From a virus: a stretch of 64,000 bases of DNA. The stretch lies in IMG/VR virus record IMGVR_UViG_3300050034_000187, positions 7,866 to 71,865 of that record. The stretch is one strand, 5' to 3'. The translations under genes and the position numbers were made by a program. Shown in pieces: positions 1-64,000 of this stretch. The notes beneath the pieces are model-generated. The model saw only the letters and a list, made by a program, of their open reading frames with translations, had not been told where the DNA came from and searched no databases. Position 1 is the first letter of the stretch, and every line of letters begins with the position of its first letter.

Positions 1-186
1 TTTGTCCAAAGTCTTGATCATCGTAGCTTTGTCATGAGCATAACGAGAACTTAGCTCTTCGCGAATTTCTGTTCTAATAGATGTTTGAAGTTCTTTGATC
101 TGATTTTGCCATGCCTCGTTAATGGCTTCGCGAGTTTCGGGACTCACAATTCCACTTTCGAGTAAAGGCTTTAATGCTTCGATCAT
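1..186 (-). CDS. Prohead core/scaffold protein, T4 gp22-like (5' part only, runs off the window)
   Basis: Not in the ORF track. ATG at 186 with SD (AAGGAGA) and TAAATA upstream. MIEALKPLLESGIVSPETREAINEAW...EIREELSSRYAHDK resembles the gp22-like N-terminus; lies downstream of gp21. Confidence 0.7.
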   Translation of the reverse strand, partial: MIEALKPLLESGIVSPETREAINEAWQNQIKELQTSIRTEIREELSSRYAHDKATMIKTLDK

Positions 187-289
187 ATGTTTCTCCTTCT
201 AATACTATTTAGTAAGACTAATAAAAATATGGTTAATTAATGCTAAAAATGAGCATTAATATGGGGATAACATATGTTATCCCCATATT

Positions 290-1984
290 TTATTTTTTAT
301 GTCTTTTTGCTGCTGACCATGGGCCAGCAATGAATGATTCTGATATTCCGCACTCGCAAACTTCTTTGCCGCATTTTTCACATTTCTCTTTATCACAAAT
401 ACAAGGATCTTTGTGACACTTTGGACAAATAGATTCATCACACTCTGATTCATTAATTGCTTTATAACAATCTTTGCAATATGCTACATGCTTTTCAGAA
501 TCTTTATCTTTGCTACATTTATTACATAGTTTATCTTTACATCTACGGCAAGTATATTCTGAAATTCTATTACCGCATTGATCGCATAATGTATGTTCAG
601 TTACACTTTCTGAAACTTCTTTACTTCTCATTAAACGATATTTTTCTTCATATTTTTTACGAAGTTTCTTATGAAATTCATACATATCATAATTACCTTT
701 CTTTTGATAAAATTCTTCAAGATAACCATGTTCTTTTATTTTCTCTGAAATATCTGCCAATGGGGTTCCAGATTTGCAGCATCCAAGGGTACATTCCGAT
801 GATTCTTTAATTTTTCCAAATTTATTTTTTTGTTTTGCACGGATCGCAAAATTAACTTGTTTCAATCTTTTAGAATCCTTATCACTTTTCTTTTCTTTTT
901 TATCTAATCGAGTTTTTTCCTTTTTTAATTCTGCAATAGTCCAACCATCCCACATGCCTTTATCTTTCTTGGAAGTATGCATCTCTTCATCCCATGACTC
1001 ATTGACTGATTTAACGAATTTGGAAAGGTCTTTATTATATGCAATAATATTATTTGGATATTTTGTAATAATAAATTGTCTTAACGTATTAATCCATGCT
1101 TTTCTGGCTTCTTCTTTCGTAAGTCCTTCCATTGAAAGGGATTGAATTTTAAATGGTTTGTTATTTATAGTTATATTTGCAATGCCGATAAACGCATTAT
1201 CCATTCCCGGAATAATGCTAATTTTAATAACCTTGATTTTCGAATTTCTATTTTTAATCATAGATACTAACTGCTTTATTTTTGGAATTCCATAATCAAC
1301 TACATTGTTATATGCACTATCGGCTGCATTGGCTGCTGAATTATATACATCGTGTGCTTTATCGGATATAGCTTCATCCCATGCTTCTTTAATTTCATTA
1401 TCTGAATTAATCCATTTTCCGTACCAAGGCAATTCATATGCAAGGTCTTTGCTCGAATAATATGTAGGGGTATCACTCCATCCACCAACGGTATTACTAT
1501 TCCAATATTTTCCTGTTTTTATATTTTTAATTATCCAATTTCTTTTTAATGATTTGTCATTGGATTCTTCATCAATAATGCCACGAAGTTTTGCCAATTG
1601 ATCAGCTAATGATTCTTCAACTTTATTATCAAAATTTGGTTTTTTGGGTTCTTTCGATGGTTCGGCATCTTTTGGTTCAGACGGGTCCTTTGAATCCGCT
1701 GTCTTTGGAGCAGATTCCTTGGTGGGCGGGGTTTTTGAACTTCCAGAATAGATTGATGCCGCATCGCTGGTAGTATCGCCTTCATAGTCTCCATATTCGC
1801 AGCAATCTTCATCCTCTGCTCCAACGAATCCCCCCGAAGTTGATTTTCCCATTGTGTAAATAGAAGCATTTTTTGCTTGGGCGCTTGATTCAATTTTTGG
1901 CATGCCCGGAGGATCTACTAATCCAAGATTTGTTCCTTCTGCTTCCAAAATAATTTGATGTAATTTTTGCAAACTATCTGACAT
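290..1984 (-). CDS. Modular putative internal head protein (564 aa) with many [ILV]-x-E|[AS] sites and a Cys-rich C-terminus
   Basis: ORF between gp21 and the gp22-like gene; low-complexity linkers; CxxC clusters near the C-terminus. Confidence 0.5.
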   Translation of the reverse strand: MSDSLQKLHQIILEAEGTNLGLVDPPGMPKIESSAQAKNASIYTMGKSTSGGFVGAEDEDCCEYGDYEGDTTSDAASIYSGSSKTPPTKESAPKTADSKDPSEPKDAEPSKEPKKPNFDNKVEESLADQLAKLRGIIDEESNDKSLKRNWIIKNIKTGKYWNSNTVGGWSDTPTYYSSKDLAYELPWYGKWINSDNEIKEAWDEAISDKAHDVYNSAANAADSAYNNVVDYGIPKIKQLVSMIKNRNSKIKVIKISIIPGMDNAFIGIANITINNKPFKIQSLSMEGLTKEEARKAWINTLRQFIITKYPNNIIAYNKDLSKFVKSVNESWDEEMHTSKKDKGMWDGWTIAELKKEKTRLDKKEKKSDKDSKRLKQVNFAIRAKQKNKFGKIKESSECTLGCCKSGTPLADISEKIKEHGYLEEFYQKKGNYDMYEFHKKLRKKYEEKYRLMRSKEVSESVTEHTLCDQCGNRISEYTCRRCKDKLCNKCSKDKDSEKHVAYCKDCYKAINESECDESICPKCHKDPCICDKEKCEKCGKEVCECGISESFIAGPWSAAKRHKK

Positions 1985-1992
1985 ATTTCTCC

Positions 1993-2637
1993 TTATAGCT
2001 TCTTTAAATCTCTAATAACATTTACCAGAGATTCTTTAATATATTTTTGTACTTTTGGATCATATTGCGCGTCAATGGCAGTGTTATATGCTTTATAACC
2101 ACCCTTTGAATTTAGAAGACTTTCATAGACTGGAACAGGATAGGCATTTGGCGCTGATGGTGTTGCAACGACGTCCACGGTCGTAATAAAAAATTCACTT
2201 ACCATTCCGGTAGATTCATTAACACTGCCGGACCCTCGGCTAGATACTCCGAGCGGAACACCGTCTTCAAGAATAGCACGCACAATATTTCCCATTGGGG
2301 TGGATAAAATTTTCAATTTACCATAACCATCTGATTGTTCCATCCACATTTTGGTGATTGCATGAGATGCCCGTTCTGGAGCAATTTGCAAACTATCAGG
2401 ATGGCTTAATTCACCGAGAACGGGGTGGCCATTTGTAATTTGGTCGTTGATTTCGGTTACGGCTCTTTGAATTTCCCCGAATGGATAAATTCGTTGATTT
2501 TGGTTTCTAACATCGCCTTGAATGCAGATTCCATTCATATATAAATGTTTCTTTTTTTGTCCTGTGAAATCCGTTTCTTCTAGTAATTCTGTTTTCATAG
2601 AAGAAACCATTTGATATTCTAACAAGTTTTGCTTCAT
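1993..2637 (-). CDS. gp21: Prohead core protease (T4 gp21 family)
   Basis: NQNQRIYP, GELSHP (catalytic His), GVSSRGSGS (catalytic Ser), DVVATPSAPNAYP; TAAATA late motif upstream. Confidence 0.92.
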   Translation of the reverse strand: MKQNLLEYQMVSSMKTELLEETDFTGQKKKHLYMNGICIQGDVRNQNQRIYPFGEIQRAVTEINDQITNGHPVLGELSHPDSLQIAPERASHAITKMWMEQSDGYGKLKILSTPMGNIVRAILEDGVPLGVSSRGSGSVNESTGMVSEFFITTVDVVATPSAPNAYPVPVYESLLNSKGGYKAYNTAIDAQYDPKVQKYIKESLVNVIRDLKKL

Positions 2638-2718
2638 AGCTTACCTCAACAAATATATTTATCAAACTTTTGAATTTCCATTTATTTTCTGTCATACTAA
2701 CTTAAATGGAGTTAGGAA

Positions 2719-3417
2719 ATGTACGATAAATTTATAACTGAAGTTAGTAATGCACCTATATGGAATAAATGGATAGTTTCCCATAGAAATGGAGATACGG
2801 CAATTGGAAAAACCTTTGAAGATATCTTGCATATAAAAGAAAACAATAGTCCAGAAGCAGATTTATATGGAGTTGAAATTAAAGCTAAAAGATCTTCTTC
2901 TGATTCTTCAATTACTTTATTTACTGCTAGACCATGTTATCCTCCCAAAGCTACCAAATACTTAATTAATAACTATGGATATTATTCAGAAGATAGCTCA
3001 GAGAAAAGATTCTATTCTACTTTATTATGTAACCGAATTACTACTTATAATGATATTGGTTTGAATATAACCATAAATGATTCTGTTAATATTATTGCCA
3101 ATGATGAAGCGATTGTAAGATGGGAATATGATCGTCTTAAAAAAATCACATCCAAAAAATTGCCTGCAATGGGATTTGTTACTGCCGATTCTAGAGTTAT
3201 TCAAGATCACGAAGAGTTTTATTATAGAGAACTAGAACTGATGTGGGGATTTTCTTTTGATAGATTTTTAGAAGCAATTAAAAACAAACAAATAAGTATT
3301 GATTTTAGAGCTAAATTAAAAAATGGAAGAGTGCGGGATCATGGAACGGCTTTCAGGATATCAAAAAATTATTTGAAAAATCTATATGAATTTCATGACA
3401 TAATTAAAGGAAATTAA
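2719..3417 (+). CDS. MvaI/BcnI-family restriction-type endonuclease, no methyltransferase adjacent
   Basis: GDTAIGKTFEDILHIKENNSPEADLYGVEIKAKR...ITLFT matches the MvaI/BcnI N-terminal pattern; upstream TTGAAT-17-CATACT (2670-2698). Confidence 0.85.
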   Translation: MYDKFITEVSNAPIWNKWIVSHRNGDTAIGKTFEDILHIKENNSPEADLYGVEIKAKRSSSDSSITLFTARPCYPPKATKYLINNYGYYSEDSSEKRFYSTLLCNRITTYNDIGLNITINDSVNIIANDEAIVRWEYDRLKKITSKKLPAMGFVTADSRVIQDHEEFYYRELELMWGFSFDRFLEAIKNKQISIDFRAKLKNGRVRDHGTAFRISKNYLKNLYEFHDIIKGN

Positions 3418-4764
3418 ATGGGTATTAAACTAACAAAAGAACAGTTTATTAAACGGGCCATTGATAAACATGGAAATAAGTATAGATATGATAAACTTAT
3501 TTATTTTGGAATGGGCAAGAAAGTAGAAATATTCTGCAATAAATGTGGGATATACTTTTGGCAACGGGCAGGTGATCATTTAAGTGGAAGTGGATGCAAA
3601 ATTTGCGGTGGAGTTCTGGTATATGATACTGCATCATTTATATTAAATGCACTTAAAATACATGGAATAAAATATAATTATGACAATGTTACTTATATCG
3701 GCACTGACGAAAAAATAAAAATATATTGTAATGCATGTAATAAATATTTTTCGCAAACCCCCAATGCTCATATAAATGGAAAGCAAGGTTGTCCTAGATG
3801 CGCAAATATTAATACTGGAATAAAGCAAACCATGACGTTAGAAGAATTTATTGAAAGAGCCAAGAAAACTCACGGAGATAAGTATTCTTATTCAGAATGT
3901 GAATACATAGACGCGCACGAGAAGGTGAAAATATATTGCAATACTTGTAAACGATTTTTTCAGCAACGGGCATATTGCCATTTGCAAGGAGAAGGCTGCA
4001 ATATTTGTGGAAGAAAGAAGGCAGCGAAAAGTAATACTTTGGAAAAAGAAAAGTTTATAGCAAAAGCTAAAAAGAAACATGGGAACAAATATAATTATGA
4101 TAAAGTTGTTTATATCGCAAATCACAGCAAGATTGAAATTTTTTGTAATACCTGTAAAAAGGTTTTTTGGCAAGAACCCGCAGCACACGCGGGAAAATCT
4201 GGAGAGGGCTGTCCTTATTGCATTGGAAAATATAAAACCACCGAAGAATTCATAATAGAAAGTAAAGAAATTAATGGTGAAGATACATTTTCTTATGAAA
4301 AAGTAAATTATATTGATCAAAAAACTCCGGTAGAACTATTTTGTAATAAATGTAAGCAGTATTTCTCTCAATCTCCGAAAAGTCATTTAAAAGGAAATGG
4401 ATGTTCAAAATGTAACGAATCACATGGAGAAAAATATATAAGAAAGTTATTAAAAGACGGGAACTATAATTTCAAATCACAGCAGGGATTTCCCAAATGT
4501 AGACACAAGAGAATGCTTCGATTTGATTTTACAATATATAATGATACTTCGGTAATCGGAGTTATTGAATATCAGGGAGCACAACATTATAAACCAATTC
4601 CATTCTTTGGCGGGGAACCAACGTTACAAGAAAATAAACTTCGCGATTCTATTAAAGAAAAGTATTGCAACAATAATAATATTCCCCTTTGCATTATTCC
4701 ATATACAGAACGAAATTTATCAAAAATATTATTTGATTTTTTGAAACAAATACAAAAAGACTAG
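3418..4764 (+). CDS. Free-standing homing endonuclease: repeated Zn-ribbon units plus C-terminal PD-(D/E)XK nuclease
   Basis: Five HG.KY.Y...Y.....KV.I.C..C...F.Q....HL.G.GC..C repeats; RFDF...IEYQGAQHY nuclease motif. Confidence 0.85.
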   Translation: MGIKLTKEQFIKRAIDKHGNKYRYDKLIYFGMGKKVEIFCNKCGIYFWQRAGDHLSGSGCKICGGVLVYDTASFILNALKIHGIKYNYDNVTYIGTDEKIKIYCNACNKYFSQTPNAHINGKQGCPRCANINTGIKQTMTLEEFIERAKKTHGDKYSYSECEYIDAHEKVKIYCNTCKRFFQQRAYCHLQGEGCNICGRKKAAKSNTLEKEKFIAKAKKKHGNKYNYDKVVYIANHSKIEIFCNTCKKVFWQEPAAHAGKSGEGCPYCIGKYKTTEEFIIESKEINGEDTFSYEKVNYIDQKTPVELFCNKCKQYFSQSPKSHLKGNGCSKCNESHGEKYIRKLLKDGNYNFKSQQGFPKCRHKRMLRFDFTIYNDTSVIGVIEYQGAQHYKPIPFFGGEPTLQENKLRDSIKEKYCNNNNIPLCIIPYTERNLSKILFDFLKQIQKD

Positions 4765-4785
4765 CACAAATTGTGCTAGTCTTTT
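4755..4785. terminator. Bidirectional intrinsic terminator
   Basis: 15-bp arms AAAAGACTAGCACAA/TTGTGCTAGTCTTTT, 1-nt spacer, between converging genes. Confidence 0.8.
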
Positions 4786-4800
4786 ATTGTTATTAATAGA

Positions 4801-6009
4801 TTACTTTACTGCGCCTTCAATAGGTCCTTTGTTGGACTTTTCTGGCTTTGTTTTTGCCTTGGCTGCTGGCTTCAACTTTGCCTTTCCGCCCGGACGGTTT
4901 TGAATTTCTCCGGAAAACATCTCTTTTGGTGTTGGTGCAGGTCGGCCTTTTTCGGTTGCATTTTGTGCAATATTTTTTGGGCCAACTCCCTTTACAATTT
5001 CATTTTTACCGGCAACTGGAGATTTCTTACCAACAAAATCCGCTTCAGCAGAAGTCGATAATCCACGAGTTACTTTTTCAACATATTCGCGAATCAGATT
5101 TTCAGATACAGGCTCTTCATCATCTGACGGAAGTTCTACCGATTCATCATCTTCGTGAACCTCTTCGGTATCGTCATCTTCATCGTTTTCGGTGTCGTCG
5201 TCGTCATCGTCTTCCGATGCTTCATGTTCAGAAAAATCAAAATCCTCGTCGTCCCCTTCTTCGGATTCAAGGTCATCTTCAACCTCTTCATCATCGTCAG
5301 AAGCAGTATCAAGGTCTTCGGCTTCTTCTGCATCACCCTCAGCGTCAGACCCGGCTAATTCTGCGGTCTCTGCACGAAGTTGTTCAAATTCCGATTTCAA
5401 TGAATCTAGTTCATCTTCTAGATCGGTTACGCGCTCTTCCTCGGGAGGATTAAGCTCATCACCGCCATGTAGACCTTCATTATCGCCGTCAATATCAAAG
5501 CTATCATCCTTAACTTCATCTTCAAAGTCATCAGTTTCATCACCACCAATAACTTCATCTTCGTCTGGATCAACATCACCGGAATGATCACTGTTGACTT
5601 CATCAAAAGCGCGTTCAGATTCATCGGATTCTCTAATTTTTTTGGGAATTGAAATTCCATATGTGAGCTTTCCGTATCTATAAGCGGACCTAATATCTTT
5701 AAAAGTTTTTACGGATGGCGGAATAGATTCATCTTCGCCATTTGATTGATAACTCAATTTAAATTTTACTTTACAATCTCCTCTTGCTGGATCATAAATA
5801 ATTACTCGTACTCGGTCGCCACTTCCCAACTCATACGTTTTATCAAATGCAAAACCTTGTTCATAGTTATAATCAGGTTCATCTAAATCAAAGTCTTCAT
5901 AAATCTTGCGACTCATTCCAACCACAATATTATGAAAAAGAGCACGAGCACTCTTCTCATCACCGTTAACAACATGTTCAACTAATTTATCAAATTTCTT
6001 GGATGCCAT
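4801..6009 (-). CDS. Acidic prohead scaffold/core protein
   Basis: MASKKFDKLVEHVVNGDEKSARALFHNIVV, ERVTDLEDELDSLKSEFEQL, long D/E tract; lies between portal and gp21. Confidence 0.65.
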   Translation of the reverse strand: MASKKFDKLVEHVVNGDEKSARALFHNIVVGMSRKIYEDFDLDEPDYNYEQGFAFDKTYELGSGDRVRVIIYDPARGDCKVKFKLSYQSNGEDESIPPSVKTFKDIRSAYRYGKLTYGISIPKKIRESDESERAFDEVNSDHSGDVDPDEDEVIGGDETDDFEDEVKDDSFDIDGDNEGLHGGDELNPPEEERVTDLEDELDSLKSEFEQLRAETAELAGSDAEGDAEEAEDLDTASDDDEEVEDDLESEEGDDEDFDFSEHEASEDDDDDDTENDEDDDTEEVHEDDESVELPSDDEEPVSENLIREYVEKVTRGLSTSAEADFVGKKSPVAGKNEIVKGVGPKNIAQNATEKGRPAPTPKEMFSGEIQNRPGGKAKLKPAAKAKTKPEKSNKGPIEGAVK

Positions 6010-6061
6010 TTCTTTTTATTTCTCCTAGACTTATTTAGCATTTGTTAGAAAATGCTGTTAG

Positions 6062-6289
6062 TTAAATTCCACCACCAGCATTTTCTGGTGATTGCCCAAA
6101 CTGCCTACGAACATTTTCAAGATTTGTTCTTAATTCAAAATTACGAACATCTCTAATCAATCTCATGCGTGAAATCATTCCCAATGTTAACTTAGTCTTT
6201 CTTAGATCAGTCAATTTAGGAACTGTTTGATCTTGTTCAGGATCATAATAGTTTTCTTCGTCTTGATCGAACAACTCATTCAATACCAT
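6062..6289 (-). CDS. Small head-region protein
   Basis: 75 aa with RKTKLTL...R.IRD; TAAATA-N5-ATG start. Confidence 0.5.
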   Translation of the reverse strand: MVLNELFDQDEENYYDPEQDQTVPKLTDLRKTKLTLGMISRMRLIRDVRNFELRTNLENVRRQFGQSPENAGGGI

Positions 6290-6293
6290 ATTA

Positions 6294-7676
6294 TTATTTA
6301 TCCTTTTGATTCAAAACTTTACCATTATCCCACAATTCGTTGAATAACTCGGTATATTGCGGTTCTCTATCAACATGAATATATTTACCCACCAATGGAA
6401 TTAATTTTTCATTAGTACTAGATACAACTTTCCAATCCGGAGGATTTTTTAAATCAGTCATCCATTTAATATCATTTTTTGGAATTCCTTTAGCAATTCT
6501 CATATCATTATTTCCATTAAATCCTTTCATGAGAAATATATAATATCGTTTCGAAAAAAGCGTTACTTTATTAATAGTAGTTGGAGAAAGTAATATTGTA
6601 CCGTTTTCCCAAAGATTTTTTGCAAATGATATGGCATTTTCTGAGCCACAATTAGAAAATTTTGTTCCAATTTTCGGAGCATTTAAAAACATTCGTTCAG
6701 TTGTCTCTACTACTTTCCAATCAAAATCAGACAATTTCTTTTCAATATAATCTTTTTGCGCAGTATTTATTTTTCCCAAAGAATGTGCTACTAAATAATT
6801 ATCTCCTTCTTTTACAATTAATAAATTAAAAGGTTTATCCACTTCCGCAATAACATCTTTTTGATCAGATATTTTAGTTACAAAATCTTTACCATATTTA
6901 TCATTAAATACTTTGGCAAAATCTTCAAAATACTTTCCATGAGGAGTAATATATTTCTTTACAATTGCTTTATATTGTTCTACTCCATACTTAGCTAAAG
7001 TGGGAAGATGTACAAAAAGAAATTCTTGATGATGACATAATTCATGGGCCAAAGTTCTTTTAGTGGTATATTCATCTTGCAATATATATTGCTGAAGAGA
7101 AATAGTAGTATTGGGCTTACCCGGAGTCCAAACATCTTGGGCTAACCAATTAGAACGTACTTGATTAACATATTTAATTTCTGGTCTTGGTAATGTTTTG
7201 GGAAGTAGAGATAGCAGTTCATCAAGAATAACATCAACATTTACAAATTTTGATTTATCATATGCTTCGATAAGTAATTCGTCAATCATCTTATTTTCAT
7301 TTATCGGAATCCAATCTCCATGTTGCTTATACGCTATTAATTTTATATTATTATTTGGCTTAATACATATTTCCTTCTCATTCCAATTATAAGTAACATT
7401 TTGAATAAAGGTGGTTTCCCAATCTATATCATCTTCCTTTGCCCTTGCTTTAATAATAGTAGGAGTGTGTCTGTCAGAACCATAATAAGGAATGGCATAT
7501 TTTATATCATTTGTCCAACTCGTCCCAATATTATCTCGGTTAATACAATTAATATCCCGGGATATCGCTCGATAAAGTACTAATGGAAATGATAATGATG
7601 ACCTCAGATTAGTCATTTTATGATAATCATTATCATCTGGATCAAAGTCTTCTAAAATTATTTCATTAATTCTCAT
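6294..7676 (-). CDS. MRINEI-tag protein: ADP-ribosyltransferase-like domain plus SprT-like zinc metalloprotease
   Basis: True start MRINEIILE at 7676; LYRAI...IGTSWT...EKE (R-S-E-like); TLAHELCHH...PHGKYF (HExxH plus distal His). Confidence 0.62.
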   Translation of the reverse strand: MRINEIILEDFDPDDNDYHKMTNLRSSLSFPLVLYRAISRDINCINRDNIGTSWTNDIKYAIPYYGSDRHTPTIIKARAKEDDIDWETTFIQNVTYNWNEKEICIKPNNNIKLIAYKQHGDWIPINENKMIDELLIEAYDKSKFVNVDVILDELLSLLPKTLPRPEIKYVNQVRSNWLAQDVWTPGKPNTTISLQQYILQDEYTTKRTLAHELCHHQEFLFVHLPTLAKYGVEQYKAIVKKYITPHGKYFEDFAKVFNDKYGKDFVTKISDQKDVIAEVDKPFNLLIVKEGDNYLVAHSLGKINTAQKDYIEKKLSDFDWKVVETTERMFLNAPKIGTKFSNCGSENAISFAKNLWENGTILLSPTTINKVTLFSKRYYIFLMKGFNGNNDMRIAKGIPKNDIKWMTDLKNPPDWKVVSSTNEKLIPLVGKYIHVDREPQYTELFNELWDNGKVLNQKDK

Positions 7677-8608
7677 TATACTTCTCCAACTATTACAACA
7701 TAGCACCACAAAGAGGTTAATCCTAGTTGCTTTGCTACTCTATATCTATGATTTCCGTCTACTATTTCTCCATCCCATACGACGAGAGGAGGTATAGTTT
7801 GCGATGATTTTTTAATATATCGCTTTTCTTTTGCTTCACTGCGAACATTTGAATCAGCGTTTCCTTCATGAACAGAGTTAATAGGAATATTCTTCAGAAC
7901 TGCTTGGCATCCACGAAAATATTCACTAATAAATTCTTCATTGACATAGCTACTACTTATAGATGATATATACTCAGCAATAGCATCAGCATCCTTTAAT
8001 ATATGAGAATATTGATTACTTAGCAATCTAGTATTTTTATTTTCTGTAATATTGCTACTATTCGGGCTAAATGTTCCCTTATTACCAATAGCTGATTTTA
8101 TTTGGGTTGGAGAAAAGACCGCAACCACGTGAGAAGTTTTCCATGGGCCAACCGTATTTATTGAACCGTCTTTCATATTTCTAAAAATAATAGAATCGCA
8201 TCCTTCTTCTTTCGCTTCTTTGATCGCTGCTTGCAACCATGATTCTTCATATGCACCACCAAACTTATCCCAAATCTGTGGGTTCTCCATTTTAAGATAA
8301 ACTGGCATAATATTTGCACCACGAAAATATGTTTTATCAACCGTCTTTTTATCTTTCGTAGTATACATATATCCAGCAAAATCATCTGCTACTTCTACCG
8401 AACTGGTGAAGAAAAAAGCTTGATCGGTATCTTCTGCTAAAGTAGAGGAGCCGCCCTTCTCTGATAAAAACTCATCAAATGACTCGGTTGTACCATGATA
8501 AAAAATAATTGGATTCCCACTAGAATCTTTTGATATAGAATTACCAAACCATTTCTTAAATGATGGATTATCTAAAATACTTTCTCGAATTATTTCATTA
8601 ATTCTCAT
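7676..8608 (-). CDS. MRINEI-tag protein: ART-PolyVal-type ADP-ribosyltransferase-like domain plus ParB/Srx-like domain
   Basis: FKKWFGNS...IFYHGT...FFFTS...GANIMPVYLK...QIKSAIGNKGTF; C-terminal IPPLVV...IVDGNHRY. Confidence 0.72.
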   Translation of the reverse strand: MRINEIIRESILDNPSFKKWFGNSISKDSSGNPIIFYHGTTESFDEFLSEKGGSSTLAEDTDQAFFFTSSVEVADDFAGYMYTTKDKKTVDKTYFRGANIMPVYLKMENPQIWDKFGGAYEESWLQAAIKEAKEEGCDSIIFRNMKDGSINTVGPWKTSHVVAVFSPTQIKSAIGNKGTFSPNSSNITENKNTRLLSNQYSHILKDADAIAEYISSISSSYVNEEFISEYFRGCQAVLKNIPINSVHEGNADSNVRSEAKEKRYIKKSSQTIPPLVVWDGEIVDGNHRYRVAKQLGLTSLWCYVVIVGEV

Positions 8609-9254
8609 CTTGTCTCACCGATTTATATGCAAGCAACCTAATATTATTAATACTTATTAATGACTTATGTAATTTATCAATTTTATTTTGTAAGTTAGCA
8701 AGTTTTATAGAATCTTTACCAACCTCATCCTTTTCATGTTCAAAATCTGCAATTTCATCATCAATCTCAGATGACCAAACATCATTATTATATGGTTGCT
8801 CTGGGTCTATTTGAAATGTTTGCTTTGACCGGGTATTATATCCAACAACGTCAATTCCCGGAACCTTCATTAACTTTTCCCAAATGCTTCTTCCTCCAAC
8901 AGATTGCGTGATATCTGATACAATTCTATAATTTAATTTTTTAATTAAAAAACTATACAATTTTATTGGTAACTGCATTCCTCGATGTGACTTAACAACC
9001 CCTATTCGTTCTATGCAAAATAATCCTGTGTATTTATTACTACCTTGGCATGCCATTACTACTTTCTTGTTTGACTTATCAATTAAAAAGAAAAATAATT
9101 GCTGCGCTTTTTTAGTAACAACTAAAAAATCCCCAATAGAACCAACTACACTTTTATACGCCCCAGCAGGAGAATCACTAACAATATTATTAAATAACAA
9201 ATTAGTATTTGGTACATCATCCGGAGACAACATTACTATTTCATTGATTCGCAT
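8598..9254 (-). CDS. MRINEI-tag protein with GNAT-like acetyltransferase fold
   Basis: IGVVKSHRGMQLPIKLYSFLI...IVSDITQSVGGRSIWEKL resembles phage GNAT motifs A/B. Confidence 0.55.
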   Translation of the reverse strand: MRINEIVMLSPDDVPNTNLLFNNIVSDSPAGAYKSVVGSIGDFLVVTKKAQQLFFFLIDKSNKKVVMACQGSNKYTGLFCIERIGVVKSHRGMQLPIKLYSFLIKKLNYRIVSDITQSVGGRSIWEKLMKVPGIDVVGYNTRSKQTFQIDPEQPYNNDVWSSEIDDEIADFEHEKDEVGKDSIKLANLQNKIDKLHKSLISINNIRLLAYKSVRQDEN

Positions 9255-10128
9255 CTTCATCCTCGGTGATATTCAAGCTATTGGTAGAAAAAGTTCCCTT
9301 ATTGCCTATGGAAGATTTTATTTGATTAGCATTCCAAACAACATAATGAGTTGTTCCTGCTGGCATATTTTTCATATTCCAATGCGTAATTGAGGTATCC
9401 AATATGATTCCATCAAATCCCATGATTTTATAAATATCAGAAAGAACTTCTCCTGCTGATAGATCATTGTCCATTAAGTCGTCATGTTCTCTAACTGCTG
9501 CTTCAAAATCGTCAGCGGAACAACCATCATATAATTGAGATGATTCTTCAACTTGCTCCCATATATTTTGATCCCCAACCACTCTCATAAAAGCATCATA
9601 TAATTCAGAACCAGAACCACTTTCTTCTCCGGTGCCTTCATCATAATCTAATTCAAAATAAGTTCCACCTTTAGCAGAAAGAATAACAGGCTTTTCTATT
9701 TTTAAATAGCATGGCATAATGTATCTTTTTACAGGACCAACTAATTCTTGCTTAGCTTGTGCTTTCGATTTTCGTTCTAATGCTTTATATTTTGAACTAT
9801 TATAATCTGGAAAATCTTCTGAATTATCTTCCCATTCAGCCATAATATTTTCCGAACGTAAATCAAGTCTACTTTTAAGGTCTGGGCCAATACCAGAATA
9901 ATTTTTATCGGCATCTCTTGGAGAGCTAGTAAAATAATTCGCAGCACCATGATAGCCTTCTTTATCACCATTACCATACCCAAAAACCGAAAAATTATGA
10001 GTAGTACCATGATAAACCCGCAACGGTTTTCCAGATTTATCAACTACTTTTGAATTACCAAACCAAGTTTTGAAAGCGGGAGTATCCGCCATATTCACAT
10101 ATTCTCTTAATAACTCTTTGATTTTCAT
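9241..10128 (-). CDS. MKIKEL-tag protein with ART-PolyVal-type ADP-ribosyltransferase-like domain
   Basis: FKTWFGNSKVVD...VYHGT...YFTSS...IMPCYLK...GFDGII...QIKSSIGNKGTF; paralog of 7676-8608; TAAATA at 10136-10141 (minus). Confidence 0.72.
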   Translation of the reverse strand: MKIKELLREYVNMADTPAFKTWFGNSKVVDKSGKPLRVYHGTTHNFSVFGYGNGDKEGYHGAANYFTSSPRDADKNYSGIGPDLKSRLDLRSENIMAEWEDNSEDFPDYNSSKYKALERKSKAQAKQELVGPVKRYIMPCYLKIEKPVILSAKGGTYFELDYDEGTGEESGSGSELYDAFMRVVGDQNIWEQVEESSQLYDGCSADDFEAAVREHDDLMDNDLSAGEVLSDIYKIMGFDGIILDTSITHWNMKNMPAGTTHYVVWNANQIKSSIGNKGTFSTNSLNITEDEDANQ

Positions 10129-10138
10129 ATAATACTAT

Positions 10139-11311
10139 TTATAAGATTTCTGAAATAAATTTTTCTATTATTATATTCATATTATTCTGATCACTGTATT
10201 TAATTGATAATAGAGGTATGTTATTTTCAGAACAATACTTTATTTTAATGATATCCCTATTCTTATTTTCTTTAAATGATAATGCAATATCATCCTCGTT
10301 CATATGATAACTCCACTGAACAGGTTCATAATGTTGTTTTCCATTATATTCAATTGCCCCAATAATTTTATCATTTTCATATAGTATAAAATCAAATCGC
10401 AATAATCGTTTACTGATACATCCAGCCAAAGTTCCTTGCTCAATGAAGTCCATATTATATAATTTTAAAAGTTCCTTAACCTTATATTCCCCCTTTGAGC
10501 GTTTACAATGCGGACAGCCATTTCCAGTCAAATGATGATTTGGCGTTTGCCAGAAATATTCTTTGCAATAATTGCAATATATTTTTCCTTTAATATTTGA
10601 TTTAATATAAACGAAATCAGAATAATCATATCTTTCAAGATGAATACTATTAGCCATATCAACAAATTGCTGTTTGGTTAATCTCTTACTTAATCCTCTT
10701 TTTTGCAATGAACAAATAGGACAGCCCTCTCCATTAATATGATTGGCCGGAGTTTGAAAAAAATAATTTTCACATTTTAAACATTTGATTTTTCCTTTGA
10801 TATTGTATCCAAGATACTCGAACATTTCATAAGAATATGATGAATGAACTGTATTAAATATTGATATGATTTCTTCTTGTGAGTATTTTTTATTAATTCC
10901 CGCTTCTTTCATTGCGCAAGTCGGGCAATTCTGCCCAGCCAAATGTTTGCTAGGTGACTGCTTAAAATATTTTTTACAAGTTTTACAATAAATATTTCCG
11001 GTAGTATTATAATTAATATATTTAAAAGAACTATACTCATATTTTTCACCATGTATATGTTTGGCTTTTGTGATAAATTCTTGTAAAGAATACCGAAGGT
11101 TATTGCTTGCTTTTATAACTGCGCAATTTTTGCACCCATTCTTGCTATTCAAATGAGCATCCATGGTTTGAAAAAAATATTCATGGCATACAGTACAATA
11201 TATTTTGCATTTTGTTTTTGCATTGACATAATTTAAATCGTTGTATAAATATTTTTCACCATGTACTTCCTTGCATTTAATCAATATTTCATCTAATGTA
11301 TGTTTTTTCAT
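10139..11311 (-). CDS. Free-standing homing endonuclease (Zn-ribbon repeats plus PD-(D/E)XK)
   Basis: Same repeat architecture as 3418-4764; RFDF...IEYNGKQHY; start overlaps the portal stop (ATGA). Confidence 0.85.
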   Translation of the reverse strand: MKKHTLDEILIKCKEVHGEKYLYNDLNYVNAKTKCKIYCTVCHEYFFQTMDAHLNSKNGCKNCAVIKASNNLRYSLQEFITKAKHIHGEKYEYSSFKYINYNTTGNIYCKTCKKYFKQSPSKHLAGQNCPTCAMKEAGINKKYSQEEIISIFNTVHSSYSYEMFEYLGYNIKGKIKCLKCENYFFQTPANHINGEGCPICSLQKRGLSKRLTKQQFVDMANSIHLERYDYSDFVYIKSNIKGKIYCNYCKEYFWQTPNHHLTGNGCPHCKRSKGEYKVKELLKLYNMDFIEQGTLAGCISKRLLRFDFILYENDKIIGAIEYNGKQHYEPVQWSYHMNEDDIALSFKENKNRDIIKIKYCSENNIPLLSIKYSDQNNMNIIIEKFISEIL

Positions 11312-13038
11312 ATGGCGGATTCTGGCCCTCCACCGCCTGTGGCCGATGGGCCAGTCGTCTCATCTGATGCGCCTTCTTCTCCAGCCATAGTTTCTTCTGG
11401 CATTTCTCCTTCCTCGCCATTTCCCATTGCTGGAAAATTTTGCATATCAGAGTCTATACTTCCAGAAGTAACTCCCAAATCCCGAAGATTTCCATTCTCA
11501 TTATCCAACGCATTCAAATCCATTGTTTCTTCGCGATGTAGCTTTGCATTCTCGTTCATTTCATCTTCATTTAATCCAAGATATCTTTTCATTAAGAATC
11601 TTTTTGACATAAATGGAAATCCTGCCATTTGAGAAAAAATATTAATTCTGGCTGCATCTTGCTCAGTTTGACGATATTGAGCAAAATTCTGAGGAGGATT
11701 AAACGTTAGCTTAAAGATGCTAGTATCAATCGTTACTCCGCACCATTTTAAATATGCTTTAAATTCTAAATCTAATAAATCACAAATCAATCTTTGCAAT
11801 CTCTCACAATATCTATTGAAACAATATTCTTGAATTAAAGCAATACCAACTTTTCCGTCATTTACTGCTTGTGTTCCATCCTCTGCTCCAGTAGGAATAT
11901 ATGAAGAAGGAATTTGTAATCCTCTAATTAATTTATTATCAAAATATCGAAGATCATTTATTTCACCTAGATTCATACCTTCATTTAATTGAGTAATATC
12001 TGTTCCTTTTCCAGACGAAGAAATTGGCAAAAAGAAATCTTCATTAATTGCCATACTTTGATAAGAAGTATCTACAAACTTTGATCCATTCGGACCCATT
12101 GTTGGAATTCTTCGTTGATATAATTCATTTTTTAACTTCTCAACATATGCCTGTGCTTGATAGCTTGGCATTTCTCCAACATCAATTTTAAAAACTCTTC
12201 TAGCTGGCGCTCTTTGAATACGATATATAACAATACTATCTTCCAGCATTTCTTTTTGCTTATATACTTTAAATACCGATTCTAAAATACTAGTGCCAAA
12301 TGGCCAATTTGCATCAAGTCCTTCTGTTAATGATAAATGCAAAATATTACTTGCATCAATTGGAGTTTCACTTTTTCCTAATGCAAATCTACTTGAACTA
12401 GAATATGGATTATTTGGACTATTGAATGAATCTCCATTGGAAGAATATCCCGGTCCGGCTGGAATCATATTAAACATGTCTTCGGAATTTACTTGTGTGG
12501 CAGTGAGATTCTGAAAATTCATGTTTAGATTTCTAATAACATATTGCTCTGGTTTCTTTCCCTTCGATTCATTTACAATTACCTTGATTACATTATCCAT
12601 TTCTACATAATGCAATTTAAATGTTTCTGGATCACGCAAAAATACTTGGTCACCATACTTCAACACATTGCGAAAAATTCTAAAAATTCTCTTATGGAAT
12701 TCATTAAGATAATACCAAGATTCTAGCCGATCCTTGATAATCGTGGTTTCTGTTTCCGTTGCTTCTTCTTTATAATTAATTTTGAAACATAATCCAGTGG
12801 ATTCATCTTCCTGAGTGGAAAATTGAGAAATAATATCCATTGCCGTGGCAATTGTTGAATCCAATCCCATTATTTCCAATTCTTGATAACGCTGGACACG
12901 ATTATTACATCCTAAGTAGCTTTCTTTCAACAAGTTAGGGTATTGCCCAACTGAAGGAGATGCATTTCTTTTTCCAGCCCGATGACTAAGTGGACTACGG
13001 GTAGAAGATGTACTTTTAAAATATTTTTTCCAACTCAT
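11308..13038 (-). CDS. gp20: Portal protein (T4 gp20 family)
   Basis: EDSIVIYRIQRAPARRVFKIDVGEMP, EDFFLP, GTDITQL, NLGEINDLRYF, LQIPSSY are hallmark gp20 motifs. Confidence 0.93.
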   Translation of the reverse strand: MSWKKYFKSTSSTRSPLSHRAGKRNASPSVGQYPNLLKESYLGCNNRVQRYQELEIMGLDSTIATAMDIISQFSTQEDESTGLCFKINYKEEATETETTIIKDRLESWYYLNEFHKRIFRIFRNVLKYGDQVFLRDPETFKLHYVEMDNVIKVIVNESKGKKPEQYVIRNLNMNFQNLTATQVNSEDMFNMIPAGPGYSSNGDSFNSPNNPYSSSSRFALGKSETPIDASNILHLSLTEGLDANWPFGTSILESVFKVYKQKEMLEDSIVIYRIQRAPARRVFKIDVGEMPSYQAQAYVEKLKNELYQRRIPTMGPNGSKFVDTSYQSMAINEDFFLPISSSGKGTDITQLNEGMNLGEINDLRYFDNKLIRGLQIPSSYIPTGAEDGTQAVNDGKVGIALIQEYCFNRYCERLQRLICDLLDLEFKAYLKWCGVTIDTSIFKLTFNPPQNFAQYRQTEQDAARINIFSQMAGFPFMSKRFLMKRYLGLNEDEMNENAKLHREETMDLNALDNENGNLRDLGVTSGSIDSDMQNFPAMGNGEEGEMPEETMAGEEGASDETTGPSATGGGGPESAI

Positions 13039-13053
13039 GAAATTCCTCTAGTT

Positions 13054-13239
13054 CTATTTATGAAAGGAATATTTTCTTTTACCGCTATCCCAAATACGAT
13101 AATATCTATTCTTTTCGATTTCTTCGATTGTTAATTTACCATATGCATCTTTACTCCATTCATTCGGAAGTTCTTGATTGGGATATAACTTTAATTCGTT
13201 TTATGTTTATTGAAGCCAATAATAGCTTGATAATTTCAT
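13054..13239 (-). pseudogene. Internally deleted remnant of a homing endonuclease paralogous to 26856-28454
   Basis: Reads MKLSSYYWLQ*T*NELKLYPNQELPNEWSK...YYRIWDSGK..YS; matches both the N-terminus and C-terminus of 26856-28454; similar promoter TTGAAT-17-TAAGAT. Confidence 0.7.
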
Positions 13240-13273
13240 CTTAACGTATGAAAAATAATAATTCAAATATTCA

Positions 13274-15838
13274 TTAAATAGTTTGCGCAGTTTGCTTTGC
13301 GTATTTCGCAGTTTGCGCCATATGATCTGACATAACTATCAAATGCTTATTCATAGTAGACAATTGCGCATTAATATTTTTAATCATGCTAAAAGTATCG
13401 GCGCTATGAGTCATTGACATTCCAGACATATTTGGAATTCCGGGAACTACCGATGAATGTTGTTGATGGATGCTAGACATATTATTAATCTGTTGTTGCG
13501 CAGCTTGCATTTGCTTTTGGGCTTGTTCTTCCTGACGCTTTTGCTCTTCTTGCTGCTTTTTCTTATGCTCTTGATAATAATGCCAAGCTGCTGCACCTGC
13601 ACCGACTGCCAAAACTCCACCAATGGTCCATCCAATAGGATTCCAAAAATTAGCAGCGCCTACTGCTCCCGCTGTTCCGAGAGTGCTTGCTCCGGCGATT
13701 CCAGCAACTCCCTCTGCTGCGCCCGCTGCGCCAGCAACCCCTGCTCCGATGCCTGTGGCGGCTCCTGCTGCTGTTCCCGCAGCGCCAGCTATACCAGCCG
13801 CCCCCGAAGCTGCTGCGCCAGTTCCAGCGGCACCAGCAATTCCTTCTGCCGCTTCGGCTCCTCCAGAAACAACTGTACCAAGCTTACCGGCTTTGCTCCC
13901 AAAACTAAATAATTTTCCTAATATTCCTCGAATTCCACCGCTACCTTTTTCAGCATTTCCAGCAAGTTTTGCTCCTTTAGAAAGGACGCCCTCTTCTTCT
14001 GCAATTGTTGTAGCTTTGGTTCCCTTTGAAAAAATATTCTTAATACTTGTGAATATTCCACCACCGCCTTTTCCAGCACCAGCAATATCTCCAATTTTTG
14101 ATGCAGCCCCCGCAGAAAGGAATTTAGGTAAAATTGCATTTAATGCCAAACTAATTAATCGAAGAGAAGCCATAGTGGTAACCATGGTGGCAACTGCCCC
14201 ACCGATTGTAATAACAAATGCACTAATACCAGCAGTAATTAATCCTGTTTTCGAAGTAAATAACCAGCTAAGAAAATCAATTAATTTACCAAGCATAGGA
14301 GCAGCTTTTTCCATTAGTGGTATAAGAACCTTCAATGTAAATTGATCCTGCATTGCTTTCATCTTATTATTAAAATCAAGAATACGTTTTTGCTCATCCT
14401 CTCCAGCAGCTTTTTGCGCATTTAGATTATTAAGTCTATTTTCTAATTCCTTTTCATTTAATTTATTATTCTTAATATTCGCTTGATTATGCATATAAAC
14501 GTTTGCAGAAAATTCACTTAATGCTCCCAAGCCAGTATTCATACCAGCAGATTGCGCATCAATTGCAGTACCAAATGTATTAGTAGCCGCAACCGTATTA
14601 GCTGCCAATCTTGCGGTTGATTTATTTAAACTAGCTTGAGAAAAAGTTCCATTTTTGCATTCAGCATTAAGATGTTCCATGGTTCCGCGCAATCCGGGAA
14701 TAGTAGCAGTAAGAATTTGCTGTTCCTTGGTTAATGGCGGCATTCCGGTAACAGCGAGTTTATAAGCTTCTGCTCCAGCTTTACCATACATCGCTGACAT
14801 CTGAGCTAAAACTTTATTTTGATTTACTTGCTCAGAAGCGGACATTGCATTTAAATGTCTCTGCCATGCTGCATCATTTGTTTCTTCTTTTAACTGATCT
14901 TCTTGTGCTTGTCTGGATTTACCAGTAAGTTCTGCCATCTTTTGAAATTCATCTAAAAGAGATAAAGAAGCCAATGATAAATCTTTGGAAGAAGCGCTGG
15001 AAGATTTTAATGATCCCCCAAATAAACTAAGAATAGAAGGCAATTCTTGATTATATTGATCAACTGAAATGCCAGCATTGGATAATTGATCTGAAAAATT
15101 TTGAAGAGTATATGACGCAACGTCAGTCATTTTTCTTTGACCAGCCTGTACTGTACCAAAAGTTGAAAGCTCTGCAATATTCTTTTTTAATATTTCAGTA
15201 TATTGATCAGTAGTTAATCCCATTCTACGAGCACTTGCTACTAAATCAATTAATGATCCATTAAAAGATAATCCAACTTCATTAAGGTCTAATAAATTAT
15301 CACTCCATTTTTGGATTTCTCCACTTGCTAATCCAAGTAACGCAGTAAATGATCCAATGATTGGAATATTTTTAGTTCCTTCGGTAATGGCTTGCATATA
15401 ATCATTGAACTGAGTTTTACCATCTGCAAAAGTTGTTATAAGTAATCCAGTTGTATGACTAAAACTTAATAATGTTTTTTCTGCAAAATCAGTTGCAGCT
15501 TCAAATCCAGTTAAAGCAAGAGATGCTAATTCTAATTCTTCTGTTTGATGAGTTAATCCTTTTGCTAATAATGGTAATAGGCCACTTAACTTTTCAGTTC
15601 CATTGCCAGTTTCTTTAATTGCATTATTATAGTCATCAACCGCATCTTTATCCACCGATGGAGTATTATTTAAAATTGGAGAAGTTGAATGATTGCTCGG
15701 TTTTGGAGTAGATAATTCCTTTTTGAGATTCTCTTTGAGATGGTCTAAAATTGCTTGAAGAGTTTCTTCTGTGGCAAAATTATCCATCTCAATATCATCA
15801 AGAGAATTATTACGAATTGAAACTTTAACTGAGGCCAT
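13274..15838 (-). CDS. Tape-measure-like tail protein
   Basis: 854 aa, helical, hydrophobic segment and Ala/Gly-rich region; full TATAAATA-N5-ATG start. Confidence 0.6.
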   Translation of the reverse strand: MASVKVSIRNNSLDDIEMDNFATEETLQAILDHLKENLKKELSTPKPSNHSTSPILNNTPSVDKDAVDDYNNAIKETGNGTEKLSGLLPLLAKGLTHQTEELELASLALTGFEAATDFAEKTLLSFSHTTGLLITTFADGKTQFNDYMQAITEGTKNIPIIGSFTALLGLASGEIQKWSDNLLDLNEVGLSFNGSLIDLVASARRMGLTTDQYTEILKKNIAELSTFGTVQAGQRKMTDVASYTLQNFSDQLSNAGISVDQYNQELPSILSLFGGSLKSSSASSKDLSLASLSLLDEFQKMAELTGKSRQAQEDQLKEETNDAAWQRHLNAMSASEQVNQNKVLAQMSAMYGKAGAEAYKLAVTGMPPLTKEQQILTATIPGLRGTMEHLNAECKNGTFSQASLNKSTARLAANTVAATNTFGTAIDAQSAGMNTGLGALSEFSANVYMHNQANIKNNKLNEKELENRLNNLNAQKAAGEDEQKRILDFNNKMKAMQDQFTLKVLIPLMEKAAPMLGKLIDFLSWLFTSKTGLITAGISAFVITIGGAVATMVTTMASLRLISLALNAILPKFLSAGAASKIGDIAGAGKGGGGIFTSIKNIFSKGTKATTIAEEEGVLSKGAKLAGNAEKGSGGIRGILGKLFSFGSKAGKLGTVVSGGAEAAEGIAGAAGTGAAASGAAGIAGAAGTAAGAATGIGAGVAGAAGAAEGVAGIAGASTLGTAGAVGAANFWNPIGWTIGGVLAVGAGAAAWHYYQEHKKKQQEEQKRQEEQAQKQMQAAQQQINNMSSIHQQHSSVVPGIPNMSGMSMTHSADTFSMIKNINAQLSTMNKHLIVMSDHMAQTAKYAKQTAQTI

Positions 15839-15852
15839 ATAATTATTTATAC

Positions 15853-16431
15853 TTAGTTAGCGAACCATACAACACCAGAATGCCTTTCATGATAAGTAAT
15901 AGATATGGATGGACTATATAAAAAAATTCTATTAACACTGTTATTTGTAATATGTAATCTAAATCCAAAATTAGAATCATTGATAATGGCAGGAGTTAAA
16001 GAAGTAGAACTAGCATCCCATGTAGACAATGATCCAGACCATGTTTTTGTAGAAGTTGTAAAATATTGGGTTTGCGTTATAGTTCCAAACGTATCTCCTC
16101 CGGTATAACTTCCCCCGTAGTATAAATCAACAGAAGAAATATATGCTTCTTCATACGCAAGATCATTATATGATGTATATACGGAAACACTTATATTATC
16201 AATTATTGCATCCGATGGAATACTAAATCCAAAATTATGAAAACTTACTGGGGAAGTAACGGAGTTACCAGTTGTAAAAGTTCTAATACCACTACCTGTC
16301 GTGGCTTCCCATTCCGAGGAATTAAAAAAGCTATAAGTACTTGCACTAACTGACTCAGTAACAGTTGTACTTGTATAGGCATAGCAACTAAGCGGAATTA
16401 AAAATAATAAAATTATAATAAGTTTTTTCAT
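15853..16431 (-). CDS. Ser/Thr-rich beta protein with signal peptide (fibre-associated or lectin-like)
   Basis: Start MKKLIIILLFLIPLSCYA; NFGFSIPSDAIIDNISV motif; follows the fibre-like gene. Confidence 0.55.
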   Translation of the reverse strand: MKKLIIILLFLIPLSCYAYTSTTVTESVSASTYSFFNSSEWEATTGSGIRTFTTGNSVTSPVSFHNFGFSIPSDAIIDNISVSVYTSYNDLAYEEAYISSVDLYYGGSYTGGDTFGTITQTQYFTTSTKTWSGSLSTWDASSTSLTPAIINDSNFGFRLHITNNSVNRIFLYSPSISITYHERHSGVVWFAN

Positions 16432-16432
16432 A

Positions 16433-18622
16433 TTAATACTCCGCACAAACAGACGCATATAATCCATAACCAGTTGTATCTGCTGTTGAAGGCGCAACAA
16501 AAGTTATAATATCACCGGCTGATAAAGTGGTAGATGTAAGAGAAACTGTTCCGGAAGTTCCAGATGCAGCAAAAGTAATCGTTCCAATAGATGACCCGTT
16601 ATCATTAATATTTATGGTCATACTAGACGTGGCAGCAACTTGCAACATTGCTTTACTGGTGCATGTAACAGAATTAACGGTTCCACTAGTTAAAATAGTT
16701 TCTGCAATAGGTGCAACATAATAAGTAATAACTTGGGAAGCAGTATAAACCGTTGCTCCCATATCAGCAAACGATAGTGGATGAAATGCGGTAGTTGAAT
16801 TAGTAGAAATTGTGCAAGTAGAACCAAGCGTGCAAGTGACGCCATTCACCGTCGTCGAGGAGTTGGCGAGATAAGCATTGGTAATAGCATTACCATTCCA
16901 TGTGCCACCTGTGACCGTACCAAGTGCAGATGAACCGGCAACGTTTAGCGAACCTGTAGCGTTTAGCAATCCGGAAATCGTCGCCCCACCGAGATCAACA
17001 AGAATACTGACAGTTGATGTTCCGGTAAAATCTGAATTTGCTCCATACAGCGTTCCCGTTAGTGTACCACCTGTCAGAGGAAGATAGCTATCAAGCTCCG
17101 TAGCAAGTACAACGTTCCCGCTACCGATTGTCGAAGTAGCTTGTAATAAACCAGTGCTACTTGTTCCTACTACCGTAGTAGAAGTAAGAGCACTGTCAGT
17201 AATGGCAGGAAGAGAAACACTTGCAGCATCGATTGTTAAAGTACCTAATCCAGCGGTGCCGGAAGTCCCGCCACTTGCAATAATTCTTGCATCATAATCC
17301 TCTGTTCCTCCGGTAGAGTGCCAGTCCATATATGGAGTAGAGGAAGTTCCACTTACATTTCCTAGTTCTATTCCACTATTAGTAGCTGCCGTGTCTCCAA
17401 CCGTTAGCGCTCCATTAGTTGTAATTCCTCCAGACATACTAATAGAACTCCCATTTAATTCTCCCGGAATAGTAGTATCACCGCTTTCATCTAATAAAGT
17501 CAACGTATTTGCTATTGCGGTAAAATCATTTGTACCTGTATATTGTCTAACATAAATTGGTTCTGTTCCATTATCAGCAGTTGCAAGTTCTAAATATCCA
17601 GCATCGCTTGCGGTTAGTCCAGCAGCAATTCTCACTTTGTCTGTTCCTGCTAAAATGTTTCCTTGGACTAATGTTACTGACCCAGAAGTGGTTGTTGATG
17701 GAATACTTGCAATAGTTTCTGTTGCTGTACCAGCATTACCAGTAGTAGAATTAGAAAGAGTAACAGTTGAGTTATCAATAAAATTTTTAGATGAATCTGT
17801 TCCTAATACCGTAACCGAAGCCGGGATTCCTGAAATTGAACTAGCGGGAATCGTAGTAGCCGATGAACAGGCAGTACTTCCATTACAATATACATATCCA
17901 GTTAATGCTGAGAATATTGGATAGTTACTAGAGTTAAATTGCAATGCCATACTTCCATTTTCATATAAACTAAGAATTCCATCCCCAGAAGAAAACATTC
18001 CGGTATCTTGTGATCCATCTACCGTAAAAGAATATCCTCCTGCTGTAGCGGTTCCTTCTGCTGCTAAAAATTTACCACCAGAAGTTACATTCCCGCTTAA
18101 TGCGGCATAACTTCCCAACAATCCGGTACTTCTTATAATTCCTGTAACATCTAATGGATAAATTGGAGCCGTATTTGCAATACCGACATAGCCAGAACCC
18201 AAAATTGATATTAACTCGGTTGTTGCAGTTGTATTAACCGGCCCAGCATAAATTCCCAATCTCTCCAATGTAGTATTAATTCCGTTTATCTGCATTTTGA
18301 ATCTTGCAGAAGAATCACTAGCATCAAATTGAAGTTGCGGTTGATTTGTTCCTACATATCCAAGAAAAATTCCAGTCCCATCACCAGATGCGAGACGAGT
18401 TTTTACTTGGCCAACAATATCAACATTATATGCTGGCGAAGTTGTACCTACTCCAAGATATCCATTGACAGTCATACCAGTACTATTATATGATGCAACT
18501 CCCGGCAAAAATTCATTGTACGAATATAACGGGCCAAGTACTTGTGTATTAGCATTAATATCTTGCGCATAACTAAACGATACCCCAACGCATAATAATA
18601 ACCCAATAATAAATTTTTTCAT
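16433..18622 (-). CDS. Tail-fibre/adhesin-like protein with N-terminal signal peptide
   Basis: MKKFIIGLLLCVGVSFSYA|Q; GYLGVGTTSP and GYVGIANTAP repeats; YLPLTGGTLTG; TAAATA and SD upstream. Confidence 0.6.
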   Translation of the reverse strand: MKKFIIGLLLCVGVSFSYAQDINANTQVLGPLYSYNEFLPGVASYNSTGMTVNGYLGVGTTSPAYNVDIVGQVKTRLASGDGTGIFLGYVGTNQPQLQFDASDSSARFKMQINGINTTLERLGIYAGPVNTTATTELISILGSGYVGIANTAPIYPLDVTGIIRSTGLLGSYAALSGNVTSGGKFLAAEGTATAGGYSFTVDGSQDTGMFSSGDGILSLYENGSMALQFNSSNYPIFSALTGYVYCNGSTACSSATTIPASSISGIPASVTVLGTDSSKNFIDNSTVTLSNSTTGNAGTATETIASIPSTTTSGSVTLVQGNILAGTDKVRIAAGLTASDAGYLELATADNGTEPIYVRQYTGTNDFTAIANTLTLLDESGDTTIPGELNGSSISMSGGITTNGALTVGDTAATNSGIELGNVSGTSSTPYMDWHSTGGTEDYDARIIASGGTSGTAGLGTLTIDAASVSLPAITDSALTSTTVVGTSSTGLLQATSTIGSGNVVLATELDSYLPLTGGTLTGTLYGANSDFTGTSTVSILVDLGGATISGLLNATGSLNVAGSSALGTVTGGTWNGNAITNAYLANSSTTVNGVTCTLGSTCTISTNSTTAFHPLSFADMGATVYTASQVITYYVAPIAETILTSGTVNSVTCTSKAMLQVAATSSMTININDNGSSIGTITFAASGTSGTVSLTSTTLSAGDIITFVAPSTADTTGYGLYASVCAEY

Positions 18623-18651
18623 AATAAACTCCTATCGTATTTATCGAAATC

Positions 18652-18788
18652 AGAAGAGTGACAGGAAACCCGTAAAGATCTATACGAAAAACATGTCGCA
18701 CCTAGTTGTCTATGATAATTTACTACACAACATATAGTGCTTTTAATATAACCAGCCCATAGCTTAAAATGATACTCGTCCAAAATAT
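18652..18788. repeat. Dispersed intergenic repeat, copy 1
   Basis: 18658-18754 identical (97 bp) to 30128-30224; shared ATACTCGTCCAAAATAT tail. Confidence 0.97.
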
Positions 18789-18813
18789 CATAAATACGAG
18801 AGGAGTTTATATT

Positions 18814-19566
18814 ATGAGTGCAGATTTAAAATCTCTTCGTCAGAAAGTTTTTGATTATTGCAAATTAATTTTGGGTGAGGGGATGGTAGATGTAGAAGCA
18901 GATCCTATTCATTATGAAACTATGTTGGATCGATCTATTGAAGTATTTCGTCAAAGATCAAGTGCCGCAGTTGAAGAAGGGTTTGCATTTTTACAATTGC
19001 ACGAAGATGAACAAATTTATACTCTGCCAGCAAATATAAATGTTGTAGCAAAAATCTATAGAAGAGCGGTGGGTGATTTTAATACGGGTAGTATGATTGA
19101 ACCATTTTCTCAGGCAACAATTTCTACTATGTTACTTAATGCAGGAAGAACGGGTTCATTGACATCTTATGAATTGTTTAAGGATTATCAATTTCAAGTA
19201 GATAGAATGTTTGGCGGGCAATTAGATTTTAATTTCAATGCTGAAACTCATAAGCTTACTATTTTTAGAAAGCCAGCAGGAAATATTGAAATTGCTGCCT
19301 TGCAATGCTATGCATATCGCGGAGAAGATCAATTATTAACTAATCCAAAAACATTATCATTTATAAAAGAATATACCCATGCTCTTATTCTAGAATCTAT
19401 TGGGCAAGCAAGAGAAAAATATTCATCTGTTATTAGTCCAACTGGCGGAACTACTTTAAATGGTGCTGCTCTAAAAACTCAAGCTGCTGAACTTAAAAAA
19501 ACATTATTAGAACAAATTACTTTATATCACTTTGGCGAAACCCCATTGGGATTCATTCTCGGTTAA
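18814..19566 (+). CDS. Neck/head-completion protein (T4 gp13-like)
   Basis: Start MSADL with SD; DYCKLILGEGMVDVE...FRQRSSAAVEE...GQAREKYS...GGTTLNGAALK. Confidence 0.68.
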   Translation: MSADLKSLRQKVFDYCKLILGEGMVDVEADPIHYETMLDRSIEVFRQRSSAAVEEGFAFLQLHEDEQIYTLPANINVVAKIYRRAVGDFNTGSMIEPFSQATISTMLLNAGRTGSLTSYELFKDYQFQVDRMFGGQLDFNFNAETHKLTIFRKPAGNIEIAALQCYAYRGEDQLLTNPKTLSFIKEYTHALILESIGQAREKYSSVISPTGGTTLNGAALKTQAAELKKTLLEQITLYHFGETPLGFILG

Positions 19567-19595
19567 TTGACAAATACTTAAATAAATGATATACT
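19567..19595 (+). promoter_or_regulatory. sigma70-type promoter for the dNMP kinase
   Basis: TTGACA-17-TATACT. Confidence 0.85.
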
Positions 19596-19614
19596 ATCAA
19601 TGGAGAAAATATAA

Positions 19615-20265
19615 ATGAGTATAATTGCAGTATCAGGTTTTATTGGATCAGGCAAGGGATTTTTTTCGGATTATTTACAAAGTACTTATAAATTTAAACA
19701 TATATCATTTGCCGAGTCATTAAAGAAAAGTATTTCTGAAATTTTTGGATGGGATTACGAACTTTTAAAGGGAACTACTTCAGAAAGTAGAGAATGGAGA
19801 GAACAAATTGATCCATGGTGGTCCAAGCGATTAGATATTCCCAATCTAACTCCTAGATTAGTTTTACAAATTGGTGGAACTGATTTATGGAGAAATGGAT
19901 TTCATCAAGACATTTGGATTGCTTCCTTGGAACGAAAATTACAATCAATGTCTAATGATAATATTGTAATTGATGATTGCCGCTTCCCAAATGAATTCAA
20001 AACATTACATTCTATTGGTGCTACCATTGTAAAAATAACCAGAGGGAATAATCCAGAATGGTATAATACCGCATTCAATGAATTATCTTGGATAGAAGAA
20101 CGGGGTTATGAAACTGGTTGGGAAAGTCCTATGCAAAGAAAATATCCAAATATCCATTACTCAGAATGGGCTTGGATTACTCAACACTTTGATAAAGAAC
20201 TTTATAATAATGGAAACAAAGATGAATTTATTAACACCATTGATGAATTCATGAAAACTTTATAA
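19615..20265 (+). CDS. Deoxynucleoside monophosphate kinase (T4 gp1-like)
   Basis: SGFIGSGK P-loop, SFAESLK, TPRLVLQIGGTD, VIDDCRFPNE. Confidence 0.9.
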   Translation: MSIIAVSGFIGSGKGFFSDYLQSTYKFKHISFAESLKKSISEIFGWDYELLKGTTSESREWREQIDPWWSKRLDIPNLTPRLVLQIGGTDLWRNGFHQDIWIASLERKLQSMSNDNIVIDDCRFPNEFKTLHSIGATIVKITRGNNPEWYNTAFNELSWIEERGYETGWESPMQRKYPNIHYSEWAWITQHFDKELYNNGNKDEFINTIDEFMKTL

Positions 20266-21397
20266 TATTATGCAAAAATCTAGCTATATCAAAACAAATA
20301 TTTTTATTGGTATATTTTAATATTAATAATGGAATATGCTTATCTTCACAGAATGTATACTTGGAATTATCTCTATTCTTTGTTAATTTAAATTGCTCCT
20401 CACATTCTGTTTTATTTTTTCCAAACGATGGAATATAGTGCTGCCTTCCATTATATTCTATAGCACCAATTACTTTTTCATTATTCATAATAAGAAAATC
20501 AAAATGCAATGGTAATTTGTATCTGCAACCTTCGATGGTTTGCTGTTCGGAGAAAGCAATTTTGTACGAAGATAAAATATTTCTTACCGCCTCCTCTCCC
20601 TTTGAATTAACTTTGCAAATGGCACATCCATGTTTTCTCGTAATATGAATTGACGGCGACTGCAAAAACCATTTTTGGCAGTTTTTACAAAATATTTTCA
20701 TCTTCGTGGTCATATTAATAAAAGTTGATTCATCATATTCATACTTATCACCATGTATTTCTTTGGCACAATACATAACTTCTTTAAATGTTTTATTTTT
20801 CCCGGCACAATATGGACACCCACTTTTTTGATTAATATGATCTGCTGGATTTTGAGAAAAAGTCTTATGGCACCTATTGCAATATAACTCCACGGGAGTA
20901 TGATTATTTTTATATATAACATTGGAATAATCATACTTATTTTCATGAATGCATTTTGCTTTTAAAATAAATTCTTCCCGAGTTGATTTATAATTTCCCA
21001 CACATTTTATACAGCCTTTTCCAGCACTAATATGATTAGATGGGGTTTGATGCAAAACATATCCACAAGTATTGCAAATTATAATTACCGGCGAATTCAT
21101 ATTAACATATTCAACTTGAGAATAATCATATTTATTTCCATGAATCGCTTGCGCCTCTATTAAGAAATCATACAATGATTTCTGCTGTAATTTCCGCATA
21201 GAAATCATACCGCACTGATAACATCCACATCCTTTTAAATGATTAGTTGGTATTTGCTCAAACATTCCATGAATAGGACATATAATTTTTATTTTATTTT
21301 TATTTCCGACATATTTTAATAAACTATAATCATACTTATTTCCATGAATAATGATTGCTTCTGTTATAAATTTTTCTTGCGTCTTCTTGTGCCCCAT
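20249..21397 (-). CDS. Free-standing homing endonuclease (Zn-ribbon repeats plus PD-(D/E)XK)
   Basis: HGNKYDYS repeats; HFDF...IEYNGRQHY. Confidence 0.85.
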   Translation of the reverse strand: MGHKKTQEKFITEAIIIHGNKYDYSLLKYVGNKNKIKIICPIHGMFEQIPTNHLKGCGCYQCGMISMRKLQQKSLYDFLIEAQAIHGNKYDYSQVEYVNMNSPVIIICNTCGYVLHQTPSNHISAGKGCIKCVGNYKSTREEFILKAKCIHENKYDYSNVIYKNNHTPVELYCNRCHKTFSQNPADHINQKSGCPYCAGKNKTFKEVMYCAKEIHGDKYEYDESTFINMTTKMKIFCKNCQKWFLQSPSIHITRKHGCAICKVNSKGEEAVRNILSSYKIAFSEQQTIEGCRYKLPLHFDFLIMNNEKVIGAIEYNGRQHYIPSFGKNKTECEEQFKLTKNRDNSKYTFCEDKHIPLLILKYTNKNICFDIARFLHNIIKFS

Positions 21398-21474
21398 GGT
21401 TCTCCTTATCTACCCCATATTTAGGGTATTAGATTAAATACCTATAGCGAAATATTCTATAGGAGATATAATCT

Positions 21475-24400
21475 ATGTCAACAACTTTACTTAGTCCGAG
21501 TGTAGAAGTAACCGTCGCAGATAATAGCGCTTACACGAGTTCTGGAACTGGAACAGTACCATTTATTTTAATTGCAACAACAGAAGATAAACTTAATACA
21601 AGTAATGTAACAGCAGCATATACCACCAGTGCTAATGCTGGATCATTATTTGAAATAACTAGTCAGAGAGAATTGGTATCATATTTTGGTCAGCCAAATT
21701 TCTTAACTTCAGATGGAACTCCAGTTAATGGTTCTGAACAAAATGAATATGGTCTAATGACGGCTTATACCTGTTTGGGATTAAGTGACCAAGCATATAT
21801 TATGAGAGCCAATATTGATCTTGATTCATTATCTGGTTCGACCACTCCCCCAACGCAAGATGCAGCAAATGGAACTATTTGGTTGAATACCTCAAAATCA
21901 TCTTGGGGATTGCTACAATGGAGCGCCGCTTCACAAGATTTTTCTACAATTAAATCAACTAACACTTCTGGCAATGCAAAATTATGGATTATTGATTCAT
22001 CTGATGAAACTGATGGAGATACCAGCGCAACCTATGGTAGCTATTATAAACCATCTGCTACTATTGGAAAAACCGGCGATTATGCTATTGTCACAGTTAA
22101 TTCAAGTGACTTAGTTTGGTATATGGGCTATGCTGGAGTATGGAATCTAGTTGGAAGTGATAGTTGGCAATCTTCTCTTCCTACTGCAACAGGAAATGTT
22201 ACAGTCAATACAACTTCATCTATTTCTGGTATTGTTACCATTAATGGATCAAATGTTACTTTAACAAATGCCAATTTATCAACTATTGTATCTGACATTA
22301 ATGCTGCTGCAATTGCTGGTGTTGGAGCATATGCTAATGGTTCTAGATTATCATTAACTGCTAATGCATTAGCTGCCAATAGCGCAATCGTTCTTGGAGC
22401 CACTACAAACGCAGCAATTGGCATTCCCGCAGCCACCTATTATGCTCCTGCTTATACTGCTAGCACATTTACAAATGTGCCAGAATGGCTAACTACCGAT
22501 GCATACCCTGCACCAACTGGCTCAGTCTGGTATAATTTAAGTAATAAAAATGATGGCGCAAATATTGTAATTGAAACATTTAATTCTACTTCAAATGTAT
22601 GGACTTTAGATACAGTCACCGTTGCTAAAAATGATGCTGCTGCAATTTATGCACTCGACCCAGATAATGGTGGCGCAAATATTTCTAACGGAGCATTTTA
22701 TTTAGAAACCGGAACTTATGCAAATGTATGCTCTTCTATTTTGTATGAATGGGATGATGCCGGTAATGCCAGTATTACAGGTACTATTGCAAATCCAACT
22801 CTTGCTAACGGAACTAATACATTAACTATTAATGCATATGCTCCCGGATATTCAGATTTTCTTGGAAATTCAGTAGTATCTTTCCAAGGACCCTCTGTTG
22901 CAAACTTAGTAACTGCAATCAATACACTTGGAATATCTGGATTAACTGCTGGTATTACTTCTTCCGGTTATACTTATATTGAAAATACATATGGTAGCAC
23001 TTTTTATCTATATGATGGAACAAATACTCCATTAGCTGCTTGTGGCATGGATTTAACATCTATCTATCATAAAGTTTCAAATTGGGTTGCTCCAACATAT
23101 GTTCAAGGAAATACTACTCCAACCTCTGAACCAACTGATGGATCTATTTGGTATTATGATGATGAAACAGTTGCAGATATTTTAATTAATACTGGTACAG
23201 CATGGGCATCTTACCGTACAGTATCGTCAGATGCTAGAGGTTTTGATCTAACTGCAACCGATATTGCAGGTCCAATTGCAAGTGCTTCTACTCCTACTAC
23301 ACAATCCAATGGTAATGCATTGGTTGCCGGTGATCTATGGATGAATACTTCCGATCTAGCCTCTCTTCCTAGCATTTATCGCTATGATGGCAGTGCATGG
23401 TCGCAGATTACCAATAGCGATCATACTTCAACTTCCGGTATTGTTTTTGCAGATGCTCGTTGGTCTGCTTATGGAAATGTTGATCCCGGTGCAAGTACTC
23501 TTCCAGCAATTTCAGAAATGCTAGTTGCTTCTCCAATTGTTCTAGATTCAGATGCACCAAGTTATGCATCCTATCCTCGCGGGACTCTCCTATTCAATAC
23601 CCGTAGAAGTGGCATGAATGTAAAGAAATTTACTGATAATGCTATTAGTGATGGAGATTATACCAATACATGGGTATCTGATAGTGGAAATGATGAAAGT
23701 GGTATTGCATATCTCGGAAGTGCTGCTCAACGTAGATTAGTTGTTAAAGCAATGATTGCTGCATTAGAAGATTCGGAAGAATTGCAAGACGAATATTATG
23801 ATTTTAATTTGATGTGTTGCCCCGGGTATCCAGAAGTTTTATCTACCATGGTAACTATCAATGAAGATCGTAGTTATTCAGCTTTTATTGTTACAGATAC
23901 TCCGATGACTCTAGCTCCTGATACTCAAACTCTTGCAGACTGGGCAGGAAATACAAATGATGCAACTACCGATGGTATTAATGGCCTAGTTACAAATAGT
24001 GCCTATGCTGGAATATATTATCCTGCCGGTCTAACAACTGATCTATCAGGTAATGATATTATTGTTCCTGCTTCTCATATGGCATTACCTACTATCATTA
24101 GTAGCGATGCTTCAAGCTATGTTTGGTTTGCTCCAGCAGGTCCTTCTAGAGGCTTGGTTACTTCAGTTTCTTCAGTTGGCTATATTGATGCCCAAACCGG
24201 AGACTACATAACTAATAGCATCTCTAAGAGCCTACAAGATGTTCTTTATCCATTGAATGTTAATTCCGTTGTTAATTCAAAAACATATGGAATTGAAATC
24301 AATGGTCAAAAAACTCTATATGGTCAATCAACTGCATTGGATCGTATCAATGTTGCTAGATTGGTGATTTATATGAAAAAGAAATTGGATAGTATTGGTG

Positions 24401-24651
24401 CCGCTTATCTGTTTGAACAAAATGATGCCACTACTAGAAAAAATCTCGCTTATCAAATTACCGAATTCTTAGCCACTCTCGTAACTGATCGTGCAATCTC
24501 GGATTACGTTGTGGAATGCGATGCCGATAATAATTTAACTGCTACAATCGATGCAAATGAGCTAATCGCAGACGTGGGAGTAGTCCCGCTAAAAAGTGCA
24601 GAATTCGTTTATATTAACCTCAATTTAGATTCAACTATTTCAACTTCATAA
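21475..24651 (+). CDS. gp18: Contractile tail sheath protein with large central insertion
   Basis: LLSPSVEV, ITSQRELVSYFGQPNF, EQNEYGL; C-terminal CCPGYPE, WFAPAG.RG, GQKTL, ALDRINVARL, YLFEQND. Confidence 0.93.
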   Translation: MSTTLLSPSVEVTVADNSAYTSSGTGTVPFILIATTEDKLNTSNVTAAYTTSANAGSLFEITSQRELVSYFGQPNFLTSDGTPVNGSEQNEYGLMTAYTCLGLSDQAYIMRANIDLDSLSGSTTPPTQDAANGTIWLNTSKSSWGLLQWSAASQDFSTIKSTNTSGNAKLWIIDSSDETDGDTSATYGSYYKPSATIGKTGDYAIVTVNSSDLVWYMGYAGVWNLVGSDSWQSSLPTATGNVTVNTTSSISGIVTINGSNVTLTNANLSTIVSDINAAAIAGVGAYANGSRLSLTANALAANSAIVLGATTNAAIGIPAATYYAPAYTASTFTNVPEWLTTDAYPAPTGSVWYNLSNKNDGANIVIETFNSTSNVWTLDTVTVAKNDAAAIYALDPDNGGANISNGAFYLETGTYANVCSSILYEWDDAGNASITGTIANPTLANGTNTLTINAYAPGYSDFLGNSVVSFQGPSVANLVTAINTLGISGLTAGITSSGYTYIENTYGSTFYLYDGTNTPLAACGMDLTSIYHKVSNWVAPTYVQGNTTPTSEPTDGSIWYYDDETVADILINTGTAWASYRTVSSDARGFDLTATDIAGPIASASTPTTQSNGNALVAGDLWMNTSDLASLPSIYRYDGSAWSQITNSDHTSTSGIVFADARWSAYGNVDPGASTLPAISEMLVASPIVLDSDAPSYASYPRGTLLFNTRRSGMNVKKFTDNAISDGDYTNTWVSDSGNDESGIAYLGSAAQRRLVVKAMIAALEDSEELQDEYYDFNLMCCPGYPEVLSTMVTINEDRSYSAFIVTDTPMTLAPDTQTLADWAGNTNDATTDGINGLVTNSAYAGIYYPAGLTTDLSGNDIIVPASHMALPTIISSDASSYVWFAPAGPSRGLVTSVSSVGYIDAQTGDYITNSISKSLQDVLYPLNVNSVVNSKTYGIEINGQKTLYGQSTALDRINVARLVIYMKKKLDSIGAAYLFEQNDATTRKNLAYQITEFLATLVTDRAISDYVVECDADNNLTATIDANELIADVGVVPLKSAEFVYINLNLDSTISTS

Positions 24652-24667
24652 TAGTTAAATCACACTC

Positions 24668-24703
24668 AAAGAAAACACCGAGAATATTCTCGGTGTTTTC
24701 TTT
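24668..24703. terminator. Terminator after the sheath gene
   Basis: 36-bp perfect palindrome AAAGAAAACACCGAGAAT|ATTCTCGGTGTTTTCTTT. Confidence 0.8.
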
Positions 24704-24832
24704 TGAACTAAATATATTTGAAGTCGCGAGATTGCCGTCTCCACTCCATCTAATGTTATGTTTCTTTTGGGAAGAACACCAGCATGATTATTTATATGTT
24801 AATTTCTCCGCAAAAGATAAAGGAGAAATTTT

Positions 24833-25771
24833 ATGTTATCAGATATTGAGTATTTTAATATTCTTGAACAAATTAACCTATCATATTTCGTGAGAGAAAT
24901 TAAAGCCAATGATGACCTACTTGAATGGATTAATAACAAGTCAGATCCAAAAATAGATAATTTACCATATAGTTTCGCAATAAGACTTCATACAAAGTGT
25001 TATCTTATTTTGCATCCAGAAGAATCTATTTATTGTGAATGCGGAAAACCACGAAAATATGAAGGAAAATTCAATAGATTAACCTGCGATGTGCATTGCC
25101 CTATAAAAGCAAAAATCGCTCGAAATACCTGCCTAAGAAAATATAATGTTTCTAGTCCAATGTTATTGCAAGAAGTAAAAGATAAACAAAAAGCTTCTAT
25201 TAAAAATCATTATGGTGTGGAGTATCCAATGCAATGCAAGGAACTTCGAGATAAAGCAGCAAAAACCAACTTAACGAAATATGGAACAAAATTTGCCACA
25301 CAATCAGAACAAGTGAAAGAAAAAACTATAAAAACTAATATGGAAAGATATCATGTTAAAAGTACTGCACAAGTTCCAGAATTTCGAGAAGCACAAAAGA
25401 AAACATTATGGGAGCATTATCATGTAGAATCCCCGTTGCAATCAAAAGAATTAATGGAAAAATTCAAAAATACAAATATTGAAAGATATAATACTCCTTG
25501 GGCAATTACATCAAAGGAAGTACAAGATAAATCCAATAAAACAAAAATGGATCGATACCACACTACTTCGATGTCATCTGTTCCAGAAATATGTGCTAAG
25601 CAAGTTGCTACCAGAAAAGAAACAATGTTGAAGAAATGTGGGAAAGAGCACGAAAGCCAAGTTCACATAAGTGATGAAAGCTATGAAGTTTTAAATGATC
25701 CTATAAAATTTTCAGAGATGCTAATTAAATATGGTAAACCAATAATGGCACAATTATTGGGCGTTGAATGA
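24833..25771 (+). pseudogene. Homing endonuclease N-terminal repeat region, lacking the nuclease domain
   Basis: KY.V..P.Q..E.K.K...TN..RY repeats typical of phage HEG N-termini; ends abruptly overlapping the converging ORF. Confidence 0.55.
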
Positions 25772-26093
25772 AATCTCCATGAATAGGACAAATAATTATA
25801 ATTGTATACTCGGTTGTTTGATATTTTGTTTTTGAATAGTCATATTTATTTTTATGTTTAATATTAGCAAGTTCAATAAATTCCGAAGTGGTATATGAAT
25901 ATTTTCCGCCACATTTCAGACATCCTCTACCTCTCAAATGACTTGCGGGAATTTGTTTAAACATTTCATGTATAGGACATATAATTTGTACTTTTGTTTT
26001 TGCATCAATGTAGTTAACTAATGAATAATTATAAGTAGTTCCATGCCTTTCTATTGCTTGACCTATAAATTCTGCTGTTGTTTTATTTTTCAT
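25725..26093 (-). pseudogene. Truncated Zn-ribbon homing endonuclease (two repeats, no nuclease)
   Basis: N-terminus parallels 20249-21397 (ICPIH..F.Q.P..HL.G.GC) then ends in an unrelated tail. Confidence 0.65.
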
Positions 26094-26107
26094 ATCTTCC
26101 TATATTC

Positions 26108-26167
26108 ATTTTAACATAGAATTGGTGCAAAGTCAAGGTTGACTTTGCACCAATTAGAGTTTATGAT
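26108..26167. promoter_or_regulatory. 17-bp-arm hairpin (26120-26155) acting as terminator and supplying -35 boxes of two divergent sigma70-type promoters
   Basis: Minus strand TTGACT-17-TAAAAT; plus strand TTGACT(26139)-17-TATGAT(26162). Confidence 0.7.
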
Positions 26168-26170
26168 TAA

Positions 26171-26803
26171 TTAGATTGAAGAAGTACTAGATGCCCGAGT
26201 AATAGTATCACCAATACCCGTATCTTGCAAAGCATTATCGTAGCAAACTGTCAATTTAATTGTAACTGGATCACCTGAATTTTTATAATCAAGCGAGTCA
26301 TAGGCGGCGGATTTAATCCAACATCCGCCGAGAGTAAAAGTAGTTAATACCGTTGGATCTTCGCCAGTACCAGCGGTATTACCACCGTCTAATTCTTCAA
26401 TTTCAGTTACGAATTTGAATGCTCCCGGCGCGGTTGCACTAGCTTGGTTAGCAAAATCAAATTGTTGCTGCATTTGCTCACCAACCAATTCTTGAACTGC
26501 ACCATCCATAGAATCTCTAATAGTAATTGTAACATCAGACCAAGTTGGTTTACCCGGATATTTAATAACTGAGTTATAAACATCAATGGTCTTTTGATCG
26601 AATTGTGCAGTTGGCTTGGTGCAATCCATTATCTGCTTTGTTAATGCGATGGAACTGGTAGATGTACCAAATCCAGTAAATAATACCCTGAATCGATATT
26701 TTAATCGTGGGAAAATAAGACCCGATGCACTCGTTGAATATCCTAAATCCGTTAAGGGGACCGAATACGCAGACAACGAGGAAACTGAGGTAACTGAAGA
26801 CAT
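26171..26803 (-). CDS. gp19: Tail tube protein (T4 gp19 family)
   Basis: PRLKYRFRV, YNSVIKYPGKPTWSDVTITIRD, LGGCWI...LDY...ITLTV-like motifs; TAAATA and SD upstream. Confidence 0.88.
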   Translation of the reverse strand: MSSVTSVSSLSAYSVPLTDLGYSTSASGLIFPRLKYRFRVLFTGFGTSTSSIALTKQIMDCTKPTAQFDQKTIDVYNSVIKYPGKPTWSDVTITIRDSMDGAVQELVGEQMQQQFDFANQASATAPGAFKFVTEIEELDGGNTAGTGEDPTVLTTFTLGGCWIKSAAYDSLDYKNSGDPVTIKLTVCYDNALQDTGIGDTITRASSTSSI

Positions 26804-26855
26804 ATTAATATAACTCCTTGATGATATTTATCGAAAATATAAAAATTTCAAGAAA

Positions 26856-28454
26856 TCAAGTTAATTTCAATGAGTATCTATTTTTACCACTATCCCAGAT
26901 TTTATAATATCCTTTCTTTTTATTTTTATTATATTCACTTTTCAAACATCGCGTGTGATTTTTTGTATAAGAAAAATCTGGTTTAATTTCTTTTTCAAAC
27001 GTAAATCCGAATTGTTCATATAACTCACCAATTTCCAGCCTATTATCGGCAAAGGAAGTTATTTTGTTATATCCAAGTTTTAATAATGAATTTTTAATAA
27101 ATGAAATAGCATCAAATCCAAATGAATTATTTTTAGCAATACTTACTAACATAGCAGTCTTTCCCGTCTTTTGAAAAATCCAAGCACCTACTATTTCATT
27201 ATTATATTTTGCTATAATATTAATACTTCCAGATGTACAACCAACAATATTGTTGCAATTTATATAATTTTTAACGTCTTTGGGAGTTTTTCCTTTGATT
27301 ACTTTATAACTAGGAGTTATTATAGTTTTCTCGCATGGAGCTAGTATTTCTTTCAAATAAGATTTTACGATCTCTTGTTTATTTTCCCATTCATCTCCGT
27401 AAATTTGAATTAATCTATCATCTTTGATTTTAGCCAATAGGTATTTTTCATGATCTCTTAGTGGAGTATCATTATTGTATTTTTCAGAATGCCAAACCAA
27501 TCCGTGAAATTCTATAGCTAACTTATGGCTTGGAATGTAAATATCATATTCTTTTAGTGACGGCGGATTAATTCTATAACCGAATATAGCATCTGGTGTA
27601 AATTTCTTAATAAAATTGAATATTTCCCCAGCAGGAGATTCTAAAGTTCTTCCTGATTGAGTACATCCGCATGATTTTGATTTTCCACAAGTTACATCAC
27701 CGAATGCTGGAGTAGATATATTTCCACAATCGCAAATGAATTTATATTTTTCTTTGCACCAAAAACTCCAGATATCTGGTAATTCTTGGTTTGGATCTAA
27801 TGTTAGCTTTCCCCATTTCTGTGATAACCAATATTCCTTAGATTCATCATTGCAATGATGGCATGACTTGGTTGGTTTTGATTGCGGAGTAGGTTTTATT
27901 GTTACTTTACAAAAGGGAAGTGTTGTTAAATTACCGCAGTCACATATAAATTTATATTTATTATGGCAAGCCTGTGACCATTCATCGGGTAACTTCTGAT
28001 TTTTATCAAGAATCAATTTTCCCCATTTTTGAGATAACCAATATTCCTTGGAAATTTCCGTACAATGTCTGCACGAAGATATTCCCGCATGCATAACATT
28101 ATCAAACACAGGAGTAAAATTTCTTCCACACGGACAAGTAAATAGAAATTTTTTATTGCAGCCATTCGGCCAAGCATCTGGTAATGGCTGATCCTTTTTT
28201 AATTTAATTTCACCAAAATCATAATTCAACCAATATTCTTTTGGTTTATCATTACAATGCCCGCAGGTCTTTGTATTATATTTTATTTTGGTAACATTCT
28301 CAAATTTAATTACTGCTGTTTTTCCACAGTCGCATATAAATTTAAATTTATTATTACATCCCTTGCTCCATTCATTCGGTAATTCTTGGTTTGGATCTAA
28401 CTTTAATTTTCCCCATTTTTGAGATAGCCAATATTCTTTTAATAAGTTTTTCAT
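26856..28454 (-). CDS. Homing endonuclease-like protein: four KEYWLSQKWGKL Zn-finger repeats, PD-(D/E)XK nuclease and C-terminal domain
   Basis: ~73-aa repeats with CDCG/C..C; YDIYIPSHKLAIEFHGLVWHSE; promoter TTGAAT-17-TAAGGT with ATG 7 nt downstream. Confidence 0.8.
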   Translation of the reverse strand: MKNLLKEYWLSQKWGKLKLDPNQELPNEWSKGCNNKFKFICDCGKTAVIKFENVTKIKYNTKTCGHCNDKPKEYWLNYDFGEIKLKKDQPLPDAWPNGCNKKFLFTCPCGRNFTPVFDNVMHAGISSCRHCTEISKEYWLSQKWGKLILDKNQKLPDEWSQACHNKYKFICDCGNLTTLPFCKVTIKPTPQSKPTKSCHHCNDESKEYWLSQKWGKLTLDPNQELPDIWSFWCKEKYKFICDCGNISTPAFGDVTCGKSKSCGCTQSGRTLESPAGEIFNFIKKFTPDAIFGYRINPPSLKEYDIYIPSHKLAIEFHGLVWHSEKYNNDTPLRDHEKYLLAKIKDDRLIQIYGDEWENKQEIVKSYLKEILAPCEKTIITPSYKVIKGKTPKDVKNYINCNNIVGCTSGSINIIAKYNNEIVGAWIFQKTGKTAMLVSIAKNNSFGFDAISFIKNSLLKLGYNKITSFADNRLEIGELYEQFGFTFEKEIKPDFSYTKNHTRCLKSEYNKNKKKGYYKIWDSGKNRYSLKLT

Positions 28455-28508
28455 AATCATAACCTTATCACATATTAAATGAACATTCAAATGTACATAA
28501 ATAGTATT

Positions 28509-29585
28509 ATGGCAACAACTATTTTACGATCATATACGCATGCGAGTAATATCTTTGAATCAGATAATGCATCATTTTTGCCAAAAAATAAAAATTGGTT
28601 TTTGGTTGCATTTGAATTAAGTACGGTAGCATTAAAAAAATATAAGAGTTATATATCATTAGATGTTGGAATATTAGGAGTATTAGTAAAGACTGTAAAA
28701 TTGCCAGCGGTTGATCTTACGATTGAAAAGAGAAATAATTATAATAGATGGGATCATGTTACGACTAAGCTGACATATAAGCCAGTAGATATTACTTTTT
28801 GGGATGATAATAGAAATGCTATATTATCATTGTGGTATTCTTATTATGATTATATGATTGAAGAAACCAATTATGTAACTGCGTCGAAGACTTCAGAAGT
28901 CACCATTCAAGATACGTTAAATCCGATATATGGAGCTAATGCCAGTGTTTATACGACGGCTCCGCAAGAAGATGGTTATGGTTATGGATTAGATGTTAAT
29001 ATTGCAAACAGGACATCTCCATTTTTCAAAAGTATTAGAATATTTCATATATCAAGAGCGAATGATAGCAATGGTGCGCAATTTACAGAGCATTGTTTAA
29101 TTAATCCAGTTATATCATCATTTGATCCAGACACCTTGGATATGTCCAATGCAGATTTCACTAGTATTAAAATGTCAATTCAATATGAAACGATTGCATA
29201 TAATACTGGATATTTGCCAAGTTCTGAAATTGCTGAATGGGAAGCTATTAAAAGTGATAATTATTATGATACAACCACGAGTCCAAATTCATTGGCAACC
29301 ACGTTAATAACAGCATCATATGCTGATAGTGTAAGTTCCGGATATTACGGAAATGTTTCCAGCACAAGTAATAATTTATCAACAACTAGTACAAGTAACA
29401 ATTATAGTTCTTCTTCGAATAGCAGTGTATTATCATCTGCAACTTCGTCTGAAGAAGATTTATCAAGTTTAGATACAAGTGATACTACCAGTTCAATTGT
29501 ATCAGTGCCAACTGTTTCAAGTAGCTATGGGACAAGTGGAAACCCCCCATCCACTAGCGATACTTCTTCGGAGGATGATGACTAA
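28509..29585 (+). CDS. Second gp19-like tail tube/baseplate-tube paralog with Ser-rich tail
   Basis: LVKTVKLP, YNR...KLTYKPVDITFWDD, LINPVISSF...L.M...I.YE; TAAATA-N5-ATG. Confidence 0.65.
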   Translation: MATTILRSYTHASNIFESDNASFLPKNKNWFLVAFELSTVALKKYKSYISLDVGILGVLVKTVKLPAVDLTIEKRNNYNRWDHVTTKLTYKPVDITFWDDNRNAILSLWYSYYDYMIEETNYVTASKTSEVTIQDTLNPIYGANASVYTTAPQEDGYGYGLDVNIANRTSPFFKSIRIFHISRANDSNGAQFTEHCLINPVISSFDPDTLDMSNADFTSIKMSIQYETIAYNTGYLPSSEIAEWEAIKSDNYYDTTTSPNSLATTLITASYADSVSSGYYGNVSSTSNNLSTTSTSNNYSSSSNSSVLSSATSSEEDLSSLDTSDTTSSIVSVPTVSSSYGTSGNPPSTSDTSSEDDD

Positions 29586-30115
29586 TGTTTGAATATCTAA
29601 CAGAATCCAAAGCTTTTCGAAATGAAAATATGATTGATAAATTCTCCAGCAAAGATATGTCAGAAATATTATTTGGTATGATGCTAGGGGTAGAATTAAT
29701 ATATAAACTCCTCCCGGAGGATTGCGTATCTTATAAATTAGATACTTTAAAATATCCAATGTTTGATAGAATTTATTTATCCACTACCGATCTTGGTAAT
29801 GCAATTTCTATGGTGAAGAATGCCAAAACAATTCTTGATGCAAAATATTCTATTGATATTCCTATTTTAGACATCAAACATTATTTGAGGAGTAATTTAT
29901 CTGATTCGGATAAACGAGCACTCTTTATAAAATTACAAAGTAGACTGCGAATACATAATACTAAATTAATAAACATTCGAAGAGAGATTTTGGATTCCTA
30001 TTCATTGAACAATATATTATTAAAAAACAAAACATCCGAATTAATGAATATTTTACGAACATATGATTATAAGATGGATATATTATCTATTTTACAAAAA
30101 TATATAGAAAAATAA
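29585..30115 (+). CDS. Hypothetical protein
   Basis: 176-aa ORF coupled to the upstream stop (TAATG). Confidence 0.55.
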   Translation: MFEYLTESKAFRNENMIDKFSSKDMSEILFGMMLGVELIYKLLPEDCVSYKLDTLKYPMFDRIYLSTTDLGNAISMVKNAKTILDAKYSIDIPILDIKHYLRSNLSDSDKRALFIKLQSRLRIHNTKLINIRREILDSYSLNNILLKNKTSELMNILRTYDYKMDILSILQKYIEK

Positions 30116-30121
30116 CTCATT

Positions 30122-30273
30122 AGAAGCGTGACAGGAAACCCGTAAAGATCTATACGAAAAACATGTCGCACCTAGTTGTCTATGATAATTTACTACACAA
30201 CATATAGTGCTTTTAATATAACCACCCATAATCTTTTTATATAATACTCGTCCAAAATATTATTTTCTTGACA
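30122..30273. repeat. Dispersed intergenic repeat, copy 2 (ends in a -35 box)
   Basis: Direct repeat of copy 1; 30128-30273 is a 146-bp inverted repeat of 63369-63514 with 3 mismatches. Confidence 0.97.
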
Positions 30274-30296
30274 TTATTATTCAATCATGAGAATAT
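30268..30296 (+). promoter_or_regulatory. sigma70-type promoter, probably leaderless
   Basis: TTGACA-17-GAATAT with extended TG; ATG 7 nt downstream. Confidence 0.65.
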
Positions 30297-30302
30297 GGAT
30301 AT

Positions 30303-30767
30303 ATGCAAACGTTCTTGCCGTATTCAGATTTTGTAAAGAGTGCTCGAATATTGGATCGAGCTAGATTAGGAAAGCAGAGAGTTGAATGTTTTCAATTGCT
30401 TTGTGTAAACCTTGGATTGAAGAAAATCAGAAATAATGGTATTGCATCGTTAATTGAGCACGAAGCGAAAGGATGGAAAAATCATCCCGCAGCGTTGATG
30501 TGGAAGGGATGGGAGAGTGGGTTGCTTTCTTATATGGAAGAATGTAATATTGAATGGAAGAATCGCGGATATAATGGTGTAGAATCTGAGTGGAATTTTT
30601 CTGCAATTCGTGATAGAATAACTCCAAGTTCTGAAAAGATTCCAGCATGGTATGGAAGAGAATCTTTTCATAGGGCGCATCAATCAAATTTAATTCGGAA
30701 AATGCCAGAATATTATGGGCCACTATTTCCGAATGTACCAAATAATCTAGAATATGAATGGAGATAA
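30303..30767 (+). CDS. Pyrimidine-dimer DNA glycosylase family (DenV-related, MSMEG_6728-like)
   Basis: MQTFLPY.DF..SA..LD..RLGKQRVE, W.NHPA..MW.G, HQSNL.RK.PEYY. Confidence 0.8.
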   Translation: MQTFLPYSDFVKSARILDRARLGKQRVECFQLLCVNLGLKKIRNNGIASLIEHEAKGWKNHPAALMWKGWESGLLSYMEECNIEWKNRGYNGVESEWNFSAIRDRITPSSEKIPAWYGRESFHRAHQSNLIRKMPEYYGPLFPNVPNNLEYEWR

Positions 30768-30768
30768 T

Positions 30769-30987
30769 ATGAAATTTATTTTTGATGGATTTTGCGGGAT
30801 TTACAAAAATTATTATACGGGCCGAGCATGGTGCGGAATTCTTGTTCAATTATTTGGACTTGGATCGTGTCTGGTGTCGGGAGGTTTTACAATTTTGGTT
30901 AGGTTCTTTCTCTGGGTGGCGATGTATCTGCTATTCTTTCCGGCAGTTGTATTTATTATTGATTACAAGCGAGGGAAACTCATATAA
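30769..30987 (+). CDS. Small membrane protein
   Basis: SD GGAGA upstream; hydrophobic C-terminal half. Confidence 0.4.
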   Translation: MKFIFDGFCGIYKNYYTGRAWCGILVQLFGLGSCLVSGGFTILVRFFLWVAMYLLFFPAVVFIIDYKRGKLI

Positions 30988-31120
30988 TACTCGGTGGTGG
31001 GGTGGATGCTTTTCGTTAAAAAGTTGAAAAACCTCTCCTAAACCCCAGCAAAATGAGGTATGTTTCGAGATTTATTTGTAGAAATTGGTAAGTTGCCATA
31101 CTTCCGTTGGAGAACATTAG

Positions 31121-31876
31121 ATGAAATATTTCATACAAAACAGTGGTCAAACTTTTTCTTCACTAGAGAGAAATGTATTGCCATTGATTGAGGTATTGAA
31201 TAGATTGGGATTGGAGCAAGAATATATTGGTTATTGTTCAGAGGATGATACTTTAACTGGAATTGGAACTATTCCAGAGAAACATTTTGCATATGGGTCA
31301 ACCAAGATTGGCGAATTGGGAGAAAAGTATGGATTAACGGTATCATACAAACCAGAATGGTTTGATCCTTTGGGTTGGGTTGGTAAGCGGGATGATTTTC
31401 TCAATGAAGATACTAAATTGATAATGGGAGAAGATTTACATAATAATTGGATTTCTAAAGTGTCATTTATTAAAAGTATTGAGCCGAAGAAATTAACTGG
31501 GATGGTATTGGAAGTCGAAGATAAGGAATGGTTTGAAAAAGAATATTATATTGATCCGAATGAAAAGTTGGTAATTAGCCCATGTTGTGATAGAATTGTT
31601 CAAGAATGGAGATTTTTCATTTTATCTGGAGAAGTAATAGTTGGTAGTCAATATAAGCACGATGGCGTTTTAAGAATACGTGAGCCGATTCCAGAATATA
31701 TTTGGAAAAAGTCTCGTATGATGGCAGAAAAATGGTTACCGAACGAAGATATTGTGATGGATATTTGTCTGTTAAATACCGGGGAAATTAAAGTCGTTGA
31801 ATTTAATTCTATAAATTCGAGCGGTTGGTACAATTCTAATATTGAGAAGTTTGTTTTAAAATTGGAGGAAAAATGA
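31121..31876 (+). CDS. ATP-grasp domain protein (R2K/DUF4343-like)
   Basis: FAYGST, FIKS...KKLTG, EWRFFI...IVGSQY, VMDI...VVEFNSINSSGWY. Confidence 0.7.
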   Translation: MKYFIQNSGQTFSSLERNVLPLIEVLNRLGLEQEYIGYCSEDDTLTGIGTIPEKHFAYGSTKIGELGEKYGLTVSYKPEWFDPLGWVGKRDDFLNEDTKLIMGEDLHNNWISKVSFIKSIEPKKLTGMVLEVEDKEWFEKEYYIDPNEKLVISPCCDRIVQEWRFFILSGEVIVGSQYKHDGVLRIREPIPEYIWKKSRMMAEKWLPNEDIVMDICLLNTGEIKVVEFNSINSSGWYNSNIEKFVLKLEEK

Positions 31877-32187
31877 AAACGTGGAATTATGCAGTGAATA
31901 GTCTGGCAGAATATAAAGAGCGTTCCAGCATTCAGTTGGTTGAGCAGCCATGGTGGCTAGCATTTATTGAATGGACTACTTGGAATGTATTTATGCGTAT
32001 TTGCGATGTTCTAAATTATATTGGTGTGGAAGAATGGTGGCATCTATCCGTATGCAATTCTATTACGAATTGGGTAGAGAATCATCCTAAGCATAAAGTA
32101 AACACCTTTGAAGTGGGCTACGACGCGATTAAAGAGCACTTCTATGAAGACAATCAAAAGTTTTTTGATGAATTGGAGAAAAATTAA
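31873..32187 (+). CDS. Hypothetical protein
   Basis: 104-aa ORF, ATGA-coupled. Confidence 0.5.
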   Translation: MKTWNYAVNSLAEYKERSSIQLVEQPWWLAFIEWTTWNVFMRICDVLNYIGVEEWWHLSVCNSITNWVENHPKHKVNTFEVGYDAIKEHFYEDNQKFFDELEKN

Positions 32188-32188
32188 C

Positions 32189-32602
32189 ATGAAAATTAGA
32201 TGCGGCTTTGCTTCAAAAGCATGGGCACGGTCTTCGTCGCCATCAAGCAGTTCATTCATGCTATATGGAATTCATCTTACCTACGAAGAAGAATATCTTA
32301 AACAAGAAATCATTGACGAATATTATAATTCTGCAGAGCTATCGCGTCGCAGGACGCGGTATTGGTATGATTTTATGGACTGGCTTACTACAGATGAATT
32401 CTGCGGCAAGTATAAAGTAGATGTTGCTGTCGATTATGACTGCGGAGATGTTTATATTGGAGCATCCTATTATGATCTTCGCGATGATGAGACTGGAAAA
32501 GAATTTAAAGATAGAGCAACCAATGCCATTGAGAACATTATTACTTCTCGCGGATTGAAGGAACTTAAAATTGGTATTCTGCCTGAAGTAATTTCCAATT
32601 AA
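32189..32602 (+). CDS. Poly-Ser leader protein, variant (MKIRCGFASKAWARSSSPSSSSF)
   Basis: True start at 32189; leader related to those at 35230 and 36037. Confidence 0.7.
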   Translation: MKIRCGFASKAWARSSSPSSSSFMLYGIHLTYEEEYLKQEIIDEYYNSAELSRRRTRYWYDFMDWLTTDEFCGKYKVDVAVDYDCGDVYIGASYYDLRDDETGKEFKDRATNAIENIITSRGLKELKIGILPEVISN

Positions 32603-32614
32603 GAAAGGGATATA

Positions 32615-33712
32615 ATGACTATTTCTAGAATTAAATCAGAAAATTTTAATGAGATTTTCGATGATAGCAATGGCTTATGTATTACTTGGGGAAAAACCAA
32701 GGACGATAATCCGGTAATGAATGAATTTGGTCCTAGTTTGCTAGATGTAGAATTATCTACTATTTGCCATGGCCCTGCTGGTGTTCCGTGTTCATTTTGC
32801 TATAAGAGTAATAATGAACACGGATATACAATGACTCTTTCCACACTCAATAAGATTTTATCAAAGCTTCCGAGAACTACTCATCAAATTGCATATGGAA
32901 TTGGCGATATCTATCCAGAATTGTGGGATGCTTTGAAGCTTACTCGTTCGTATGGTATTGTTCCGAATTTAACGGTGAATGGCGCGAATATGACTGACGA
33001 TAATGTTAAGAATCTTGCTAGCTTGGTAGGTGCCTGTGCGATTAGTCATTATTCGAATGATATTTGTTTTGATGCCGTGAAGAAGTTGACAGATGCCGGT
33101 CTTAAACAAACAAATATTCATAAAATTTTGTCGGAGCAGACAATTCAAAGTTGTTTTGATTTAGTTGATAGTGCCGAGAATGATCCACGCCTTACTAAGT
33201 TGAATGCAATTGTATTTCTAGCAGTTAAACCAAAAGGAAAGCGCAATACTCTTACTCCGTTACGAGATTTGGGAATGTATAAGAAGTTAATGGATTATGC
33301 ACGAGAAAAGAAAATTGGTTTTGGGTTTGACTCGTGCAGCGCTCCATCTGTTCTCAAAAGTACGGATGAAAAATATCATACTTATGTAGAGAATTGTGAA
33401 TCAACTCTCTTTTCTGGATATTTTTCAGTTGCAAATGAAGGAAATGATGCTGAATTTTTTCCTTGCTCATTTACCCAAGGAACAACTTCTAGTGGTGATT
33501 GGACTCACGGAATTAAAATCTCCGAAGTTAATAATTTTCATGATGATATCTGGTATAATCCAAAGGTGGTTGCTTGGAGAAATAAACTATTAGGTAGTAG
33601 TTCGAACTGCGAATGCGCAAATTCAAATAGTTGTAGGTCTTGTATTGTATATGATATTACCCCATGTAACGAGAAAAATAATTTATCATTAGTTAATATT
33701 GATGGAGTTTAA
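32615..33712 (+). CDS. Radical SAM enzyme with SPASM/twitch-like C-terminal Cys cluster
   Basis: CHGPAGVPCSFC (CX7CX2C), NLTVNG, FDSC, CES...FFPCSF, C.C.....C..C. Confidence 0.88.
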   Translation: MTISRIKSENFNEIFDDSNGLCITWGKTKDDNPVMNEFGPSLLDVELSTICHGPAGVPCSFCYKSNNEHGYTMTLSTLNKILSKLPRTTHQIAYGIGDIYPELWDALKLTRSYGIVPNLTVNGANMTDDNVKNLASLVGACAISHYSNDICFDAVKKLTDAGLKQTNIHKILSEQTIQSCFDLVDSAENDPRLTKLNAIVFLAVKPKGKRNTLTPLRDLGMYKKLMDYAREKKIGFGFDSCSAPSVLKSTDEKYHTYVENCESTLFSGYFSVANEGNDAEFFPCSFTQGTTSSGDWTHGIKISEVNNFHDDIWYNPKVVAWRNKLLGSSSNCECANSNSCRSCIVYDITPCNEKNNLSLVNIDGV

Positions 33713-33713
33713 A

Positions 33714-33974
33714 ATGAAATACGAGCTTGGTCAGCGGATCTTTTATCAACGAAAGGGAAGAAACAGTAACAAAGTCTATCACGGTATTATTATGTATATT
33801 GAATATAAGTATTCTTCTGATACTCTTAGTAATATTCATTCGTTTAAAGTGAATGGAATAGAATCAATAGCGTATTATATTGATAATGATCGGTGGAATG
33901 GTATATGTGAAGAAAAATGGAATATCTGGCCGATGACAGAAGAAGAGCATTTGCAATATGAAATGGAGAAATAA
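33714..33974 (+). CDS. Small protein with C-terminal EEEHLQYEMEK tag
   Basis: SD GGAG; paralogous C-terminus with the next two genes. Confidence 0.6.
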   Translation: MKYELGQRIFYQRKGRNSNKVYHGIIMYIEYKYSSDTLSNIHSFKVNGIESIAYYIDNDRWNGICEEKWNIWPMTEEEHLQYEMEK

Positions 33975-33977
33975 CTT

Positions 33978-34228
33978 ATGCGAGTTCTAGACAATGAAGG
34001 AAATGAATTACATATTGGAATGCCAATAAAAAGATCAAATAAATCTTTTTATTGGCATTCCAATATCATATTACTTCTTTTGAAAACGATCCGCCAGTAG
34101 TATGGGTGTGCTGCGGCGCGTTTAATTATTTCACGGGATTAAAAACTTCTAATAATGCGGTATTTAAAGTACCAGCAGTGATCGGAATAACGGAAGAAGA
34201 ATATTTACAATATATAATGGAGCAATAA
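33978..34228 (+). pseudogene. Frameshifted member of the EEEYLQ-tag family
   Basis: ATG frame stops at 34100; another frame gives ITSFENDPP...ITEEEYLQYIMEQ* ending at 34228; span 251 nt, one base short of in-frame. Confidence 0.6.
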
Positions 34229-34229
34229 T

Positions 34230-34442
34230 ATGGATATTGGGTTGAAAGAAGGAGACATGATTTTGGTTACATATAAGACTTCTGGAAATCAAGAAGTTGG
34301 AATTGTGAAAAGGATTGCAGTTAGCTATGAGATTCTTGCGCGTACTACTGGCAAAGAATTTCCAAACAAGAATACTGCAAAGTTTTCGCAACTAGAGAAA
34401 ATGAGCGAAGAAGAATACTTGCAATGGCAAATGGAGAAATGA
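34230..34442 (+). CDS. Small SH3/KOW-like protein with C-terminal EEEYLQWQMEK tag
   Basis: LKEGDMILV...GIVK; shared C-terminus. Confidence 0.6.
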   Translation: MDIGLKEGDMILVTYKTSGNQEVGIVKRIAVSYEILARTTGKEFPNKNTAKFSQLEKMSEEEYLQWQMEK

Positions 34443-34924
34443 TGAGAGAAACTGACAAATATTATTTTTTCTGGCAGCATCGTTTTGGGCAATGGACTCA
34501 GCGAGAAATGATAGATAGTGATGGTATTACTTATAATTGCTGTGAGCAGTATATGATGTACCAAAAAGCTAAGTTATTTCATGATGAAGGAGCTATGCAA
34601 ACTATTTTAAATGAAACCAATCCCAAGGCTATTAAGCATCTTGGCAGAGAAGTTAAAAATTATTCTGAACTTGTTTGGTCGATGCACCGAGTTCCGATTG
34701 TTGTGCATGGTAATTTATTGAAATTTACACAGCAGGAAGACCTTCGAGAGTTGCTGTTGGCAACTGGTAGCAAAATTATTTGTGAAGCCAGTCCGTTTGA
34801 TAAAATTTGGGGAATTGGTTTGAAATGGGATGATGATCGAGTTCTAGATATTAATAACTGGAAAGGAATGAATTTGCTGGGAATTTCTTTGATGACGGTT
34901 CGCGATATATTGAGAGAAGGATAA
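34439..34924 (+). CDS. NADAR (YbiA-like) family protein
   Basis: YFFW...F.QW, CEQYMM.QKA.LF.D, IK.LGR.V.NY, KFTQ...L...LL.TG, EASP.DKIWGIG, G.NLLG..LM.VR. Confidence 0.92.
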   Translation: MMRETDKYYFFWQHRFGQWTQREMIDSDGITYNCCEQYMMYQKAKLFHDEGAMQTILNETNPKAIKHLGREVKNYSELVWSMHRVPIVVHGNLLKFTQQEDLRELLLATGSKIICEASPFDKIWGIGLKWDDDRVLDINNWKGMNLLGISLMTVRDILREG

Positions 34925-34925
34925 T

Positions 34926-35240
34926 ATGCAATATGATCTAGGATATTTTGTTGTTGCTATTGACAAGAATATTATAAATGTAAATGATATTTTCGATAAG
35001 CGAAGCACAGTTAAGGGAAGTATCATCTCAACTGACGAAGAGTATATTATTCGTAACTTTTTAGTATCTCCTCAGAGTTGTAAGCAAGCATATAATTTCA
35101 TGAAGATGCATAATGATTATTGTAAGTTTTGGGAGATTGATATTGATGAGATAGACGATAATTCTCTTTCTATTTTACTGGAATATCCATGTTTGTGTGC
35201 GGATGGAAGCTATGAATTCTGGAGGCGAGATGAAAATTAG
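34926..35240 (+). CDS. Hypothetical protein
   Basis: 104-aa ORF in operon. Confidence 0.5.
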   Translation: MQYDLGYFVVAIDKNIINVNDIFDKRSTVKGSIISTDEEYIIRNFLVSPQSCKQAYNFMKMHNDYCKFWEIDIDEIDDNSLSILLEYPCLCADGSYEFWRRDEN

Positions 35241-35634
35241 AAATGGATTTGTGAGTAATAGTTCTTCTAGCAGTTTTATTTTTGCATTTAAAGAACTTCC
35301 GAGCATAGAAGAACTACGAGAAAAAATCGGGAATGTGTCCGATTGGAATTATAATGATGTAACTGATGTTGCCATTGAGCAATTATATAATGAATTGCAT
35401 GATCCATCTCATTTAATTTCCGAAGAAAATGCAGTTGAAGAAGCTATGTATCAATATTGGCGCGGTGATAAAGGGAAATTCATAAGTACGATTACTGGCC
35501 AAGTATATAATCTTGGTAAAGGAAAAGATAAATATGTGATTATTTCTGTTGATGATCATGGGGAAGGATATTCTGCTTTGGAATCTGGAGAGTATTTTGA
35601 TGAATTTCCTAATATAAAACTTAACAATCACTAG
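35230..35634 (+). CDS. Poly-Ser leader protein (MKIRNGFVSNSSSSSF)
   Basis: SD GGAGG; true start 35230. Confidence 0.75.
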   Translation: MKIRNGFVSNSSSSSFIFAFKELPSIEELREKIGNVSDWNYNDVTDVAIEQLYNELHDPSHLISEENAVEEAMYQYWRGDKGKFISTITGQVYNLGKGKDKYVIISVDDHGEGYSALESGEYFDEFPNIKLNNH

Positions 35635-35641
35635 GAGAGTC

Positions 35642-36040
35642 ATGAAATATTCGAATGAGATGAATATGGGTTGCTCTTATTTAATTGCCATTGATCATAT
35701 TCCAAGAGATACAATTGAATGCGAAAAGTGGATAGGAGAAGTTGAGATTGCCTATGCCGGAGAAATAATTGATATTACTTCCCGAACTGCTTTTCAATTA
35801 TATAATACATTAGTTACGGGAATGTCTCAATACAAAGAAGAAGATATTATTGATTGGATGATATTCTATGCAACTGAAAACAATCAAGAGGCGGCTATTA
35901 TTAAAAAGGCATATACTTTCATTCATGATAATGAAGATAGTATTTTTATGGTAATTGATATTATGTCAATGTCTCCAACGAGTAATTTTGAAAACATTCC
36001 TCATATCACAGAATATGAGGAATATGAGGATTATAGATGA
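35642..36040 (+). CDS. Hypothetical acidic protein
   Basis: SD AGGAGA; 132 aa. Confidence 0.5.
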   Translation: MKYSNEMNMGCSYLIAIDHIPRDTIECEKWIGEVEIAYAGEIIDITSRTAFQLYNTLVTGMSQYKEEDIIDWMIFYATENNQEAAIIKKAYTFIHDNEDSIFMVIDIMSMSPTSNFENIPHITEYEEYEDYR

Positions 36041-36420
36041 AAATTAGAAGCGGTTTTGTAAGTAATAGTTCTTCTAGCAGTTTTATTTTTCCATTTGAAA
36101 AGATACCATCAGTTAAAAGCATTCAAGAAACTGTTTGGAAAGATTGTGATAATGATTTAATTGAAGTTGAATATTATGGATTGCAAGATACTCACGAGTT
36201 AGCAAAACATTTCCACACTCTTTTAACTCATGGAAATATTTTAAGTGAAGAAGATATGTCTGAACTTATGTATTATTATGATGATGCAAAGAGCGCTAAG
36301 TCAGCATATGATTATATAAGCCAATATCCCAACTGTAAGTTCTATCAAGTTGATTTTACAGAAGAAGAGGCGTTAACCGATACTGATATATTTAAAAAGT
36401 ATCCAAACAAAGAAATCTAA
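36037..36420 (+). CDS. Poly-Ser leader protein (MKIRSGFVSNSSSSSF)
   Basis: First ~53 nt nearly identical to 35230. Confidence 0.75.
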   Translation: MKIRSGFVSNSSSSSFIFPFEKIPSVKSIQETVWKDCDNDLIEVEYYGLQDTHELAKHFHTLLTHGNILSEEDMSELMYYYDDAKSAKSAYDYISQYPNCKFYQVDFTEEEALTDTDIFKKYPNKEI

Positions 36421-36423
36421 CAT

Positions 36424-36452
36424 TTGAAATTTCATTTTTTACTTGATATCAT
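36424..36452 (+). promoter_or_regulatory. sigma70-type promoter, leaderless uvsW
   Basis: TTGAAA-17-TATCAT, ATG 7 nt downstream, no SD. Confidence 0.65.
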
Positions 36453-36458
36453 TGAAGT

Positions 36459-37910
36459 ATGCAAAAAACAAAACTAATTATATACGACGAAGTTAATTGT
36501 AAGTTTGAGGGACTTGCTCCAGAAATACGAAGAGAGCTAGTAAAAAGAAATGAGGTATTTAATCCAGCCAATAGATATATTCCTTCAGTCAGAATGGGCA
36601 GGTGGTCGGGCTGCGAAAATTTCTTCTCGATGGGAGGAAAGACTTATATTAATTTACTTCCAGATATCATCGATTATATTATTGAAAAAAATTATGAAAT
36701 TGAGTTAGAAGATAGAAGAACTTACAATAGAGATTTTACCTTTGATCATATTGATAAAAATATTGTTTCTAACATTAATTGGCCAGATGGTAAGTCGGTT
36801 ATTCTTCGGGATCACCAAGTAGAGGCTGTCAATCAATTTTTTGATAATCAGCAAGGTATTGAAGTGTTGCCGACCGCCTCCGGGAAAACTTTAATTGCAG
36901 CAATACTTTCCATGAATACAGAAAAATATGGGCGAAGTTTGATCATTGTTCCTAACAAGGATCTTATTACCCAAACAGAAGTATATTATAAAATGCTTGG
37001 ATTAGATGTTGGGGTATATTATGGAGAAAGAAAAGAATTCTTTACGAAGCACGTTATTTCAACATGGCAATCATTAGGTAAATTAAAAAATTCTCCGATT
37101 GATATTGGATTAGAAGAGCCAGTTACTTTTCAGAAGTTTGTAGATGGAGTTGTTGCTGTTATAATTGATGAGTGCCACGGAATAAAATCTCCAATATTAT
37201 TTAAGTTATTAACAGAAGAATTGGCACATATTTCAATTAGATGGGCAATGAGCGGTACTTTGCCAAAAGAGCAACATGAAATTATCAAATTAACGTGTGC
37301 GGTGGGGAGCCAGTTTCATAGAATATATACTCCGGATCTTCAAGATTTGGGAATATTAAGTAAGTGTGATGTATATGTGAAGCAATTAATTGATACTAGA
37401 GTTTATTCTACTTATCAAAGCGAGTATGAATATCTTATATCAGATTCCAAAAGATTAGCATATGTTGCTAACATGATTGCTGAAAAAGGAAAAGAAGGAA
37501 ATGTATTGGTGTTGGTTGGGAGAAAGAAAACCGGGAAAGAATTGGAAAAATTAATTCCAGACAGTGTGTTTGTATCTGGGGCAACCAAATCTAAAGATAG
37601 AAAAGAACAATATGATGAAGTTAAAACTTCTAATAGTAAAGTGATTATTGCTACAATTTCTATTGCAGCCGTTGGCCTTGATATACCCCGGTTAAATAGT
37701 TTATTTCTTGTTGAGTCTGGTAAAAGTTTCATTCAGACAACCCAAGCAATCGGTAGAGTGCTTCGTATTGCGGCAGATAAGAATTATGCTCAAGTATATG
37801 ATATTTGCTCTACTTGCAAGTATTCTAAACGGCATCTTGCCATTCGTAAAAAATGGTATAAAGAAAGTCAATTTCCGATTCATATAGAAAAAGTAACATG
37901 GGAGTTATAA
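36459..37910 (+). CDS. uvsW: SF2 DNA helicase (T4 UvsW family)
   Basis: LRDHQ, LPTASGKT, DECH, MSGT, VGLDIPRL, QAIGRVLR. Confidence 0.9.
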   Translation: MQKTKLIIYDEVNCKFEGLAPEIRRELVKRNEVFNPANRYIPSVRMGRWSGCENFFSMGGKTYINLLPDIIDYIIEKNYEIELEDRRTYNRDFTFDHIDKNIVSNINWPDGKSVILRDHQVEAVNQFFDNQQGIEVLPTASGKTLIAAILSMNTEKYGRSLIIVPNKDLITQTEVYYKMLGLDVGVYYGERKEFFTKHVISTWQSLGKLKNSPIDIGLEEPVTFQKFVDGVVAVIIDECHGIKSPILFKLLTEELAHISIRWAMSGTLPKEQHEIIKLTCAVGSQFHRIYTPDLQDLGILSKCDVYVKQLIDTRVYSTYQSEYEYLISDSKRLAYVANMIAEKGKEGNVLVLVGRKKTGKELEKLIPDSVFVSGATKSKDRKEQYDEVKTSNSKVIIATISIAAVGLDIPRLNSLFLVESGKSFIQTTQAIGRVLRIAADKNYAQVYDICSTCKYSKRHLAIRKKWYKESQFPIHIEKVTWEL

Positions 37911-38429
37911 ATGCATTTATTAAATGAAAAGAACGAATCAATTGATCTTAACCTAATTCCGAATGAGTGTGATATTCATTTCTGGGTATATGACGTGAAT
38001 AAAGATGTAAGAGATTATCATGTTGCTCCACTTATTATGCTTGATAACTTTTATTCTCCTGTGGTAAAATTGACTTTTACCGATGATTCTTATAGAGAGC
38101 CAATTAAGTATTCGTTGACTATTCCGGCAGATTATAGCATCTTGATCGGAACCTCAAGTTATAATGATCTGGAATTGATTCCAGTTACTAACATTTCTAA
38201 TAGAGGATTTACCGCTTTTGAAAATAACCCACTCTCTAGTTTTAGAGTACAATTTTTTCAAGTAGATATTCAAGATATTTTACCAAACGTAAAATGGTTT
38301 GTTCCTCGGTTAGCAGTTGGACAGATTTTATGCGTACCTCTATCAACCAAGCCCAAATCTCCTTGCGTGTATATTGCAAGAGATATGCCGAAGTCAATGG
38401 AATGCTTCCCATTAAAGGATGCTCTATAA
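37911..38429 (+). CDS. Hypothetical protein in replication cluster
   Basis: 172-aa ORF directly after uvsW. Confidence 0.55.
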   Translation: MHLLNEKNESIDLNLIPNECDIHFWVYDVNKDVRDYHVAPLIMLDNFYSPVVKLTFTDDSYREPIKYSLTIPADYSILIGTSSYNDLELIPVTNISNRGFTAFENNPLSSFRVQFFQVDIQDILPNVKWFVPRLAVGQILCVPLSTKPKSPCVYIARDMPKSMECFPLKDAL

Positions 38430-38430
38430 T

Positions 38431-38919
38431 ATGGCAATACGAGAGAAAGATGATCCATTGAATATCTTCAATGAGTTAAAACAGATTGATAACAAGAATT
38501 ATGATTTTTTTGATTCCTTGGATGAAAATCAACAAAAAGCAATGGCTCCTTATGTTATAATGAAATGGGGGGCTAACGTAATTGGTTCTTCTGATTTGCA
38601 GTCATATTATATTATTGCAGCTAATATCTATGCAAATGAAAATATGTTTGATTTATATAGACACAAGAAGCTGCAATATTTAATGTGCTGTGCGATGACT
38701 CCAAAAATCGGATTTGTAAAACATTATTGGATGAATGGATCGAATAAGCAAAAGAAAGAACCCATTGTATCTTTCATTGAAGAAAGGTTTCCAGATTTAA
38801 ATAATGAAGAAATTAAAATTTTGTTGCAAGATAAAACGCGAGAGGAATTAAAAGAATGGCTGCAACAGTACGGATTACAAAACCAAGATATATCAAAGCT
38901 GCTAGTAAAAAAGAAATAA
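38431..38919 (+). CDS. Clamp loader small subunit (T4 gp62-like)
   Basis: IF..L..ID.K..DF...L...QQK...PYVIMKW...N.Y.N...F.L..H..LQY. Confidence 0.6.
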   Translation: MAIREKDDPLNIFNELKQIDNKNYDFFDSLDENQQKAMAPYVIMKWGANVIGSSDLQSYYIIAANIYANENMFDLYRHKKLQYLMCCAMTPKIGFVKHYWMNGSNKQKKEPIVSFIEERFPDLNNEEIKILLQDKTREELKEWLQQYGLQNQDISKLLVKKK

Positions 38920-39599
38920 TTACTATTCGAGGAGAATATAGTTGTCCGTGGTGTAAAAAGATTTTTACAAGAGAGCGATTTACCTTGACTCATTTCTGTG
39001 AACAAAAAAGAAGATATGATCAAAGAAACACTCCGCATGGAAGATTGGGATTTAGTTGTTATGCTACTATTAAAAAAATAACTCAAGGTAAAAGTGATGT
39101 TAGCGAAGAAGAATTTCGACATAGCGATTATTATTTGGCATGTTTAAGATGGTCTAGATATGCGATAGAAAGTAAATGCATAAATCCGATGATGTTTTTA
39201 TCATGGCTTCTTTCTGAAAAGATTCCCATTGATACTTGGGCAAATGATAATATATATGAGAAATATCTTCATTCATATATATTAAGAGAAAAAGTCGAAG
39301 ATGCCTTGGATAGAAATGTGCAAACTATCTTTGCTTGGAGTGAACGAACTGGTAAATCCACCAGTGAGTATTTTTCTCCATATAATCCAACGGTTATTAA
39401 TGATATTTTACGAGGAGCAATTACTGGTTGGATTATATTACAATGTGAAAGTGGGAAGAACTGGGTTATGTCTCTTGATGAAAATACTTTATCAAAGATT
39501 TTTTCATGGATCAATCCTACTCAATGGGGGGAAGTTTTTGATAAGTCTTCAGAATTAGAAAATACAATCAAAGATTTGTGCGGGGTTATGAAAATATAA
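38856..39599 (+). CDS. Hypothetical protein with N-terminal C2H2-like Zn finger
   Basis: YSCPWCKKIF...HFCEQKRR. Confidence 0.55.
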   Translation: MAATVRITKPRYIKAASKKEIITIRGEYSCPWCKKIFTRERFTLTHFCEQKRRYDQRNTPHGRLGFSCYATIKKITQGKSDVSEEEFRHSDYYLACLRWSRYAIESKCINPMMFLSWLLSEKIPIDTWANDNIYEKYLHSYILREKVEDALDRNVQTIFAWSERTGKSTSEYFSPYNPTVINDILRGAITGWIILQCESGKNWVMSLDENTLSKIFSWINPTQWGEVFDKSSELENTIKDLCGVMKI

Positions 39600-40174
39600 T
39601 GTTTGATATTGATTTAGATTTCGGAAACAGAGATGAAATATTAAAATTAATTGATCATACTCCTGCTAGATTGTTGGATGGAAGAAAACATCCGTCTGGA
39701 ATATATGTTACTCCTATTCCAACCGATCCATTTTCTGATATAGCAAGCCTTGATTATAAAACTTCCGAAAAATATGGATATTTTAAAATTGATTTTCTTA
39801 ACAATTCAGTATATAAAGATATTCATTCTAATCAAGAGATGGAGAGACTATTATCCATTCCTCCAAATTGGAATCGATTGAATATGGATAGAGGCTTTGT
39901 AGAGCAACTTCCGCATATTGGAAATTATTTTGATACTATTCATGCATTGCCAGAACAAATCACGTCTATTGAGGAATTGGCGATGTTTCTAGCCATCATA
40001 CGGCCCGCGAAGAGGCATTTATGCGGGTTGCCATGGAAATCTATTGCGGAGAGCGTGTGGGCCATCGACAGCGCTCATACGGGCTATCAATTCAAACACG
40101 CGCATGGAATAGCTTATTCAATTACCTGTACCCTAAAAATGGCATTAATAGACTGGCCAGTTTTGGATAAATAA
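39599..40174 (+). CDS. Miniature DNA polymerase III alpha (DnaE)-like protein, palm region only
   Basis: MFDIDLDF..RDEI, HPSGIY, GYFKIDFLN, LAIIRPA, YQFKHAHGIAY. Confidence 0.75.
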   Translation: MFDIDLDFGNRDEILKLIDHTPARLLDGRKHPSGIYVTPIPTDPFSDIASLDYKTSEKYGYFKIDFLNNSVYKDIHSNQEMERLLSIPPNWNRLNMDRGFVEQLPHIGNYFDTIHALPEQITSIEELAMFLAIIRPAKRHLCGLPWKSIAESVWAIDSAHTGYQFKHAHGIAYSITCTLKMALIDWPVLDK

Positions 40175-40181
40175 TATCATT

Positions 40182-40595
40182 ATGATAGCAGTTGGCACAT
40201 TATTTTTTGCAAAGGATACTAAACGAGTATTATTTTTAATGAGAAATAATACCAAAACTAGAAATACATGGGGGATGGTTTCTGGAAAAGTAGAATCGAC
40301 TGAAGGGATAATGGAAGGATTATTCCGAGAAATACACGAGGAATTGGGGAGAAATCCGGTAATTATAAAAATGATTCCACTTGATCTTTATACAAGCGAG
40401 GATAATGGATTTGAATTTTATTCTTATATCTTTGTAGTTGAGAAAGAATTTATACCTTTATTGAATAGCGAACATGCTGGATATTGCTGGGTGGAATTAG
40501 ATAAACATCCAAAACCTCTTCATCCCGGATTATGGAATTCTATTAATACCGATGCAGTTCGAGAAAAAATAAAATTTGTTGAAAACTTATATTAA
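40182..40595 (+). CDS. NUDIX hydrolase
   Basis: SGKVESTEGIMEGLFREIHEELG Nudix box. Confidence 0.9.
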   Translation: MIAVGTLFFAKDTKRVLFLMRNNTKTRNTWGMVSGKVESTEGIMEGLFREIHEELGRNPVIIKMIPLDLYTSEDNGFEFYSYIFVVEKEFIPLLNSEHAGYCWVELDKHPKPLHPGLWNSINTDAVREKIKFVENLY

Positions 40596-40624
40596 AAAGG
40601 CTAGGATTAAATCCTAGCCTTTTT
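40594..40624. terminator. Bidirectional terminator
   Basis: 15-bp arms, 1-nt spacer, between converging genes. Confidence 0.8.
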
Positions 40625-40628
40625 TGAA

Positions 40629-41507
40629 TTATAAAGTATCTAAGTATGCTGTTGGTTTACCACTCCAAGAAGATGGAATATTTCCGGAAGTTGGAACAAA
40701 CAGATAAGAGTTTCCGGTAAAAGTAGTTAGATGCTTTTTGTCTCTAATTGCTTTTACATATTCAATTGCAGCATTCCCAGAAACAACCGCAGTAGAAGGG
40801 AAAGTTGAGAATGAACCCGGAGCAGAAATAGTCAATTGTTGAACGGCAATCGTTCCAGAAGAAACAATGGGGGCTGATACTGTTGGAGCGGTAATAGCTC
40901 CAGAATAAGTAACATTTGCAGAAATATATCCAGTTCCAGCCGTTGCAATCCAAGATGATTCTAGACCAAATGTTGAAGAGAATATAGCGCCCGAACCATT
41001 TCCGGTGGTTGTGGTTGTAATCGCAGCAATGTTCGTTGGCAAGACGGTATACTGTTGTGTTCCGTTTGCGTTAACTGGGCTAGAAACCGTTAAAATAGCG
41101 CCATTAGCATTGACTGTTAGTACTTTAACGTTGGCAGCAGCGCCATAGGTTCCGCCAGCATAAATTGCATAATCATTTGCTGCATAATTTGCGCCAGCGG
41201 CGGTAACCGTGGCCGTGATTGCTTTTAAGGCTGCATTTGCTGTTGCAACCACGGTTGGAGTACTAGTCTGTGGTTGGCAAGTAACAACAATTTGCCCTGA
41301 TGCAAGAGGAGCAGGACCGTTTACTAAAACACCAACTCCTTGACCATTTGGCGTGTCAAATTTGAACTTCTTAGGATTCTTTTCACCAGTAAGTGCCCCG
41401 GCAGTGGCAGCACTATCATTAATTCCCCAGCAAGTTGCTTGAATCTGACAATTTGCAGTAACATCATTTGCAGTTCTAAAAAATTTATTTGGTAATGGAC
41501 GACCCAT
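40629..41507 (-). CDS. Probable virion structural protein (Ala/Thr-rich beta repeats)
   Basis: Start MGRPLPNKFF with SD GGAG; TAAATA upstream; G.NY/G.GY repeats. Confidence 0.55.
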   Translation of the reverse strand: MGRPLPNKFFRTANDVTANCQIQATCWGINDSAATAGALTGEKNPKKFKFDTPNGQGVGVLVNGPAPLASGQIVVTCQPQTSTPTVVATANAALKAITATVTAAGANYAANDYAIYAGGTYGAAANVKVLTVNANGAILTVSSPVNANGTQQYTVLPTNIAAITTTTTGNGSGAIFSSTFGLESSWIATAGTGYISANVTYSGAITAPTVSAPIVSSGTIAVQQLTISAPGSFSTFPSTAVVSGNAAIEYVKAIRDKKHLTTFTGNSYLFVPTSGNIPSSWSGKPTAYLDTL

Positions 41508-41575
41508 TAGATAATACTCCTGAGATTCTATCTCGTACAATCAATTTGATATTAATTGTAAACTAGAATTTCCTT

Positions 41576-42493
41576 CTAGCAAGAGTATTTAGTCACTTCA
41601 TACGTTTCCGCAGTATTATAACTCTTTTTGATTGGGATCAAAATGTTATTGATCTTGGACCGAGAAGATGTGCGAAAAGTATCATAAATGATATTGTCAA
41701 TGCAAGCAATTGCATGATTGCGAGTTGTCATAATGCAACGCTTTGGAAGCAGACCGGATTCCATCCACCATCCAAGAGTTTTCTTTCTACCAATGGTTGA
41801 AATAATTGATGCAGTCACAAAATATTCAAAGGGAAGATCGCGTGTTTTGGTGATCATTGAAATTCTGGTTGAATGCCCCATTTTTCTTCCCTGTTTTGTC
41901 AAGGCATTGTGCGCTAGTTTGTAGCTGCATCCTCCGGCAATTGCCAGCGCTCTTACTCCGCAATCATTGTCTTCATTTGGATAATCCACGCTTCTTCCTC
42001 CATCGCTATAAACATAACTGTAGTTATTTTTCGGCTTTGCGATGGAAGGTGTTTTAACGTTCTTCTTTCGAGTATTTTCTCGGCGAACATAGCGAGAAGT
42101 CTTTTTCTGAGAAATAAGCCAAAGTTCATTTTTCTCATACGTGCGGTATCCAGCTTTGAAATTGTACAATGTGAAAAAATTGTTTTTTGAACTAACAATT
42201 TCGGATCGAATGCTACCGAGGTACAAAATATCATTGATTCGAAGTGAATCCAGATCCTTGCTGGAAATATGCATGGTAGAAGTGCCGCGAGTTTTCGCAT
42301 TTTCAGCATGAACAAGCCGACTCAGATAAAGCTGCTCCGGAGTAAAATGACGATACATGCCATCATTGGTAATCAAAATATATTTCAGAGAATCTCCGAG
42401 AATTTCATTCACCAAATATCGAGTGCTGTTCATATAGATGATATCATTTACCTTGATGGACTCGACATTTGCTGAATTGATTACCTCTGCCAT
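41576..42493 (-). CDS. Hypothetical protein with C-terminal papain/C39-like Cys-His-Asp region
   Basis: NDCGVRALAIA...RNHAIACID..IYD; promoter TTGCAT-17-TATAAT (42549-42521). Confidence 0.45.
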   Translation of the reverse strand: MAEVINSANVESIKVNDIIYMNSTRYLVNEILGDSLKYILITNDGMYRHFTPEQLYLSRLVHAENAKTRGTSTMHISSKDLDSLRINDILYLGSIRSEIVSSKNNFFTLYNFKAGYRTYEKNELWLISQKKTSRYVRRENTRKKNVKTPSIAKPKNNYSYVYSDGGRSVDYPNEDNDCGVRALAIAGGCSYKLAHNALTKQGRKMGHSTRISMITKTRDLPFEYFVTASIISTIGRKKTLGWWMESGLLPKRCIMTTRNHAIACIDNIIYDTFRTSSRSKINNILIPIKKSYNTAETYEVTKYSC

Positions 42494-42551
42494 GTTGTAC
42501 TTTCTCCTCTCAACAAAACAATTATATCAATATTAAGAATATTATGCAAGA

Positions 42552-42579
42552 AAAATCCTCATAATATTATGAGGATTTT
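42552..42579. terminator. Terminator abutting the next promoter
   Basis: 28-bp perfect palindrome. Confidence 0.75.
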
Positions 42580-42584
42580 GAATA

Positions 42585-43034
42585 TTAATTTTTAATGGAA
42601 AATGATTTGAAAAAATTATCTAGATTCTTTTTGTGGTTTCGTAGGACGGTGTTCATTTCATTTTCATTCTGAAATGCCATATCATACATTTCATCAAATC
42701 GAGTTAAACTGATTCCCTCTTCCCTTGCATCATACTGAGTTCCCACCAATCTCGCTGCGGTATCATAAAATACAAGGTTAAATCGATTGATGGAAGTTCC
42801 GTATCCATATTGTGCCATAGCTGGATTGCTCCGAAGCACTTCAACGGTAGAAAAATACTTCTTTCCTTCAAATGTGAAATTAACTTTTGCAATGACCTCA
42901 ATAAATGCTCCGCTGTTCTTTTCAATTCGAATTAGCTTTGCCCGCTTCAAATAAGTATTAAATTTCTTGACAAAATTCAGATTCTTAAAATTTTCACGAA
43001 TATTTTTCTATTCATTTTGTAACTGTTGATACAT
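42585..43034 (-). pseudogene. Hypothetical gene interrupted by an in-frame TAG at codon 9
   Basis: SD AGGAGG plus ATG at 43034; MYQQLQNE*KNIREN... stays in frame into the ORF-track ORF 42585-42950. Confidence 0.55.
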
Positions 43035-43046
43035 GTTCCCTCCTGT

Positions 43047-43235
43047 TCACATCTTATTAAGAAATTTTTCCAGATCAGAAAACTGTTTTGCAGTAAGAGG
43101 ATTCATTCCATTGAAATATAAAGAAATCTCTCCTTTTACTGCTGCAATCAGCGAAGGAACATCATTAACGCTCGCTCTTTTGCTTAAACCTTTTGCCCAC
43201 GATGGCAACTTCGCTTTCGCTTGCGTAAAAGTCAT
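43047..43235 (-). CDS. Small hypothetical protein
   Basis: Promoter TTGACA-17-TATTAT (43285-43257) and SD GGAGA. Confidence 0.55.
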   Translation of the reverse strand: MTFTQAKAKLPSWAKGLSKRASVNDVPSLIAAVKGEISLYFNGMNPLTAKQFSDLEKFLNKM

Positions 43236-43301
43236 ATTCATTTCTCCAATGAATCAATAATATCAAAAATGGTAATAGATGTCAAGAAAATAAATACTAG
43301 T

Positions 43302-43493
43302 ATGCATATTAATGAAGTGACTGGTCATATTCCGAAAAATGAAAAAGAAGCAAATGATCCTCGATACAAAACTGGATTGACTCAAGATGTTGGTATTCGA
43401 GAACCGCAAAAACAAGCCAAAAAATTTGGTAATTCATTGGATGACAATGGCCTTCCGCCATTATTGAATACCAATGGAAATTTGGATAAATAA
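43302..43493 (+). CDS. Small late protein with MHINEV tag
   Basis: TAAATA-N5-ATG. Confidence 0.55.
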   Translation: MHINEVTGHIPKNEKEANDPRYKTGLTQDVGIREPQKQAKKFGNSLDDNGLPPLLNTNGNLDK

Positions 43494-43497
43494 TTAT

Positions 43498-44085
43498 ATG
43501 ACGATATCAGAATTATTAAACGAATCAATTCATGATCGATATGCTTTTCGAGCAATTTTTATTGTGGGTGCTCCCGGTTCTGGAAAGAATTATATTCAAA
43601 GTAAATTGAATTTGGAAGCTGCTGGATTTAAAACTTTGAATATAGATTACGTAAAATATTATTTACAGCAGCATGATTATGATGCTGCTGGAAAAGCGAC
43701 CAACGCACAGCTTAGAATGTATCTTTCGCAGAATCTTGGATTGATTTTTAATATGACTGGACGAGATGATACTAAAATTTTAAATACAAATACCATTCTT
43801 GAAAATAATCATTATGAAACCGCGATGGTTTTTGTAGATGCCGATATTGAGACTTCTTTGAAAAGAATTGAAAATAGAGAAATGCATTCTGATATTCCCG
43901 AAGATAGAAGGAAAGTTGATTTGGGTTATTTTAAATCAACGTTTGATGAAGTTCATAATAAAATAAACGTATATAAAACTATATTTGGGAATAATTTCTT
44001 TTATATTAACAATGGAGAGTTAACACAAGAAACTTTTCATAAATTGGAACAGCAAATTAATAGGTTCTTGAAACGTAGGAATTAA
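43498..44085 (+). CDS. P-loop kinase (zeta-toxin/AAA_33-like) with MTISELLNE tag
   Basis: AIFIVGAPGSGKN, NID, A.VFVD...SL.R..NR; TAAATA-N5-ATG. Confidence 0.7.
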   Translation: MTISELLNESIHDRYAFRAIFIVGAPGSGKNYIQSKLNLEAAGFKTLNIDYVKYYLQQHDYDAAGKATNAQLRMYLSQNLGLIFNMTGRDDTKILNTNTILENNHYETAMVFVDADIETSLKRIENREMHSDIPEDRRKVDLGYFKSTFDEVHNKINVYKTIFGNNFFYINNGELTQETFHKLEQQINRFLKRRN

Positions 44086-44088
44086 AAT

Positions 44089-44754
44089 ATGAAAATAGAT
44101 GAAGTAATATTAAAACCGGGAGAACGCAAAACATACAACTCTTTTAATAGAGCGTGGCCGATAGTAGTAAGAAACTGCTCAGATATTCTTTCGTTATATA
44201 AAAATAATTTCGCAAAAAATGGAGTTATTAATAATTGTACTGTTTTATTTCGGGGAATTATTCATCCTCCGTCGGATATTTTTAAAGGACGGTCTAGGAA
44301 TGATCGTAAAGTTGTTACTGGGAGTGATCAAAATGCAGCCAATTTGTGCGATCAATTATTAAGATATGCTGGTTTCTCAGCAGTTCGAGGAAATAGTTTA
44401 TTTTGCTCATCATCCTATGAGCATACGGTGGTATGGGGGAAGTCATATGTAGTATTTCCAGTTAATGGATTCACTTATGGCTGGTCTAAAACGCATAGTA
44501 ATACGGCAGCAGATGGCTATGATTTTTCTCCGCTATCTTATGCGGAAAAATATAATACTACCATACAAGAGTTGGACGCTATGCCAAATAAGATGGAAAT
44601 TGCTAAGCAATTTGTTGAGAATAATTCTTTGTTAAACAATATAGGAATCGAAGATGCTATTGATAAGAGACGCGACCTTTGGGTTCATGGTCAGATGATA
44701 GCTTTTGATTATGGGCTATACAAAGAAGAAATTATGAAGAGATTGAAAGGATAA
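44089..44754 (+). CDS. MKIDEV-tag protein, possibly ADP-ribosyltransferase-like
   Basis: LFRGI...RGNSLFCSS...YVVFP.NGF.Y.WS. Confidence 0.45.
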   Translation: MKIDEVILKPGERKTYNSFNRAWPIVVRNCSDILSLYKNNFAKNGVINNCTVLFRGIIHPPSDIFKGRSRNDRKVVTGSDQNAANLCDQLLRYAGFSAVRGNSLFCSSSYEHTVVWGKSYVVFPVNGFTYGWSKTHSNTAADGYDFSPLSYAEKYNTTIQELDAMPNKMEIAKQFVENNSLLNNIGIEDAIDKRRDLWVHGQMIAFDYGLYKEEIMKRLKG

Positions 44755-44844
44755 GTTATTAACTGGCATCTTTTTTCTAATCATGATAAATACTCTCAGG
44801 TGATCGAAAGATAACCAAAATTTAAAAACGGAGAAATAAATCCA

Positions 44845-45267
44845 ATGGCTCAATTTTACAAGAATCTAAACAGTCCAACAAATTACGCAAATGCCGCATC
44901 ATTTTGGGGCAAGCAACCTGATTATTTTGAAATCAACTTTGGCAACGCCTCAACTGGCCCTGCTGCAAATCTAACTTCTACATGGAACGTTTCGGAGAAT
45001 GGTGCCTATGGCATTGTTATTCAAACAATCGAACAGACCGCCACAATTGAAACTCTTGGAACCCTTTCAAATTCAGCAATTAGTTTTGTAAATGGTACAA
45101 CTGGTAATATTCTAGCTCGTGTTGCAACAACTGGCGTAAATGCTGCTTCTAGCTTACAAACAGAAATTCAAGCATTAGGTAATGTTGCTACCGGAAACGG
45201 ATCAACTATAGCTCCTTTCTCAAATGTCAGTTTTTCAAATGTAACTGTTACTCCTTTCGTATTCTAA
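44845..45267 (+). CDS. Probable virion protein
   Basis: TAAATA and SD upstream; Asn/Thr/Ala-rich. Confidence 0.5.
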   Translation: MAQFYKNLNSPTNYANAASFWGKQPDYFEINFGNASTGPAANLTSTWNVSENGAYGIVIQTIEQTATIETLGTLSNSAISFVNGTTGNILARVATTGVNAASSLQTEIQALGNVATGNGSTIAPFSNVSFSNVTVTPFVF

Positions 45268-45280
45268 TCTCTCCTTGCAA

Positions 45281-45320
45281 TACAAAAAATACCCCAGATT
45301 AATCTGGGGTATTTTTTGTA
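45281..45320. terminator. Bidirectional terminator at the convergence point
   Basis: 40-bp perfect palindrome, no spacer. Confidence 0.85.
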
Positions 45321-45601
45321 GTAAAAATAGTTACTCTTAGAATTCCAGCAATACAAATAGCAAGAATAATTCCAATCAGGCTAGTAAGAGGATAAATCCA
45401 TCCCCATAACATCCAAGATTCTCCCGTTCCATAAACAAGGCCAGCGAACATAATGTATAAAATCCATTTTGAAATACCTTTATCAAATGGATTATCCTTT
45501 GTATCTTTGGTAGAAAAATCAAAAACTGCAAAATGATCCGAGATGCTACTCATGATAATTGTAAAAATGAATACAATAACATTATATTGCAGTAGAGTCA
45601 T
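45299..45601 (-). CDS. Membrane protein
   Basis: Three hydrophobic segments. Confidence 0.5.
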   Translation of the reverse strand: MTLLQYNVIVFIFTIIMSSISDHFAVFDFSTKDTKDNPFDKGISKWILYIMFAGLVYGTGESWMLWGWIYPLTSLIGIILAICIAGILRVTIFTTKNTPD

Positions 45602-45616
45602 ATATCCTTCTTTCTG

Positions 45617-45850
45617 TTATACGTCAGACAAACTAGCAAAAATCTGCTCATCCTTGATTGGAAAATCGCGCTGAATCTTTCCGCAATCGAGACATACAGA
45701 AAACTCTACATCATCCCCACCACCAATATTAAGATCATATGGAATATATCCATCATGCTCAATATCAAGATGAGGAATAGAAACAAAGCCAAGATCGCTG
45801 CAATGCCCATTTACGTTCATAATTCGAGTTGATCCGCATTTACATGTCAT
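45617..45850 (-). CDS. Small Cys-containing hypothetical protein
   Basis: C.CGS...C...CLDCG. Confidence 0.5.
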   Translation of the reverse strand: MTCKCGSTRIMNVNGHCSDLGFVSIPHLDIEHDGYIPYDLNIGGGDDVEFSVCLDCGKIQRDFPIKDEQIFASLSDV

Positions 45851-45851
45851 A

Positions 45852-46244
45852 TTAATTTCCTTTCAGGTAAAGACTGTTATGATCAAAAGAAAAATGATCA
45901 TTGTTAATTATTTGCCATTCGTCATGAGATTCATCTGGAATGAACATATATAATTTCTTTCCAAACATCTCACCATACTCTACGTAAATTTCAAATCCTG
46001 TTATAATTTCCCATGTTTGAATTGGCAGTAATACAATATGATTATTATGCTTCCAAACATAGAAAATTTTGTTGTAGTACGTTGGTCCAATATTTTTGTT
46101 TACGAAAATAATCTTCGATCCTTCTCTTAACTTTTCTCCATCTATTTTACCAGAGAATTTCAAAGAAGTAATATCTTCGGTGGAAGAATTATCCATATAT
46201 TGAACTACAACTGCGCTCGGAATTCTAACCTTATTATTTTTCAC
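45852..46244 (-). CDS. Hypothetical protein
   Basis: GTG start, 130 aa. Confidence 0.4.
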   Translation of the reverse strand: MKNNKVRIPSAVVVQYMDNSSTEDITSLKFSGKIDGEKLREGSKIIFVNKNIGPTYYNKIFYVWKHNNHIVLLPIQTWEIITGFEIYVEYGEMFGKKLYMFIPDESHDEWQIINNDHFSFDHNSLYLKGN

Positions 46245-46312
46245 TACATGGTGCGCGTATGAATAAGAATTGATTCCTCCAAATAATAAAATGCCTATTA
46301 ATAAATGTTTAA

Positions 46313-46636
46313 TTATGATTTTTCACCATGATCCTTATTATATTGTTTTACCGTTTCCAGAAATTCTCTTTTCTCTTGCTCCTTATAAGCAGCTTTTAAT
46401 AATAGATACGCTCGTAGGATGTTTGCTCGGGATGGACGCCTAGATGCTCCATACTTCATAAAACACGCATGTGGATAATTGGCAATCCTTAATTTGTCGG
46501 GTCCAAGCATTGCGAAATATTCATCAATGCATTGAAATGAAAATTCAGACAACAGATTGTCCAGATGAATATTCCAAAATTCATCATAATCGTTATTCAT
46601 GACCCAAAACTTAGATTGATGGTAGATAACACCCAT
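46313..46636 (-). CDS. Hypothetical protein
   Basis: ORF track; start uncertain. Confidence 0.4.
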   Translation of the reverse strand: MGVIYHQSKFWVMNNDYDEFWNIHLDNLLSEFSFQCIDEYFAMLGPDKLRIANYPHACFMKYGASRRPSRANILRAYLLLKAAYKEQEKREFLETVKQYNKDHGEKS

Positions 46637-46678
46637 AGAAGAAATTTGTCGAATTTTGATGGATTTTTTAAATTCATA

Positions 46679-46846
46679 TTATTTTTCTCTTTCTCGGAGC
46701 ATTGCATCAGCAATTGTATAATATAGTTTTGCTCGTCCCATGCAATCTTCAATTGTTGCATGGGTGTCTATAAAATAATGTGCGAGGTCACCAGATAATG
46801 AAGCCATTGCAAATTTGTCTCTTAATGAAATTTCATTGTCATTCAT
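46679..46846 (-). CDS. Small phage protein (SLRDKFAM...ADAML type)
   Basis: Not in the ORF track; 55 aa MNDNEISLRDKFAMASL...YTIADAMLREREK. Confidence 0.6.
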   Translation of the reverse strand: MNDNEISLRDKFAMASLSGDLAHYFIDTHATIEDCMGRAKLYYTIADAMLREREK

Positions 46847-46849
46847 TGA

Positions 46850-47140
46850 TTATCCCCTTCCCTGCAATTTCTTTGCTTCTTCGGCATCTGCCCATCGTTG
46901 GGCACGTTCGGACGCTTCTTGGGCCTTCCTAGCTCGAATAATGGCCTGTTCTGCAACTACGTCTGGATTATTCTGAATAGAATGCCACTCATCAGACTTG
47001 GTATAAGCTCCGGTTGCTACCCATTCATAGGCATCCTTTTGCCGAATCCATGCCGCCTTATCCTTTTCATTTTGTGTAACAGTTAATACTTCATTTGCAT
47101 AATCATACCGCTTTATTGCTTCTTCCAATCGCGAAATCAT
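46850..47140 (-). CDS. Hypothetical helical protein
   Basis: SD AGGAGG. Confidence 0.55.
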   Translation of the reverse strand: MISRLEEAIKRYDYANEVLTVTQNEKDKAAWIRQKDAYEWVATGAYTKSDEWHSIQNNPDVVAEQAIIRARKAQEASERAQRWADAEEAKKLQGRG

Positions 47141-47149
47141 TAATTCCTC

Positions 47150-47443
47150 CTAGAGATCACCAAACTTCACAGTAATTCCTCTTGACAATATCTCATGTAC
47201 CTTGCTATTCACTCGATCTTGAACTGACTGCATGGCTTTATCAAAAACCTTTGACGTATAAGTTTTTGTAACGCTATCTGACAATTCTTTTGCAGCAAGC
47301 GACACTGCTTTATTGCGAATCTCGGCAATTACTTGCGGGAGATTAATCTCCCGCTTCATACTACCAACAAGATCATCTAGAACAATCTTCTCTGCCTTCT
47401 TTTTAAGAGAAGCGATCACTTCATCATCCAATTCAATATTCAT
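47150..47443 (-). CDS. Hypothetical protein
   Basis: SD GGAG; operonic. Confidence 0.55.
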   Translation of the reverse strand: MNIELDDEVIASLKKKAEKIVLDDLVGSMKREINLPQVIAEIRNKAVSLAAKELSDSVTKTYTSKVFDKAMQSVQDRVNSKVHEILSRGITVKFGDL

Positions 47444-47695
47444 TTATACTCCCTCCTTAATATAATCCTTTGCAGCACTATGTGCCCACTTTGATTTATC
47501 AAAATCGTCTCCACAGAATGCAGTTATTTCATTCTCTTTTCCGTAGGATACATGCCAATAAGGAGTCCAAACTGATTCAATTCCTCCCCATGACTGGACT
47601 TCGCTATTTCCTTTTGTATGAAGCCTAGTAACCTTTGCCCATCGTCCATTTCCTCGATAATACTTATCTGGCACGATTTTGAATTGATTTTTCAT
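47444..47695 (-). CDS. Hypothetical protein
   Basis: Promoter TTGACT-17-TAATAT (47742-47714), SD GGAGA. Confidence 0.55.
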   Translation of the reverse strand: MKNQFKIVPDKYYRGNGRWAKVTRLHTKGNSEVQSWGGIESVWTPYWHVSYGKENEITAFCGDDFDKSKWAHSAAKDYIKEGV

Positions 47696-47745
47696 ATATT
47701 CTCCAATGAAGTAATATTATCAAAAATTCAAAGGTAAGTCAAGTA

Positions 47746-48039
47746 TTATTTTTCTGCAAGATCAATGGCGTCTTGTAAAAAATCAGCATAATATATTCCC
47801 CTCTTTTCCAAAGAATCTCGAATTTCCTTTAAAGCATGTAAAAGAACGGGAGCAGCGGCAATAAGTTTTGCATCTCCTGCGGTAATTTCCATACGAAGCT
47901 CTTCACCGGCTTCTGGATAGCCTTCATAGGCATCTTGAAGAGAAATTACATCATTGCCTTCGCTATCATCCAATCGAAGCATGGTTGGATAATTCTCGCT
48001 GCTTCTTTTTTCATCCCGAGCCCAAATCCACGGCTTCAT
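47746..48039 (-). CDS. Hypothetical protein
   Basis: A.LIAAAP.LL.AL motif common in phage early proteins. Confidence 0.55.
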   Translation of the reverse strand: MKPWIWARDEKRSSENYPTMLRLDDSEGNDVISLQDAYEGYPEAGEELRMEITAGDAKLIAAAPVLLHALKEIRDSLEKRGIYYADFLQDAIDLAEK

Positions 48040-48233
48040 TAGATCGCGCTCCTTTGAGCAACTTCTGGAATAACGTGAAAATATTCTTCAACCCACTTCG
48101 CTCCTGTCTTTGGTTTAAGCTGAATATTCAGTACTGCATTACCATTATTGAAAGTATTGGGAAGATCGGTATAAAGTGCAACATAATCCACACTGCTTGC
48201 ATCTTCGATTACCACAGCCTTGATGACATTCAT
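48039..48233 (-). CDS. Small hypothetical protein
   Basis: Promoter TTGACT-17-TATTAT (48284-48256), SD GGAGG. Confidence 0.5.
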   Translation of the reverse strand: MNVIKAVVIEDASSVDYVALYTDLPNTFNNGNAVLNIQLKPKTGAKWVEEYFHVIPEVAQRSAI

Positions 48234-48407
48234 AATTCCTCCTTGGTACAATTAAATAATATCAAATATTGGAGAAGAAGTCAAGCTCTGTTTTCCAATT
48301 CTATTCTTCTCCAACTTGGCAATTCATACCAGAAAAATTGCCACTGCAAATGTAGCTATCCCGATTAGATTAATACCAATTGTCCTTGCGTTTGCAACAG
48401 TCATATA

Positions 48408-49361
48408 TCACCTCACCTGAAAAAGCAGGTTAGGATTGAATGCAGAAAGATCCGTCCCGCCAGCATAAGAAATACTTGATTGTAAGTCTTCTTTTAATTC
48501 TACGAGAAGATCGTCCATGTTTCCTTTATAGTCAACAAGAATTTTCTTTCCTTCAACATTGTGCTTACTATTCTTATTAAATTCTGAGGCAGAACCAAAA
48601 TATTCTTTATACTTTCGCCCTTCTATTTCAATAACCGACCCGGCACTCTGATCAAAACCAGAAAATAAATTCCCTGCCATGACCATATGAGCGCCACAAC
48701 TTAATGCTTTTGCAATGTCACCATGATCCAGAATTCCTCCATCTGCAATAATAGGAACTTTGGCAACCTCTGAGCAATCAAGAATAGTAGATGCCATAGG
48801 CCGAGTAAATCCGGTTTTATTTCGCGTGATACAAACTTTTCCATTTGAAATACCACACTTTAAAGATTGTGCTCCCCATTCTTGTAATTCTTCAACTGCC
48901 TCGGGAGTCGCAATATTCCCTACAATAAGAAATGATTCTGGAAAAGTATCTCGAAAGAATTTAATAACATATTCCATTCGATTGCACCAACTATTAGCTA
49001 CATCAATTGTAATAAAGTCTGGGATAGCATTATATTCTTTTACAATTTTAAACCTTTTAGTTACTTCCTTATCAATCCCCACACTGATAGAAGAATATAA
49101 CCCAGCATTATGCATTCTATTGGTGAATCCAATAGGATCATGAATGCCAAATCGATGCATAGTATAGAACCAATTATGCTGCGCGAAATATTTACAGGTT
49201 TCTTCATCTACCACAGAAGCCATATTAGATGGATAAATTGGCATATCAAATTTATATTTTCCTAATGTTACAGAGGTATTGCATTCTTTGCGCGATTCTA
49301 CAATAGTCTTCATTGGACGAAGAAATACGTCCTTGTAATTTAGTTCAATTGGAATATTCAA
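48408..49361 (-). CDS. guaC: GMP reductase
   Basis: YKDVFL.P, PSNM, FYTMHRF, IDVA, KCGI..GKVCITR (catalytic Cys), IADGGI..HGDIAKAL, DLQSSISYAG. Confidence 0.9.
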   Translation of the reverse strand: MNIPIELNYKDVFLRPMKTIVESRKECNTSVTLGKYKFDMPIYPSNMASVVDEETCKYFAQHNWFYTMHRFGIHDPIGFTNRMHNAGLYSSISVGIDKEVTKRFKIVKEYNAIPDFITIDVANSWCNRMEYVIKFFRDTFPESFLIVGNIATPEAVEELQEWGAQSLKCGISNGKVCITRNKTGFTRPMASTILDCSEVAKVPIIADGGILDHGDIAKALSCGAHMVMAGNLFSGFDQSAGSVIEIEGRKYKEYFGSASEFNKNSKHNVEGKKILVDYKGNMDDLLVELKEDLQSSISYAGGTDLSAFNPNLLFQVR

Positions 49362-49365
49362 TATA

Positions 49366-49602
49366 TTAAATCCTCTCTAGTTTGTATGAACCGGGAACGA
49401 TTTTTTGTCCTCTGCGTGGATAAATCCAAGTTAAACTATCAACCCCTTCAACTGGAAATATTTCATTCAACTCTACTTCGCAATAACAACAGTTCTTAGT
49501 TAAGCATCCTTTATCTGCCAGTTCCGCAGAATTAGTAATTCCGCCCAATTGAAATGGAACTTCTTCATCTTCCACATATTGCATTATAAGATATACTTTC
49601 AT
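49366..49602 (-). CDS. Hypothetical protein
   Basis: SD GGAG before MKVYL. Confidence 0.5.
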   Translation of the reverse strand: MKVYLIMQYVEDEEVPFQLGGITNSAELADKGCLTKNCCYCEVELNEIFPVEGVDSLTWIYPRRGQKIVPGSYKLERI

Positions 49603-49603
49603 A

Positions 49604-49954
49604 TCACTCCTTTGTTTGTAGCGCGGCATCCAATGGTTGACTCAAATGCTTTGCAATATCAATATATAACCAACTTCCATTGCAGAAAATATATACATAT
49701 TTCCCATCTAGCATTGTATTCAGCATAGAAATAGAATCACTTTCAATTGGATCATCTCCATCAAATACAACTAAATTAATATTGCTAGATAAAACGTCTG
49801 TGTTCCCTTTCTTAACTAGATCAAATGCTTTTTCTTCGGTATTATAAAAATCATGCAACAGTTTCCCAGCGTGAGCTAGATCACCGTCATAACGAACTCG
49901 CATACCCAAAAATGTATCATTTTTCTTTACTACAATTGCTGCAATTGTTCCCAC
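49604..49954 (-). CDS. Hypothetical phage protein
   Basis: GTG start after AGGAGA; Y.DG...G..L...Y pattern. Confidence 0.5.
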   Translation of the reverse strand: MGTIAAIVVKKNDTFLGMRVRYDGDLAHAGKLLHDFYNTEEKAFDLVKKGNTDVLSSNINLVVFDGDDPIESDSISMLNTMLDGKYVYIFCNGSWLYIDIAKHLSQPLDAALQTKE

Positions 49955-50051
49955 CAGTTTTCTCCTTTTTACCATTGTCTTTTTGTGTTTTGCGCTCAAT
50001 CTGGATGAACCATGCCTTGGGATACATTTTAAATATCCTTTCTATTTTGAT

Positions 50052-50492
50052 TTACGCCACATCCTTCCGAACCTGAAATCCAACAGCCGAGCCAACCGCG
50101 TTTACAAATACCAGAACGAGAAGGCATACTACGCTCAGTGCGAATATATGACAACCGCTCATAATACCTTCGAGGGCAATTGCGCAGAAAAATCCAAGAA
50201 CCTTCGAAGAGCGTGCCACCGAAAACCAATTGAAGGTTTCCTTGAAAGACATGATCAGAGCGGCCCCGGCCCAAATCCAAGACAGAGGATGATCCTTCAC
50301 TTCAAAATGAATCAGAACAAACGAAAACACCGGAAATAGAGAACCAATTGCCAATCCCATCAATGCCGAAACCCGCGCTCCACGAGCAAATGCGCGGCGA
50401 ATCTGCTGAACGACCGTCATCTTTTCCAACTGGGCGGCGGTGATCGTGGAAGCATGAACATTGGTACGACGAGAAATTTTCTTGGTTGCCAT
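50052..50492 (-). CDS. Membrane protein, GC-richer than its surroundings
   Basis: Four hydrophobic segments; promoter TTGCAA-16-TATTAT. Confidence 0.55.
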   Translation of the reverse strand: MATKKISRRTNVHASTITAAQLEKMTVVQQIRRAFARGARVSALMGLAIGSLFPVFSFVLIHFEVKDHPLSWIWAGAALIMSFKETFNWFSVARSSKVLGFFCAIALEGIMSGCHIFALSVVCLLVLVFVNAVGSAVGFQVRKDVA

Positions 50493-50582
50493 TTTTGTAT
50501 TTGTCCCTTTCGAAGTTTGATCAATCTCAAGTACAAATATATAATACCACAGTTCTAGTACTTTGCAACAAGAAAATTAAAA

Positions 50583-50810
50583 TTATTTTTCTGATTCATG
50601 ATGAAGAGCGTGACTATTCACTCCCCATACATCATATTTAAAGACTGCATCATCATCTGCTCGGAATGTATCATCTTCATCCCATTCAACCGGAATAGTT
50701 TTCTTTTCATCTTCCCAGAGACGATAGATGTCATTTTTCTTAATTTCAGATAAGCGGACTATATTCCAAGTATTATCAACCAATTTTTCAACAATTCGTA
50801 AATTATCCAT
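50583..50810 (-). CDS. Hypothetical protein
   Basis: Operonic ORF. Confidence 0.45.
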   Translation of the reverse strand: MDNLRIVEKLVDNTWNIVRLSEIKKNDIYRLWEDEKKTIPVEWDEDDTFRADDDAVFKYDVWGVNSHALHHESEK

Positions 50811-51002
50811 TTAATCCTCCAGCAACGTTTTCAATTCATTCTTGAGTTTAATTATAGCATCTTTTGCCACTCGCAATTCATGCTCAAGAAAAGCAATTCT
50901 TTCTTTATCTGTCGGTTCTTGAATAATTGTTTTGCATTTGGATAACTCGCCTGTTGAAGATTTTTCTAATCCACATATTTCTGCTGCCGCTTGATCAAAC
51001 AT
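50811..51002 (-). CDS. Small coiled-coil protein
   Basis: SD AGGAGA. Confidence 0.45.
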   Translation of the reverse strand: MFDQAAAEICGLEKSSTGELSKCKTIIQEPTDKERIAFLEHELRVAKDAIIKLKNELKTLLED

Positions 51003-51015
51003 ATTTAATTCTCCT

Positions 51016-51420
51016 TTAACGAATTACTGATTGATGTTCCCGTTCACCTTCGCCATAAAGATGCATTCCTTTTTCACGAATAAGGTTGGCGGCAGCTTGC
51101 GGACTATCTTCAAAAAATTGTGTTAAATCTTCCTTTGAAAGTTCCTTAGAAGAAGTGGACCAGCATTCGTAAAATCGCTGAGAATTATATTTAGCACGAA
51201 GTGTCATATAGTTCATATACTGTGAGATTATTTTTTCTAACGATGCATGCTCTTCATCATCTTCCATCATTGCTGCCATGTCTTCGCTTTGATCTTCCAA
51301 CGAAAAATCCATGATATTTTCTAATCCCTCATTGCAAAACCAAATAATGAAGTACTTCATATCAGGTTCAAGAATTAAATTCATAAGTTCCCTTCTATGG
51401 AAGAAGTTGCGGATATGCAA
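51016..51420 (-). CDS. Hypothetical protein (true start probably MNLIL)
   Basis: Operonic ORF. Confidence 0.5.
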   Translation of the reverse strand: MHIRNFFHRRELMNLILEPDMKYFIIWFCNEGLENIMDFSLEDQSEDMAAMMEDDEEHASLEKIISQYMNYMTLRAKYNSQRFYECWSTSSKELSKEDLTQFFEDSPQAAANLIREKGMHLYGEGEREHQSVIR

Positions 51421-51763
51421 TAATTTTAAATGGAACGATCACCGGCTTCCATCCTCGTGAAATTATATCATTTGATTCAACTGGCTTTCTTCCGGGAGCC
51501 AATGATAGCGTTATATGATATGTTCCTCCATGGGGACGTTGAATAGTTCCATTGATACTTACTACCAGCGCTTCAACTCCACTTGGATCATTCGCATATC
51601 CAACAACTTTAACATTTGCAAGCGGAGGAATACCGTCTTCTTCATGCCAATCAAACTTGACAGTGATATGATGTGCCACCACTTTTGAAAATTTTGGATG
51701 AAAATTTTGTAGCAATTCCTTTCTTGATTCATTGGTTAAAACATAAGCCGAATATCTTTTCAT
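51395..51763 (-). CDS. 2H phosphoesterase
   Basis: Two H-x-T motifs (HHITV, YHITLS) about 70 residues apart. Confidence 0.75.
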   Translation of the reverse strand: MKRYSAYVLTNESRKELLQNFHPKFSKVVAHHITVKFDWHEEDGIPPLANVKVVGYANDPSGVEALVVSINGTIQRPHGGTYHITLSLAPGRKPVESNDIISRGWKPVIVPFKIIAYPQLLP

Positions 51764-51965
51764 AATATCCTCATTATATCACAAAATAAGGGCAAAAACA
51801 ATCATAACTAATACAATATGCAAAAAACAAATTGCAATAAACAATAGACATAATGCTATAAAAGAGCGGAGCAATTGACAAAGTATATTACCGCCTAGCA
51901 AAAGCATTTATCATTTTTGAGTAAGGTTGTTATAATTATTCTAGCCCTTTGTTTTGTTCCGTGCA

Positions 51966-52526
51966 TTAGAGGATATTGCTATCTTCCAATGTACGAACAT
52001 CTGCATCAGATAAAGTAATTTCTGACTTGATATTTAAATCTAGCAACTTATCTTGCAAAGATCGTTTCTCTTTCTTCAATTTATTTAACTTATTAATAAA
52101 CATATCCTTTTGATCATAATATAAAAACCCAGAAGTAATAACCGATTCTGCATAATAAGAATCTGTAGTCTTTTCCTTCATTCGGTGTTGCTTATCCGAA
52201 ATGTGTTCTGGAAGACTTGCTAATAGTGCAGATGCTACCGGAATTAATTCTTTAATTTCCTTATCAAACCGTGCAATCAAGGTAAGAGTGCTTGCTACTC
52301 CGCTAGCTACATTAGCTCTCGCTACTTCATTTCGAATATATGCTTCCACTTTATATAATGCTACATGTTTTGCAGCATTATTAATCAAAGTTTGCTGAGC
52401 GGCGGCTCTCGCAACGCCATAATCGGTATACTCATTAATAGTAATTGTTGTAGCCAACGGCTCAGCAGCAATTACATTGTTAATTTCCTTTAGAATTGCA
52501 CTCGCTTTACGTAGATTAATTTGCAT
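51966..52526 (-). CDS. Hypothetical helical protein
   Basis: Start MQINLRKA; C-terminal L.D.LL.LNI..EI. Confidence 0.55.
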   Translation of the reverse strand: MQINLRKASAILKEINNVIAAEPLATTITINEYTDYGVARAAAQQTLINNAAKHVALYKVEAYIRNEVARANVASGVASTLTLIARFDKEIKELIPVASALLASLPEHISDKQHRMKEKTTDSYYAESVITSGFLYYDQKDMFINKLNKLKKEKRSLQDKLLDLNIKSEITLSDADVRTLEDSNIL

Positions 52527-53316
52527 GTTTCGCACACTCCTTTTTCTTTAGTTCATCGGCCGCCCGTGTAATTGGCCATGGTTTAGTATCAAATATAGCA
52601 TCATTTGGTAATGGAAACATAGTTCCCTGATGAGTAGTTGTATTTTTGATAAATTGTGAAAAATCTTCGCTATTAACTTCTGCTTGCGGATATTCAAATT
52701 CCATCACATGGTGTGTTGTATCATCAATAACAATTTTATAAAACGCATGGGGAACTACAACTTTATTTGCTCCAATAGTTTTATCGGTTTCATCATAAAT
52801 CGGTCCAACATAAATCGTGAGGGAATGCCCGGTTGATACTGCCCAATTTCTAATTGCATCTTCCAGATATTTCCACCCTCGACGATTTAAAAATGGCGCT
52901 TGGGGAGAAATATTACTTAAAATAAAACTTTCTTGCTGAGCAACTGCATCAAAATTGTTATCACCATCAGGATCTAAATGTCCCAAATCATATCCGGTTT
53001 TGGCATAATCTTCGGGAGTTGCACGTTGATTCTTTGGAAGAGAAACATCAGATGCAAATTGATTCTTTCTTGCTAAACAACCAACTGCATGAGCAGGAGT
53101 CAAAGTATAGGCAACATAGATAGGAATCTTTGCATCAAGATCATTTAATGTAATATAATTTCCTCGGCAAATAAGGCTGGTATGCTGCTTATTGCTCTGT
53201 GGAAGACCATAAGGAACTTGAATATTACAAGTTGAAACATCATGTGGAGAAGGTTGCTCCGAAAATCCAAAAGGAATTAAGAACATTATTCCAATAATCA
53301 TAAAAATTTTATTCAT
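52516..53316 (-). CDS. Secreted DNA/RNA non-specific endonuclease (NucA/EndA, His-Me finger)
   Basis: Signal peptide; GYDLGHLDP, SFILSNISPQ...LNR..W..LE, GPIY, VVPHAFYKIV. Confidence 0.9.
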   Translation of the reverse strand: MNKIFMIIGIMFLIPFGFSEQPSPHDVSTCNIQVPYGLPQSNKQHTSLICRGNYITLNDLDAKIPIYVAYTLTPAHAVGCLARKNQFASDVSLPKNQRATPEDYAKTGYDLGHLDPDGDNNFDAVAQQESFILSNISPQAPFLNRRGWKYLEDAIRNWAVSTGHSLTIYVGPIYDETDKTIGANKVVVPHAFYKIVIDDTTHHVMEFEYPQAEVNSEDFSQFIKNTTTHQGTMFPLPNDAIFDTKPWPITRAADELKKKECAKHAN

Positions 53317-53325
53317 TTTAATCCT

Positions 53326-53670
53326 TTAAAATAGTTGATTTGAGAATTGCTTTGCCATATTTCCTTGTTTCTTTCTATTACCACCGGTGCCTATTTCATC
53401 ATGAGTAAAGATTCCATATAGTTCAATAATATTTGGATTACTTCCATACATTCTATAAACAATAGAAATATCATGTGTCAAATGCGCATGCTTCATTCCT
53501 TTCATTTTCTGTTGAAATAATCCATCTGATGCAAATGGTTTGTCCGATGATCCAAATAATCCTGTTGGATTATTTTCTTTGAAAGACTTGAATACTTCTA
53601 GTTTATCTTTCATATCGGAATGTTTTAGAAATGATTGGATGAATAATTTACAGACTTTAAATTTTACCAT
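53326..53670 (-). CDS. RelE/YafQ-like mRNA interferase (toxin fold)
   Basis: Start MVKFKV; KHAHLTHDISIVY...IELYGIFTHDEIG. Confidence 0.65.
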   Translation of the reverse strand: MVKFKVCKLFIQSFLKHSDMKDKLEVFKSFKENNPTGLFGSSDKPFASDGLFQQKMKGMKHAHLTHDISIVYRMYGSNPNIIELYGIFTHDEIGTGGNRKKQGNMAKQFSNQLF

Positions 53671-53812
53671 CCACATTCTCCTTGACAAGATTATCAAGGA
53701 AAGTGGACAATTCATCTCCCGTCATCGGGGCAGACCAATCAGCTTCATTGATCGAATTGACCGCTTCAACCAGAACATCGCTAGGCTCAGTAAAAATCTC
53801 TTCACTCAACAT
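53657..53812 (-). CDS. Acidic 51-aa protein overlapping the toxin start; candidate antitoxin
   Basis: Not in the ORF track; SD GGGAGG; promoter TTGACA-17-GATAAT (53868-53840); 14-nt overlap. Confidence 0.6.
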   Translation of the reverse strand: MLSEEIFTEPSDVLVEAVNSINEADWSAPMTGDELSTFLDNLVKENVDGKI

Positions 53813-53901
53813 TTTTGTGTTCCTCCCTCTGACTTATTTATTATCTCAAATATCAAAGTAAATGTCAAGCAATAATTTTGTTATTTTGGATAAATATTAT
53901 T

Positions 53902-54651
53902 ATGAATCAAGATATTATTTTACAATGCGGCGAGTTGGTAAAATCAGCAGAATCTTTAGAAAATCAAGCAAATTATGATGCATTATCCCTCTCAAATACT
54001 TGCGTAATAAAAACAATTTACGTAGATGAAAATGCAAATGATGTGTCAAACATAATTCAATCGTTTAGATCAATTGGATTTATTTCTATTGGAAAAGATA
54101 ATACTGCATTTATTATCTTTAGAGGTACTTCTGGAAACAAAGAATGGATTCAAGATTTTAAAAGTTGGCCAACATCTACCTCGGACGGGGGAGAAGAAGA
54201 TGGATTTCATGATCTATATCATGCTTTGTCTTTTACTACTTCTGCCTCTACAACGTTCATTAATGATCTGGGAACCTTTTTAAAGGACTTTACTACCATC
54301 TATATATCCGGGCATTCTCTGGGTGGCGCTCTGGCCGTTCTATTGGCATATGACCTATCCAAGCGCCAAGGAATCCATCTTGTTACGTTTGCAGCACCAA
54401 AAGTTGGGGATAGCACGTTTATTAAAAATCTAACAAATGCAAAATTGGATGCCATCATGTATGCCTATGCATTAGACCTTGTTCCAAGATTGCCGCCGGT
54501 ATATGCAGAATATCCTTATATTTGTAAATTGCCAGAACAAGCAGATATTTGCCAAACGGTACAATGTAGCCATTCATTGAAAACATATTTGCATATTCTT
54601 GACCCAAAAAATCATTCCCTTGATTCCTCGTGCATAATAAAGAAGGGATGA
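53902..54651 (+). CDS. Lipase class 3 (alpha/beta hydrolase)
   Basis: IIFRGT, GHSLGG nucleophile elbow, TFAAPKVGD, DLVPRLP, HSLKTY; TAAATA-N5-ATG. Confidence 0.88.
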   Translation: MNQDIILQCGELVKSAESLENQANYDALSLSNTCVIKTIYVDENANDVSNIIQSFRSIGFISIGKDNTAFIIFRGTSGNKEWIQDFKSWPTSTSDGGEEDGFHDLYHALSFTTSASTTFINDLGTFLKDFTTIYISGHSLGGALAVLLAYDLSKRQGIHLVTFAAPKVGDSTFIKNLTNAKLDAIMYAYALDLVPRLPPVYAEYPYICKLPEQADICQTVQCSHSLKTYLHILDPKNHSLDSSCIIKKG

Positions 54652-54664
54652 ATATTCATCCCTT
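54643..54664. terminator. Bidirectional terminator
   Basis: 22-bp perfect palindrome. Confidence 0.7.
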
Positions 54665-54873
54665 TAACCATCATAATAGTCGGCATGCTCAGAATCAATA
54701 ATTTGATCAACCACAATTTTCAGCGCTTCTTTTAATTCCGGAGTGGAATAAAGAAGATCCCATGCTGCGCGGAATTTAACAATCTAATCTTTCCTTTCTT
54801 TCGTATCAAATCCGCCATTCCAATGAATATACTCATCCGAGATGTGAGGTTCCATGCCAAACCAGTTTTTCAT
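54664..54873 (-). pseudogene. 70-codon gene with a single in-frame TAG at codon 30
   Basis: MKNWFGMEPH...KERKD*IVKFRAAWDLLY...DYYDG*. Confidence 0.55.
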
Positions 54874-54923
54874 GTTCTTCCCTTTCACCAACAAATATAT
54901 AATATCAAACTTCTAGGAAGAAG

Positions 54924-55139
54924 TCAAGCATTTTTCAAAATACTTGCAATAAATTTTGCTACATGAGATGGTTTAACTTCGCCATCGCCGGATTCCTTCC
55001 ATCGTCCGCGCCCGACATCAAATCCAGTCAGTTCATTTAATCCAATGGTGTGAGATTTGCCGGAAGGAAACTTAACTTTTAAATTAGATTCTCCGATAAC
55101 ATATTCGTATGTTTCATCTCTGAAAACAATTTTTCTCAA
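54924..55139 (-). CDS. Small hypothetical protein
   Basis: TTG start after AGGAGA. Confidence 0.5.
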   Translation of the reverse strand: MRKIVFRDETYEYVIGESNLKVKFPSGKSHTIGLNELTGFDVGRGRWKESGDGEVKPSHVAKFIASILKNA

Positions 55140-55214
55140 AGTATTCTCCTATTACTGCTCCAATAATTAAAAGACTACTTACTACAACTTTCATTCCATT
55201 AAGCATATTTTTCC

Positions 55215-55541
55215 TCACCATTCCAATAGAACTTCATTTCGAAGTTTGTTAACGTGATACTCCCTAATAGTATTATCTTCAAGTAGCGAAGTCAATGCTA
55301 AGTTGAGAGTATTTTCTGTCACCGGCCAACCACCAGTAATGCAACCGGCAGTAATAATCTCAGCAGTCTTTTCATCAATATCATAGGCAAAAAAATAGCT
55401 ATGAAAATCAGCCTCAGTAAGAAAATCAATAGAATCTTTCAAATTGATGACAGTGGCCTCTTTCGCCTGAGAAATTACCTCTGGCTTATTCTTATGCTCC
55501 AACACCGACCGAGTTAGCTGCTCATACAAACTATCTAGCAT
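55215..55541 (-). CDS. Hypothetical protein
   Basis: Start MLDSL after AAAGGAGA. Confidence 0.5.
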   Translation of the reverse strand: MLDSLYEQLTRSVLEHKNKPEVISQAKEATVINLKDSIDFLTEADFHSYFFAYDIDEKTAEIITAGCITGGWPVTENTLNLALTSLLEDNTIREYHVNKLRNEVLLEW

Positions 55542-55578
55542 GAAATCTCCTTTCACTACTTGCTCAGTATAGCACAGA

Positions 55579-56649
55579 TTATGAAATGGTATCTGGATTA
55601 TCTTTATATTTGCGATTGAGCCACTTGATTGCAAGAGCGCTTCCTTCGGAATTTTTACGAGGAACAATCGGTGTGATAACTATTCCTTCACTGATATGAA
55701 GCTCTTTCCCGCTGATTTGCTCACGCTTATTGGCATATTCTGGAAATGACGCCGGATCAAATGGAATCTGACCAAAATAATGAGTCCAAATATTCTTCAG
55801 TTTTTCGTATTTGCTATCAGAATGAATAGTTGAAATTGGGACTTCCTTTCCATCAACAATTACCTTGAATACTCGAACATCGGGATATTTAAATCCATAA
55901 CTCCATTTTTCACCCTGAAATGGAATGGCTTCACCAACAACCTGAAGGGTTTCATCATTGGTAAAAATACTGTTCAAAATATTTTCAAGATGTGAATTTG
56001 CAATGGCTTGCCAATACTTGTTCCCGTCGTTCTTTTCAATTACTAATCCATTTGAGCCAATTCCCTTGGAAGTAACCGAAAATATTCCATGTTCTCGTAG
56101 AAGATTAATTTGACTTCCATTGATTTTTTCAGTCAGATCGGCCAGTTCTCCGGGAACAAATTCATCGCCAAACGTATGATAATTATCAACATCATGTTTT
56201 ACAAAATATGCGTCGTAAACATCATCCATATTCTTCACATGCATTTCAACCGGCATAGGAGGAACGTATCGAATAATTCCAAGATTCTCCGAAAGATCTT
56301 CATTCAAAGGAAGCTCTTCGACACTATTCAGTCCAAGCTTAGAAAGAACCCAAGCAGGATCAAGAGAAACACCTTCTGACAATTCATTCCTCAAGCGAAC
56401 CGAGGTAACGCGATCATGATCTGACCCATGAAGAAATGAAACTCCTGTTTCTGAATTTACATAATGTTTACGAATCTCCTCTGGCAAAATTGATCTTTCT
56501 GGAGCAAAGATAACAATCTCTCCATCATTCGGAGCACTATCTTTTCCCATCACAATTTGAAACTTTCCAATCTTGCCTACCACCAAACGATCAGCATTTG
56601 GATGAGGTAGAATCGAAATGTGATCTGCAATTACTTTCCATAGGGCCAT
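55579..56649 (-). CDS. RNA ligase, Rnl5/DRB0094 family (N-terminal OB domain plus nucleotidyltransferase)
   Basis: ILPHPNADRL, TEKINGSQ (motif I Lys), QVVGE, VRVF, EGIVI (IV), AIKWLN (V). Confidence 0.88.
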   Translation of the reverse strand: MALWKVIADHISILPHPNADRLVVGKIGKFQIVMGKDSAPNDGEIVIFAPERSILPEEIRKHYVNSETGVSFLHGSDHDRVTSVRLRNELSEGVSLDPAWVLSKLGLNSVEELPLNEDLSENLGIIRYVPPMPVEMHVKNMDDVYDAYFVKHDVDNYHTFGDEFVPGELADLTEKINGSQINLLREHGIFSVTSKGIGSNGLVIEKNDGNKYWQAIANSHLENILNSIFTNDETLQVVGEAIPFQGEKWSYGFKYPDVRVFKVIVDGKEVPISTIHSDSKYEKLKNIWTHYFGQIPFDPASFPEYANKREQISGKELHISEGIVITPIVPRKNSEGSALAIKWLNRKYKDNPDTIS

Positions 56650-56650
56650 A

Positions 56651-56779
56651 TTAATTCTCCTTAATTTGTTCTTCCATACGAATCATCAGTTCAATAGCAT
56701 GCTTCATGGAAATTGTCTCTGGAATAGATTGATAATCACCGTCCATAACGCAGTTCACATCGATGATGGTATCATTCAT
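56651..56779 (-). CDS. 42-aa leaderless ORF preceding the RNA ligase
   Basis: ATG just after promoter TTGACA-17-TAATAT (56814-56786). Confidence 0.45.
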   Translation of the reverse strand: MNDTIIDVNCVMDGDYQSIPETISMKHAIELMIRMEEQIKEN

Positions 56780-56820
56780 GGTATTATATTATCAAAGTTC
56801 CAATGGATTGTCAACACAAA

Positions 56821-57030
56821 GATGGTTGCTATGAACGTTACTGCGGCTTTAACTTACGTCCCAGTCGGTAGATTGAACATCCAATCCCGATAAACCGAGT
56901 TTCTAAACCGGGTCTAACGGGCCTAATGGCCGTCGGATCTCACAGCCTAAGCTCTGTCGCTTTTCCGCTTTCTTCAAGTCGGTCCGCGAGGATTCCGTTA
57001 CGCACCGCAGTAACGTTCATAGCAACCATC
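56821..57030 (-). ncRNA. Candidate structured non-coding RNA (210 nt) closed by a perfect 26-bp terminal stem
   Basis: 56821-56846 and 57005-57030 are exact reverse complements; 51% GC (107/210); at least three internal hairpins with G-U pairs on the minus strand; followed by UUUGUGUU. Confidence 0.7.
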
Positions 57031-57043
57031 CACCTATAAAGAC

Positions 57044-57640
57044 CTACTTCGCATACTGCTTGGTTTCTGCCTCAGTAAGAGCATTACGAAGAGCAGCCAG
57101 ATCAACCTTAACACTCTCCTTGCTCTTGCTCTTGATCTGCTCACCAAAGAGACGAATCTCATCAATTGAACTCAACTTGTACGTTCTGATGACAACGATA
57201 TTCTCATCAGAAAGGCCCTGCGAAGGTGCAGAAATCTTCTCATCCAGCCCAACAATATTTTCCTTGTCAATGTGCTTACCATCCAGAAAATACTCGGACT
57301 TACCAGCCTTCAGAAAAATAACATCAAGATAAAATGTACCGCCGTTATGAACGATGATAGGACTATTCGGAATGCGGAAACCCCACTTGCGTTCGCCAAC
57401 CGTGAAAGAATCCGGATTCAAGCCTTCCTTTTCCAGATGCTTCTTTACCATATTTTCATACCCGCTAGAATTGGTATTGGTAAAAAGCATAACATTGGAG
57501 CCAATGGTCTTCTTGGTGATATGACCATTCTGAAGGTTGCTCTTACCACCCTTGAGCTTAACCTCAACAGTACTATCAATTCCAGCAAAAGTTACTCCAG
57601 CAATCTGTGCGAGAATATCAGAAATCTGATCAATCTTCAT
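57044..57640 (-). CDS. Conserved-looking phage hypothetical protein, possibly SH3/WYL-like nucleic-acid binder
   Basis: Promoter TTGACA-17-TATTAT (57711-57683); C-ending codon bias; C-terminal VIRTYKLSSIDEI recalls the WYL R.FRL.RI motif (weak). Confidence 0.55.
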   Translation of the reverse strand: MKIDQISDILAQIAGVTFAGIDSTVEVKLKGGKSNLQNGHITKKTIGSNVMLFTNTNSSGYENMVKKHLEKEGLNPDSFTVGERKWGFRIPNSPIIVHNGGTFYLDVIFLKAGKSEYFLDGKHIDKENIVGLDEKISAPSQGLSDENIVVIRTYKLSSIDEIRLFGEQIKSKSKESVKVDLAALRNALTEAETKQYAK

Positions 57641-57719
57641 AATGATTTGTTCCTTTCGTTTTCGGTGATTGACTACTCTTATATAATAGCAAAGGATCGG
57701 TGGATTGTCAACAATTATT

Positions 57720-58124
57720 TTAAATCAGTTTGTGAAGTTTCTCTTCATCAAATTCAATTTTCTCCACCAAAAAATGATCATTTCCAATCACACCAGCATC
57801 TGTACGATTCTTCCAAGTATAAGCGGTAATTTCCACGATACTCCAGTTTCGTGCGCCATGGCCATAGAACTCAACAATAGGAACACCAATCTTCTTTGCT
57901 GCAAACTGATTCGCCCAATCGACGGCCTCAATATAATCAACGTTGGCAGGAATTGCAAGATGCATCACCTTCTGGAAGCCACGCCCCTCACAAAGGTCCG
58001 GGGAATATCTCAATGAAAAAAACTTCATATTCGCATACCTCTGATCAGCCGCAATGGCTGCATCTTCGGTTGTATGCTCATTTCCTCGATCATCAATATA
58101 AACAGTGCGAGTTTCTTTTTGCAT
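57720..58124 (-). CDS. Hypothetical protein
   Basis: Promoter TTGACA-16-TATTAT; SD AGGAG before MQKET. Confidence 0.55.
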   Translation of the reverse strand: MQKETRTVYIDDRGNEHTTEDAAIAADQRYANMKFFSLRYSPDLCEGRGFQKVMHLAIPANVDYIEAVDWANQFAAKKIGVPIVEFYGHGARNWSIVEITAYTWKNRTDAGVIGNDHFLVEKIEFDEEKLHKLI

Positions 58125-58207
58125 ATCAATCTCCTTCACTTAATAATACCACAATTGCAATTATTGTCAATGATTAAGTCTTGATAATTTGCGCATCACT
58201 GCCAAGA

Positions 58208-58483
58208 TTATCCTTTGTCCATTGTGCCCCACGCCTTGAGCACAGCTATATCACCCGAGCAGTACGGACAATCTTCCATAAAATCTCCGCATCGGATCGT
58301 GCCGGTTCCACCACACGATTTGCAAGAAAGCTGATGCTTTGAAATAACTTTTCCCATCTCATCTGACAGTTTCGTTAGGCGCTCTATATCAGCACGATAC
58401 TGATCTCGGTCTCTGGTCTGCTCGGATAGTACCAGATTATATGCAATTATGTAAGCATCGAGCAGATCATCTTTGTTTGTCAT
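58208..58483 (-). CDS. Hypothetical protein with DnaJ-type Zn finger
   Basis: CKSCGGTG...CPYCSG; promoter TTGACA-17-TAATAT. Confidence 0.55.
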   Translation of the reverse strand: MTNKDDLLDAYIIAYNLVLSEQTRDRDQYRADIERLTKLSDEMGKVISKHQLSCKSCGGTGTIRCGDFMEDCPYCSGDIAVLKAWGTMDKG

Positions 58484-58542
58484 TCCCGACTCCTGTAAAC
58501 TGCTAACAGATACATATTAACAATTTACGGGAGTAATGTCAA

Positions 58543-59112
58543 CTACCACAAGTACTGATCTTCCTCACAGTAGCACGACTGTTCAAACTGTTCAAGCTCT
58601 TCCTGCTCTTCCTGCTTCTCTAGTTCCTCGCGTCTACGATCTTCTTCATAGAGTTTATCCGCTTCATCGATTTCGTCTTCAATGTAGTCACTGAAGTAAT
58701 AATCTTCGATGCTATCCAATGCATCACGTCCATACCAGTCTGGAGTAGTATCAACCAAGCCAGAATTAAAATCGAGGTCATATCCATACCAATCATTCAC
58801 AACCGCAGAAAGCTCCTTCTTGAGAATGGCACGATCCCGGTGCCGAAGAACGCGCCGCATAGTACGGCGACAATCAGACTTCATGCAGCCGCGATTATGA
58901 TGATTGATAGAACCATCCTCACGAATTTCATTGTATGCAAGAGTGCCAAGGCAGGTCTTCCGGCCCTCTGCTCCCAAATCAGAGACATCAGCAATGCACA
59001 GCGGCATCAAACGAATATTCTCATAGGGACGAGTCTTGTAAGAATGATGGTAAACAGCGGTTGTATTCTTACTCTGCTTGTCATAAATCAAATGAGCGCA
59101 ATTCATATTCAT
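58543..59112 (-). CDS. Hypothetical protein with acidic tail
   Basis: Promoter TTGACT-17-TATTAT (59164-59136). Confidence 0.55.
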   Translation of the reverse strand: MNMNCAHLIYDKQSKNTTAVYHHSYKTRPYENIRLMPLCIADVSDLGAEGRKTCLGTLAYNEIREDGSINHHNRGCMKSDCRRTMRRVLRHRDRAILKKELSAVVNDWYGYDLDFNSGLVDTTPDWYGRDALDSIEDYYFSDYIEDEIDEADKLYEEDRRREELEKQEEQEELEQFEQSCYCEEDQYLW

Positions 59113-59167
59113 TGTCCTTTCGTATCAACAAATATATAATATCAAAGTTGGAAGAAAAAGTCAACAA

Positions 59168-59347
59168 TTAAAGCACAGCATCCTGCTCTTCCCTAATTTC
59201 AATCTCTTCCTCCAATTGCTGGAGTTCCTCTTCCATATCATTAATTTCCCAATCGTTAACATCAGGATCACGCCGCATATAGATGAGTTGCGAATATAAG
59301 CGATTATATCGCTCGGACATTTCATAAAGATCGGCATCAAATTCCAT
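59168..59347 (-). CDS. Small acidic coiled-coil protein (paralog B)
   Basis: Not in the ORF track; MEFDADLYEMSERYNRLYSQLIYMRRDPDV...; paralog of 60439-60609. Confidence 0.65.
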   Translation of the reverse strand: MEFDADLYEMSERYNRLYSQLIYMRRDPDVNDWEINDMEEELQQLEEEIEIREEQDAVL

Positions 59348-59356
59348 AATTCCCCC

Positions 59357-59671
59357 TTAAAACAACGAAGTATACAATCCAGTTTCAGATGTGAAAATCT
59401 CTTGTAATTGATCAAAAAACACATCCTTGTGAATTTCTACCAATTCGTTCTTCCCACCATTTTTGGTGAACCGAACATTACGAAACTCCATATCGTACAG
59501 ATCACGTTCATTCAAGGTAATCTCAACATAGGTAATCTTCTTGGCAGCATGCGGTACTTTGAATGACAACGAATTAATACTAGAATGAGAAACAAAGTTT
59601 TTCGCACCAGTCATTGCAATGAACTTACGGCCGCCAAGCTGTTCGAAAATCGTATGCGCAATGTCATTCAT
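59357..59671 (-). CDS. Phage hypothetical protein (A)
   Basis: I.EQLGG..F..MTGAK pattern; promoter TTGACA-17-TATTAT (59728-59700). Confidence 0.65.
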   Translation of the reverse strand: MNDIAHTIFEQLGGRKFIAMTGAKNFVSHSSINSLSFKVPHAAKKITYVEITLNERDLYDMEFRNVRFTKNGGKNELVEIHKDVFFDQLQEIFTSETGLYTSLF

Positions 59672-59756
59672 TTGATGCTCTCCTTGTGACTACTTTTATA
59701 TAATAGCAATTTTACTATTATATGTCAAGAAAAATATCCGTTTTTTTGCTGATGGG

Positions 59757-59822
59757 AAGTCCAATCGTAGACCCCGGCACCGATGATGACTTATTTCCGT
59801 GCTGCCAGAAATTTCTGATTGC
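59757..59822 (-). repeat. Duplicated 3' end of gene 60778-61212
   Basis: CAATCGTAGACCCCGG.ACCGATGATGACTTATTTCCGTGCTGCCAGAA occurs at ~59762 and ~60801. Confidence 0.9.
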
Positions 59823-59837
59823 AAATATTGTCAATAA

Positions 59838-60371
59838 TTAATTATTGACAATTTCCAGTCCTACTCCGATACTCAGCAAATACTTCTTTTGCTTATCGGT
59901 AAGTGCAATGCGACCGATCTCATTGCCGGTATTATCGGAAATAACCAACGAACTCCCCACCGAAAAAACAAGCTGCGACTTATCGTTAACTGCGTGCTTT
60001 GCCGCCATAACATCATTTTCGGTTACTCGCTTGCCGTTAAGGTAGTAGTACTTACTTCCATCGGGGTATTCAATCGCAGGACCATCTGTGCGGTGCAGAT
60101 TGCCGTTAAGGTAGTAGTACTTACTTCCGTCGGCATATTCGATAGCAGGACCATCTTCGCGGTGCAGCTTGCCGTTAAGGAAATATTCCTTAGTTCCATC
60201 GGCATATTCGATAGCAGGACCATCTTCGCGGTGCAGCTTGCCGTTAAGATAATAGCGAGTAGTTCCATCGGCATATTCGATAGCAGGACCATCTTCGCGG
60301 TGCAGCTTGCCGTTAAGATAATAGCGAGTAGTTCCATCGGCATCAGTTACAATCTTAATTTCCTTTTCCAT
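59838..60371 (-). CDS. MORN-like LHREDGPA repeat protein
   Basis: ~4.6 tandem 23-aa (69-bp) repeats; promoter TTGACA-17-TATTAT (60435-60407). Confidence 0.8.
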   Translation of the reverse strand: MEKEIKIVTDADGTTRYYLNGKLHREDGPAIEYADGTTRYYLNGKLHREDGPAIEYADGTKEYFLNGKLHREDGPAIEYADGSKYYYLNGNLHRTDGPAIEYPDGSKYYYLNGKRVTENDVMAAKHAVNDKSQLVFSVGSSLVISDNTGNEIGRIALTDKQKKYLLSIGVGLEIVNN

Positions 60372-60438
60372 TTGATTTTTCCCTTTCTGTTTTTGACTAC
60401 TCTTAAATAATAGCAAAGAATTGGATGGTTGTCAACGA

Positions 60439-60609
60439 TTAAATTACATCATAATTTTCTTCCATACTTTCGATTTCTTCATCAAGTTGCCGTAGTTCTT
60501 CTTCCATATCATCAATTTCCAAATCAGTTACATCAGGATCGCGACGCATATAGATAAGCTGTGAATTCAGCCGATTATATCGTTCAGTCAATTCATCAAT
60601 TGGTTTCAT
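60439..60609 (-). CDS. Small acidic coiled-coil protein (paralog B')
   Basis: ERYNRLNSQLIYMRRDPDV. Confidence 0.65.
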   Translation of the reverse strand: MKPIDELTERYNRLNSQLIYMRRDPDVTDLEIDDMEEELRQLDEEIESMEENYDVI

Positions 60610-60619
60610 AATTTCCTCC

Positions 60620-60770
60620 TTAAAACAATGAAGTATACAATTTGGTTTCCGATGTGAAAATATCTTGTAGCTGATCAAAAAATATATCCGTGTGAATTTC
60701 CACTAGTTAATTTTTCATACCAATTTTGGTATTCGAACATTGTGGAATTCTATGTCGTACAAATCAGCAT
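60620..60770 (-). pseudogene. Degraded 3' half copy of gene A (59357-59671)
   Basis: DLYDIEFHNVR then frameshift/stop, then LVEIHTDIFFDQLQDIFTSETKLYTSLF*. Confidence 0.75.
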
Positions 60771-60777
60771 ATTACTC

Positions 60778-61212
60778 CTATTTTTTGCTGATAGGGAGTA
60801 CAATCGTAGACCCCGGAACCGATGATGACTTATTTCCGTGCTGCCAGAAGTTGCGAATTGCATATGGTGCATCGTATGCCGAATCTACGAGTGGCAACCA
60901 CCGTGCGATACGCGGGTGCCGGGGGGCTACAAACTTTCTGATAGCCCACCACTCTACCGCGACGACCGCAATACCATACGCCTCATCTGCTGCACCATGT
61001 TGAGCAATCACTTCCGGGATGTTGTCCTCGTGTGCCCCATTACGGTTGCAATAATCCGTACTCGCGGCATCGAGAGATCGAACGCTCAACGAAGTCCACT
61101 GCTGCCATGTTGGGTGCGAGAAGCTAATCGATGGTTTCGGTGCATCCGGTAGCTGTGCTATGGTTGGTACACACAGCGCGAACATAATCACAATGTTTTT
61201 CATCACTTCCAT
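60778..61212 (-). CDS. Exported/membrane protein with signal peptide followed by AQLPDAPKP
   Basis: SD AAGGAG; promoter TTGACA-17-TATTAT (61281-61253); GC-rich. Confidence 0.6.
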   Translation of the reverse strand: MEVMKNIVIMFALCVPTIAQLPDAPKPSISFSHPTWQQWTSLSVRSLDAASTDYCNRNGAHEDNIPEVIAQHGAADEAYGIAVVAVEWWAIRKFVAPRHPRIARWLPLVDSAYDAPYAIRNFWQHGNKSSSVPGSTIVLPISKK

Positions 61213-61283
61213 CGTAATGCTCCTTTTCGGTTGGTAATTTTCCAACAAATAGATAATAGTAATCTTTCTTCCGAATGTCAAGA

Positions 61284-61311
61284 AAAATCCCCCAGATATC
61301 TGGGGGATTTT
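61284..61311. terminator. Terminator abutting the next promoter
   Basis: 28-bp perfect palindrome. Confidence 0.8.
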
Positions 61312-61312
61312 G

Positions 61313-62485
61313 TTATAGCCAATTAAATTTAGATGCATGGACGTGTCGGTTTAAAATAACCATATCCCCGTCTGGATTTTTATAAACGATTTTATCATTC
61401 AGTGGATCAAACGTTTGAATATCGGCATAGGTAATATGAATCTGCCCAGATCGTTCACTGCTTCCGTTTCGTTTGGAGGTAAATGATTTCTTGAGAGTAG
61501 AGCAAGGGGCCTCTCCATAGACATCCTCACAATCTCCTCCTGCAAACAAAGGAACAGTAGAATTATTCTCACTATCAAAATCAAAAGTATATTCAATTGA
61601 AAGAGGATCACCGCGCCATGTTACATGAGAAGAACATAATTCATAGGTTGGAATGTCTCCATAAATATGACTGATCAATTTTACATCATAGGTGATACCG
61701 CCGGAGAATTCGATTTTGGTATTCAGCATTCTAATTACTTTGGAAATAGGTTCATTATATCTATTAATTTCCTCAACAATTGCCTTCATCATATCAAAAT
61801 TAAAAGATGAAAACATCAATGAATACTTACAGATTTCATCAATATGCTCTGGATACTTTAATTTATCTTCGCAATAATCATGAATGAAAGTTTGATCCAA
61901 TCCTTCATATTCCATCATGTAATATATACGTCCGGGACGATTCTTCATATTAGAATCAATTCGATACTTATTATTACAAGTGATCAAATACAAATGCTTT
62001 GCTGAAAATACTCCATCAAATAAAGTAAGAATGGCTTCTTGTCCATCATCGTCATAGGTCTTTTCAAATTCATCAAAAATAATCACAGATGGCTGTTCAA
62101 TTGATTGAATGAAGGTGTTAAATTCTGGTCCAGAAAAATTAGTATCAATAATGATAGTTGGAATACCCTTCTTTAAAAGAGTAATACTGATTAATTTCGA
62201 AAGTAAAGTTTTTCCAGAACCTTTTTCTCCACATAAAAGGACCCCAGTTGAATTTTCTCGATCTTCAAAAGTAGAAATAATTCGATCAGAATCCTGTTGC
62301 GAATCTCCATAAATTTTTGATGGAACTTCAAATGAATCCACTACTTCTAAATAATATTCTCCCGTATTAGGATTTCGCTTAACAACATAGGTTCTTGCTG
62401 GAAGGACCTCATGAAGATCAAGAGATTCTTTTGACGCAATCCGATAACTATTTCCCGACTTCATGAAAACAAACTTTTCTGACAT
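61313..62485 (-). CDS. AAA+ ATPase
   Basis: LLCGEKGSGKT, IIFDEFEK, LITCN, NRPGRI. Confidence 0.88.
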   Translation of the reverse strand: MSEKFVFMKSGNSYRIASKESLDLHEVLPARTYVVKRNPNTGEYYLEVVDSFEVPSKIYGDSQQDSDRIISTFEDRENSTGVLLCGEKGSGKTLLSKLISITLLKKGIPTIIIDTNFSGPEFNTFIQSIEQPSVIIFDEFEKTYDDDGQEAILTLFDGVFSAKHLYLITCNNKYRIDSNMKNRPGRIYYMMEYEGLDQTFIHDYCEDKLKYPEHIDEICKYSLMFSSFNFDMMKAIVEEINRYNEPISKVIRMLNTKIEFSGGITYDVKLISHIYGDIPTYELCSSHVTWRGDPLSIEYTFDFDSENNSTVPLFAGGDCEDVYGEAPCSTLKKSFTSKRNGSSERSGQIHITYADIQTFDPLNDKIVYKNPDGDMVILNRHVHASKFNWL

Positions 62486-62552
62486 ATTTCTCCTCCATGG
62501 ATTTTAAATAATATTTTAAAAATACAATGTTTTTCATTTATTGGATTGGATC

Positions 62553-62894
62553 TTATTCATCAAAAATAATTCCTCGTTCCTTTTCAATTAAAAAATCTTT
62601 TTCTCGAAGAATAATATTTTTCCATGTATCATTGTGCAAGGAAACGTCGATACCTTCCAATAGAAGAATTCCATTCCTAATATCATGAATTTCATCAAGT
62701 CGGGATTGTGTAAACCTAGCAGCGTCTTCCCACGTATAAAATTCATAAGTATCAAAATCTTCTGAATTGAAACTATCACCAATAAAAATTATATCACGAT
62801 ATAACCGAACATGCTCCCAATGAGACTTTACAAATTTCTCATAGTCTTCCTCGGTATATATCACTGCCTTAACTTCGTTAATCATATTAATCAT
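62553..62894 (-). CDS. Hypothetical protein
   Basis: Operonic ORF. Confidence 0.5.
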   Translation of the reverse strand: MINMINEVKAVIYTEEDYEKFVKSHWEHVRLYRDIIFIGDSFNSEDFDTYEFYTWEDAARFTQSRLDEIHDIRNGILLLEGIDVSLHNDTWKNIILREKDFLIEKERGIIFDE

Positions 62895-63321
62895 CCTTCC
62901 TTACATCATCGATAAAATGCATAATTGAAACGGGAGAGCAATCATTAAAAGTAGCAATAACTTTCCCATCTTTAAGAACCTCAACGCCATCCATTCCATG
63001 AGTCCTCGTTTTGTAAACAGAAATTGGTTTATCGAGATAATTCTTGATGTTCTTCATACCGCTGTCAGAAATCTTAAAATTACAAATTTTAAGAATAGCA
63101 GCTTGCATTCGATCAAGCGGATAGGTATCTTCCTTAATAATATTCTTCATTTCTTTTTCAGCAAGCTCTTGAATAGTACTTTGAAGCTTCTTAATAATTT
63201 GATCTTTCTGCAACAACTCCCTTTTAAGTATTGATCGATCCCTTGCCACTTCATTTGGAACCCGAAGTAAAAAATCAGAAGAAACCGTTTCATCCGCCGC
63301 TTCCAAATCAGAATACATCAT
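62887..63321 (-). CDS. Hypothetical protein
   Basis: SD GGGAGA before MMYSD. Confidence 0.5.
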   Translation of the reverse strand: MMYSDLEAADETVSSDFLLRVPNEVARDRSILKRELLQKDQIIKKLQSTIQELAEKEMKNIIKEDTYPLDRMQAAILKICNFKISDSGMKNIKNYLDKPISVYKTRTHGMDGVEVLKDGKVIATFNDCSPVSIMHFIDDVRKDD

Positions 63322-63345
63322 CGTTCTCTCCTTATTCACTTTTCA

Positions 63346-63374
63346 AGTATATCAAACAGATATTATCTTGTCAA
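63346..63374 (-). promoter_or_regulatory. sigma70-type promoter whose -35 box lies in repeat copy 3
   Basis: TTGACA-17-TATACT. Confidence 0.85.
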
Positions 63375-63517
63375 GAAAATAATATTTTGGACGAATATCA
63401 TATAAAAAGATTATGGGTGGTTATATTAAAAGCACTATATCTTGTGTAGTAAATTATCATAGACAACTAGGTGCGACATGTTTTTCGTATAGATCTTTAC
63501 GGGTTTCCTGTCACTCT
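63369..63517. repeat. Dispersed intergenic repeat, copy 3 (inverted)
   Basis: Reverse complement of 30128-30273 with 3 substitutions. Confidence 0.97.
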
Positions 63518-63542
63518 CTTTATCAAAAATGTAAATAGAAGT

Positions 63543-64000
63543 ATGAGCAATTCATTAACTGGTTTTCAATTAATAGCAGCACAAGAACTAACGAGTGGAT
63601 CGGGATTATCTGCTCCTAATATAACTGCAAATTTAACAACATATGAATCTTTTGATACTGTAAATAATTATTCGTCAATATATTCTATATTAACAACTTC
63701 TAGTCCATCTGGATTATCGAGTGCGAATAATAATCTTTTAATTTCCATGGGATCGAATTCGTTCCCTCATTTATTTGATCAAACACCAACTGATTTCGCT
63801 TCTAATTTAGGATATGGTCCTCTTATTCCAAAAACATATTCTAGTACTAGTAATTTATTTTCCAATGGTGCAAATTCATATATTTCTAGTTTATCCATTG
63901 CACAATCATATGCAACGTCTGCTCAAGCAACTATTAGTAGCGCGGCCACAGCACAATGGACGAATGGGGCGCAGTCAACCATTACGGGAGGATTTTCTAA
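63543..64000 (+). CDS. Ser/Thr-rich probable structural protein (5' part, runs off the window)
   Basis: Not in the ORF track; TAAATA-N5-ATG; open to the window end. Confidence 0.55.
   Translation, partial: MSNSLTGFQLIAAQELTSGSGLSAPNITANLTTYESFDTVNNYSSIYSILTTSSPSGLSSANNNLLISMGSNSFPHLFDQTPTDFASNLGYGPLIPKTYSSTSNLFSNGANSYISSLSIAQSYATSAQATISSAATAQWTNGAQSTITGGFS

Follow-up and report, generated by a model that had tools for sequence, protein, structure and literature searches.

The loss of restriction sites from phage genomes is normally taken as an escape from the restriction-modification (R-M) systems of the hosts. Chloroviruses, for their part, encode Type II R-M systems that degrade host DNA, and the cognate methyltransferases methylate the viral genome. 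A bacterial enzyme, PacI, is of the HNH type and has an 8-bp, AT-only site that is rare by chance in its GC-rich bacterium. Our literature search returned biochemical work on MvaI, BcnI and UbaLAI, surveys of site avoidance in phages that read the avoidance as host-driven, and one survey of prokaryotic restriction enzymes that are solitary (PMC3488263). The latter cites R.PacI of Pseudomonas alcaligenes as a solitary restriction endonuclease in a host genome without the recognition site. The search yielded no description of a phage-encoded Type II enzyme that lacks a methylase and is coupled to a genome-wide purge of its site, and bacterial PacI was the only precedent found.

Here we analyze a nuclease gene of a T4-like phage from peat, located in a stretch of 64,000 nucleotides (the window) that is part of the single viral record G000:C1. 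Its product resembles R.MvaI (CC/WGG; structures 2OA9 and 2OAA), a monomeric Type IIP enzyme of an R-M system, in belonging to PF15515, in its two-lobe fold, in the E-D-ExK catalytic set and in the site predicted for it. The differences are that the two proteins are only about 29% identical, that His223 of MvaI is replaced by Arg, and that the gene resides in a T4-like phage of lytic type without an N4 methylase of the M.MvaI type, where self-protection is apparently achieved by absence of the site and not by methylation. R.BcnI (CC/SGG; 2ODH and 2ODI) shares family and fold, but it reads its site with H77 and H219, and CCSGG is abundant in the phage. As in the case of PacI, a Type II endonuclease without methylase would be tolerated because its target is absent; unlike PacI, the site is a degenerate 5-bp sequence with 100-240 expected copies, completely removed, in phages, and repeatedly. 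The role that we propose, a phage nuclease that would cut host DNA and not phage DNA, is analogous to that of T4 EndoII (denA) and EndoIV (denB), although T4 recognizes its own DNA by hydroxymethylcytosine, recognition here would be by sequence content, and the protein families are unrelated. Chloroviruses likewise use a virus-encoded Type II endonuclease offensively, but this phage has no cognate methyltransferase in the sequenced record. The system is thus composed of known elements: the enzyme is of the MvaI type, the absence of sites would protect as in the case of PacI, and the logic is that of the T4 nucleases for host DNA.

The nuclease gene and its surroundings

The features of the locus are as follows.

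1993-2637, minus strand: gene for a gp21-type prohead protease (PF03420, E 1.6e-28)
2670-2698, plus strand: weak sigma-70-like match, TTGAAT-17-CATACT (8/12, by eye), not supported as a promoter
2708-2711, plus strand: GGAG Shine-Dalgarno sequence, 7 nt before the ATG, read from the sequence
2719-3417, plus strand: predicted solitary MvaI-type PD-(D/E)xK restriction-like endonuclease, 232 aa (Pfam, structure match and residue map)
3418-4764, plus strand: abutting downstream ORF of homing-endonuclease type, 448 aa (PHROGs, Pfam)
4755-4785, no strand assigned: bidirectional terminator hairpin with a 14-bp stem (terminator scan)

The assignment of the ORF at 2719-3417 to the MvaI/BcnI family, made in an earlier note from the sequence alone, was borne out by a match to PF15515 (MvaI_BcnI) with an E-value of 1.3e-43 and 150 bits (cut-off 25 bits), spanning profile positions 11-227 of 227. 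The same match was returned by a profile search of the whole genome; PHROGs holds no family for the protein. Among solved structures the E-values were 1.6e-23 for R.MvaI (2oa9) and 8e-7 for R.BcnI. An AlphaFold2 model, with 17 homologues as input, reached a pLDDT of 92.6 and a pTM of 0.88, and in Foldseek its top match was the MvaI-DNA complex 2oaa_A (E 3e-19, TM 0.87/0.82, rmsd 2.8 Å), above the BcnI-DNA complex 2odi_A (TM 0.79). The model has the two-lobe fold of MvaI and BcnI, and we consider family and fold practically certain.

The catalytic set of MvaI consists of Glu36, Asp50, Glu55 and Lys57, and its base contacts are Arg25, Asn28, Thr29, Thr68, Thr102, Asp207, Arg209, His223, Asp224, His225 and Arg230 (PMC1874612). 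These residues were mapped through the alignment of the phage nuclease with 2oa9, in which the chain index equals the number in that paper plus 3. The phage nuclease retains the complete catalytic set (E34, D48, E53 and K55). E34, E53 and K55 are invariant in the homologue alignment A2 and D48 is nearly so, and the four are present in all tabulated viral and cellular homologues except the fragment L130. The base-contact set by alignment to MvaI is given on a line of its own.

R23, D26, T27, T66, T101, D195, R197, R206, D207, H208, R213: predicted base contacts of the phage nuclease

Nine of these eleven are identical in MvaI, and the other two, D26 and R206, are conservative changes. The former replaces Asn28, and Asp is the usual residue at this position in cellular homologues that are paired with a methylase; the latter replaces His223, a conservative change, and an Arg would still suit the guanine contact. 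In BcnI the central C:G pair is read by H77 and H219 (PMC3089477). The position of H77 is occupied by Thr69 in the phage nuclease and by Thr in MvaI too, and R197 is the presumed counterpart of H219. Because the contact residues are kept, the H77 position is Thr and the match to MvaI is the closer one, the phage protein is, by residue comparison, of the MvaI type and not of the BcnI type. The N-terminal MYDKFITE, which ends in I-x-E, was also considered as a T4-style capsid-targeting leader and rejected, the motif being lost in the homologues with 57% and 52% identity.

The gene had been credited with its own promoter. This could not be upheld, since the promoter scan returned nothing on the plus strand upstream of 2719, with a regional count below the shuffled mean, and only the weak match found by eye is left, which lies under the threshold of that scan. 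In PHROGs the downstream ORF matches phrog_559 ('HNH endonuclease', E 8.7e-82) as well as phrog_9084 ('homing endonuclease', E 2.5e-26), and in Pfam it matches PF14311 and PF10881. Its product has some five repeats of the treble-clef zinc finger, with a nuclease-like DUF2726 domain at the C terminus. Since the gene map of the sister lineage L002 has no such ORF in this slot, the ORF was probably inserted separately as a mobile element. The terminator closes the two-gene plus-strand cassette and faces a convergent head gene. On the other side, gp21 is a conserved neighbor: in L002 and L003, too, the nuclease lies beside it in this slot and is encoded on the opposite strand.

Peat metatranscriptome contigs from four runs, compared with positions 1900-4900, cover gp21, its neighbors and part of the ORF at 3418-4764 and not the nuclease; such contigs cannot demonstrate the absence of a nuclease transcript. 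Contigs from three runs of one peat study match gp21 and head genes (1900-2650 and 4773-4900) at 99% or more, and one contig is an exact match to 4375-4611, within the homing-type ORF. Matches this close place the phage, or a strain nearly identical to it, in the RNA libraries of a different peat study.

CCWGG and methylases in the phage genome and its relatives

Two further features concern the record as a whole.

1-64000 of the window and the whole 195,761-bp record G000:C1, no strand: absence of CCWGG (counts)
G000:C1:117482-118675: gene for a C5 cytosine methyltransferase, 397 aa, outside the window and 107 kb from the nuclease

Exact counts agreed with the earlier note, which by eye had found neither CCAGG nor CCTGG: both are 0 in the 64-kb window, for 33 CCWGG expected by a third-order Markov model, 49 by a first-order model and 39 from mononucleotide composition. 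In the whole record of 195,761 bp CCWGG is again 0, with 100, 151 and 114 expected, respectively, and no other 5-mer of the record comes near it in depletion (z about -10; the next has -5). The sequence CCSGG (CCCGG plus CCGGG), on the other hand, occurs 47 times in the window, correctly reported before at positions 1905 and 23821 among others, and 148 times in the record against 83-123 expected, that is at or above expectation. The GC content is 35.1% in the window, somewhat higher than the 32% or so estimated previously, and 34.6% in the record. The latter is rated 53% complete by CheckV; one relative is represented by a complete genome of 322.5 kb. Since the contact residues are MvaI-like, and CCWGG is absent while CCSGG is retained, the nuclease is very likely specific for CCWGG.

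In agreement with the earlier note, no methylase lies next to the nuclease. In the 195,761-bp record, rated 53% complete, neither PF01555 (N4/N6) nor PF02086 (Dam) found a match, and there was no credible ORF with an N-methylase motif IV, only a 172-aa ORF with NPPF at residue 9. A cognate N4-type enzyme elsewhere in the genome, which the earlier note had named as a finding that would speak against it, was thus not found in the 196-kb record, although one could lie in the unsampled part because the record is rated 53% complete. Over that part of the genome the nuclease has no cognate methyltransferase of the kind that defines a Type II R-M system, and the combination of no cognate methylase with zero sites is that of PacI; the same combination is found in the complete genome G001 and in the first 220 kb of G002 (see below). 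We discarded the C5 methyltransferase as a candidate for a hidden partner, because it is not a member of the Dcm/M.EcoRII subfamily (NF007772, 24.7 bits versus 710), because MvaI is indifferent to 5-methylcytosine (PMC1874612), and because there are no sites to methylate. Its closest solved structures are 3g7u and the DNMT1 catalytic domain, and the gene after it in the phage genome encodes an IS200/IS605 TnpA transposase (G000:C1:117482-119167; L001:1411-3302).

CCWGG is not the only sequence that is avoided. The record has 0-1 copies of each of 16 six-base palindromes for which 6.5-47 copies are expected (CTTAAG, GGATCC, AGGCCT, CAGCTG, CTGCAG, GAGCTC, CGATCG, CCTAGG, CTCGAG, GTGCAC, GGGCCC, GGTACC, GTCGAC, GCCGGC, GGCGCC and CCGCGG). 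CAGCTC/GAGCTG is zero in the record as well, so that SAGCTS is missing altogether. The loss of palindromes suggests that the phage DNA is unmodified and strongly exposed to Type II restriction. The phage thus avoids restriction sites in general, and CCWGG was perhaps lost to host restriction before the gene arrived. Avoidance of a host CCWGG system, which the earlier note gave as the alternative, may accordingly be the origin of the absence, and it may have made the gene acquirable. In the main rival explanation, the restriction systems of the hosts removed CCWGG and the nuclease was captured later, tolerated only because its sites had already gone, with little or no benefit; as a whole we regard this as unlikely.

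The relatives of the phage bear on this alternative in both directions. Close homologues of the nuclease numbered only three (P0001-P0003) among 5.8 billion proteins; a search of the phage collection for near-identical DNA gave no match, and a single-protein scan of viral contigs gave no relatives. The homologue with 92% identity is known as a protein only, with no DNA on record. The one with 57% identity is found in L002 and L003, in the slot beside gp21 described above, and the one with 52% identity in L004-L009, where a related T4-like phage has it at another place in its genome. All catalytic and contact residues are kept in both, and CCWGG is absent from the contigs of both (0 for 14 expected and 0 for 20-23 expected, respectively). 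A useless and potentially lethal nuclease should decay, and the preservation of every key residue in the lineages at 52-57% identity thus argues against a late capture without benefit. Besides, if the host N4-methylates CCWGG, a captured endonuclease gene would add nothing to host restriction.

By means of gp21, 80 related T4-like loci were found, 78 of them without the nuclease gene. The latter are not depleted, with 865 CCWGG against 783 expected, or about one per kb, so that the possibility raised in the earlier note, that relatives lacking the gene are equally depleted, does not apply to this one clade. Two apparent exceptions, the CCWGG-free loci L020 and L021, were discarded, since they belong to the L004 phage (99.97% identical) and their contigs end before the gene. 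PF15515 had no match in five large non-carrier records, in a search that does recover the nuclease from the genome to which the window belongs. In the gp21 tree the 78 gene-less loci cluster tightly in a single clade that excludes the three carriers, whose branches are long. The 78 loci therefore amount to one phylogenetic contrast, and the argument rests on unrelated carriers. Moreover, the three related carrier lineages all avoid many palindromes and the non-carrier clade does not, as would be expected if host restriction had emptied these genomes of sites.

Carriers in other viruses and in cellular genomes

An alignment-based scan of viral contigs yielded 40 further loci with members of the PF15515 family. 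A solitary MvaI-type gene together with zero CCWGG was found in the two sister lineages and in seven further viral lineages, with GC contents of 33-59%; at least eight unrelated phage lineages show the pairing. Among them are L092, with the complete 175-kb genome G001 (CCWGG 0, with 91-119 expected), and L121, with the complete 517-kb genome G002 (0, with 223-244 expected in the first 220 kb). The remaining solitary carriers likewise have none, for 13 expected in L094, 21 in L106, 38 in L107 (GC 58.6%), 22 in L120 and 19-21 in L122 and L123. PF01555 had no match in the whole records G001 to G005, and no N4-type methylase was found for the independent zero-CCWGG carriers with the MvaI-type contact signature. 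G002 is a jumbo phage with direct terminal repeats, and its solitary family member has a D-R signature. In its first 220 kb (L140-L150), nearly all of the six-base palindromes tested are missing, 34 sites being at 10% of expectation or less, and TGCA occurs 67 times for 862 expected.

Broad avoidance of palindromes in G002 and also in L107 fits host-driven loss of sites. However, CCWGG is the only (pseudo-)palindromic site of 4 to 6 bp that is strongly depleted in 12/12 carrier sets, across GC contents of 33-59%, the other avoided sites vary among the sets, and L106 avoids CCWGG alone. G001 keeps GGATCC, GGCGCC, CAGCTG and GGTACC, four palindromes, and yet has 0 of about 100 CCWGG. Not one of the roughly 100 phage loci that lack a solitary gene of the MvaI type is free of CCWGG. 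The methylase-less MvaI-type gene and the total absence of CCWGG are thus tightly and repeatedly coupled, and this coupling is in all likelihood functional.

Viral relatives with a methylase present a different picture. Where the MvaI signature is accompanied by an adjacent or nearby SPPY methylase-like ORF, CCWGG is kept (92 sites in L112, 11 in L093 and 8 in L091); the PF01555 match of this ORF is clear for L112 and L093 and below threshold for L091. In L095-L103 the MvaI-signature nuclease lies 0.1-1 kb from a DPPY methylase-like ORF of 670-730 aa (PF01170; PF01555 borderline), and despite this ORF there are only 0-3 CCWGG per locus of about 19 expected. A viral group with a different signature (N-R at 207-208, equivalent to MvaI 224/225) has an adjacent SPPY methylase, a normal number of CCWGG and mostly no CCGG. 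This N-R branch is marine and cyanophage-like, comprising L090 (MH319755, Kyanoviridae), L105, L109-L111, L113-L115, L118, L119, L124 and L125, and it has an N4/N6 methylase of about 300 aa with the SPPY motif directly downstream wherever the contig reaches past the gene. In L090 there are 0 CCGG, hence no CCSGG, in 28.9 kb, despite a full R-M pair.

The query for the scan of cellular genomes was a 5-sequence alignment. An ORF with the SPPY motif of methylases was found within 3 kb, and mostly directly adjacent, for 24/30 cellular homologues, and these 24 loci are ordinary MvaI-type R-M pairs. A host source of the phage gene is accordingly plausible, as the capture of a host nuclease would require. 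The contact signature of the methylase-paired enzymes is R-D-T-E-D-E-K-T-T-[T/S]-D-R-H-D-H-R, and the phage nuclease agrees with it at 15/16 tabulated positions. Several Bacteroidales loci (L151, L154, L156, L168 and L179, of 8-21 kb) have a full R-M pair and yet zero CCWGG for 9-33 expected; they come from Hoylesella, Prevotella, Alistipes and Paludibacteraceae. These pairs, together with the depletion in L095-L103, mean that depletion does not require a solitary nuclease.

A branch of Bacilli/Tenericutes from the gut (L170-L173) has no methylase and retains CCWGG at between a third of and nearly the expected rate. This branch, the Arg in place of MvaI His223 and a secondary nicking activity of MvaI itself (PMC3001055) would be in line with a phage protein that is not a CCWGG double-strand cutter, but has drifted in specificity, only nicks or serves a role other than restriction. 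We hold this to be very improbable. In L170-L173 six contacts are changed (T66C, T69S, T101A, D195N, R197K and R213E), and the branch probably has another specificity or role; the phage enzyme, in contrast, is like the methylase-paired enzymes at all but one position, and what all carriers have purged is the word CCWGG itself, while CCSGG is kept or even enriched.

Proposed role of the nuclease

We propose that the gene encodes an active CC/WGG endonuclease that the phage tolerates because its own DNA has no site, and that cuts the DNA of the host or of rival phages. To this reading as a whole we assign a probability of roughly 0.6. The monomeric MvaI-type enzyme would recognize CCWGG and cut CC/WGG by two successive nicks. 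The phage, without a cognate N4-cytosine methylase, would tolerate the enzyme since every CCWGG has been purged, and any CCWGG arising in phage DNA would be lethal, so that selection would keep the genome clean. In the infected cell all DNA that bears CCWGG would then be cut except that of the phage itself. Cutting of the host chromosome would contribute to host shut-off and nucleotide supply, as EndoII and EndoIV do in T4 with its hydroxymethylcytosine, and co-infecting phages and plasmids would be further targets. Methylation of the Dcm type would not shield the target DNA, because MvaI ignores 5-methylcytosine. In this scheme we infer the catalytic activity, the exact specificity, the time of expression, the target and the order of gene arrival and site loss.

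Protection by site avoidance, as the earlier note had put forward, is supported by the genome-wide absence of CCWGG, the gene-less relatives, the lack of a methylase and the recurrence in unrelated phages. An offensive role against host or rival DNA, that is the use as a weapon, appears somewhat more probable than a different function.

T4 homing endonucleases of the seg and mob groups bring about exclusion or marker exclusion of co-infecting relatives. By analogy, the nuclease might mainly destroy co-infecting relatives that bear CCWGG and spread as a selfish, free-standing cassette. The cassette context hints at inter-phage conflict, with an opposite-strand insertion slot among head genes, followed by the homing-type ORF and the bidirectional terminator. 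In the L004 lineage the gene is located elsewhere in the genome, and related T4-like phages, with their roughly one CCWGG per kb, would be shredded. Nevertheless, the window and L002/L003 share the slot beside gp21 despite 57% identity of the nucleases, which fits better with long vertical inheritance than with frequent homing, and an enzyme with a 5-bp site lacks a unique target for homing. We therefore think it rather improbable, slightly more so than a late capture from a host, that rivals are the main target; the present data fit the host chromosome as a target equally well. Returning to the endonuclease tolerated by site absence, the chances are about even that it represents a recurrent phage strategy, in which a methylase-less Type II enzyme would distinguish self from non-self by sequence content alone, in genomes of up to 517 kb.

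If this holds true, complete loss of a site can mark a weapon of the phage itself and not necessarily a defense of the host. Some avoidance signals would then report phage offense, namely where such an enzyme has caused the loss of the sites or prevents their return, and it would be misleading to predict hosts from them. T4-like phages without modified cytosine would have a simple means to destroy the DNA of hosts and competitors with their own DNA spared, and a rule for self and non-self drawn from genome content would join the one based on base modification. The coupling would also provide a cheap genomic predictor of enzyme specificity, namely the missing word, and it points to natural, methylation-tolerant CCWGG cutters in diverse phages.

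Follow-up and report, generated by a model that had tools for sequence, protein, structure and literature searches.

A large, uncultured phage related to T4 probably packs an arsenal of enzymes into its capsid and delivers it together with its DNA, as suggested by its sequence, because four tagged enzymes are encoded in a cassette among the head genes. The window, i.e. the whole stretch of DNA that was analysed, comprises 64,000 nt (IMGVR_UViG_3300050034_000187, positions 7,866-71,865) and all coordinates below are positions in this window; the source is an uncultured IMG/VR contig that is ~53% complete, so that counts refer to roughly half a genome. The phage has a T4-type portal, a Gp23-family capsid protein and an S77 protease. 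We consider it likely that the N-terminal sequence M-[KR]-[IL]-x-E-[ILVF](-[IL]-x-E) is the counterpart, in this phage, of the capsid-targeting sequence (CTS) and propeptide of T4, the cargo being kept in the head and delivered. That a tag loads proteins into the head is already established for T4. By analogy, packaging, cleavage and injection in this phage would follow the T4 scheme of capsid targeting through a propeptide, here with an enzymatic cargo of unusual size, comprising ART-PolyVal, other ART-fold, GNAT, ParB-like, SprT-like peptidase, Nudix and zeta-type kinase proteins.

The cassette consists of four minus-strand genes, g1 to g4, which overlap by 14, 11 and 1 nt and are therefore translationally coupled. 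As the initial annotation had reported, and as overlaps and translation confirm, their products start with MKIKELLRE, MRINEI, MRINEIIRE and MRINEIILE, and two of the genes, g3 and g4, have the same 21 nucleotides at the 5' end (ATGAGAATTAATGAAATAATT). The first gene, g1 (9241..10128, 295 aa), encodes a predicted ART-PolyVal ADP-ribosyltransferase with an insert of ~110 aa (PF18760, 2.7e-18), and its tag (10102..10128) places IKE at residues 3-5 and LRE at residues 7-9. In g3 (7676..8608, 310 aa) the tag (8582-8608) is joined to an ART-PolyVal domain (8069-8527; PF18760, 5.1e-24), a NITE sequence (8042-8053) and a ParB-like C-terminal domain with a DGNHR motif (7694-7834; phrog_620, 1.6e-5). 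Both PF18760 matches are above the gathering cut-off of 31.2 bits, with 67.5 bits for g1 and 86.1 bits for g3.

The g2 product (8598..9254, 218 aa, tag at 9237-9254) is a diverged GNAT-fold protein. From the called start it reads MRINEI(VM), and an alternative ATG at 9260 would give MKMRINEI. No Pfam match was found for g2 itself; HMMER returned 249 relatives, some of them embedded in proteins of 700-2100 aa, and GNAT Pfam models match 15 of the 69 aligned members. The top Foldseek matches of its AF2 model (pLDDT 89.8) are all GNAT, though weak (E about 2e-3), and its Atlas score to GNAT clusters is 0.96. Finally, g4 (6294..7676, 460 aa) carries its tag (7650-7676), a small ART-like N-domain (about 7287-7649), the junction IDELLIE (7266-7286), a SprT-like Zn-peptidase domain with a HELCH motif (7032-7046) and two C-terminal repeats (about 6297-6806). 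The SprT-like match of g4 is below the cut-off at 16.7 bits with HELCH present, and its orthologue P0005, 44% identical from residue 131, is above the cut-off at 34.1 bits. Among the domains first proposed, the two ART-PolyVal, the diverged GNAT, the ParB-like and, via the orthologue, the SprT-like assignments hold, while the ART-like domain of g4 (residues 1-150; Atlas 0.77-0.88, TM about 0.5) is only a lead.

The neighbouring genes, also on the minus strand, are those of the phage head. The upstream border is a T4 gp20-type portal gene (11308..13038; PF07230 Portal_T4, 1e-92), 46% identical to the PA5oct portal, followed by a homing endonuclease with treble-clef Zn-finger repeats and a nuclease domain (10139..11311; phrog_559 HNH endonuclease, 1.3e-66). 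On the other side of the cassette lie a 75-aa head-core protein (6062..6289; phrog_13986, 1.6e-16), which starts MVLNELF and is the positional counterpart of T4 gp67, a 402-aa acidic core/scaffold-like protein with LVE at residues 9-11 (4801..6009; synteny with the structural PA5oct gp151) and a T4 gp21-type prohead protease that presumably removes the tag (1993..2637; PF03420 Peptidase_S77, 1.6e-28, 100 bits against a cut-off of 27; phrog_207, 2.8e-54). In PA5oct the homologue of the 75-aa protein is gp150 (MKINDIITE), which ESI-MS/MS detected and whose annotation is that of a structural protein, and the start M-x-[LIV]-x-E/D-[LFI]-[FY] is conserved in 76 homologues.

Comparison with about 80 portal relatives shows that the cassette and the homing endonuclease are a lineage-specific insertion between portal and head-core genes, in agreement with the placement first described. 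A portal ORF could be recognised at 76 loci; 73 of them have the 75-aa gene, which in 72 of these 73 lies within about 29 nt after the portal. Among the portal relatives compared, only one other lineage, L010/L006, has such a cassette (4.1 kb), with a homologue of the endonuclease at the same place. In the sister phage L010 the cassette occupies the same site with its domains shuffled, the GNAT domain being free in our phage and fused in L010, and with tags of the same kind (MRIRELLRE, MRIREIIKE and MKIFEVL). Such shuffling, the endonuclease flanking both cassettes and the nucleotides common to g3 and g4 could also be read as signs that the N-terminus is functionless, a relic of duplication and of cassette shuffling by recombination within a conserved 5' segment. 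We hold this to be extremely unlikely since unrelated families have the tag with different codons, and since it survives deep divergence in the g2 family and co-varies with phage lineage. Recombination at the tag-coding sequence probably does occur, as a consequence, as at the T-even IP locus.

The tag is not, as had first been supposed, confined to the four-gene cassette but is found genome-wide. At least 17 genes from at least six unrelated families of this half-complete genome start with M-x-[ILV]-x-E-[ILVF]. With an unbiased caller, a genome-wide count gave 14 M.[ILV].E[ILVF] starts against 2.4 expected, a clear enrichment (maximum of 10 in 5000 column shuffles), and the strict form of the tag occurs at 11 gene starts but at just 1 of the 1285 internal Met. 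Chance probably accounts for one or two of the 17 genes, for example MELAEIL on a 698-aa endonuclease-like protein. In PA5oct, the nearest cultured relative, the motif is not enriched. Three tagged genes stand together on the plus strand, encoding a 63-aa ORF (MHINEV; 43302..43493), a zeta-toxin-like P-loop kinase (MTISELLNE; 43498..44085; PF06414 Zeta_toxin, 2.4e-7, 30.8 bits against a cut-off of 22.3) and an ART-fold-like protein of what we call family B (MKIDEVIL; 44089..44754; phrog_11975, 2.6e-17), which BLAST links to family-B paralogues. The kinase matches the central region of phrog_12810, in which family B makes up the N-terminal part.

The first two of these genes have ATAAATA-N5-ATG, and the same late-promoter-like box is found 5 nt upstream of the 75-aa gene (6295..6301) and 7 nt upstream of g1 (10136..10142), both on the minus strand. 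ATAAATA-N(4-6)-ATG precedes 20 ORFs of at least 50 aa, among them the large terminase, the tail tube, an 854-aa tail protein and the 75-aa head-core gene, while eight permuted heptamers give 0-6; TATAAATA itself shows no enrichment. Because of its 7-nt spacer g1 falls outside this set and is listed in the wider ATAAATA-N(3-9)-ATG set. The gp55 late sigma factor was not found in the ~53%-complete contig. The description of the tagged genes as late finds support in a signal common to terminase, tail-tube and head-core genes, and this status is based on the signal rather than on expression.

Given that exactly 5 nt separate ATAAATA from the ATG in ten tagged genes, that the pairing of tag and box is seen again in another T4-like contig and that the first codons are A/T-rich, the conserved start might be a feature of translation or transcription initiation on late, nearly leaderless mRNAs, with A/T-rich codons selected for initiation. 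This explanation seems to us very unlikely. Firstly, g2, g3, g4 and their L010 counterparts are tagged although they are internal, SD-led or coupled, and other genes with ATAAATA-N5 start with MASVKV, MATTIL and MAKFSE. Secondly, conservation tracks the amino-acid class over different codons (AGA/CGA for Arg, AAA/AAG for Lys, six codons for Ile/Leu, GAA/GAG for Glu) and thus acts at the amino-acid level. Moreover, the g2 family keeps M1 and E5 (at least 90%) over 69 aligned relatives of 20-36% identity, and an initiation signal would leave the likeness to cleaved T4 propeptides unexplained.

This likeness is close, the tag being a near copy of propeptides that gp21 removes in T4, namely those of gp24 (MAKINELLRE), Alt (MELITELF) and IPII/III (MKTYQEFIAE). 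The best matches are with gp24 and Alt (MELITELFDE). Between KINELLRES of gp24 and RINEIIRES of g3, six residues are identical and the other three are conservative (K/R, L/I, L/I); KIKELLRE of g1 also resembles gp24, and ELFDED of Alt resembles NELFDQD of the 75-aa protein. Furthermore, all head-core proteins of the phage have [IL]-x-E within 14 residues of their start, and the portal does not. In AF2 models the tag is outside the fold (pLDDT <50 for the first 8 residues of g2 and the first 11 of family B). In T4 two baseplate proteins, gp48 and gp54, also start with the pattern, and therefore such a short motif is not exclusive to head proteins.

T4 propeptides of 10-20 aa are the CTS (PMC5694885), ten residues of which are enough to target foreign proteins (PMC9026906; PMC8442874), and T4 workers have proposed the principle for T4-like phages generally (PMC9026906). 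By analogy, the tagged proteins would be made late in infection alongside the head genes and bound through their tag to the scaffolding core of the assembling prohead, where the gp21-type S77 protease would remove the tag by cutting after the Glu of [IL]-x-E. Once mature, the enzymes would stay inside the head, by then filled with DNA, and pass together with this DNA into the next host, where they might serve host take-over or anti-defence. In several tagged proteins the sole I-x-E is at residues 3-5 and would therefore give a propeptide of 5 residues, below any T4 example, the shortest being that of Alt with 7 aa (PMC9026906). The protease may also cut at conserved domain junctions. The I-x-E linkers initially described (NITE, PINE and LLIE) do exist in the cassette proteins, but internal [IL]-x-E density equals the genome average (0.013 per residue), with no excess over chance, and just two sites are positionally conserved in relatives, which makes the linker argument statistically weak.

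Short shared leaders are not specific to any one mechanism, and the tag could in principle be recognised by another partner with many clients, such as a modifying enzyme, a chaperone or a degradation adaptor. We regard this as highly improbable: the tagged genes are not accompanied by any candidate partner gene, whereas the tag holds the S77 cleavage motif, matches known gp21 substrates and is found on head-core proteins, and tagged homologues are present in virions (see below).

Family B has homologues in the Agrobacterium jumbo phage Atu_ph07, gp54-gp63 (32% identity, E 2e-20), which also has a T4-core head. Family-B proteins start with MKINEI in our phage, with M[RK]WxQLxE in the ten Atu_ph07 paralogues and with MRYQNFLLE, MRFDAYIIQE or MRFEQYLSE in metagenomic homologues, so that, as read from these sequences, the tag varies by phage lineage and not by protein family. 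According to Table S5 of PMC6102473, all ten of gp54-gp63 were detected by ESI-MS/MS in purified virions, with 3-15 unique peptides each, their identity in that table being fixed by exact molecular-weight matches; the paper gives them no name other than hypothetical protein, and its available portions say nothing of a common N-terminus. Atu_ph07 thus differs from our phage in having another tag, although likewise short and ending in L-x-E, a tandem array of a single family and, within that table, experimentally known virion proteins. The likeness to T4, the S77 protease, the head-core N-termini, the spread over families, the lineage-specific tags of family B and these virion data, all the evidence accessible in silico, support the proposal of the initial annotation, in which various enzymes are loaded into the head by means of a short N-terminal tag.

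Virion presence, which is what Table S5 reports, is not injection, and the tag could be a prohead-protease propeptide and core-binding signal on proteins that never reach the next host. They would then be assembly-phase components instead of injected effectors, either degraded like scaffold or active in the prohead or on packaged DNA, since DNA could be a target of ParB-like and ART-PolyVal domains; the T4 core proteins gp67, gp68 and gp22, with similar N-termini, are largely degraded. We find this unlikely. The homologues listed in Table S5 are retained in mature virions, against simple degradation, the closest precedents, T4 Alt and the internal proteins (IPs), are ejected into the host (PMC9026906), and the domain repertoire is that of proteins predicted to be injected (PMC5512222).

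Under the preferred reading of a delivered cargo, the system is most similar to the T4 CTS and IPs, sharing a ~10-aa N-terminal peptide on unrelated proteins that ends in [L/I]-x-E, the pattern M-[KR]-x-x-(x)-E-hydrophobic-[IL]-x-E and genes in scattered late-expressed islands. T4 carries three small basic non-enzymatic proteins, and its T-even relatives exchange similar small ones, whereas the present phage has at least 17 proteins in half a genome, and those that can be assigned to a family are mostly predicted enzymes, 150-460 aa long; many of its tags have only the [IL]-x-E at residues 3-5. Alt is a head-packaged, injected ADP-ribosyltransferase, the enzyme class of much of the cargo here, while gp24 is a shell protein, unlike the cargo role proposed. 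Alt belongs to the R-S-E Alt/VIP2 clade and g1 and g3 to ART-PolyVal of the Tox-ART-HYD2 clade (PMC5512222), and no homology to Alt was detected.

In the phiKZ-like giants SPN3US and phiKZ, a gp21-related protease likewise removes N-terminal propeptides of ejection proteins after Glu, and paralogues have identical N-termini, to which the authors assign a targeting role by inference. However, those propeptides measure 80-130 aa, the cleavage motif is A/S/G-x-E, and head architecture and phage group are different. The repertoire itself, ART-PolyVal, ParB-like, Zn-metallopeptidase/SprT-like, GNAT, Nudix and zeta-type kinase, is shared with the polyvalent proteins of Iyer, Burroughs, Anand, de Souza and Aravind (2017, PMC5512222), whose genes likewise lie beside those of the head and for which packaging and injection have been predicted. 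These fuse 2-15 domains in one polypeptide, thought to be released by its own peptidase domain (PMC5512222), whereas the present phage distributes the same repertoire over genes that are mostly separate and encode one to three domains each, with one CTS-like tag per unit and with processing presumably left to the prohead protease.

The four minus-strand genes g1 (9241-10128), g2 (8598-9254), g3 (7676-8608) and g4 (6294-7676) lie in the orientation of the head genes, to which they are coupled, and overlap successively by 14, 11 and 1 nt. Their products start with MKIKELLRE, MRINEI, MRINEIIRE and MRINEIILE respectively, and the first 21 nucleotides of g3 and g4 are identical, as in the initial annotation, which had described four coupled genes with MRINEI-type starts. 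The domains assigned to them there stand to different degrees. ART-PolyVal (PF18760) is found in g1 (67.5 bits) and g3 (86.1 bits) above the Pfam gathering score of 31.2, and a third tagged copy, at 77.5 bits against the same cut-off, is encoded at L001:3682-4389 (L001, L002 and G000 are further coordinate frames). The putative ParB-like C-terminus of g3 is seen with phrog_620 (1.6e-5) and phrog_8071 (2.8e-3) over ~45 residues and contains a DGNHR motif, with no match to Pfam. For g4, the SprT-like score (PF10263, 16.7 bits) is below the 25.6 cut-off, but its orthologue P0005, 44% identical over the domain, reaches 34.1 bits and HELCH is conserved in both. The N-terminal domain of g4, which had been called ART-like, matches DRAT, NarE and scabin in the Atlas (0.77-0.88, TM ~ 0.5) and is a lead only.

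The GNAT-like assignment of g2 was the least accessible by sequence. No Pfam match of its own was obtained, a word-indexed protein search returned g2 itself only and tblastn against cultured phages gave nothing; an exhaustive HMMER search was therefore needed, which retrieved 249 relatives. A cluster look-up of these was uninformative as to names, with three entries called 'hypothetical protein' and the others unnamed, but 15 of the 69 aligned relatives match a GNAT family in Pfam (best PF00583, 4.5e-6). Furthermore, GNATs dominate the Foldseek list of the g2 AF2 model (pLDDT 89.8) and occupy all top 7 places, with probabilities of 0.97-1.0 and weak E-values of ~ 2e-3, and the Atlas score against GNAT-bearing viral clusters is 0.96. 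Given the sequence-model matches among relatives and the GNAT fold of the model, g2 is a predicted member of the GNAT superfamily.

The I-x-E linkers between fused domains, put forward earlier as evidence, did not hold up, since the [IL]-x-E density of the cassette proteins is that of the genome background. Only two internal sites are positionally conserved: NI[TN]E after ART-PolyVal and the g4/P0005 junction, where homology between the two orthologues starts exactly (IDELLIE|A versus LSESILNE|Y). After NITE, g1 ends in DEDANQ, encoded where g1 overlaps, in another frame, the tag-coding 5' end of g2 (9241-9260); hence this short tail is probably a by-product of the overlap.

Judged by its genes, the source record (195,761 bp, ~35% G+C, estimated 53% complete), which comes from peat samples, is that of a myophage of the jumbo type, with a T4 core. 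It encodes a Portal_T4 portal (1e-92), a Gp23-family capsid protein (7e-96), a long tail sheath, a tail tube, a large terminase and a Peptidase_S77 prohead protease (PF03420, 1.6e-28, 100 bits). Among cultured phages, those nearest to it are PA5oct-like Pseudomonas phages and Atu_ph07 (portal identity 44-47%). On the minus strand, the portal (11308-13038) is followed by a homing endonuclease of the treble-clef-repeat family phrog_559 (10139-11311), the cassette, a 75-aa head-core protein (6062-6289) and a 402-aa acidic core protein (4801-6009). Between the latter and the protease (1993-2637, minus strand) is a plus-strand insert with another phrog_559-family endonuclease (3418-4764); beyond the protease come a 564-aa protein (290-1984, minus strand), the scaffold and the capsid protein. 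The 564-aa protein has no family match, carries ILE at residues 12-14 and has a Cys-rich C-terminus; its counterpart in L010, a contig discussed below, has just 242 aa.

In order to situate the cassette, 80 IMG/VR loci encoding portal relatives were compared, of which 76 had a recognisable portal ORF. Of these 76, 73 have the 75-aa gene, which starts at most ~29 nt from the portal end in 72 cases, with the protease at a distance of 1.0-2.1 kb; the PA5oct junction is compact too. The cassette is thus an insertion at the portal/core junction. The only other lineage with an insert, of 4.1 kb, is that of L010 (same phage type as L006), whose portal is 65% identical. This insert contains an endonuclease and three tagged genes, encoding a 258-aa protein (MRIRELLRE), an ART-PolyVal protein with a second domain (MRIREIIKE) and a protein combining GNAT, SprT-like and two C-terminal repeats (MKIFEVL), so that the GNAT domain, a free gene in the window phage, is fused in L010. 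Conservation thus extends to the site and the tags, but the domains are shuffled. Outside L010, no strict-tag ORF was found in the other ~78 portal loci, save a spurious one; cargo genes of these relatives, if any, are located elsewhere.

Next to the effector cassette, both phages have a homing endonuclease that may have mobilised it. The load of such endonucleases is unusually high and of one family, phrog_559, with several interrupting head and tail modules; further members are found in the window at 20249-21397 (-), 24833-25771 (+) and 26856-28490 (-), and at L002:4330-5673 (-) and L002:480-2576 (+).

Counted over the whole record, the tag is not confined to the cassette: 17 gene starts from at least six families fit M-x-[ILV]-x-E-[ILVF]. 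Beyond g1-g4 and the 75-aa core protein, these are the third ART-PolyVal protein, five members of a family of ART-fold-like paralogues (family B; phrog_12810/phrog_11975), a Nudix hydrolase, a zeta-toxin-like kinase, a second SprT/metallopeptidase-like protein, a 147-aa protein and a DnaJ-type Zn-ribbon protein. A gene caller blind to the motif yielded 14 tagged starts against 2.4 expected (maximum 10 in 5000 column shuffles), and 11 gene starts have the strict form M[KR][IL].E[ILVF], compared with 1 of 1285 internal Met. Chance probably accounts for one or two of the 17. In PA5oct the tag-coding pattern is not enriched, with 5 matches versus 2 for the control.

Upstream of many of these genes a second signal is observed. 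ATAAATA precedes the ATG of 20 ORFs by 4-6 nt, almost always exactly 5, versus 0-6 ORFs when the heptamer is permuted. Among the 20 are the large terminase, the tail tube, an 854-aa tail protein, the 75-aa core gene and, in all, ten tagged genes; the box of g1, at 7 nt, was not counted. Boxes in the window lie at 10136-10142 (-), 6295-6301 (-), 43290-43296 (+) and 43486-43492 (+), and ATAAATA is also found upstream of 15838 (-), 28509 (+), 40182 (+) and 53902 (+). The T4 late promoter TATAAATA itself shows no enrichment over the genome, the two strands having 14 and 15 copies with ~25 expected on each, and the real signal is the relaxed, phased ATAAATA-N5-ATG rather than TATAAATA. By its sequence the box looks like a relaxed T4 late promoter; given its short distance to the ATG, late transcripts would be nearly leaderless. 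No T4 gp55 was found in the record, which is uninformative since only ~53% of the genome is covered. The signal would support a late class for the tagged genes.

An unrelated T4-like contig has the same arrangement (L089:1852-1872), and so does L010, with CTAAATA as the box. Outside the window, (T)ATAAATA also precedes each of two copies of a gene pair (G000 73937-75846 and 158884-160801), in which a serine-recombinase-like ORF (MKLSEYAKEKGITY / MRLKEYAKLQGITY) is followed by a 429-433-aa ORF (MLLIRSTNHSTK...); the pair looks like an IS607/TnpB-type element.

Such a box invites the reading of the conserved start as a feature of translation initiation rather than as a peptide signal. This reading fails, because the tag is also present on internal coupled genes and absent from other ATAAATA genes, and because it is the amino acids that are conserved. 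Indeed, tag codons differ at positions where the residues agree.

A peptide signal is consistent with the N-termini of T4 head proteins, which were read directly from NC_000866. T4 gp24 starts with MAKINELLRE|S, of which g3 (MRINEIIRE|S) and g1 (MKIKELLRE|Y) are near copies, and the 75-aa protein (MVLNELFDQD) resembles Alt (MELITELFDE). The others are IPII/IPIII MKTYQEFIAE|A, IPI MKTFKEF, gp67 MEGLIEA, gp22 MLKEQLIAEA and gp21 ...LLIE; the starts of the T4 baseplate proteins gp48 and gp54 also fit the tag motif. The first ten residues of IPIII, its capsid-targeting sequence (CTS), are enough to package foreign proteins; of these, positions 4 and 7 are important for targeting, positions 8 and 10 for processing (PMC9026906). 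In the window phage, [ILV]-x-E is found at residues 3-5 in 17 of 17 tagged starts, with a second one at 7-9 in g1, g3, g4 and the kinase; several tags would yield just a 5-residue propeptide. Furthermore, every head-core protein has an [IL]-x-E within 14 residues of its start (protease LLE-7, scaffold LLE-10, 564-aa protein ILE-14, acidic protein LVE-11, capsid protein LTE-8, 75-aa protein LNE-5), while the portal start has none, and M-x-[LIV]-x-E/D-[LFI]-[FY] is kept in 76 relatives of the 75-aa family. The system thus shares with that of T4 one short N-terminal peptide common to proteins of the phage that are otherwise unrelated, a peptide containing or ending in [L/I]-x-E, and a gp21-family S77 protease together with a T4-type head core. 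By analogy, the mechanism would be that of T4. It is possible that the tag serves instead as the handle of a different client-recognition system, but no candidate partner is found in the window phage and the likeness to gp21 substrates would be ignored.

If the tag is a T4-like packaging signal, the comparison of lineages is of particular interest. Family B proteins start with MKINEI or MRINEV in the window phage, whereas the ten tandem homologues of Atu_ph07 start with M[RK]W[HEDQ]QL[TIN]E (MRLFQLLE in one case) and three metagenomic homologues with MRYQNFLLE, MRFDAYIIQE and MRFEQYLSE, very similar to the CTS of T4 internal proteins. In the g2 family, M1 and E5 are kept (≥90%) over 69 relatives of 20-36% identity. 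In the AF2 models of both g2 and family B the tag is outside the folded domain. The tag thus goes with the phage lineage and not with the protein family; unrelated families with one tag per phage, and one family with differing LxE tags, are the pattern expected of a signal co-evolving with head core and protease. Pure ancestry or recombination of the N-terminus cannot explain these results, as unrelated families with a common tag are left unaccounted for. On another T4-like contig, a GP88-family (PF17338) protein starts with MRWNEVIAEE behind an ATAAATA box (L089:7749-8900) and represents a further tagged family, in a different lineage.

The five tagged family B paralogues of the window phage (L001:14451-17091, i.e. 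G000 110451-113091; L001:11842-12483; window 44089-44754) align with invariant [YF]RG, R65, R90 and S93 and a near-invariant C-terminal E. With the AF2 model (pLDDT 80), Foldseek gave nothing significant against PDB, and an independent VIA search a list dominated by ART-fold chains, all with Z ≤ 6.2 (Arr, diphtheria toxin, a KptA-like enzyme, PARP16, TreX, cholix toxin, tankyrase, CteC and DarT). The family is likely, from this model, to have an ART fold. Its PHROG profile runs on into a zeta-kinase-like part in other phages, which suggests that fused forms exist.

The Atu_ph07 homologues (L005, record 41844-50592) bear on packaging directly. Purified Atu_ph07 virions were analysed by ESI-MS/MS (PMC6102473), and the Table S5 entries for gp54-gp63 report 3-15 unique peptides and 12-46% coverage under the name 'hypothetical protein'. 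The computed masses of the tagged ORFs (56.49, 29.65, 30.93, 30.16, 29.20, 31.19, 29.55, 29.96, 29.61 and 41.40 kDa) match those entries to the second decimal; therefore, on these entries, the ten tagged homologues are virion proteins, and can be re-read as an array of tagged enzymes that probably have an ART fold. Detection by MS is likewise annotated for the homologue of the 75-aa protein in PA5oct. Within the array, gp54 has two family B units in one chain and gp63 an extra N-domain joined via ...SITE|TAEL. The g2 family profile showed no homology to this N-domain (probability 0.2), hence no relationship is claimed. The most serious weak point is delivery and not packaging, as presence in the virion is no proof of injection.

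Together, we propose that T4-core phages, including many uncultured jumbo phages, have short, lineage-specific N-terminal tags, predictable from sequence, by which dozens of enzymes (peptidases, kinases, Nudix hydrolases, acetyltransferases, ADP-ribosyltransferases) are brought into the head, as an 'unbundled' alternative to polyvalent proteins, with the whole injected effector set readable from the genome by way of the tag and cargo gained by recombination at the tag-coding sequence; we rate this proposal as a whole at slightly under even chances. New cargo would be acquired through recombination at that sequence, possibly helped in the window phage by the homing endonuclease. If the tag works as in T4, the injected proteins of an uncultured phage would be predictable from sequence alone and would form an unexpectedly large arsenal centred on NAD+/ADP-ribose chemistry: about half a genome already holds at least three ART-PolyVal proteins, five further ART-fold-like proteins and one Nudix hydrolase. 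These are candidate enzymes of host take-over or counter-defence, and natural tag variants could be used for engineering protein delivery with T4-like capsids.

Polyvalent proteins carry two to fifteen biochemically disparate domains in one large polypeptide (Iyer et al. 2017, PMC5512222). The cassette proteins were rejected as such, g1 and g2 being single-domain and g3 and g4 having two or three domains in 310-460 aa; the domain repertoire is shared, but in the window phage the domains are mostly separate genes. This links two fields treated separately, the experimentally shown CTS mechanism of T4 and the computationally inferred polyvalent repertoire, and suggests one delivery problem with two solutions, tagged separate proteins and polyvalent proteins. 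Already known are the T4 mechanism, the suggestion of T4 workers that T4-like phages can incorporate a range of proteins by means of the CTS (PMC9026906) and the argument of Aravind and colleagues for packaging of those ARTs and Nudix enzymes whose genes lie near head genes (PMC9503650). New are the scale of the cargo and its enzymatic character, the identity of its repertoire with that of polyvalent proteins in unbundled form, the cassette in an otherwise invariant portal/core junction, the co-variation shown for tag and lineage, and the link to the unexplained Atu_ph07 virion proteins.

Finally, a NAD+/nucleotide-related island is interleaved with tagged genes at L001:11337-14454 (G000 107337-110454). 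It comprises a HAD-type nucleotidase-like ORF, a family B protein, a nucleotidyltransferase-like ORF (GGYHPISPHH), a Zn-ribbon protein, a Dps-like ORF and the tagged Nudix hydrolase, which has a ~95-aa N-terminal extension.

Follow-up and report, generated by a model that had tools for sequence, protein, structure and literature searches.

Correia elements of Neisseria are promoter-affecting MITEs. They carry terminal inverted repeats of 26 bp and TA duplications, and the sites they occupy vary from strain to strain. The homologous regions (hrs) of baculoviruses resemble one another far more closely inside one genome than across related genomes, and their positions are largely conserved. These hrs, of which SpltNPV-II has seven, serve both as enhancers and as replication origins (PMC4535591). 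PeSL cassettes of T4-type phages contain by definition a strong sigma-70 early promoter and a GC-rich terminator hairpin (PMC2839356, PMC4122927), and in the T4-related Campylobacter group II phages CP21, CP220 and CPt10 repeats are linked to module inversion and occur as single units elsewhere in the genome (PMC4546147).

The element analysed here belongs to a repeat family of an uncultured T4-like peat phage (the focal phage) and was compared with each of these systems. It resembles Correia elements in length (these have about 100–155 bp), in its many near-identical intergenic copies and in its closeness to promoters, and differs from them in being positionally stable and devoid of terminal repeats or duplications. 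Like hrs, it is present as several dispersed AT-rich non-coding copies per genome, arranged around an imperfect palindrome (PMC4535591); identities are 87–98% among the copies of the focal phage and 79–97% among those of a relative, versus 47–53% between the two genomes, and four positions are orthologous. Whereas hrs are tandem arrays of 3–8 units of ~64 bp that are bound by IE-1 in an insect virus, the phage units are single, polar and placed beside a promoter; the two are not related in sequence. PeSL cassettes are likewise repeated and intergenic, lie in T4-like genomes upstream of co-oriented genes, and have copies that recombine, and copies of the phage element also serve as exchange sites (see below); in contrast to PeSL cassettes, the unit contains neither a sigma-70-type promoter nor a stable terminator stem-loop, and it adjoins late as well as early promoters. 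Ordinary PeSL-like hairpin-plus-promoter sites are present elsewhere in the focal phage. The Campylobacter group II phages and the focal phage are both T4-related and have repeats (units of 72–86 bp between modules in CP21, CP220 and CPt10) together with many transposase and homing-endonuclease genes (PMC4546147). The repeats of CP21, CP220 and CPt10 differ in that they form long bipartite arrays with up to 18 units per arm (PMC4546147) and have no sequence match to the phage element in the phage collection searched, and promoter-side positional conservation is not described for them.

The repeat family and its flanking promoters

At least seven copies, spanning at least 259 kb, were found in the focal phage, five of them on a 196-kb contig (three in the window, meaning the whole stretch of 64,000 nucleotides that was analysed) and two on a sister contig; the sister contig joins the 196-kb contig, the first 127 bases of each (presumably the word size of the assembler) being exact reverse complements. 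A sequence-only reading of the window had reported three copies over 45 kb; these are real, but they understate the family, and the count across the genome and in relatives that it had proposed gave seven copies in the focal phage and four in the relative. The repeat unit is ~135–140 bp long and non-coding, with a GC content of 30–35% over the seven copies, and it is intergenic in 7/7 cases. At all seven copies the downstream gene is co-oriented with the element, and the gap from the copy to a late or early promoter (at one copy to a ribosome site) is 5–30 nt (n=7). Adjoining promoters sit outside the unit and are of the late type at three of the seven copies; at copy c4 the gene follows the element with no promoter in between. 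Copies and adjoining promoters in the window are:

18653..18787, plus strand: copy 1 (3' sub-type A), flanked by two late promoters arranged back to back
30123..30259, plus strand: copy 2 (3' sub-type B), separating the stop codon of a 176-aa gene in the tail region from the early promoter of a denV-like gene
63383..63520, minus strand: copy 3 (3' sub-type B), with a leftward early promoter on one side and a rightward late-like promoter on the other
18789..18796, plus strand: late promoter box CATAAATA of a gp15-like gene, start codon at 18814
18638..18645, minus strand: late promoter box GATAAATA of a leftward 729-aa fibre-like gene, start codon at 18622
30268..30296, plus strand: early promoter TTGACA-17-GAATAT in a leaderless layout, the ATG at 30303 following after 6 nt
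63346..63374, minus strand: early promoter TTGACA-17-TATACT with TG, of a 150-aa gene
63530..63537, plus strand: late-like box TGTAAATA, followed after 5 nt by the ATG at 63543

The rightward gene behind TGTAAATA is listed as 673 aa, counted from an upstream GTG at 63471. The early promoter at copy 2 scored 17 bits (rank 43 of 391,420) with a weight matrix built from 33 early promoters of the same phage. Sequence comparison confirmed the 97-bp core described earlier, which is identical in copies 1 and 2 and has one mismatch in the inverted copy 3. The promoters that had been named at one end of each copy are also present (late at copy 1, and the two TTGACA promoters listed above at copies 2 and 3), and copies 1 and 3 are indeed flanked by divergent genes.

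Since repeats can be misplaced in a metagenome assembly, from which this sequence comes, the sequence-only reading had named an assembly artefact as the case against it. Contigs of DNA run X2, which is independent (different sample, different study), cross from unique flank into the element at copy 1 as well as at copy 2, and depth at the element is ~3–5 times the single-copy level. The longest identical stretch among copies (~100 nt) is below the 127-base contig overlap, each copy has its own variants and unique flanks, and the same layout occurs in a second phage, so that an artefact can for practical purposes be dismissed.

Two parts of the unit are referred to below, a 42-bp module at one end (module P) and a promoter-proximal block (block 3):

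18658..18699, plus strand: module P of copy 1
30128-30169, plus strand: module P of copy 2
63514-63473, minus strand: module P of copy 3
18751..18787, plus strand: block 3 of copy 1
30221-30259, plus strand: block 3 of copy 2
63421-63383, minus strand: block 3 of copy 3

Module P consists of 6-nt inverted arms (GTGACA ... TGTCGC) with a 30-nt interior between them, and block 3 of type B reads ACCACCCAT ... TATGAT ... TCGTC. The variable sites of the seven copies are mosaic, several site pairs occurring in all four combinations, which indicates that exchange between copies is ongoing. Element boundaries are ragged, with pairs of copies sharing flanks of differing length that overlap the promoter consensus. 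A conserved pentamer in the left flank is linked to an internal variant and is thus part of the element rather than of a target site.

Comparison with a distant relative

A relative phage (IMG/VR sample 3300050162) has four copies of its own version of the element, all of them at positions orthologous to c2, c5, g1a and g1b of the focal phage and with the same promoter class at each (its copy r8 is the positional orthologue of copy 2), despite an identity of only 44–65% between the flanking proteins of the two phages. Four of five comparable positions are thus occupied in the relative, and the fifth, the copy 1 site, is an empty spacer with 17 nt between two late boxes. Between the genomes the element is 47–53% identical, with the exception of the 36-nt block 3, which reaches ~82–86% (27/33 aligned positions, local alignment z 5.7) and is the only part with significant sequence likeness; coding DNA of the two genomes matches at 64–72%, and few short stretches are as well conserved between them as block 3. 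Likeness over the first 93 nt is not significant (p ~0.09), so that homology of this part is read from the layout. The relative's copies have a GC content of 33–36% in a genome of 42–44% GC, which means that AT-richness has been retained. Three of these copies are mutually 92–97% identical, and the fourth is only 79–80% identical to them because its interior is flipped: its 29-nt interior matches the reverse complement at 27/29 positions versus 12/29 in direct orientation, and with the interior left out identity rises to 90–93% (77–80 of 86 positions). The direction of block 3 is unchanged in this copy. Module P is doubled in two of the relative's copies and single throughout the focal phage. 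Across an alignment of 11 sequences from both phages, the arms of module P are the only consensus pairing; both partners of one pair have changed (A-T to T-A), and in another pair a single partner has.

Further searches were carried out for the element outside these two phages. G002 and G003, relatives at similar distance, have no element, the c5 and gp15 spacers included. Exact-word scans of viral contigs found the family only in the focal phage and in the 3300050162 phage, metagenome contigs yielded no further copies, blastn against a phage collection gave no match, and searches for closer relatives recovered only the focal phage itself and the 53% relative. A 21-mer match in an Omnitrophota genome lies inside a gene, without further likeness, and was attributed to chance. 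Copies coincide with the borders that separate conserved from unique gene blocks no more often than by chance (p ~0.07). At the empty sites (copy 1 in the relative, c5 in G002) back-to-back late boxes are 17–23 nt apart; the absence of the element at sites in the relative, G002 and G003 shows that the adjoining promoters work without it, and its function cannot be essential to them.

Such a family could consist of functionless or selfish repeats, that is, intergenic DNA copied beside promoters by ectopic repair or recombination on the short promoter consensus and homogenized by recombination, whose only effect would be to provide portable homology for rearrangements, as PeSL cassettes do. Ragged boundaries with shared flanks in the promoter consensus, mosaic copies, the empty copy 1 and c5 sites, the placement of every copy where insertion breaks nothing and the lack of any internal feature above chance are what this explanation predicts. 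Neutral 135-bp spacers should not, however, last so long in genomes that are 92% coding, and it is hard to reconcile with neutrality that 4/4 of the relative's copies keep their positions beside such diverged neighbours, that block 3 is better conserved than the surrounding genes and that AT-richness persists in the GC-richer genome. A functionless repeat is accordingly regarded as rather unlikely, and the element, present in a distant relative in a version of its own at the same positions, is probably a functional DNA site rather than junk.

Tests for RNA, coding and transposable elements

The element might act as RNA, either as a small RNA or through a start site and conserved 5' leader in block 3. 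Block 3 of type B and of the relative's version contains a –10-like hexamer (CATAAT/CATGAT), c4 has no promoter of its own between element and gene, a contig of RNA-library run X7 extends from the element into the unique flank downstream of g1b, and RNA contigs cover positions inside copy 2, all of which would be compatible with a transcript; type A copies lack the hexamer, though, and co-directional copies would be read through from upstream anyway. Contigs of RNA run X8 leave the core uncovered, RNA contigs start at 18801 and end at 18628, near the predicted late starts flanking copy 1, and a further one starts at 30240 inside copy 2; these ends and uncovered parts come from the contigs of one study and were not counted for or against transcription. 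Runs with a small share were left aside in judging habitat.

Rfam gave no match at the gathering score for the window, nor at E up to 1 for four copies with flanks, and ARAGORN detected no tRNA or tmRNA. The covariation check that had been suggested for RNA structure gave no sign of a structured RNA, the consensus of the 11 sequences having one 5-bp stem (–3.3 kcal/mol). Neither strand folded better than its shuffles, whether as RNA or as DNA (z-scores +0.4 to –0.8), and no terminator-like site was found on the strand of the element. The palindromes AGATCT and ACATGT, the TGTC motifs and the weak hairpins that the sequence-only reading had offered as clues do occur, though not above chance: within a single copy, the best palindromes of 16 bp and 42 bp have p ~0.08 versus dinucleotide shuffles, and sub-motifs of the element neither recur nor are enriched elsewhere in the genome. 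Among the motifs quoted, the sequence comparison with the relative lends support to one part alone, the outer inverted arms in the first 42 bp.

The best promoter site inside the unit scored –8.4 bits with the phage's own matrix, versus 14–41 bits for real promoters. This score also applies to a candidate promoter with a leaderless 14-codon ORF (GTGACA-17-TATACG-6-ATG), which is unusual by simple count and was rejected; four of the five single-base differences in this ORF are non-synonymous, and it was rejected as coding as well. A reverse-strand frame that is open through the unit in 4/7 copies has no start codon, all its variants are non-synonymous, and phmmer returned 0 matches among 1.84 billion proteins. 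A MotA-type middle promoter was rejected, no MotA domain being encoded in 259 kb and MotA-box-like words not being enriched between genes; the layout of T4 oriF/oriG-type origins (MotA-dependent middle promoter followed by an unwinding element) was not found in the element. Taken with the missing Rfam match, the shuffle-like folds and the low promoter score, this makes a function as RNA improbable.

Non-autonomous transposition (a MITE or PATE type mobilized by a phage transposase such as IS200/IS605 TnpA) is suggested by the two tnpA and five tnpB genes of the focal phage, which nothing connects with the element, by the fact that IS200/IS605-type movement requires no terminal inverted repeats or target duplications, neither of which was seen in the 7-copy alignment, and by the difference between the two phages at the copy 1 site. 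The ends of the resident IS are GC-rich hairpins that share nothing with the element, neither DNA strand of the element forms a comparable hairpin, its boundaries are not sharp, the left-flank pentamer is not a target site, and positions are stable over a large evolutionary distance. An IS200/IS605 MITE was rejected because the element ends are unrelated to the IS ends, and a transposable element of any such type is very improbable. Neither an Rfam family nor a MITE, both named beforehand as findings that would speak against a new element, was thus encountered.

Candidate function

Conserved position, concerted evolution and gains or losses at single sites together point to a selected cis-acting DNA site. 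The earlier proposal of a DNA-level site whose copies selection or gene conversion keeps alike gains support from the mosaic copies and from the four positions shared with so distant a relative; the functions named with it (replication origin, recombination site, enhancer, anchoring site) all remain candidates that the sequence evidence does not separate. The explanation that we favour, tentatively, is that the element is a cis-acting DNA module under selection in one clade of T4-like jumbo phages, most likely a candidate protein docking platform. Such a platform would be read by a sequence-specific DNA-binding protein, probably phage-encoded, and would have three parts: the 42-bp module, in which the 6-nt inverted arms would matter and the interior would not; an AT-rich middle; and the conserved 36-nt block, always facing the adjoining promoter. 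As judged from the alignment, arms that are kept through a two-sided change and around a flipped interior behave as expected of a symmetric binding site. Copies would be kept alike within a genome by gene conversion and would drift together between genomes, since one factor must read all of them. Protein binding, and with it an effect on promoter activity and/or replication initiation, is what we infer from this pattern. Block 3 and the promoter lie 9 to 31 nt apart depending on the copy, a spread that would be unusual for a classical activator site.

By analogy, the closest counterpart for a candidate origin, enhancer or boundary function would be the baculovirus hrs. It is conceivable, if doubtful, that the copies are fixed replication origins and/or clamp-loading or enhancer sites, each bound by one dedicated co-evolving phage protein. 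T4-type phage promoters are thought to need almost no upstream DNA and, to our knowledge, replication origins of T4-type phages are essentially unmapped outside T4 itself. If the origin or enhancer reading were true, phages would have a counterpart of baculovirus hrs, and the family would be the first multi-copy origin or enhancer system to be defined by sequence in a T4-type genome. In any case, a 135-bp module that holds its position next to promoters while neighbouring proteins diverge to ~50% identity is a testable candidate for a control element or origin. It also offers a clean natural example of a phage cis element that evolves in concert, and large rearrangements, such as one of the 33-kb block between copies 2 and 3, have ready substrates in its inverted and direct copies.

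Copies of the element and the genome that carries them

The near-identical core that the sequence-only reading had described at three places was borne out by a repeat finder and a three-way alignment, in which the three window copies had in common a unit of ~135 bp with the first 100 nt identical or different at one position:

Window 18653-18787, + strand: element copy 1
Window 30123-30259, + strand: element copy 2
Window 63383-63520, - strand: element copy 3

The IMG/VR contig of the window (G000; 195,761 bp, 34.6% GC) carried two further copies (c1 to c5 in all, with c1 and c2 being copies 1 and 2), and another contig from the same sample (G001; 63.7 kb) carried two more (g1a and g1b). The first 127 bases of G001, reverse-complemented, reproduced exactly the 127 at the start of G000, and one contig of a relative crossed the junction. 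The two contigs are therefore adjacent pieces of a single genome, at least 259 kb long, in which the count is seven and not three. No diverged further copies were found by profile search, and no parts of the element recurred elsewhere in the genome. Contigs from an independent DNA run extended from unique flanking sequence into copies 1 and 2, where depth was several times the single-copy level; the repeats are therefore real and not an artefact of assembly.

The phage was placed among distant T4-like myoviruses by its marker proteins (tail sheath, tail tube, gp15-type adaptor, dNMP kinase and endonuclease V). Its late promoters were TATAAATA-type boxes, frequently just 3-7 nt before ATG, and its early promoters were TTGACA-N17-TATTAT with an upstream TG, frequently 6 nt before ATG. 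Since many start codons follow the late box at 3-7 nt or the -10 of the early promoter at exactly 6 nt, a large share of the mRNAs is probably leaderless; such layouts were seen across the whole contig (e.g. window 30291-30305; G000 73394, 73937, 111550, 140477 and 152144). In the 259 kb of G000 and G001, nine 6-bp palindromes had zero occurrences (CAGCTG, CCGCGG, CCTAGG, CGATCG, CTCGAG, GAGCTC, GCCGGC, GGGCCC and GTCGAC; 4-19 expected each), GGATCC occurred once (35 expected), and 7 of the 24 AGATCT sites were those of the element copies. Other repeated sequences and mobile-type genes were as follows:

Window 3445-4600 (+), 10318-11213 (-), 20249-21397 (-) and 25725-28490 (-): family of genes resembling HNH-type homing endonucleases, in which a motif is repeated internally (repeat families D2-D4 and D6); one of them lies between the genes for dNMP kinase and tail sheath, where the relatives have none
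Window 59960-60373: about six 69-bp units in tandem, which together with several 74-169-bp duplications lie at 57.6-60.9 kb in an early-gene region
G000 118957-120475, 155473-157004, 74557-75846, 159500-160801 and 161225-162427, all outside the window: IS200/IS605 genes, with tnpA and tnpB paired twice and tnpB on its own three times; several are preceded by late promoters
G000 155.3-162.9 kb: IS-rich island of ~7.6 kb, for which contig G007 of the relative has no more than 716 nt
G000 103832-103950: 119-bp intergenic copy, 93% identical to the tnpB 3' end at 161240-161358, possibly a right end on its own or what is left of a guide RNA

Setting of the copies and identities ruled out

The element was intergenic in all seven copies, between divergent genes in four and co-directional genes in three, and in each of the latter it was oriented in the direction of the genes. 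Within 5-30 nt 3' of the element lay a late box (c1, c5, g1a) or an early promoter (c2, c3, g1b); at c4 its 3' end was directly followed by a ribosome site, the gene having no promoter of its own. Proteins flanking different copies were unrelated to one another. The 3' third existed in an A and a B sub-type, set apart by several substitutions and by small indels. Several pairs of variable sites showed all four combinations among the seven copies, so the copies exchange sequence, and a conserved pentamer at the left edge was linked to an internal variant, which makes it part of the element and not a target site.

No match to Rfam families or tRNA was obtained. A stable fold was ruled out for RNA and DNA on either strand, as were a terminator and a MotA-type middle promoter; nor is the element itself a promoter, scoring -8.4 bits on the phage's own promoter matrix, against 17 bits for the promoter adjoining copy 2. 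Coding was rejected (the sole open frame lacked a start codon, its variants were all non-synonymous, and there were 0 relatives among 1.84 billion proteins). The phage has 2 IS200/IS605 tnpA and 5 tnpB genes, and an origin from these was rejected since the GC-rich end hairpins of the resident IS share nothing with the element. The short palindromes once taken as clues occurred at chance level. An RNA role is nevertheless conceivable, as an RNA-library contig connects the element with the flank of g1b and the gene of c4 lacks its own promoter; sequence comparison gave no support for a structured or separately promoted RNA.

Counterparts in a related phage

A related phage (sample 3300050162; 42-44% GC) was found via the protein adjoining c5. 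The promoter-side end of its orthologous 204-nt spacer resembled the 3' part of the element (31/36 positions, one 4-nt gap, z 5.7 by local alignment), and a pattern derived from block 3, the promoter-proximal ~36 nt, matched three contigs of that sample, on which a 115-nt unit (33-36% GC) occurred in full four times. All four were at positions orthologous to ours, with an identical class of adjoining promoter within each pair:

r7, counterpart of c5: both flanks match (65% and 53% identity)
r8, counterpart of c2: behind the orthologues of our 176-aa and tail tube genes
r9a, counterpart of g1a: both flanks match (47% and 57% identity)
r9b, counterpart of g1b: upstream gene matches (44% identity)

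Five of our seven positions were covered by the relative's contigs; four were occupied, and the fifth, the copy 1 site, lacked the element and had two late boxes separated by 17 nt. Between these boxes a small GC-rich hairpin (GGGT-CGCA-ACCC) was noted (contig G008, about 12040-12060).

Identity was 87-98% among our copies and 92-97% among three of the relative's four, and only 47-53% between the two genomes. Block 3 matched at 27/33 aligned positions between genomes, exceeding their coding matches (64-72%), while the first 93 nt had the same layout and no significant sequence likeness (p about 0.09). In both phages the unit begins with a module (42 bp in ours) of 6-nt inverted arms enclosing a 29-30-nt interior; the joint alignment showed no consensus pairing other than that of the arms, in which one pair was changed on both sides. 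The module was doubled in two of the relative's copies. The interior of r9b was flipped (27/29 to the reverse complement) with the direction of block 3 unchanged, which explains its lower identity to the other copies (79-80% over the whole unit; 77-80 of 86 positions without the interior).

The main alternative is a functionless repeat, spread and homogenised through recombination, in the manner of the promoter-early stem-loop cassettes (PeSLs) of T4-type phages (PMC2839356, PMC4122927) or of the repeat regions in T4-related Campylobacter phages (PMC4546147). In favour of this alternative, the element has ragged boundaries and occupancy of the copy 1 site differs; the positional conservation weakens it. 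Classical PeSL-like sites, distinct from the element, were seen where a TTGACA early promoter immediately follows a GC-rich hairpin and its T run (window about 61250-61285, - strand, G000 69146; and G000 152144).

A candidate docking module

Two further relatives (G002 and G003; about 45-55% protein identity) had neither the element nor a comparable dispersed repeat. In the c5-orthologous spacer of G002, 23 nt separated two back-to-back late boxes, and at the gp15-type gene of G003 such boxes overlapped. As orthologous promoters work without the element, both in these relatives and at the empty counterpart of the copy 1 site, it cannot be essential to the adjoining promoters themselves. Neither neutral filler nor a mobile element that spread recently readily accounts for three points taken together: the element stayed in the same spacers while the proteins beside it diverged to about half identity, its copies were homogenised within genomes and diverged between them, and a conserved polar block beside the promoter is combined with a symmetric module whose interior may be flipped. 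On these grounds of sequence comparison the favoured, though tentative, reading of the element is a protein-docking DNA module that would affect adjoining promoters and/or replication. A protein would bind the copies (we infer both the binding and its effect), and a single factor would have to read all of them. The three points match how cis elements that one factor has to read at every copy are known to behave; the best described of these are the baculovirus homologous regions, which are enhancers and replication origins (PMC4535591).

Follow-up and report, generated by a model that had tools for sequence, protein, structure and literature searches.

What does a radical-SAM enzyme do beside several small proteins that begin with the same residues? 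The question arises in a window (the whole 64,000-nt stretch of viral DNA analyzed here) from a large T4-like phage, in which ATGAAAATTAGAnnnGGnTTY starts three plus-strand open reading frames (ORFs), at 32189, 35230, and 36037 (shuffle expectation, 0.06; three were reached in 0/100 shuffles). Radical-SAM/SPASM enzymes are known mainly for making small modified peptides. A preliminary description of the locus proposed that the common start is a portable N-terminal tag, grafted onto diverse proteins and matured by the enzyme. A literature search found no publication describing the tag or the phage enzyme.

Results

The tag bearers of the window. The window encodes the following features:

32189..32602, + strand: P0001, 137 aa, body in cluster 4; start reads MKIRCGFASKAWARSSSPSSSSF
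32189..32257, + strand: degenerate tag of P0001, MKIRCGFASK-AWARSSSP-SSSSF (N10K and a 7-residue insertion)
32615..33712, + strand: P0004, radical-SAM/SPASM-like enzyme, 365 aa (phrog_7293, 1.9e-81)
35230..35634, + strand: P0002, tagged protein, 134 aa, body in cluster 1 (~165-aa family)
35230..35277, + strand: canonical 16-residue tag of P0002, MKIRNGFVSNSSSSSF (tag HMM, 39.9 bits)
36037..36420, + strand: P0003, tagged protein, 127 aa (hhalign against the P0002 family; phrog_7397)
36037..36084, + strand: canonical tag of P0003, MKIRSGFVSNSSSSSF (tag HMM, 38.1 bits)

The canonical tag, MKIR[NS]GFVSNSSSSSF, opens the ORFs at 35230 and 36037, and the near identity previously noted for these two starts was borne out at 50/54 nt (4 positions differ), with identical codons at 12/14 same-residue positions. 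The variant reported at 32189, directly upstream of the enzyme gene, is also real: the enzyme gene begins 12 nt after the end of the P0001 ORF. Only the tag of P0001 aligns by hhalign, with a 7-residue gap, and it scores 9.5 bits with the tag HMM, split in two pieces. The P0001 body belongs to cluster 4 (HMM, 9.5e-12; phmmer matches 12 cluster-4 members), whose members elsewhere bear the canonical tag; the copy on P0001 is a degenerate one.

The rest of the three sequences had been described as dissimilar, which is incorrect for P0002 and P0003. Their alignment extends past the tag to residue ~80 (BLASTP), and the P0002-family profile matches P0003 from end to end (residues 1 to 127; hhalign 99.3%, E 1.7e-20). 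Judged by sequence, P0003 is a paralogue of P0002, and a divergent one, in which the conserved EHG and terminal His of the family C terminus (..SDxDG..LEHG..F..lPH..ISHH) have been lost; the 32189 protein is the only one of the three with a different body. For two tagless neighbors, at 34926-35240 and 35642-36040, hhalign gave 1% and 31%, which does not support placing them in the family. A word-index protein search with P0003 returned only P0003 itself, and neither megablast with the region nor tblastn with P0003 gave a match in GenBank phages. In the AF2 model of P0002 (pLDDT 81), residues 1 to 13 extend flexibly (residues 1 to 10 have a pLDDT of about 50); residues 14 to 20 are modeled as the start of core strand 1, and part of the conserved tag run therefore appears to be structural. 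No solved relative of the P0002 family was found by PDB profile search (E of at least 0.05), Foldseek (E of at least 0.28), or VIA-align (Z of at most 3.6), and its kin in AFDB are all uncharacterized.

P0004 is a probable radical-SAM enzyme. The canonical radical-SAM cluster motif is CX3CX2C, which binds the SAM-cleaving [4Fe-4S] cluster, and the hallmark of SPASM/twitch domains is a 7-Cys motif (CX9-15GX4C ... CX2CX5CX3C ... C) with one or two auxiliary [4Fe-4S] clusters. P0004 consists of an N-terminal three-strand sheet (residues 3 to 25), a barrel with a CX7CX2C motif, and a C-terminal Cys-rich domain. The noncanonical motif and extra Cys residues had been pointed out from the sequence, and both held up: C51, C59, and C62, which lie where expected after barrel strand 1, are invariant in 62 aligned homologues, and C151, C241, C261, C284, C340, and C343 are conserved as well. 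P0004 also has C333, C335, and C351, and its C-terminal Cys spacing is CxCx4Cx2C. P0004 itself has no match to Pfam Radical_SAM (PF04055) at an E of ≤0.1. Many of its 1,329 homologues match PF04055 and/or PF13186; bacterial homologues reach 49 to 56 bits with PF04055 (cutoff, 29.5), PF13186 is found in some homologues, including bacterial ones, and TIGR04085 is matched by 30/62 members of the enzyme family. The AF2 model of P0004 (pLDDT 92) contains the partial TIM barrel of radical-SAM members and gave 317 Foldseek matches in the PDB at an E of ≤0.001, with radical-SAM enzymes on top: SuiB was best (E 2.5e-10; TM 0.61 to 0.67), followed by SkfB, CteB, and anSME (E 3.7e-7), and viperin was also matched. 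We read P0004 as a probable radical-SAM enzyme whose putative auxiliary-cluster domain is SPASM-like.

The tag occurs on unrelated proteins. Tags were located by a six-frame regular expression; a genome pattern limited to TCN codons matched nothing, because the Ser run of the tag mixes AGY and TCN codons. The tag-only scan yielded 341 distinct tagged ORFs, each with the tag at Met1, and their bodies sort into 99 BLAST clusters. Among the 14 largest clusters, 0/91 profile pairs reached 90% and no common site was found by profile comparison; the body HMM of the P0002 family matches just 21/173 tag-selected bodies. The portability proposed in the preliminary description is seen across phages; within the window, the canonical bearers are paralogous. 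This unbiased scan also led us to reject, as a general account, the idea that the tag is simply the conserved N terminus of one ~165-aa family with an EHG..HH end. For P0002 and P0003 alone, that idea holds.

The candidate substrates are 75 to 305 aa long, with small, fast-evolving bodies encoded in the early block, and several body families have conserved C-terminal ends of their own. Within the tag, residues N10 to S14 are the most conserved, and in every bearer F16 is followed by hydrophobic residues. Because the tag starts at Met1 and N10 to S13 are constant (100%) while codons drift (codon identity between loci, 0.43), the tag acts at the protein level; the same drift rules out conservation at the RNA or DNA level.

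Tag and enzyme occur together. The enzyme is present in 36/49 and 35/49 tagged viral records and in 16/17 of those that are ≥90% complete, against a base rate of 172/50,697 GenBank phage records, and tags are present in about 79/80 enzyme-bearing records; these counts, like the covariation given below, are phylogenetically nonindependent. The proposed tie between tag and enzyme family therefore holds genome-wide in both directions, and independent occurrence of the tag, which had been named as evidence against the proposal, is mostly not seen in near-complete genomes. The exception is one complete genome (132.5 kb, with direct terminal repeats) that has a tag and lacks the enzyme. A tag lies within 10 kb at 65/80 enzyme loci, 3 more carry G6 variants of the tag, and 11 of the other 12 enzyme genomes clearly bear tags elsewhere, as in RB43-like phages, whose tags lie 20 to 24 kb away from the enzyme. 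All tags (229/229) are on the strand of the enzyme, 128/166 tagged ORFs are ≤3 kb from it, and a locus may encode up to 9 tagged proteins. Tag residue 9 is Thr in 25/33 tags accompanying a divergent enzyme clade and in 0/334 accompanying the P0004-type clade.

The pair is found in T4-like enterobacterial phages, in diverse uncultured viral records (some of >300 kb), and in bacterial isolates, in which the enzyme gene has just one tagged gene directly next to it and the pair adjoins an Avs2-like STAND NTPase (PADLOC 2.0 match, 7e-12). PADLOC 2.0 called no known defense system: the enzymes gave only weak pVip radical-SAM cross-matches, and the tagged proteins and the ~140-aa and ~300-aa proteins of the bacterial cassettes had no match.

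The co-directional block in the window also holds an R2K ATP-grasp gene (PF14243, 6e-16) and a NADAR gene (PF08719, 5e-49). Both had been placed in the operon of the enzyme; they do share its block but are not conserved partners (1/80 and 0/80 enzyme loci, respectively), and we rejected them as parts of the system. None of the neighboring genes in the window recurs at more than 1/80 enzyme loci, and across the 80 loci we found no third conserved gene with the pair in phages and no conserved protease or exporter. At 33699-34442 lie three small genes with a tag at the C terminus; we rejected them as enzyme partners, since no other enzyme locus has their motif.

A modeled complex places the tag in the barrel. 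The complex of leader and enzyme suggested as a check in the preliminary description was modeled with ipSAE values of 0.87, 0.87, and 0.76, and the best of 3 controls gave 0.00; the mark used for ipSAE is reached by 58/80 solved complexes and 2/110 mismatched pairs, in a calibration from which these runs differ by their own alignments and riding ligands. The pLDDT of the partner was 35 to 38, and the contacts common to runs were as low as 43%. In the model, residues 1 to 13 of the partner are placed in the enzyme barrel and face enzyme residues 19-26, 44, 91-95, 116-120, 138-142, 165-169, 200-202, 239, 256-259, and 285-286, many of which are invariant columns. The strongest contacts pair tag residues 1 to 7, as a strand, with enzyme residues 19 to 26, which include the invariant G20, W25, and G26.

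Discussion

The pair of tag and enzyme found in many phages and in some bacterial defense islands is probably an undescribed system for the N-terminal modification of whole proteins. We lean toward a mechanism in which the tag M-K-I-R-x-G-F-V-S-N-S-S-S-S-S-F of whole small proteins docks in the enzyme and is covalently modified by it; both the change and its site are what we infer. As modeled, the free N-terminal ~13 residues would dock by strand addition on the N-terminal sheet of the enzyme (residues 19 to 26), and F7 to S13 would thread over SAM and the Fe-S cluster across the barrel. The enzyme would abstract hydrogen and leave a covalent change within residues 7 to 15. An oxidative two-electron change, such as an F7-x-S9-type cross-link or conversion of Ser to formylglycine, would fit the auxiliary-cluster architecture, and epimerization may be considered too. 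A single enzyme would serve every tagged protein of a genome, here two canonical bearers and one with a decayed tag.

The tag could instead serve only for docking, bringing diverse adaptor or regulator proteins to the enzyme or the enzyme to these proteins, with the chemistry directed at the body or at a third molecule; alternatively, the tagged proteins may regulate the enzyme. Strand pairing supplies the strongest modeled contacts, and the bodies are folded domains of many families, as adaptors would be. However, the model runs F7 to S13 inside the barrel, amid invariant active-site columns, rather than placing them on the surface, conservation peaks at N10 to S14, past the strand-pairing part, the bodies have no common site, and the 80 enzyme loci offer no third conserved gene in phages; we consider docking alone unlikely. 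A signal independent of the enzyme (for sorting, capsid targeting, degradation, or translation), with co-occurrence reflecting the ancestry of phage lineages, would accommodate the tagged genome without an enzyme, the distances in RB43-like phages, and counts made without phylogenetic correction. We judge it very improbable, given that the pair recurs in very different phage, uncultured-virus, and bacterial contexts, that S9 or T9 covaries with the enzyme clade, that the complex model scores high and its controls zero, and that the drift of codons leaves no room for a signal in RNA or DNA.

It is also rather improbable that the tagged proteins form one superfamily whose common fold would begin with the tag as its first strand and loop, the enzyme doing no more than mature a catalytic residue there, in the style of sulfatase formylglycine. 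P0002 and P0003 do belong to one family, whose conserved D108, E118, H119, and C-terminal His resemble a metal site; residues 14 to 20 are strand 1, the hydrophobic residues after F16 are general, and some other body families likewise have conserved C-terminal ends. Yet the P0002-family HMM reaches few of the tag-selected bodies, the 14 largest clusters are unrelated by profile comparison, residues 1 to 10 are modeled with low confidence as part of a fold, and searches of the P0002 family found no known enzyme fold. That the leader might be an ordinary strand of a shared fold had been raised at the outset as an objection; it mostly fails, with residues 1 to 13 modeled as flexible and strand 1 beginning only at residues 14 to 20.

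Covalent modification of the tag, the mechanism that we favor, has partial parallels. The nearest solved folds to P0004 are the RiPP SPASM-twitch maturases SuiB/StrB, SkfB, and CteB, whose precursors bear leaders. Like SuiB-type maturases, P0004 combines a radical-SAM barrel with a C-terminal, putatively auxiliary-cluster domain, and one enzyme accompanies a conserved peptide common to several adjoining substrates on the same strand. Unlike their short peptides, the candidate substrates here are whole proteins of 75 to 300 aa from at least 99 unrelated families; the tag begins at Met1, recognition and reaction sites appear to be merged, and the system is phage encoded, with CX7CX2C in place of CX3CX2C and no conserved protease or exporter. 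P0004 lacks the winged-helix RRE of classical RiPP pathways (modeled residues 1 to 40 form three strands and no helix), which are also marked by a short precursor with a leader protease and/or an exporter. By analogy, the proposed action resembles that of anSME/AtsB on Ser/Cys-type sulfatases, in which a radical-SAM/SPASM enzyme acts on a Ser near the N terminus of a whole protein; the (C/S)-x-(P/A)-x-R motif of anSME targets, however, is missing from the tag consensus, the tagged bodies are of no known fold and are not those of sulfatases, and each enzyme would have many unrelated substrates. QhpD/QhpC and, as reported (PMC13692751), a methanogen SPASM enzyme introduce thioethers into whole proteins, a precedent for action beyond peptides. 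Those enzymes act on Cys in one dedicated partner, whereas the tag lacks Cys and is carried by many proteins.

In VMAP/STAND conflict systems, radical-SAM-SPASM modules process FxSxx C-terminal peptides that are released by a peptidase (Kaur, Burroughs, Iyer, Aravind 2020, PMC7159879). As in these systems and the FxSxx-COOH systems of Haft, a variable protein carries a short F-x-S piece next to a radical-SAM/SPASM gene, and in bacteria the pair has an Avs2-like STAND NTPase as its neighbor. Unlike FxSxx-COOH, the motif lies at N-terminal residues 7 to 11 in 341/341 ORFs, within a tag of 16 residues counted from Met1, and the phage form has no NTPase; the FxsB model matches 3/62 enzyme-family members, with E no better than 0.01. 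The tag residues F7-V8-S9 also fit the aromatic-X-X3 motif that triceptide (three-residue cyclophane) maturases of the 3-CyFE clade cross-link (PMC11499958), a likeness of motif that does not imply kinship of the enzymes.

A role in host-virus conflict is suggested by the small, fast-evolving, early-block bodies and by the STAND-NTPase cassettes of bacteria. Whether the system amounts to proteome-scale N-terminal "capping" by phages of unrelated folded proteins, a single enzyme placing one covalent modification on all the tags, with non-RRE recognition and a module also present in Avs-like STAND-NTPase cassettes, seems to us evenly balanced. In hundreds of phages, among them the cultured, tractable Escherichia coli and Klebsiella phages RB43, RB16, Lw1, and KP15, in which every gene involved is annotated as hypothetical, a portable tag at the N terminus appears to let one enzyme serve many whole proteins. 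The chemistry, if solved, would reveal a new kind of protein modification and perhaps supply a tag-enzyme pair that is short and can be genetically encoded, and it would give a handle on many fast-evolving early proteins of phages as well as on an uncharacterized STAND-associated cassette of bacteria.

A portable N-terminal tag on unrelated proteins

Unrelated small proteins carry a portable, protein-level N-terminal tag, the 16 residues from Met1, of the type MKIRxGFVSNSSSSSF. An exhaustive phmmer search with P0002, a tagged protein of the window, returned 307 representative clusters, nearly all of one family. That the tag is merely the N terminus of the P0002 family was overturned by a tag-only search, in which a degenerate DNA pattern was run on IMG/VR and matched at least 120 stretches, since the bodies (the rest of each tagged protein) lay mostly outside the family: among the matches listed, 21 of 173 complete tagged ORFs had a body matching the P0002-family body HMM.

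All loci taken together contained 341 distinct tagged ORFs, and the tag started at Met1 in every one. Conservation was high throughout (M1, 100%; K2, 97%; R4, 99%; G6, 94%; F7, 99%; V8, 95%; S9, 91%; N10 to S13, 100%; S14, 90%; S15, 99%; F16, 95%), and two hydrophobic residues directly followed F16. The bodies fell into 99 BLAST clusters, 63 of them singletons, with each large cluster present about once per locus; among the 14 largest, no profile pair reached 90% hhalign probability and only one exceeded 50%. The portability proposed in the preliminary description is borne out by these counts. At same-residue positions, tag codon identity was 0.43 for pairs from different loci and 0.53 for pairs from the same locus; what is conserved in the tag is the protein sequence.

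Among the tagged ORFs of loci L001 to L210, some body families have short conserved C-terminal ends of their own, such as ..G[AG]GR[ND]G, ..GTR[SY]C, ..[SE]GG[GSD]Y, and MDNFDM..FL..IGV, and one has CxxC zinc-ribbon-like pairs immediately behind the tag.

Tagged proteins of the window

The source record spans 195,761 bp (CheckV completeness, 53%; GC, ~34%), and the region from 28.5 to 40.2 kb of the window is a single co-directional block on the + strand.

Gene order around the radical-SAM/SPASM-like enzyme P0004
31121-31876, +, R2K ATP-grasp gene (PF14243, 6e-16; phrog_7313)
between the R2K ATP-grasp gene and P0001, +, 104-aa ORF
32189-32602, +, P0001, degenerate tag
32615-33712, +, enzyme P0004 (phrog_7293, 1.9e-81)
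between P0004 and NADAR, +, three small ORFs
34424-34924, +, NADAR (5e-49)
between NADAR and P0002, +, 104-aa ORF
35230-35634, +, P0002, canonical tag
between P0002 and P0003, +, 132-aa ORF
36037-36420, +, P0003, canonical tag
after P0003, +, 483-aa ORF

The start ATGAAAATTAGAnnnGGnTTY was observed in three copies, versus 0.06 expected by chance, and neither a six-frame scan nor a tag HMM found copies besides those three in the 195.8-kb record. P0002 starts MKIRNGFVSNSSSSSF and P0003 starts MKIRSGFVSNSSSSSF; their tag DNA, at 35230 and 36037, is near-identical as first described, differing at four positions in the first 54 nt. At same-residue tag positions, 12/14 codons are identical, a value that ranks in the top 3% for pairs from one locus and points to a recent event at the 5' ends of these genes, either duplication or gene conversion. 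The variant tag noticed at 32189 (P0001) proved to have N10 replaced by K and seven residues inserted ahead of the final SSSSF. P0001 retains residues 1 to 9, the half that docks in the model described below, with the invariant N10 to S14 displaced; possible readings are a substrate whose tag has decayed and one that the enzyme takes in another register.

The three tagged proteins had been thought otherwise dissimilar. This holds for P0001, whose body differs (cluster 4, 9.5e-12; cluster-4 members of other phages bear the canonical tag), but not for P0003, which matches the P0002-family profile over its full length (hhalign, 99.3%); the two canonical tag bearers of the window are paralogues. 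P0002-family proteins are ~165 aa long, with conserved residues D108, E118, H119, and G120 and a terminal His; their C-terminal part (..SDxDG..LEHG..F..lPH..ISHH) is mostly kept in P0002 and lost from P0003. The AF2 model of P0002 (pLDDT, 81) has a three-stranded sheet and five helices, with strand 1 at residues 14 to 20 and low confidence (about 50) at residues 1 to 10. No solved or annotated fold matching P0002 was found.

The ATP-grasp protein belongs to the R2K clade (PF14243 and PF18299) and shares an early block with the NADAR protein. Both had been placed in the operon of the enzyme; they recur at 1/80 and 0/80 enzyme loci, respectively, and are therefore neighbours in the window rather than parts of the system. 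At 26856-28490 (- strand), a 544-aa ORF has four tandem ~50-residue Cys-rich repeats (KEYWLSQKWGKLxLDxNQxLPxEWS..C..KxKFICDCG) and then a C-terminal domain, and the 368-aa ORF at 28479-29585 has a low-complexity tail of ~100 residues, Ser/Thr/Asn-rich and then acidic.

The same phage has a second, C-terminal motif, [ST][EDNK]EE[YFH]LQ[YW]xME plus one residue and the stop, on at least 17 small + strand ORFs (65 to 107 aa).

ORFs with the C-terminal motif
33699-33974, +, directly after the radical-SAM gene
34052-34228, +, directly after the radical-SAM gene
34230-34442, +, directly after the radical-SAM gene
75888-183400 of the full record (G000:C1), +, 14 further ORFs

BLAST similarity between their bodies was seen in only 2/136 pairs, and many share an N-terminal h-x-x-GD-Y/x-h motif. 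The ORF at 33699-33974 had no match in Pfam or PHROG. The C-terminal motif was absent from all other enzyme loci.

The enzyme and its linkage to the tag

Over 62 homologues, the noncanonical CX7CX2C motif of P0004 (C51, C59, and C62) was invariant, and the extra C-terminal Cys residues reported initially were conserved as C241, C261, C284, C340, and C343, besides C151. The AF2 model (365 aa; pLDDT, 92) starts with three strands (residues 3 to 25), continues as a barrel, and ends in a Cys-rich domain. The nearest solved structure was SuiB (E, 2.5e-10; TM, 0.61 to 0.67), with GDGT-MAS, SkfB, CteB, TigE, anSME, EpeE, and viperin also among the nearest to P0004. NCBIfam radical-SAM/SPASM models gave many weak matches, none better than 1e-11 (within the 62 family members, W-cofactor maturase in 43, MftC in 34, and SPASM domain in 30). 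Judging by these weak matches and the structure comparison, the P0004 family probably forms a clade of its own in the radical-SAM/SPASM group, and it lacks an RRE.

The genomic linkage between the tag and this clade runs both ways. The enzyme was present in 36/49 and 35/49 tagged viral records, and those without it were mostly small fragments; at ≥90% completeness, it was present in 16/17. The exception, G099, is a complete viral genome (132,519 bp, direct terminal repeats, 100% complete) in which no enzyme was matched at an E value of ≤1e-10 despite a canonical tagged ORF (beginning MKQRNGFVSNSSSSSF). The base rate was 172/50,697 GenBank phage records; the 172 are exclusively T4-like phages that infect Klebsiella, Enterobacter, Cronobacter, Citrobacter, or E. 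coli, and they include RB43, RB16, Lw1, and KP15. Conversely, at least one tag lay within 10 kb at 65/80 enzyme loci; all 229 tags were on the strand of the enzyme, mostly downstream of it, and 128/166 tagged ORFs were ≤3 kb from it. Three further loci had variant tags in which G6 is replaced by A, S, or K, and the remaining 12 enzyme genomes had the tag pattern elsewhere in the record (one match appears spurious). In RB43, the tagged genes ORF116c and ORF121c lie 20 to 24 kb from the enzyme gene ORF169c, and all are annotated as hypothetical; the tagged genes flank ORF119c (69755-71974; 739 aa), annotated as "similar to sll0103." The tag and enzyme clade also covary: residue 9 was Thr in 25/33 tags found with a divergent enzyme clade and Ser in 328/334, with no Thr, in those found with the P0004-type clade, counts that, like those for co-occurrence, are not phylogenetically independent. 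The co-occurrence check suggested in the preliminary description favoured the link.

The tag-enzyme complex was modelled with P0004, P0002, SAM, and one [4Fe-4S] cluster. The ipSAE values were 0.87, 0.87, and 0.76, versus a best of 0.00 among three controls; the same mark was reached in 58/80 solved complexes and 2/110 mismatched pairs, a calibration set from which our custom alignments and riding ligands differ. The runs had at least 43% of contacts in common, with partner pLDDT of at least 35. The confident interface comprised residues 1 to 13 of P0002. In this model, residues 1 to 7 pair with enzyme strand 19-26, and F7 and V8 sit among residues 91 to 95, 116 to 120, 138 to 142, and 165 to 169, which are barrel strand ends; other confident contacts (200 to 202, 239, 256 to 259, and 285 to 286) lie toward the C-terminal Cys-rich domain. 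Invariant alignment columns account for many of the enzyme contact positions. The model, a check proposed at the outset, supports binding of the tag by the enzyme, with the tag modelled as docked within the active-site barrel.

Bacterial and archaeal loci

The tag pattern also turned up in assemblies of bacteria and archaea, in 93 stretches, with the enzyme within ≤8 kb in 49; many of these loci are from metagenome bins and may be phage contigs. The isolates Veillonella parvula, Lachnobacterium bovis, and Acetatifactor muris each have a single tagged 137-aa gene (MKIRxGFVTNSSSTSF) that directly precedes a radical-SAM/SPASM gene (PF04055 and PF13186). At ~12 of the 93 loci, the tagged gene and the enzyme gene belong to a five-gene cassette that adjoins Abi_2, SIR2, or Macro genes (e.g., L267:28-5206 in L. 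bovis and L274:152-3384 in V. parvula). Its products are a STAND NTPase that is Avs2-like (7e-12), a ~140-aa protein, the tagged 137-aa protein, the enzyme, and a ~300-aa protein. PADLOC has no system corresponding to it, and its three extra genes had 0 occurrences at viral loci.

Proposed function of the tag

Literature searches turned up no description of either the tag or the phage enzyme. The closest idea in print is a C-terminal FxSxx peptide with a radical-SAM-SPASM enzyme in VMAP/STAND conflict systems (PMC7159879); there the peptide is C-terminal, whereas the phage tag is N-terminal, from Met1. We infer that the tag would be covalently modified by the enzyme. An oxidative change would be in keeping with the auxiliary-cluster domain of the enzyme and with its closest relatives, candidates being a cross-link, such as F7-x-S9, or conversion of Ser to formylglycine; epimerisation is a further possibility.
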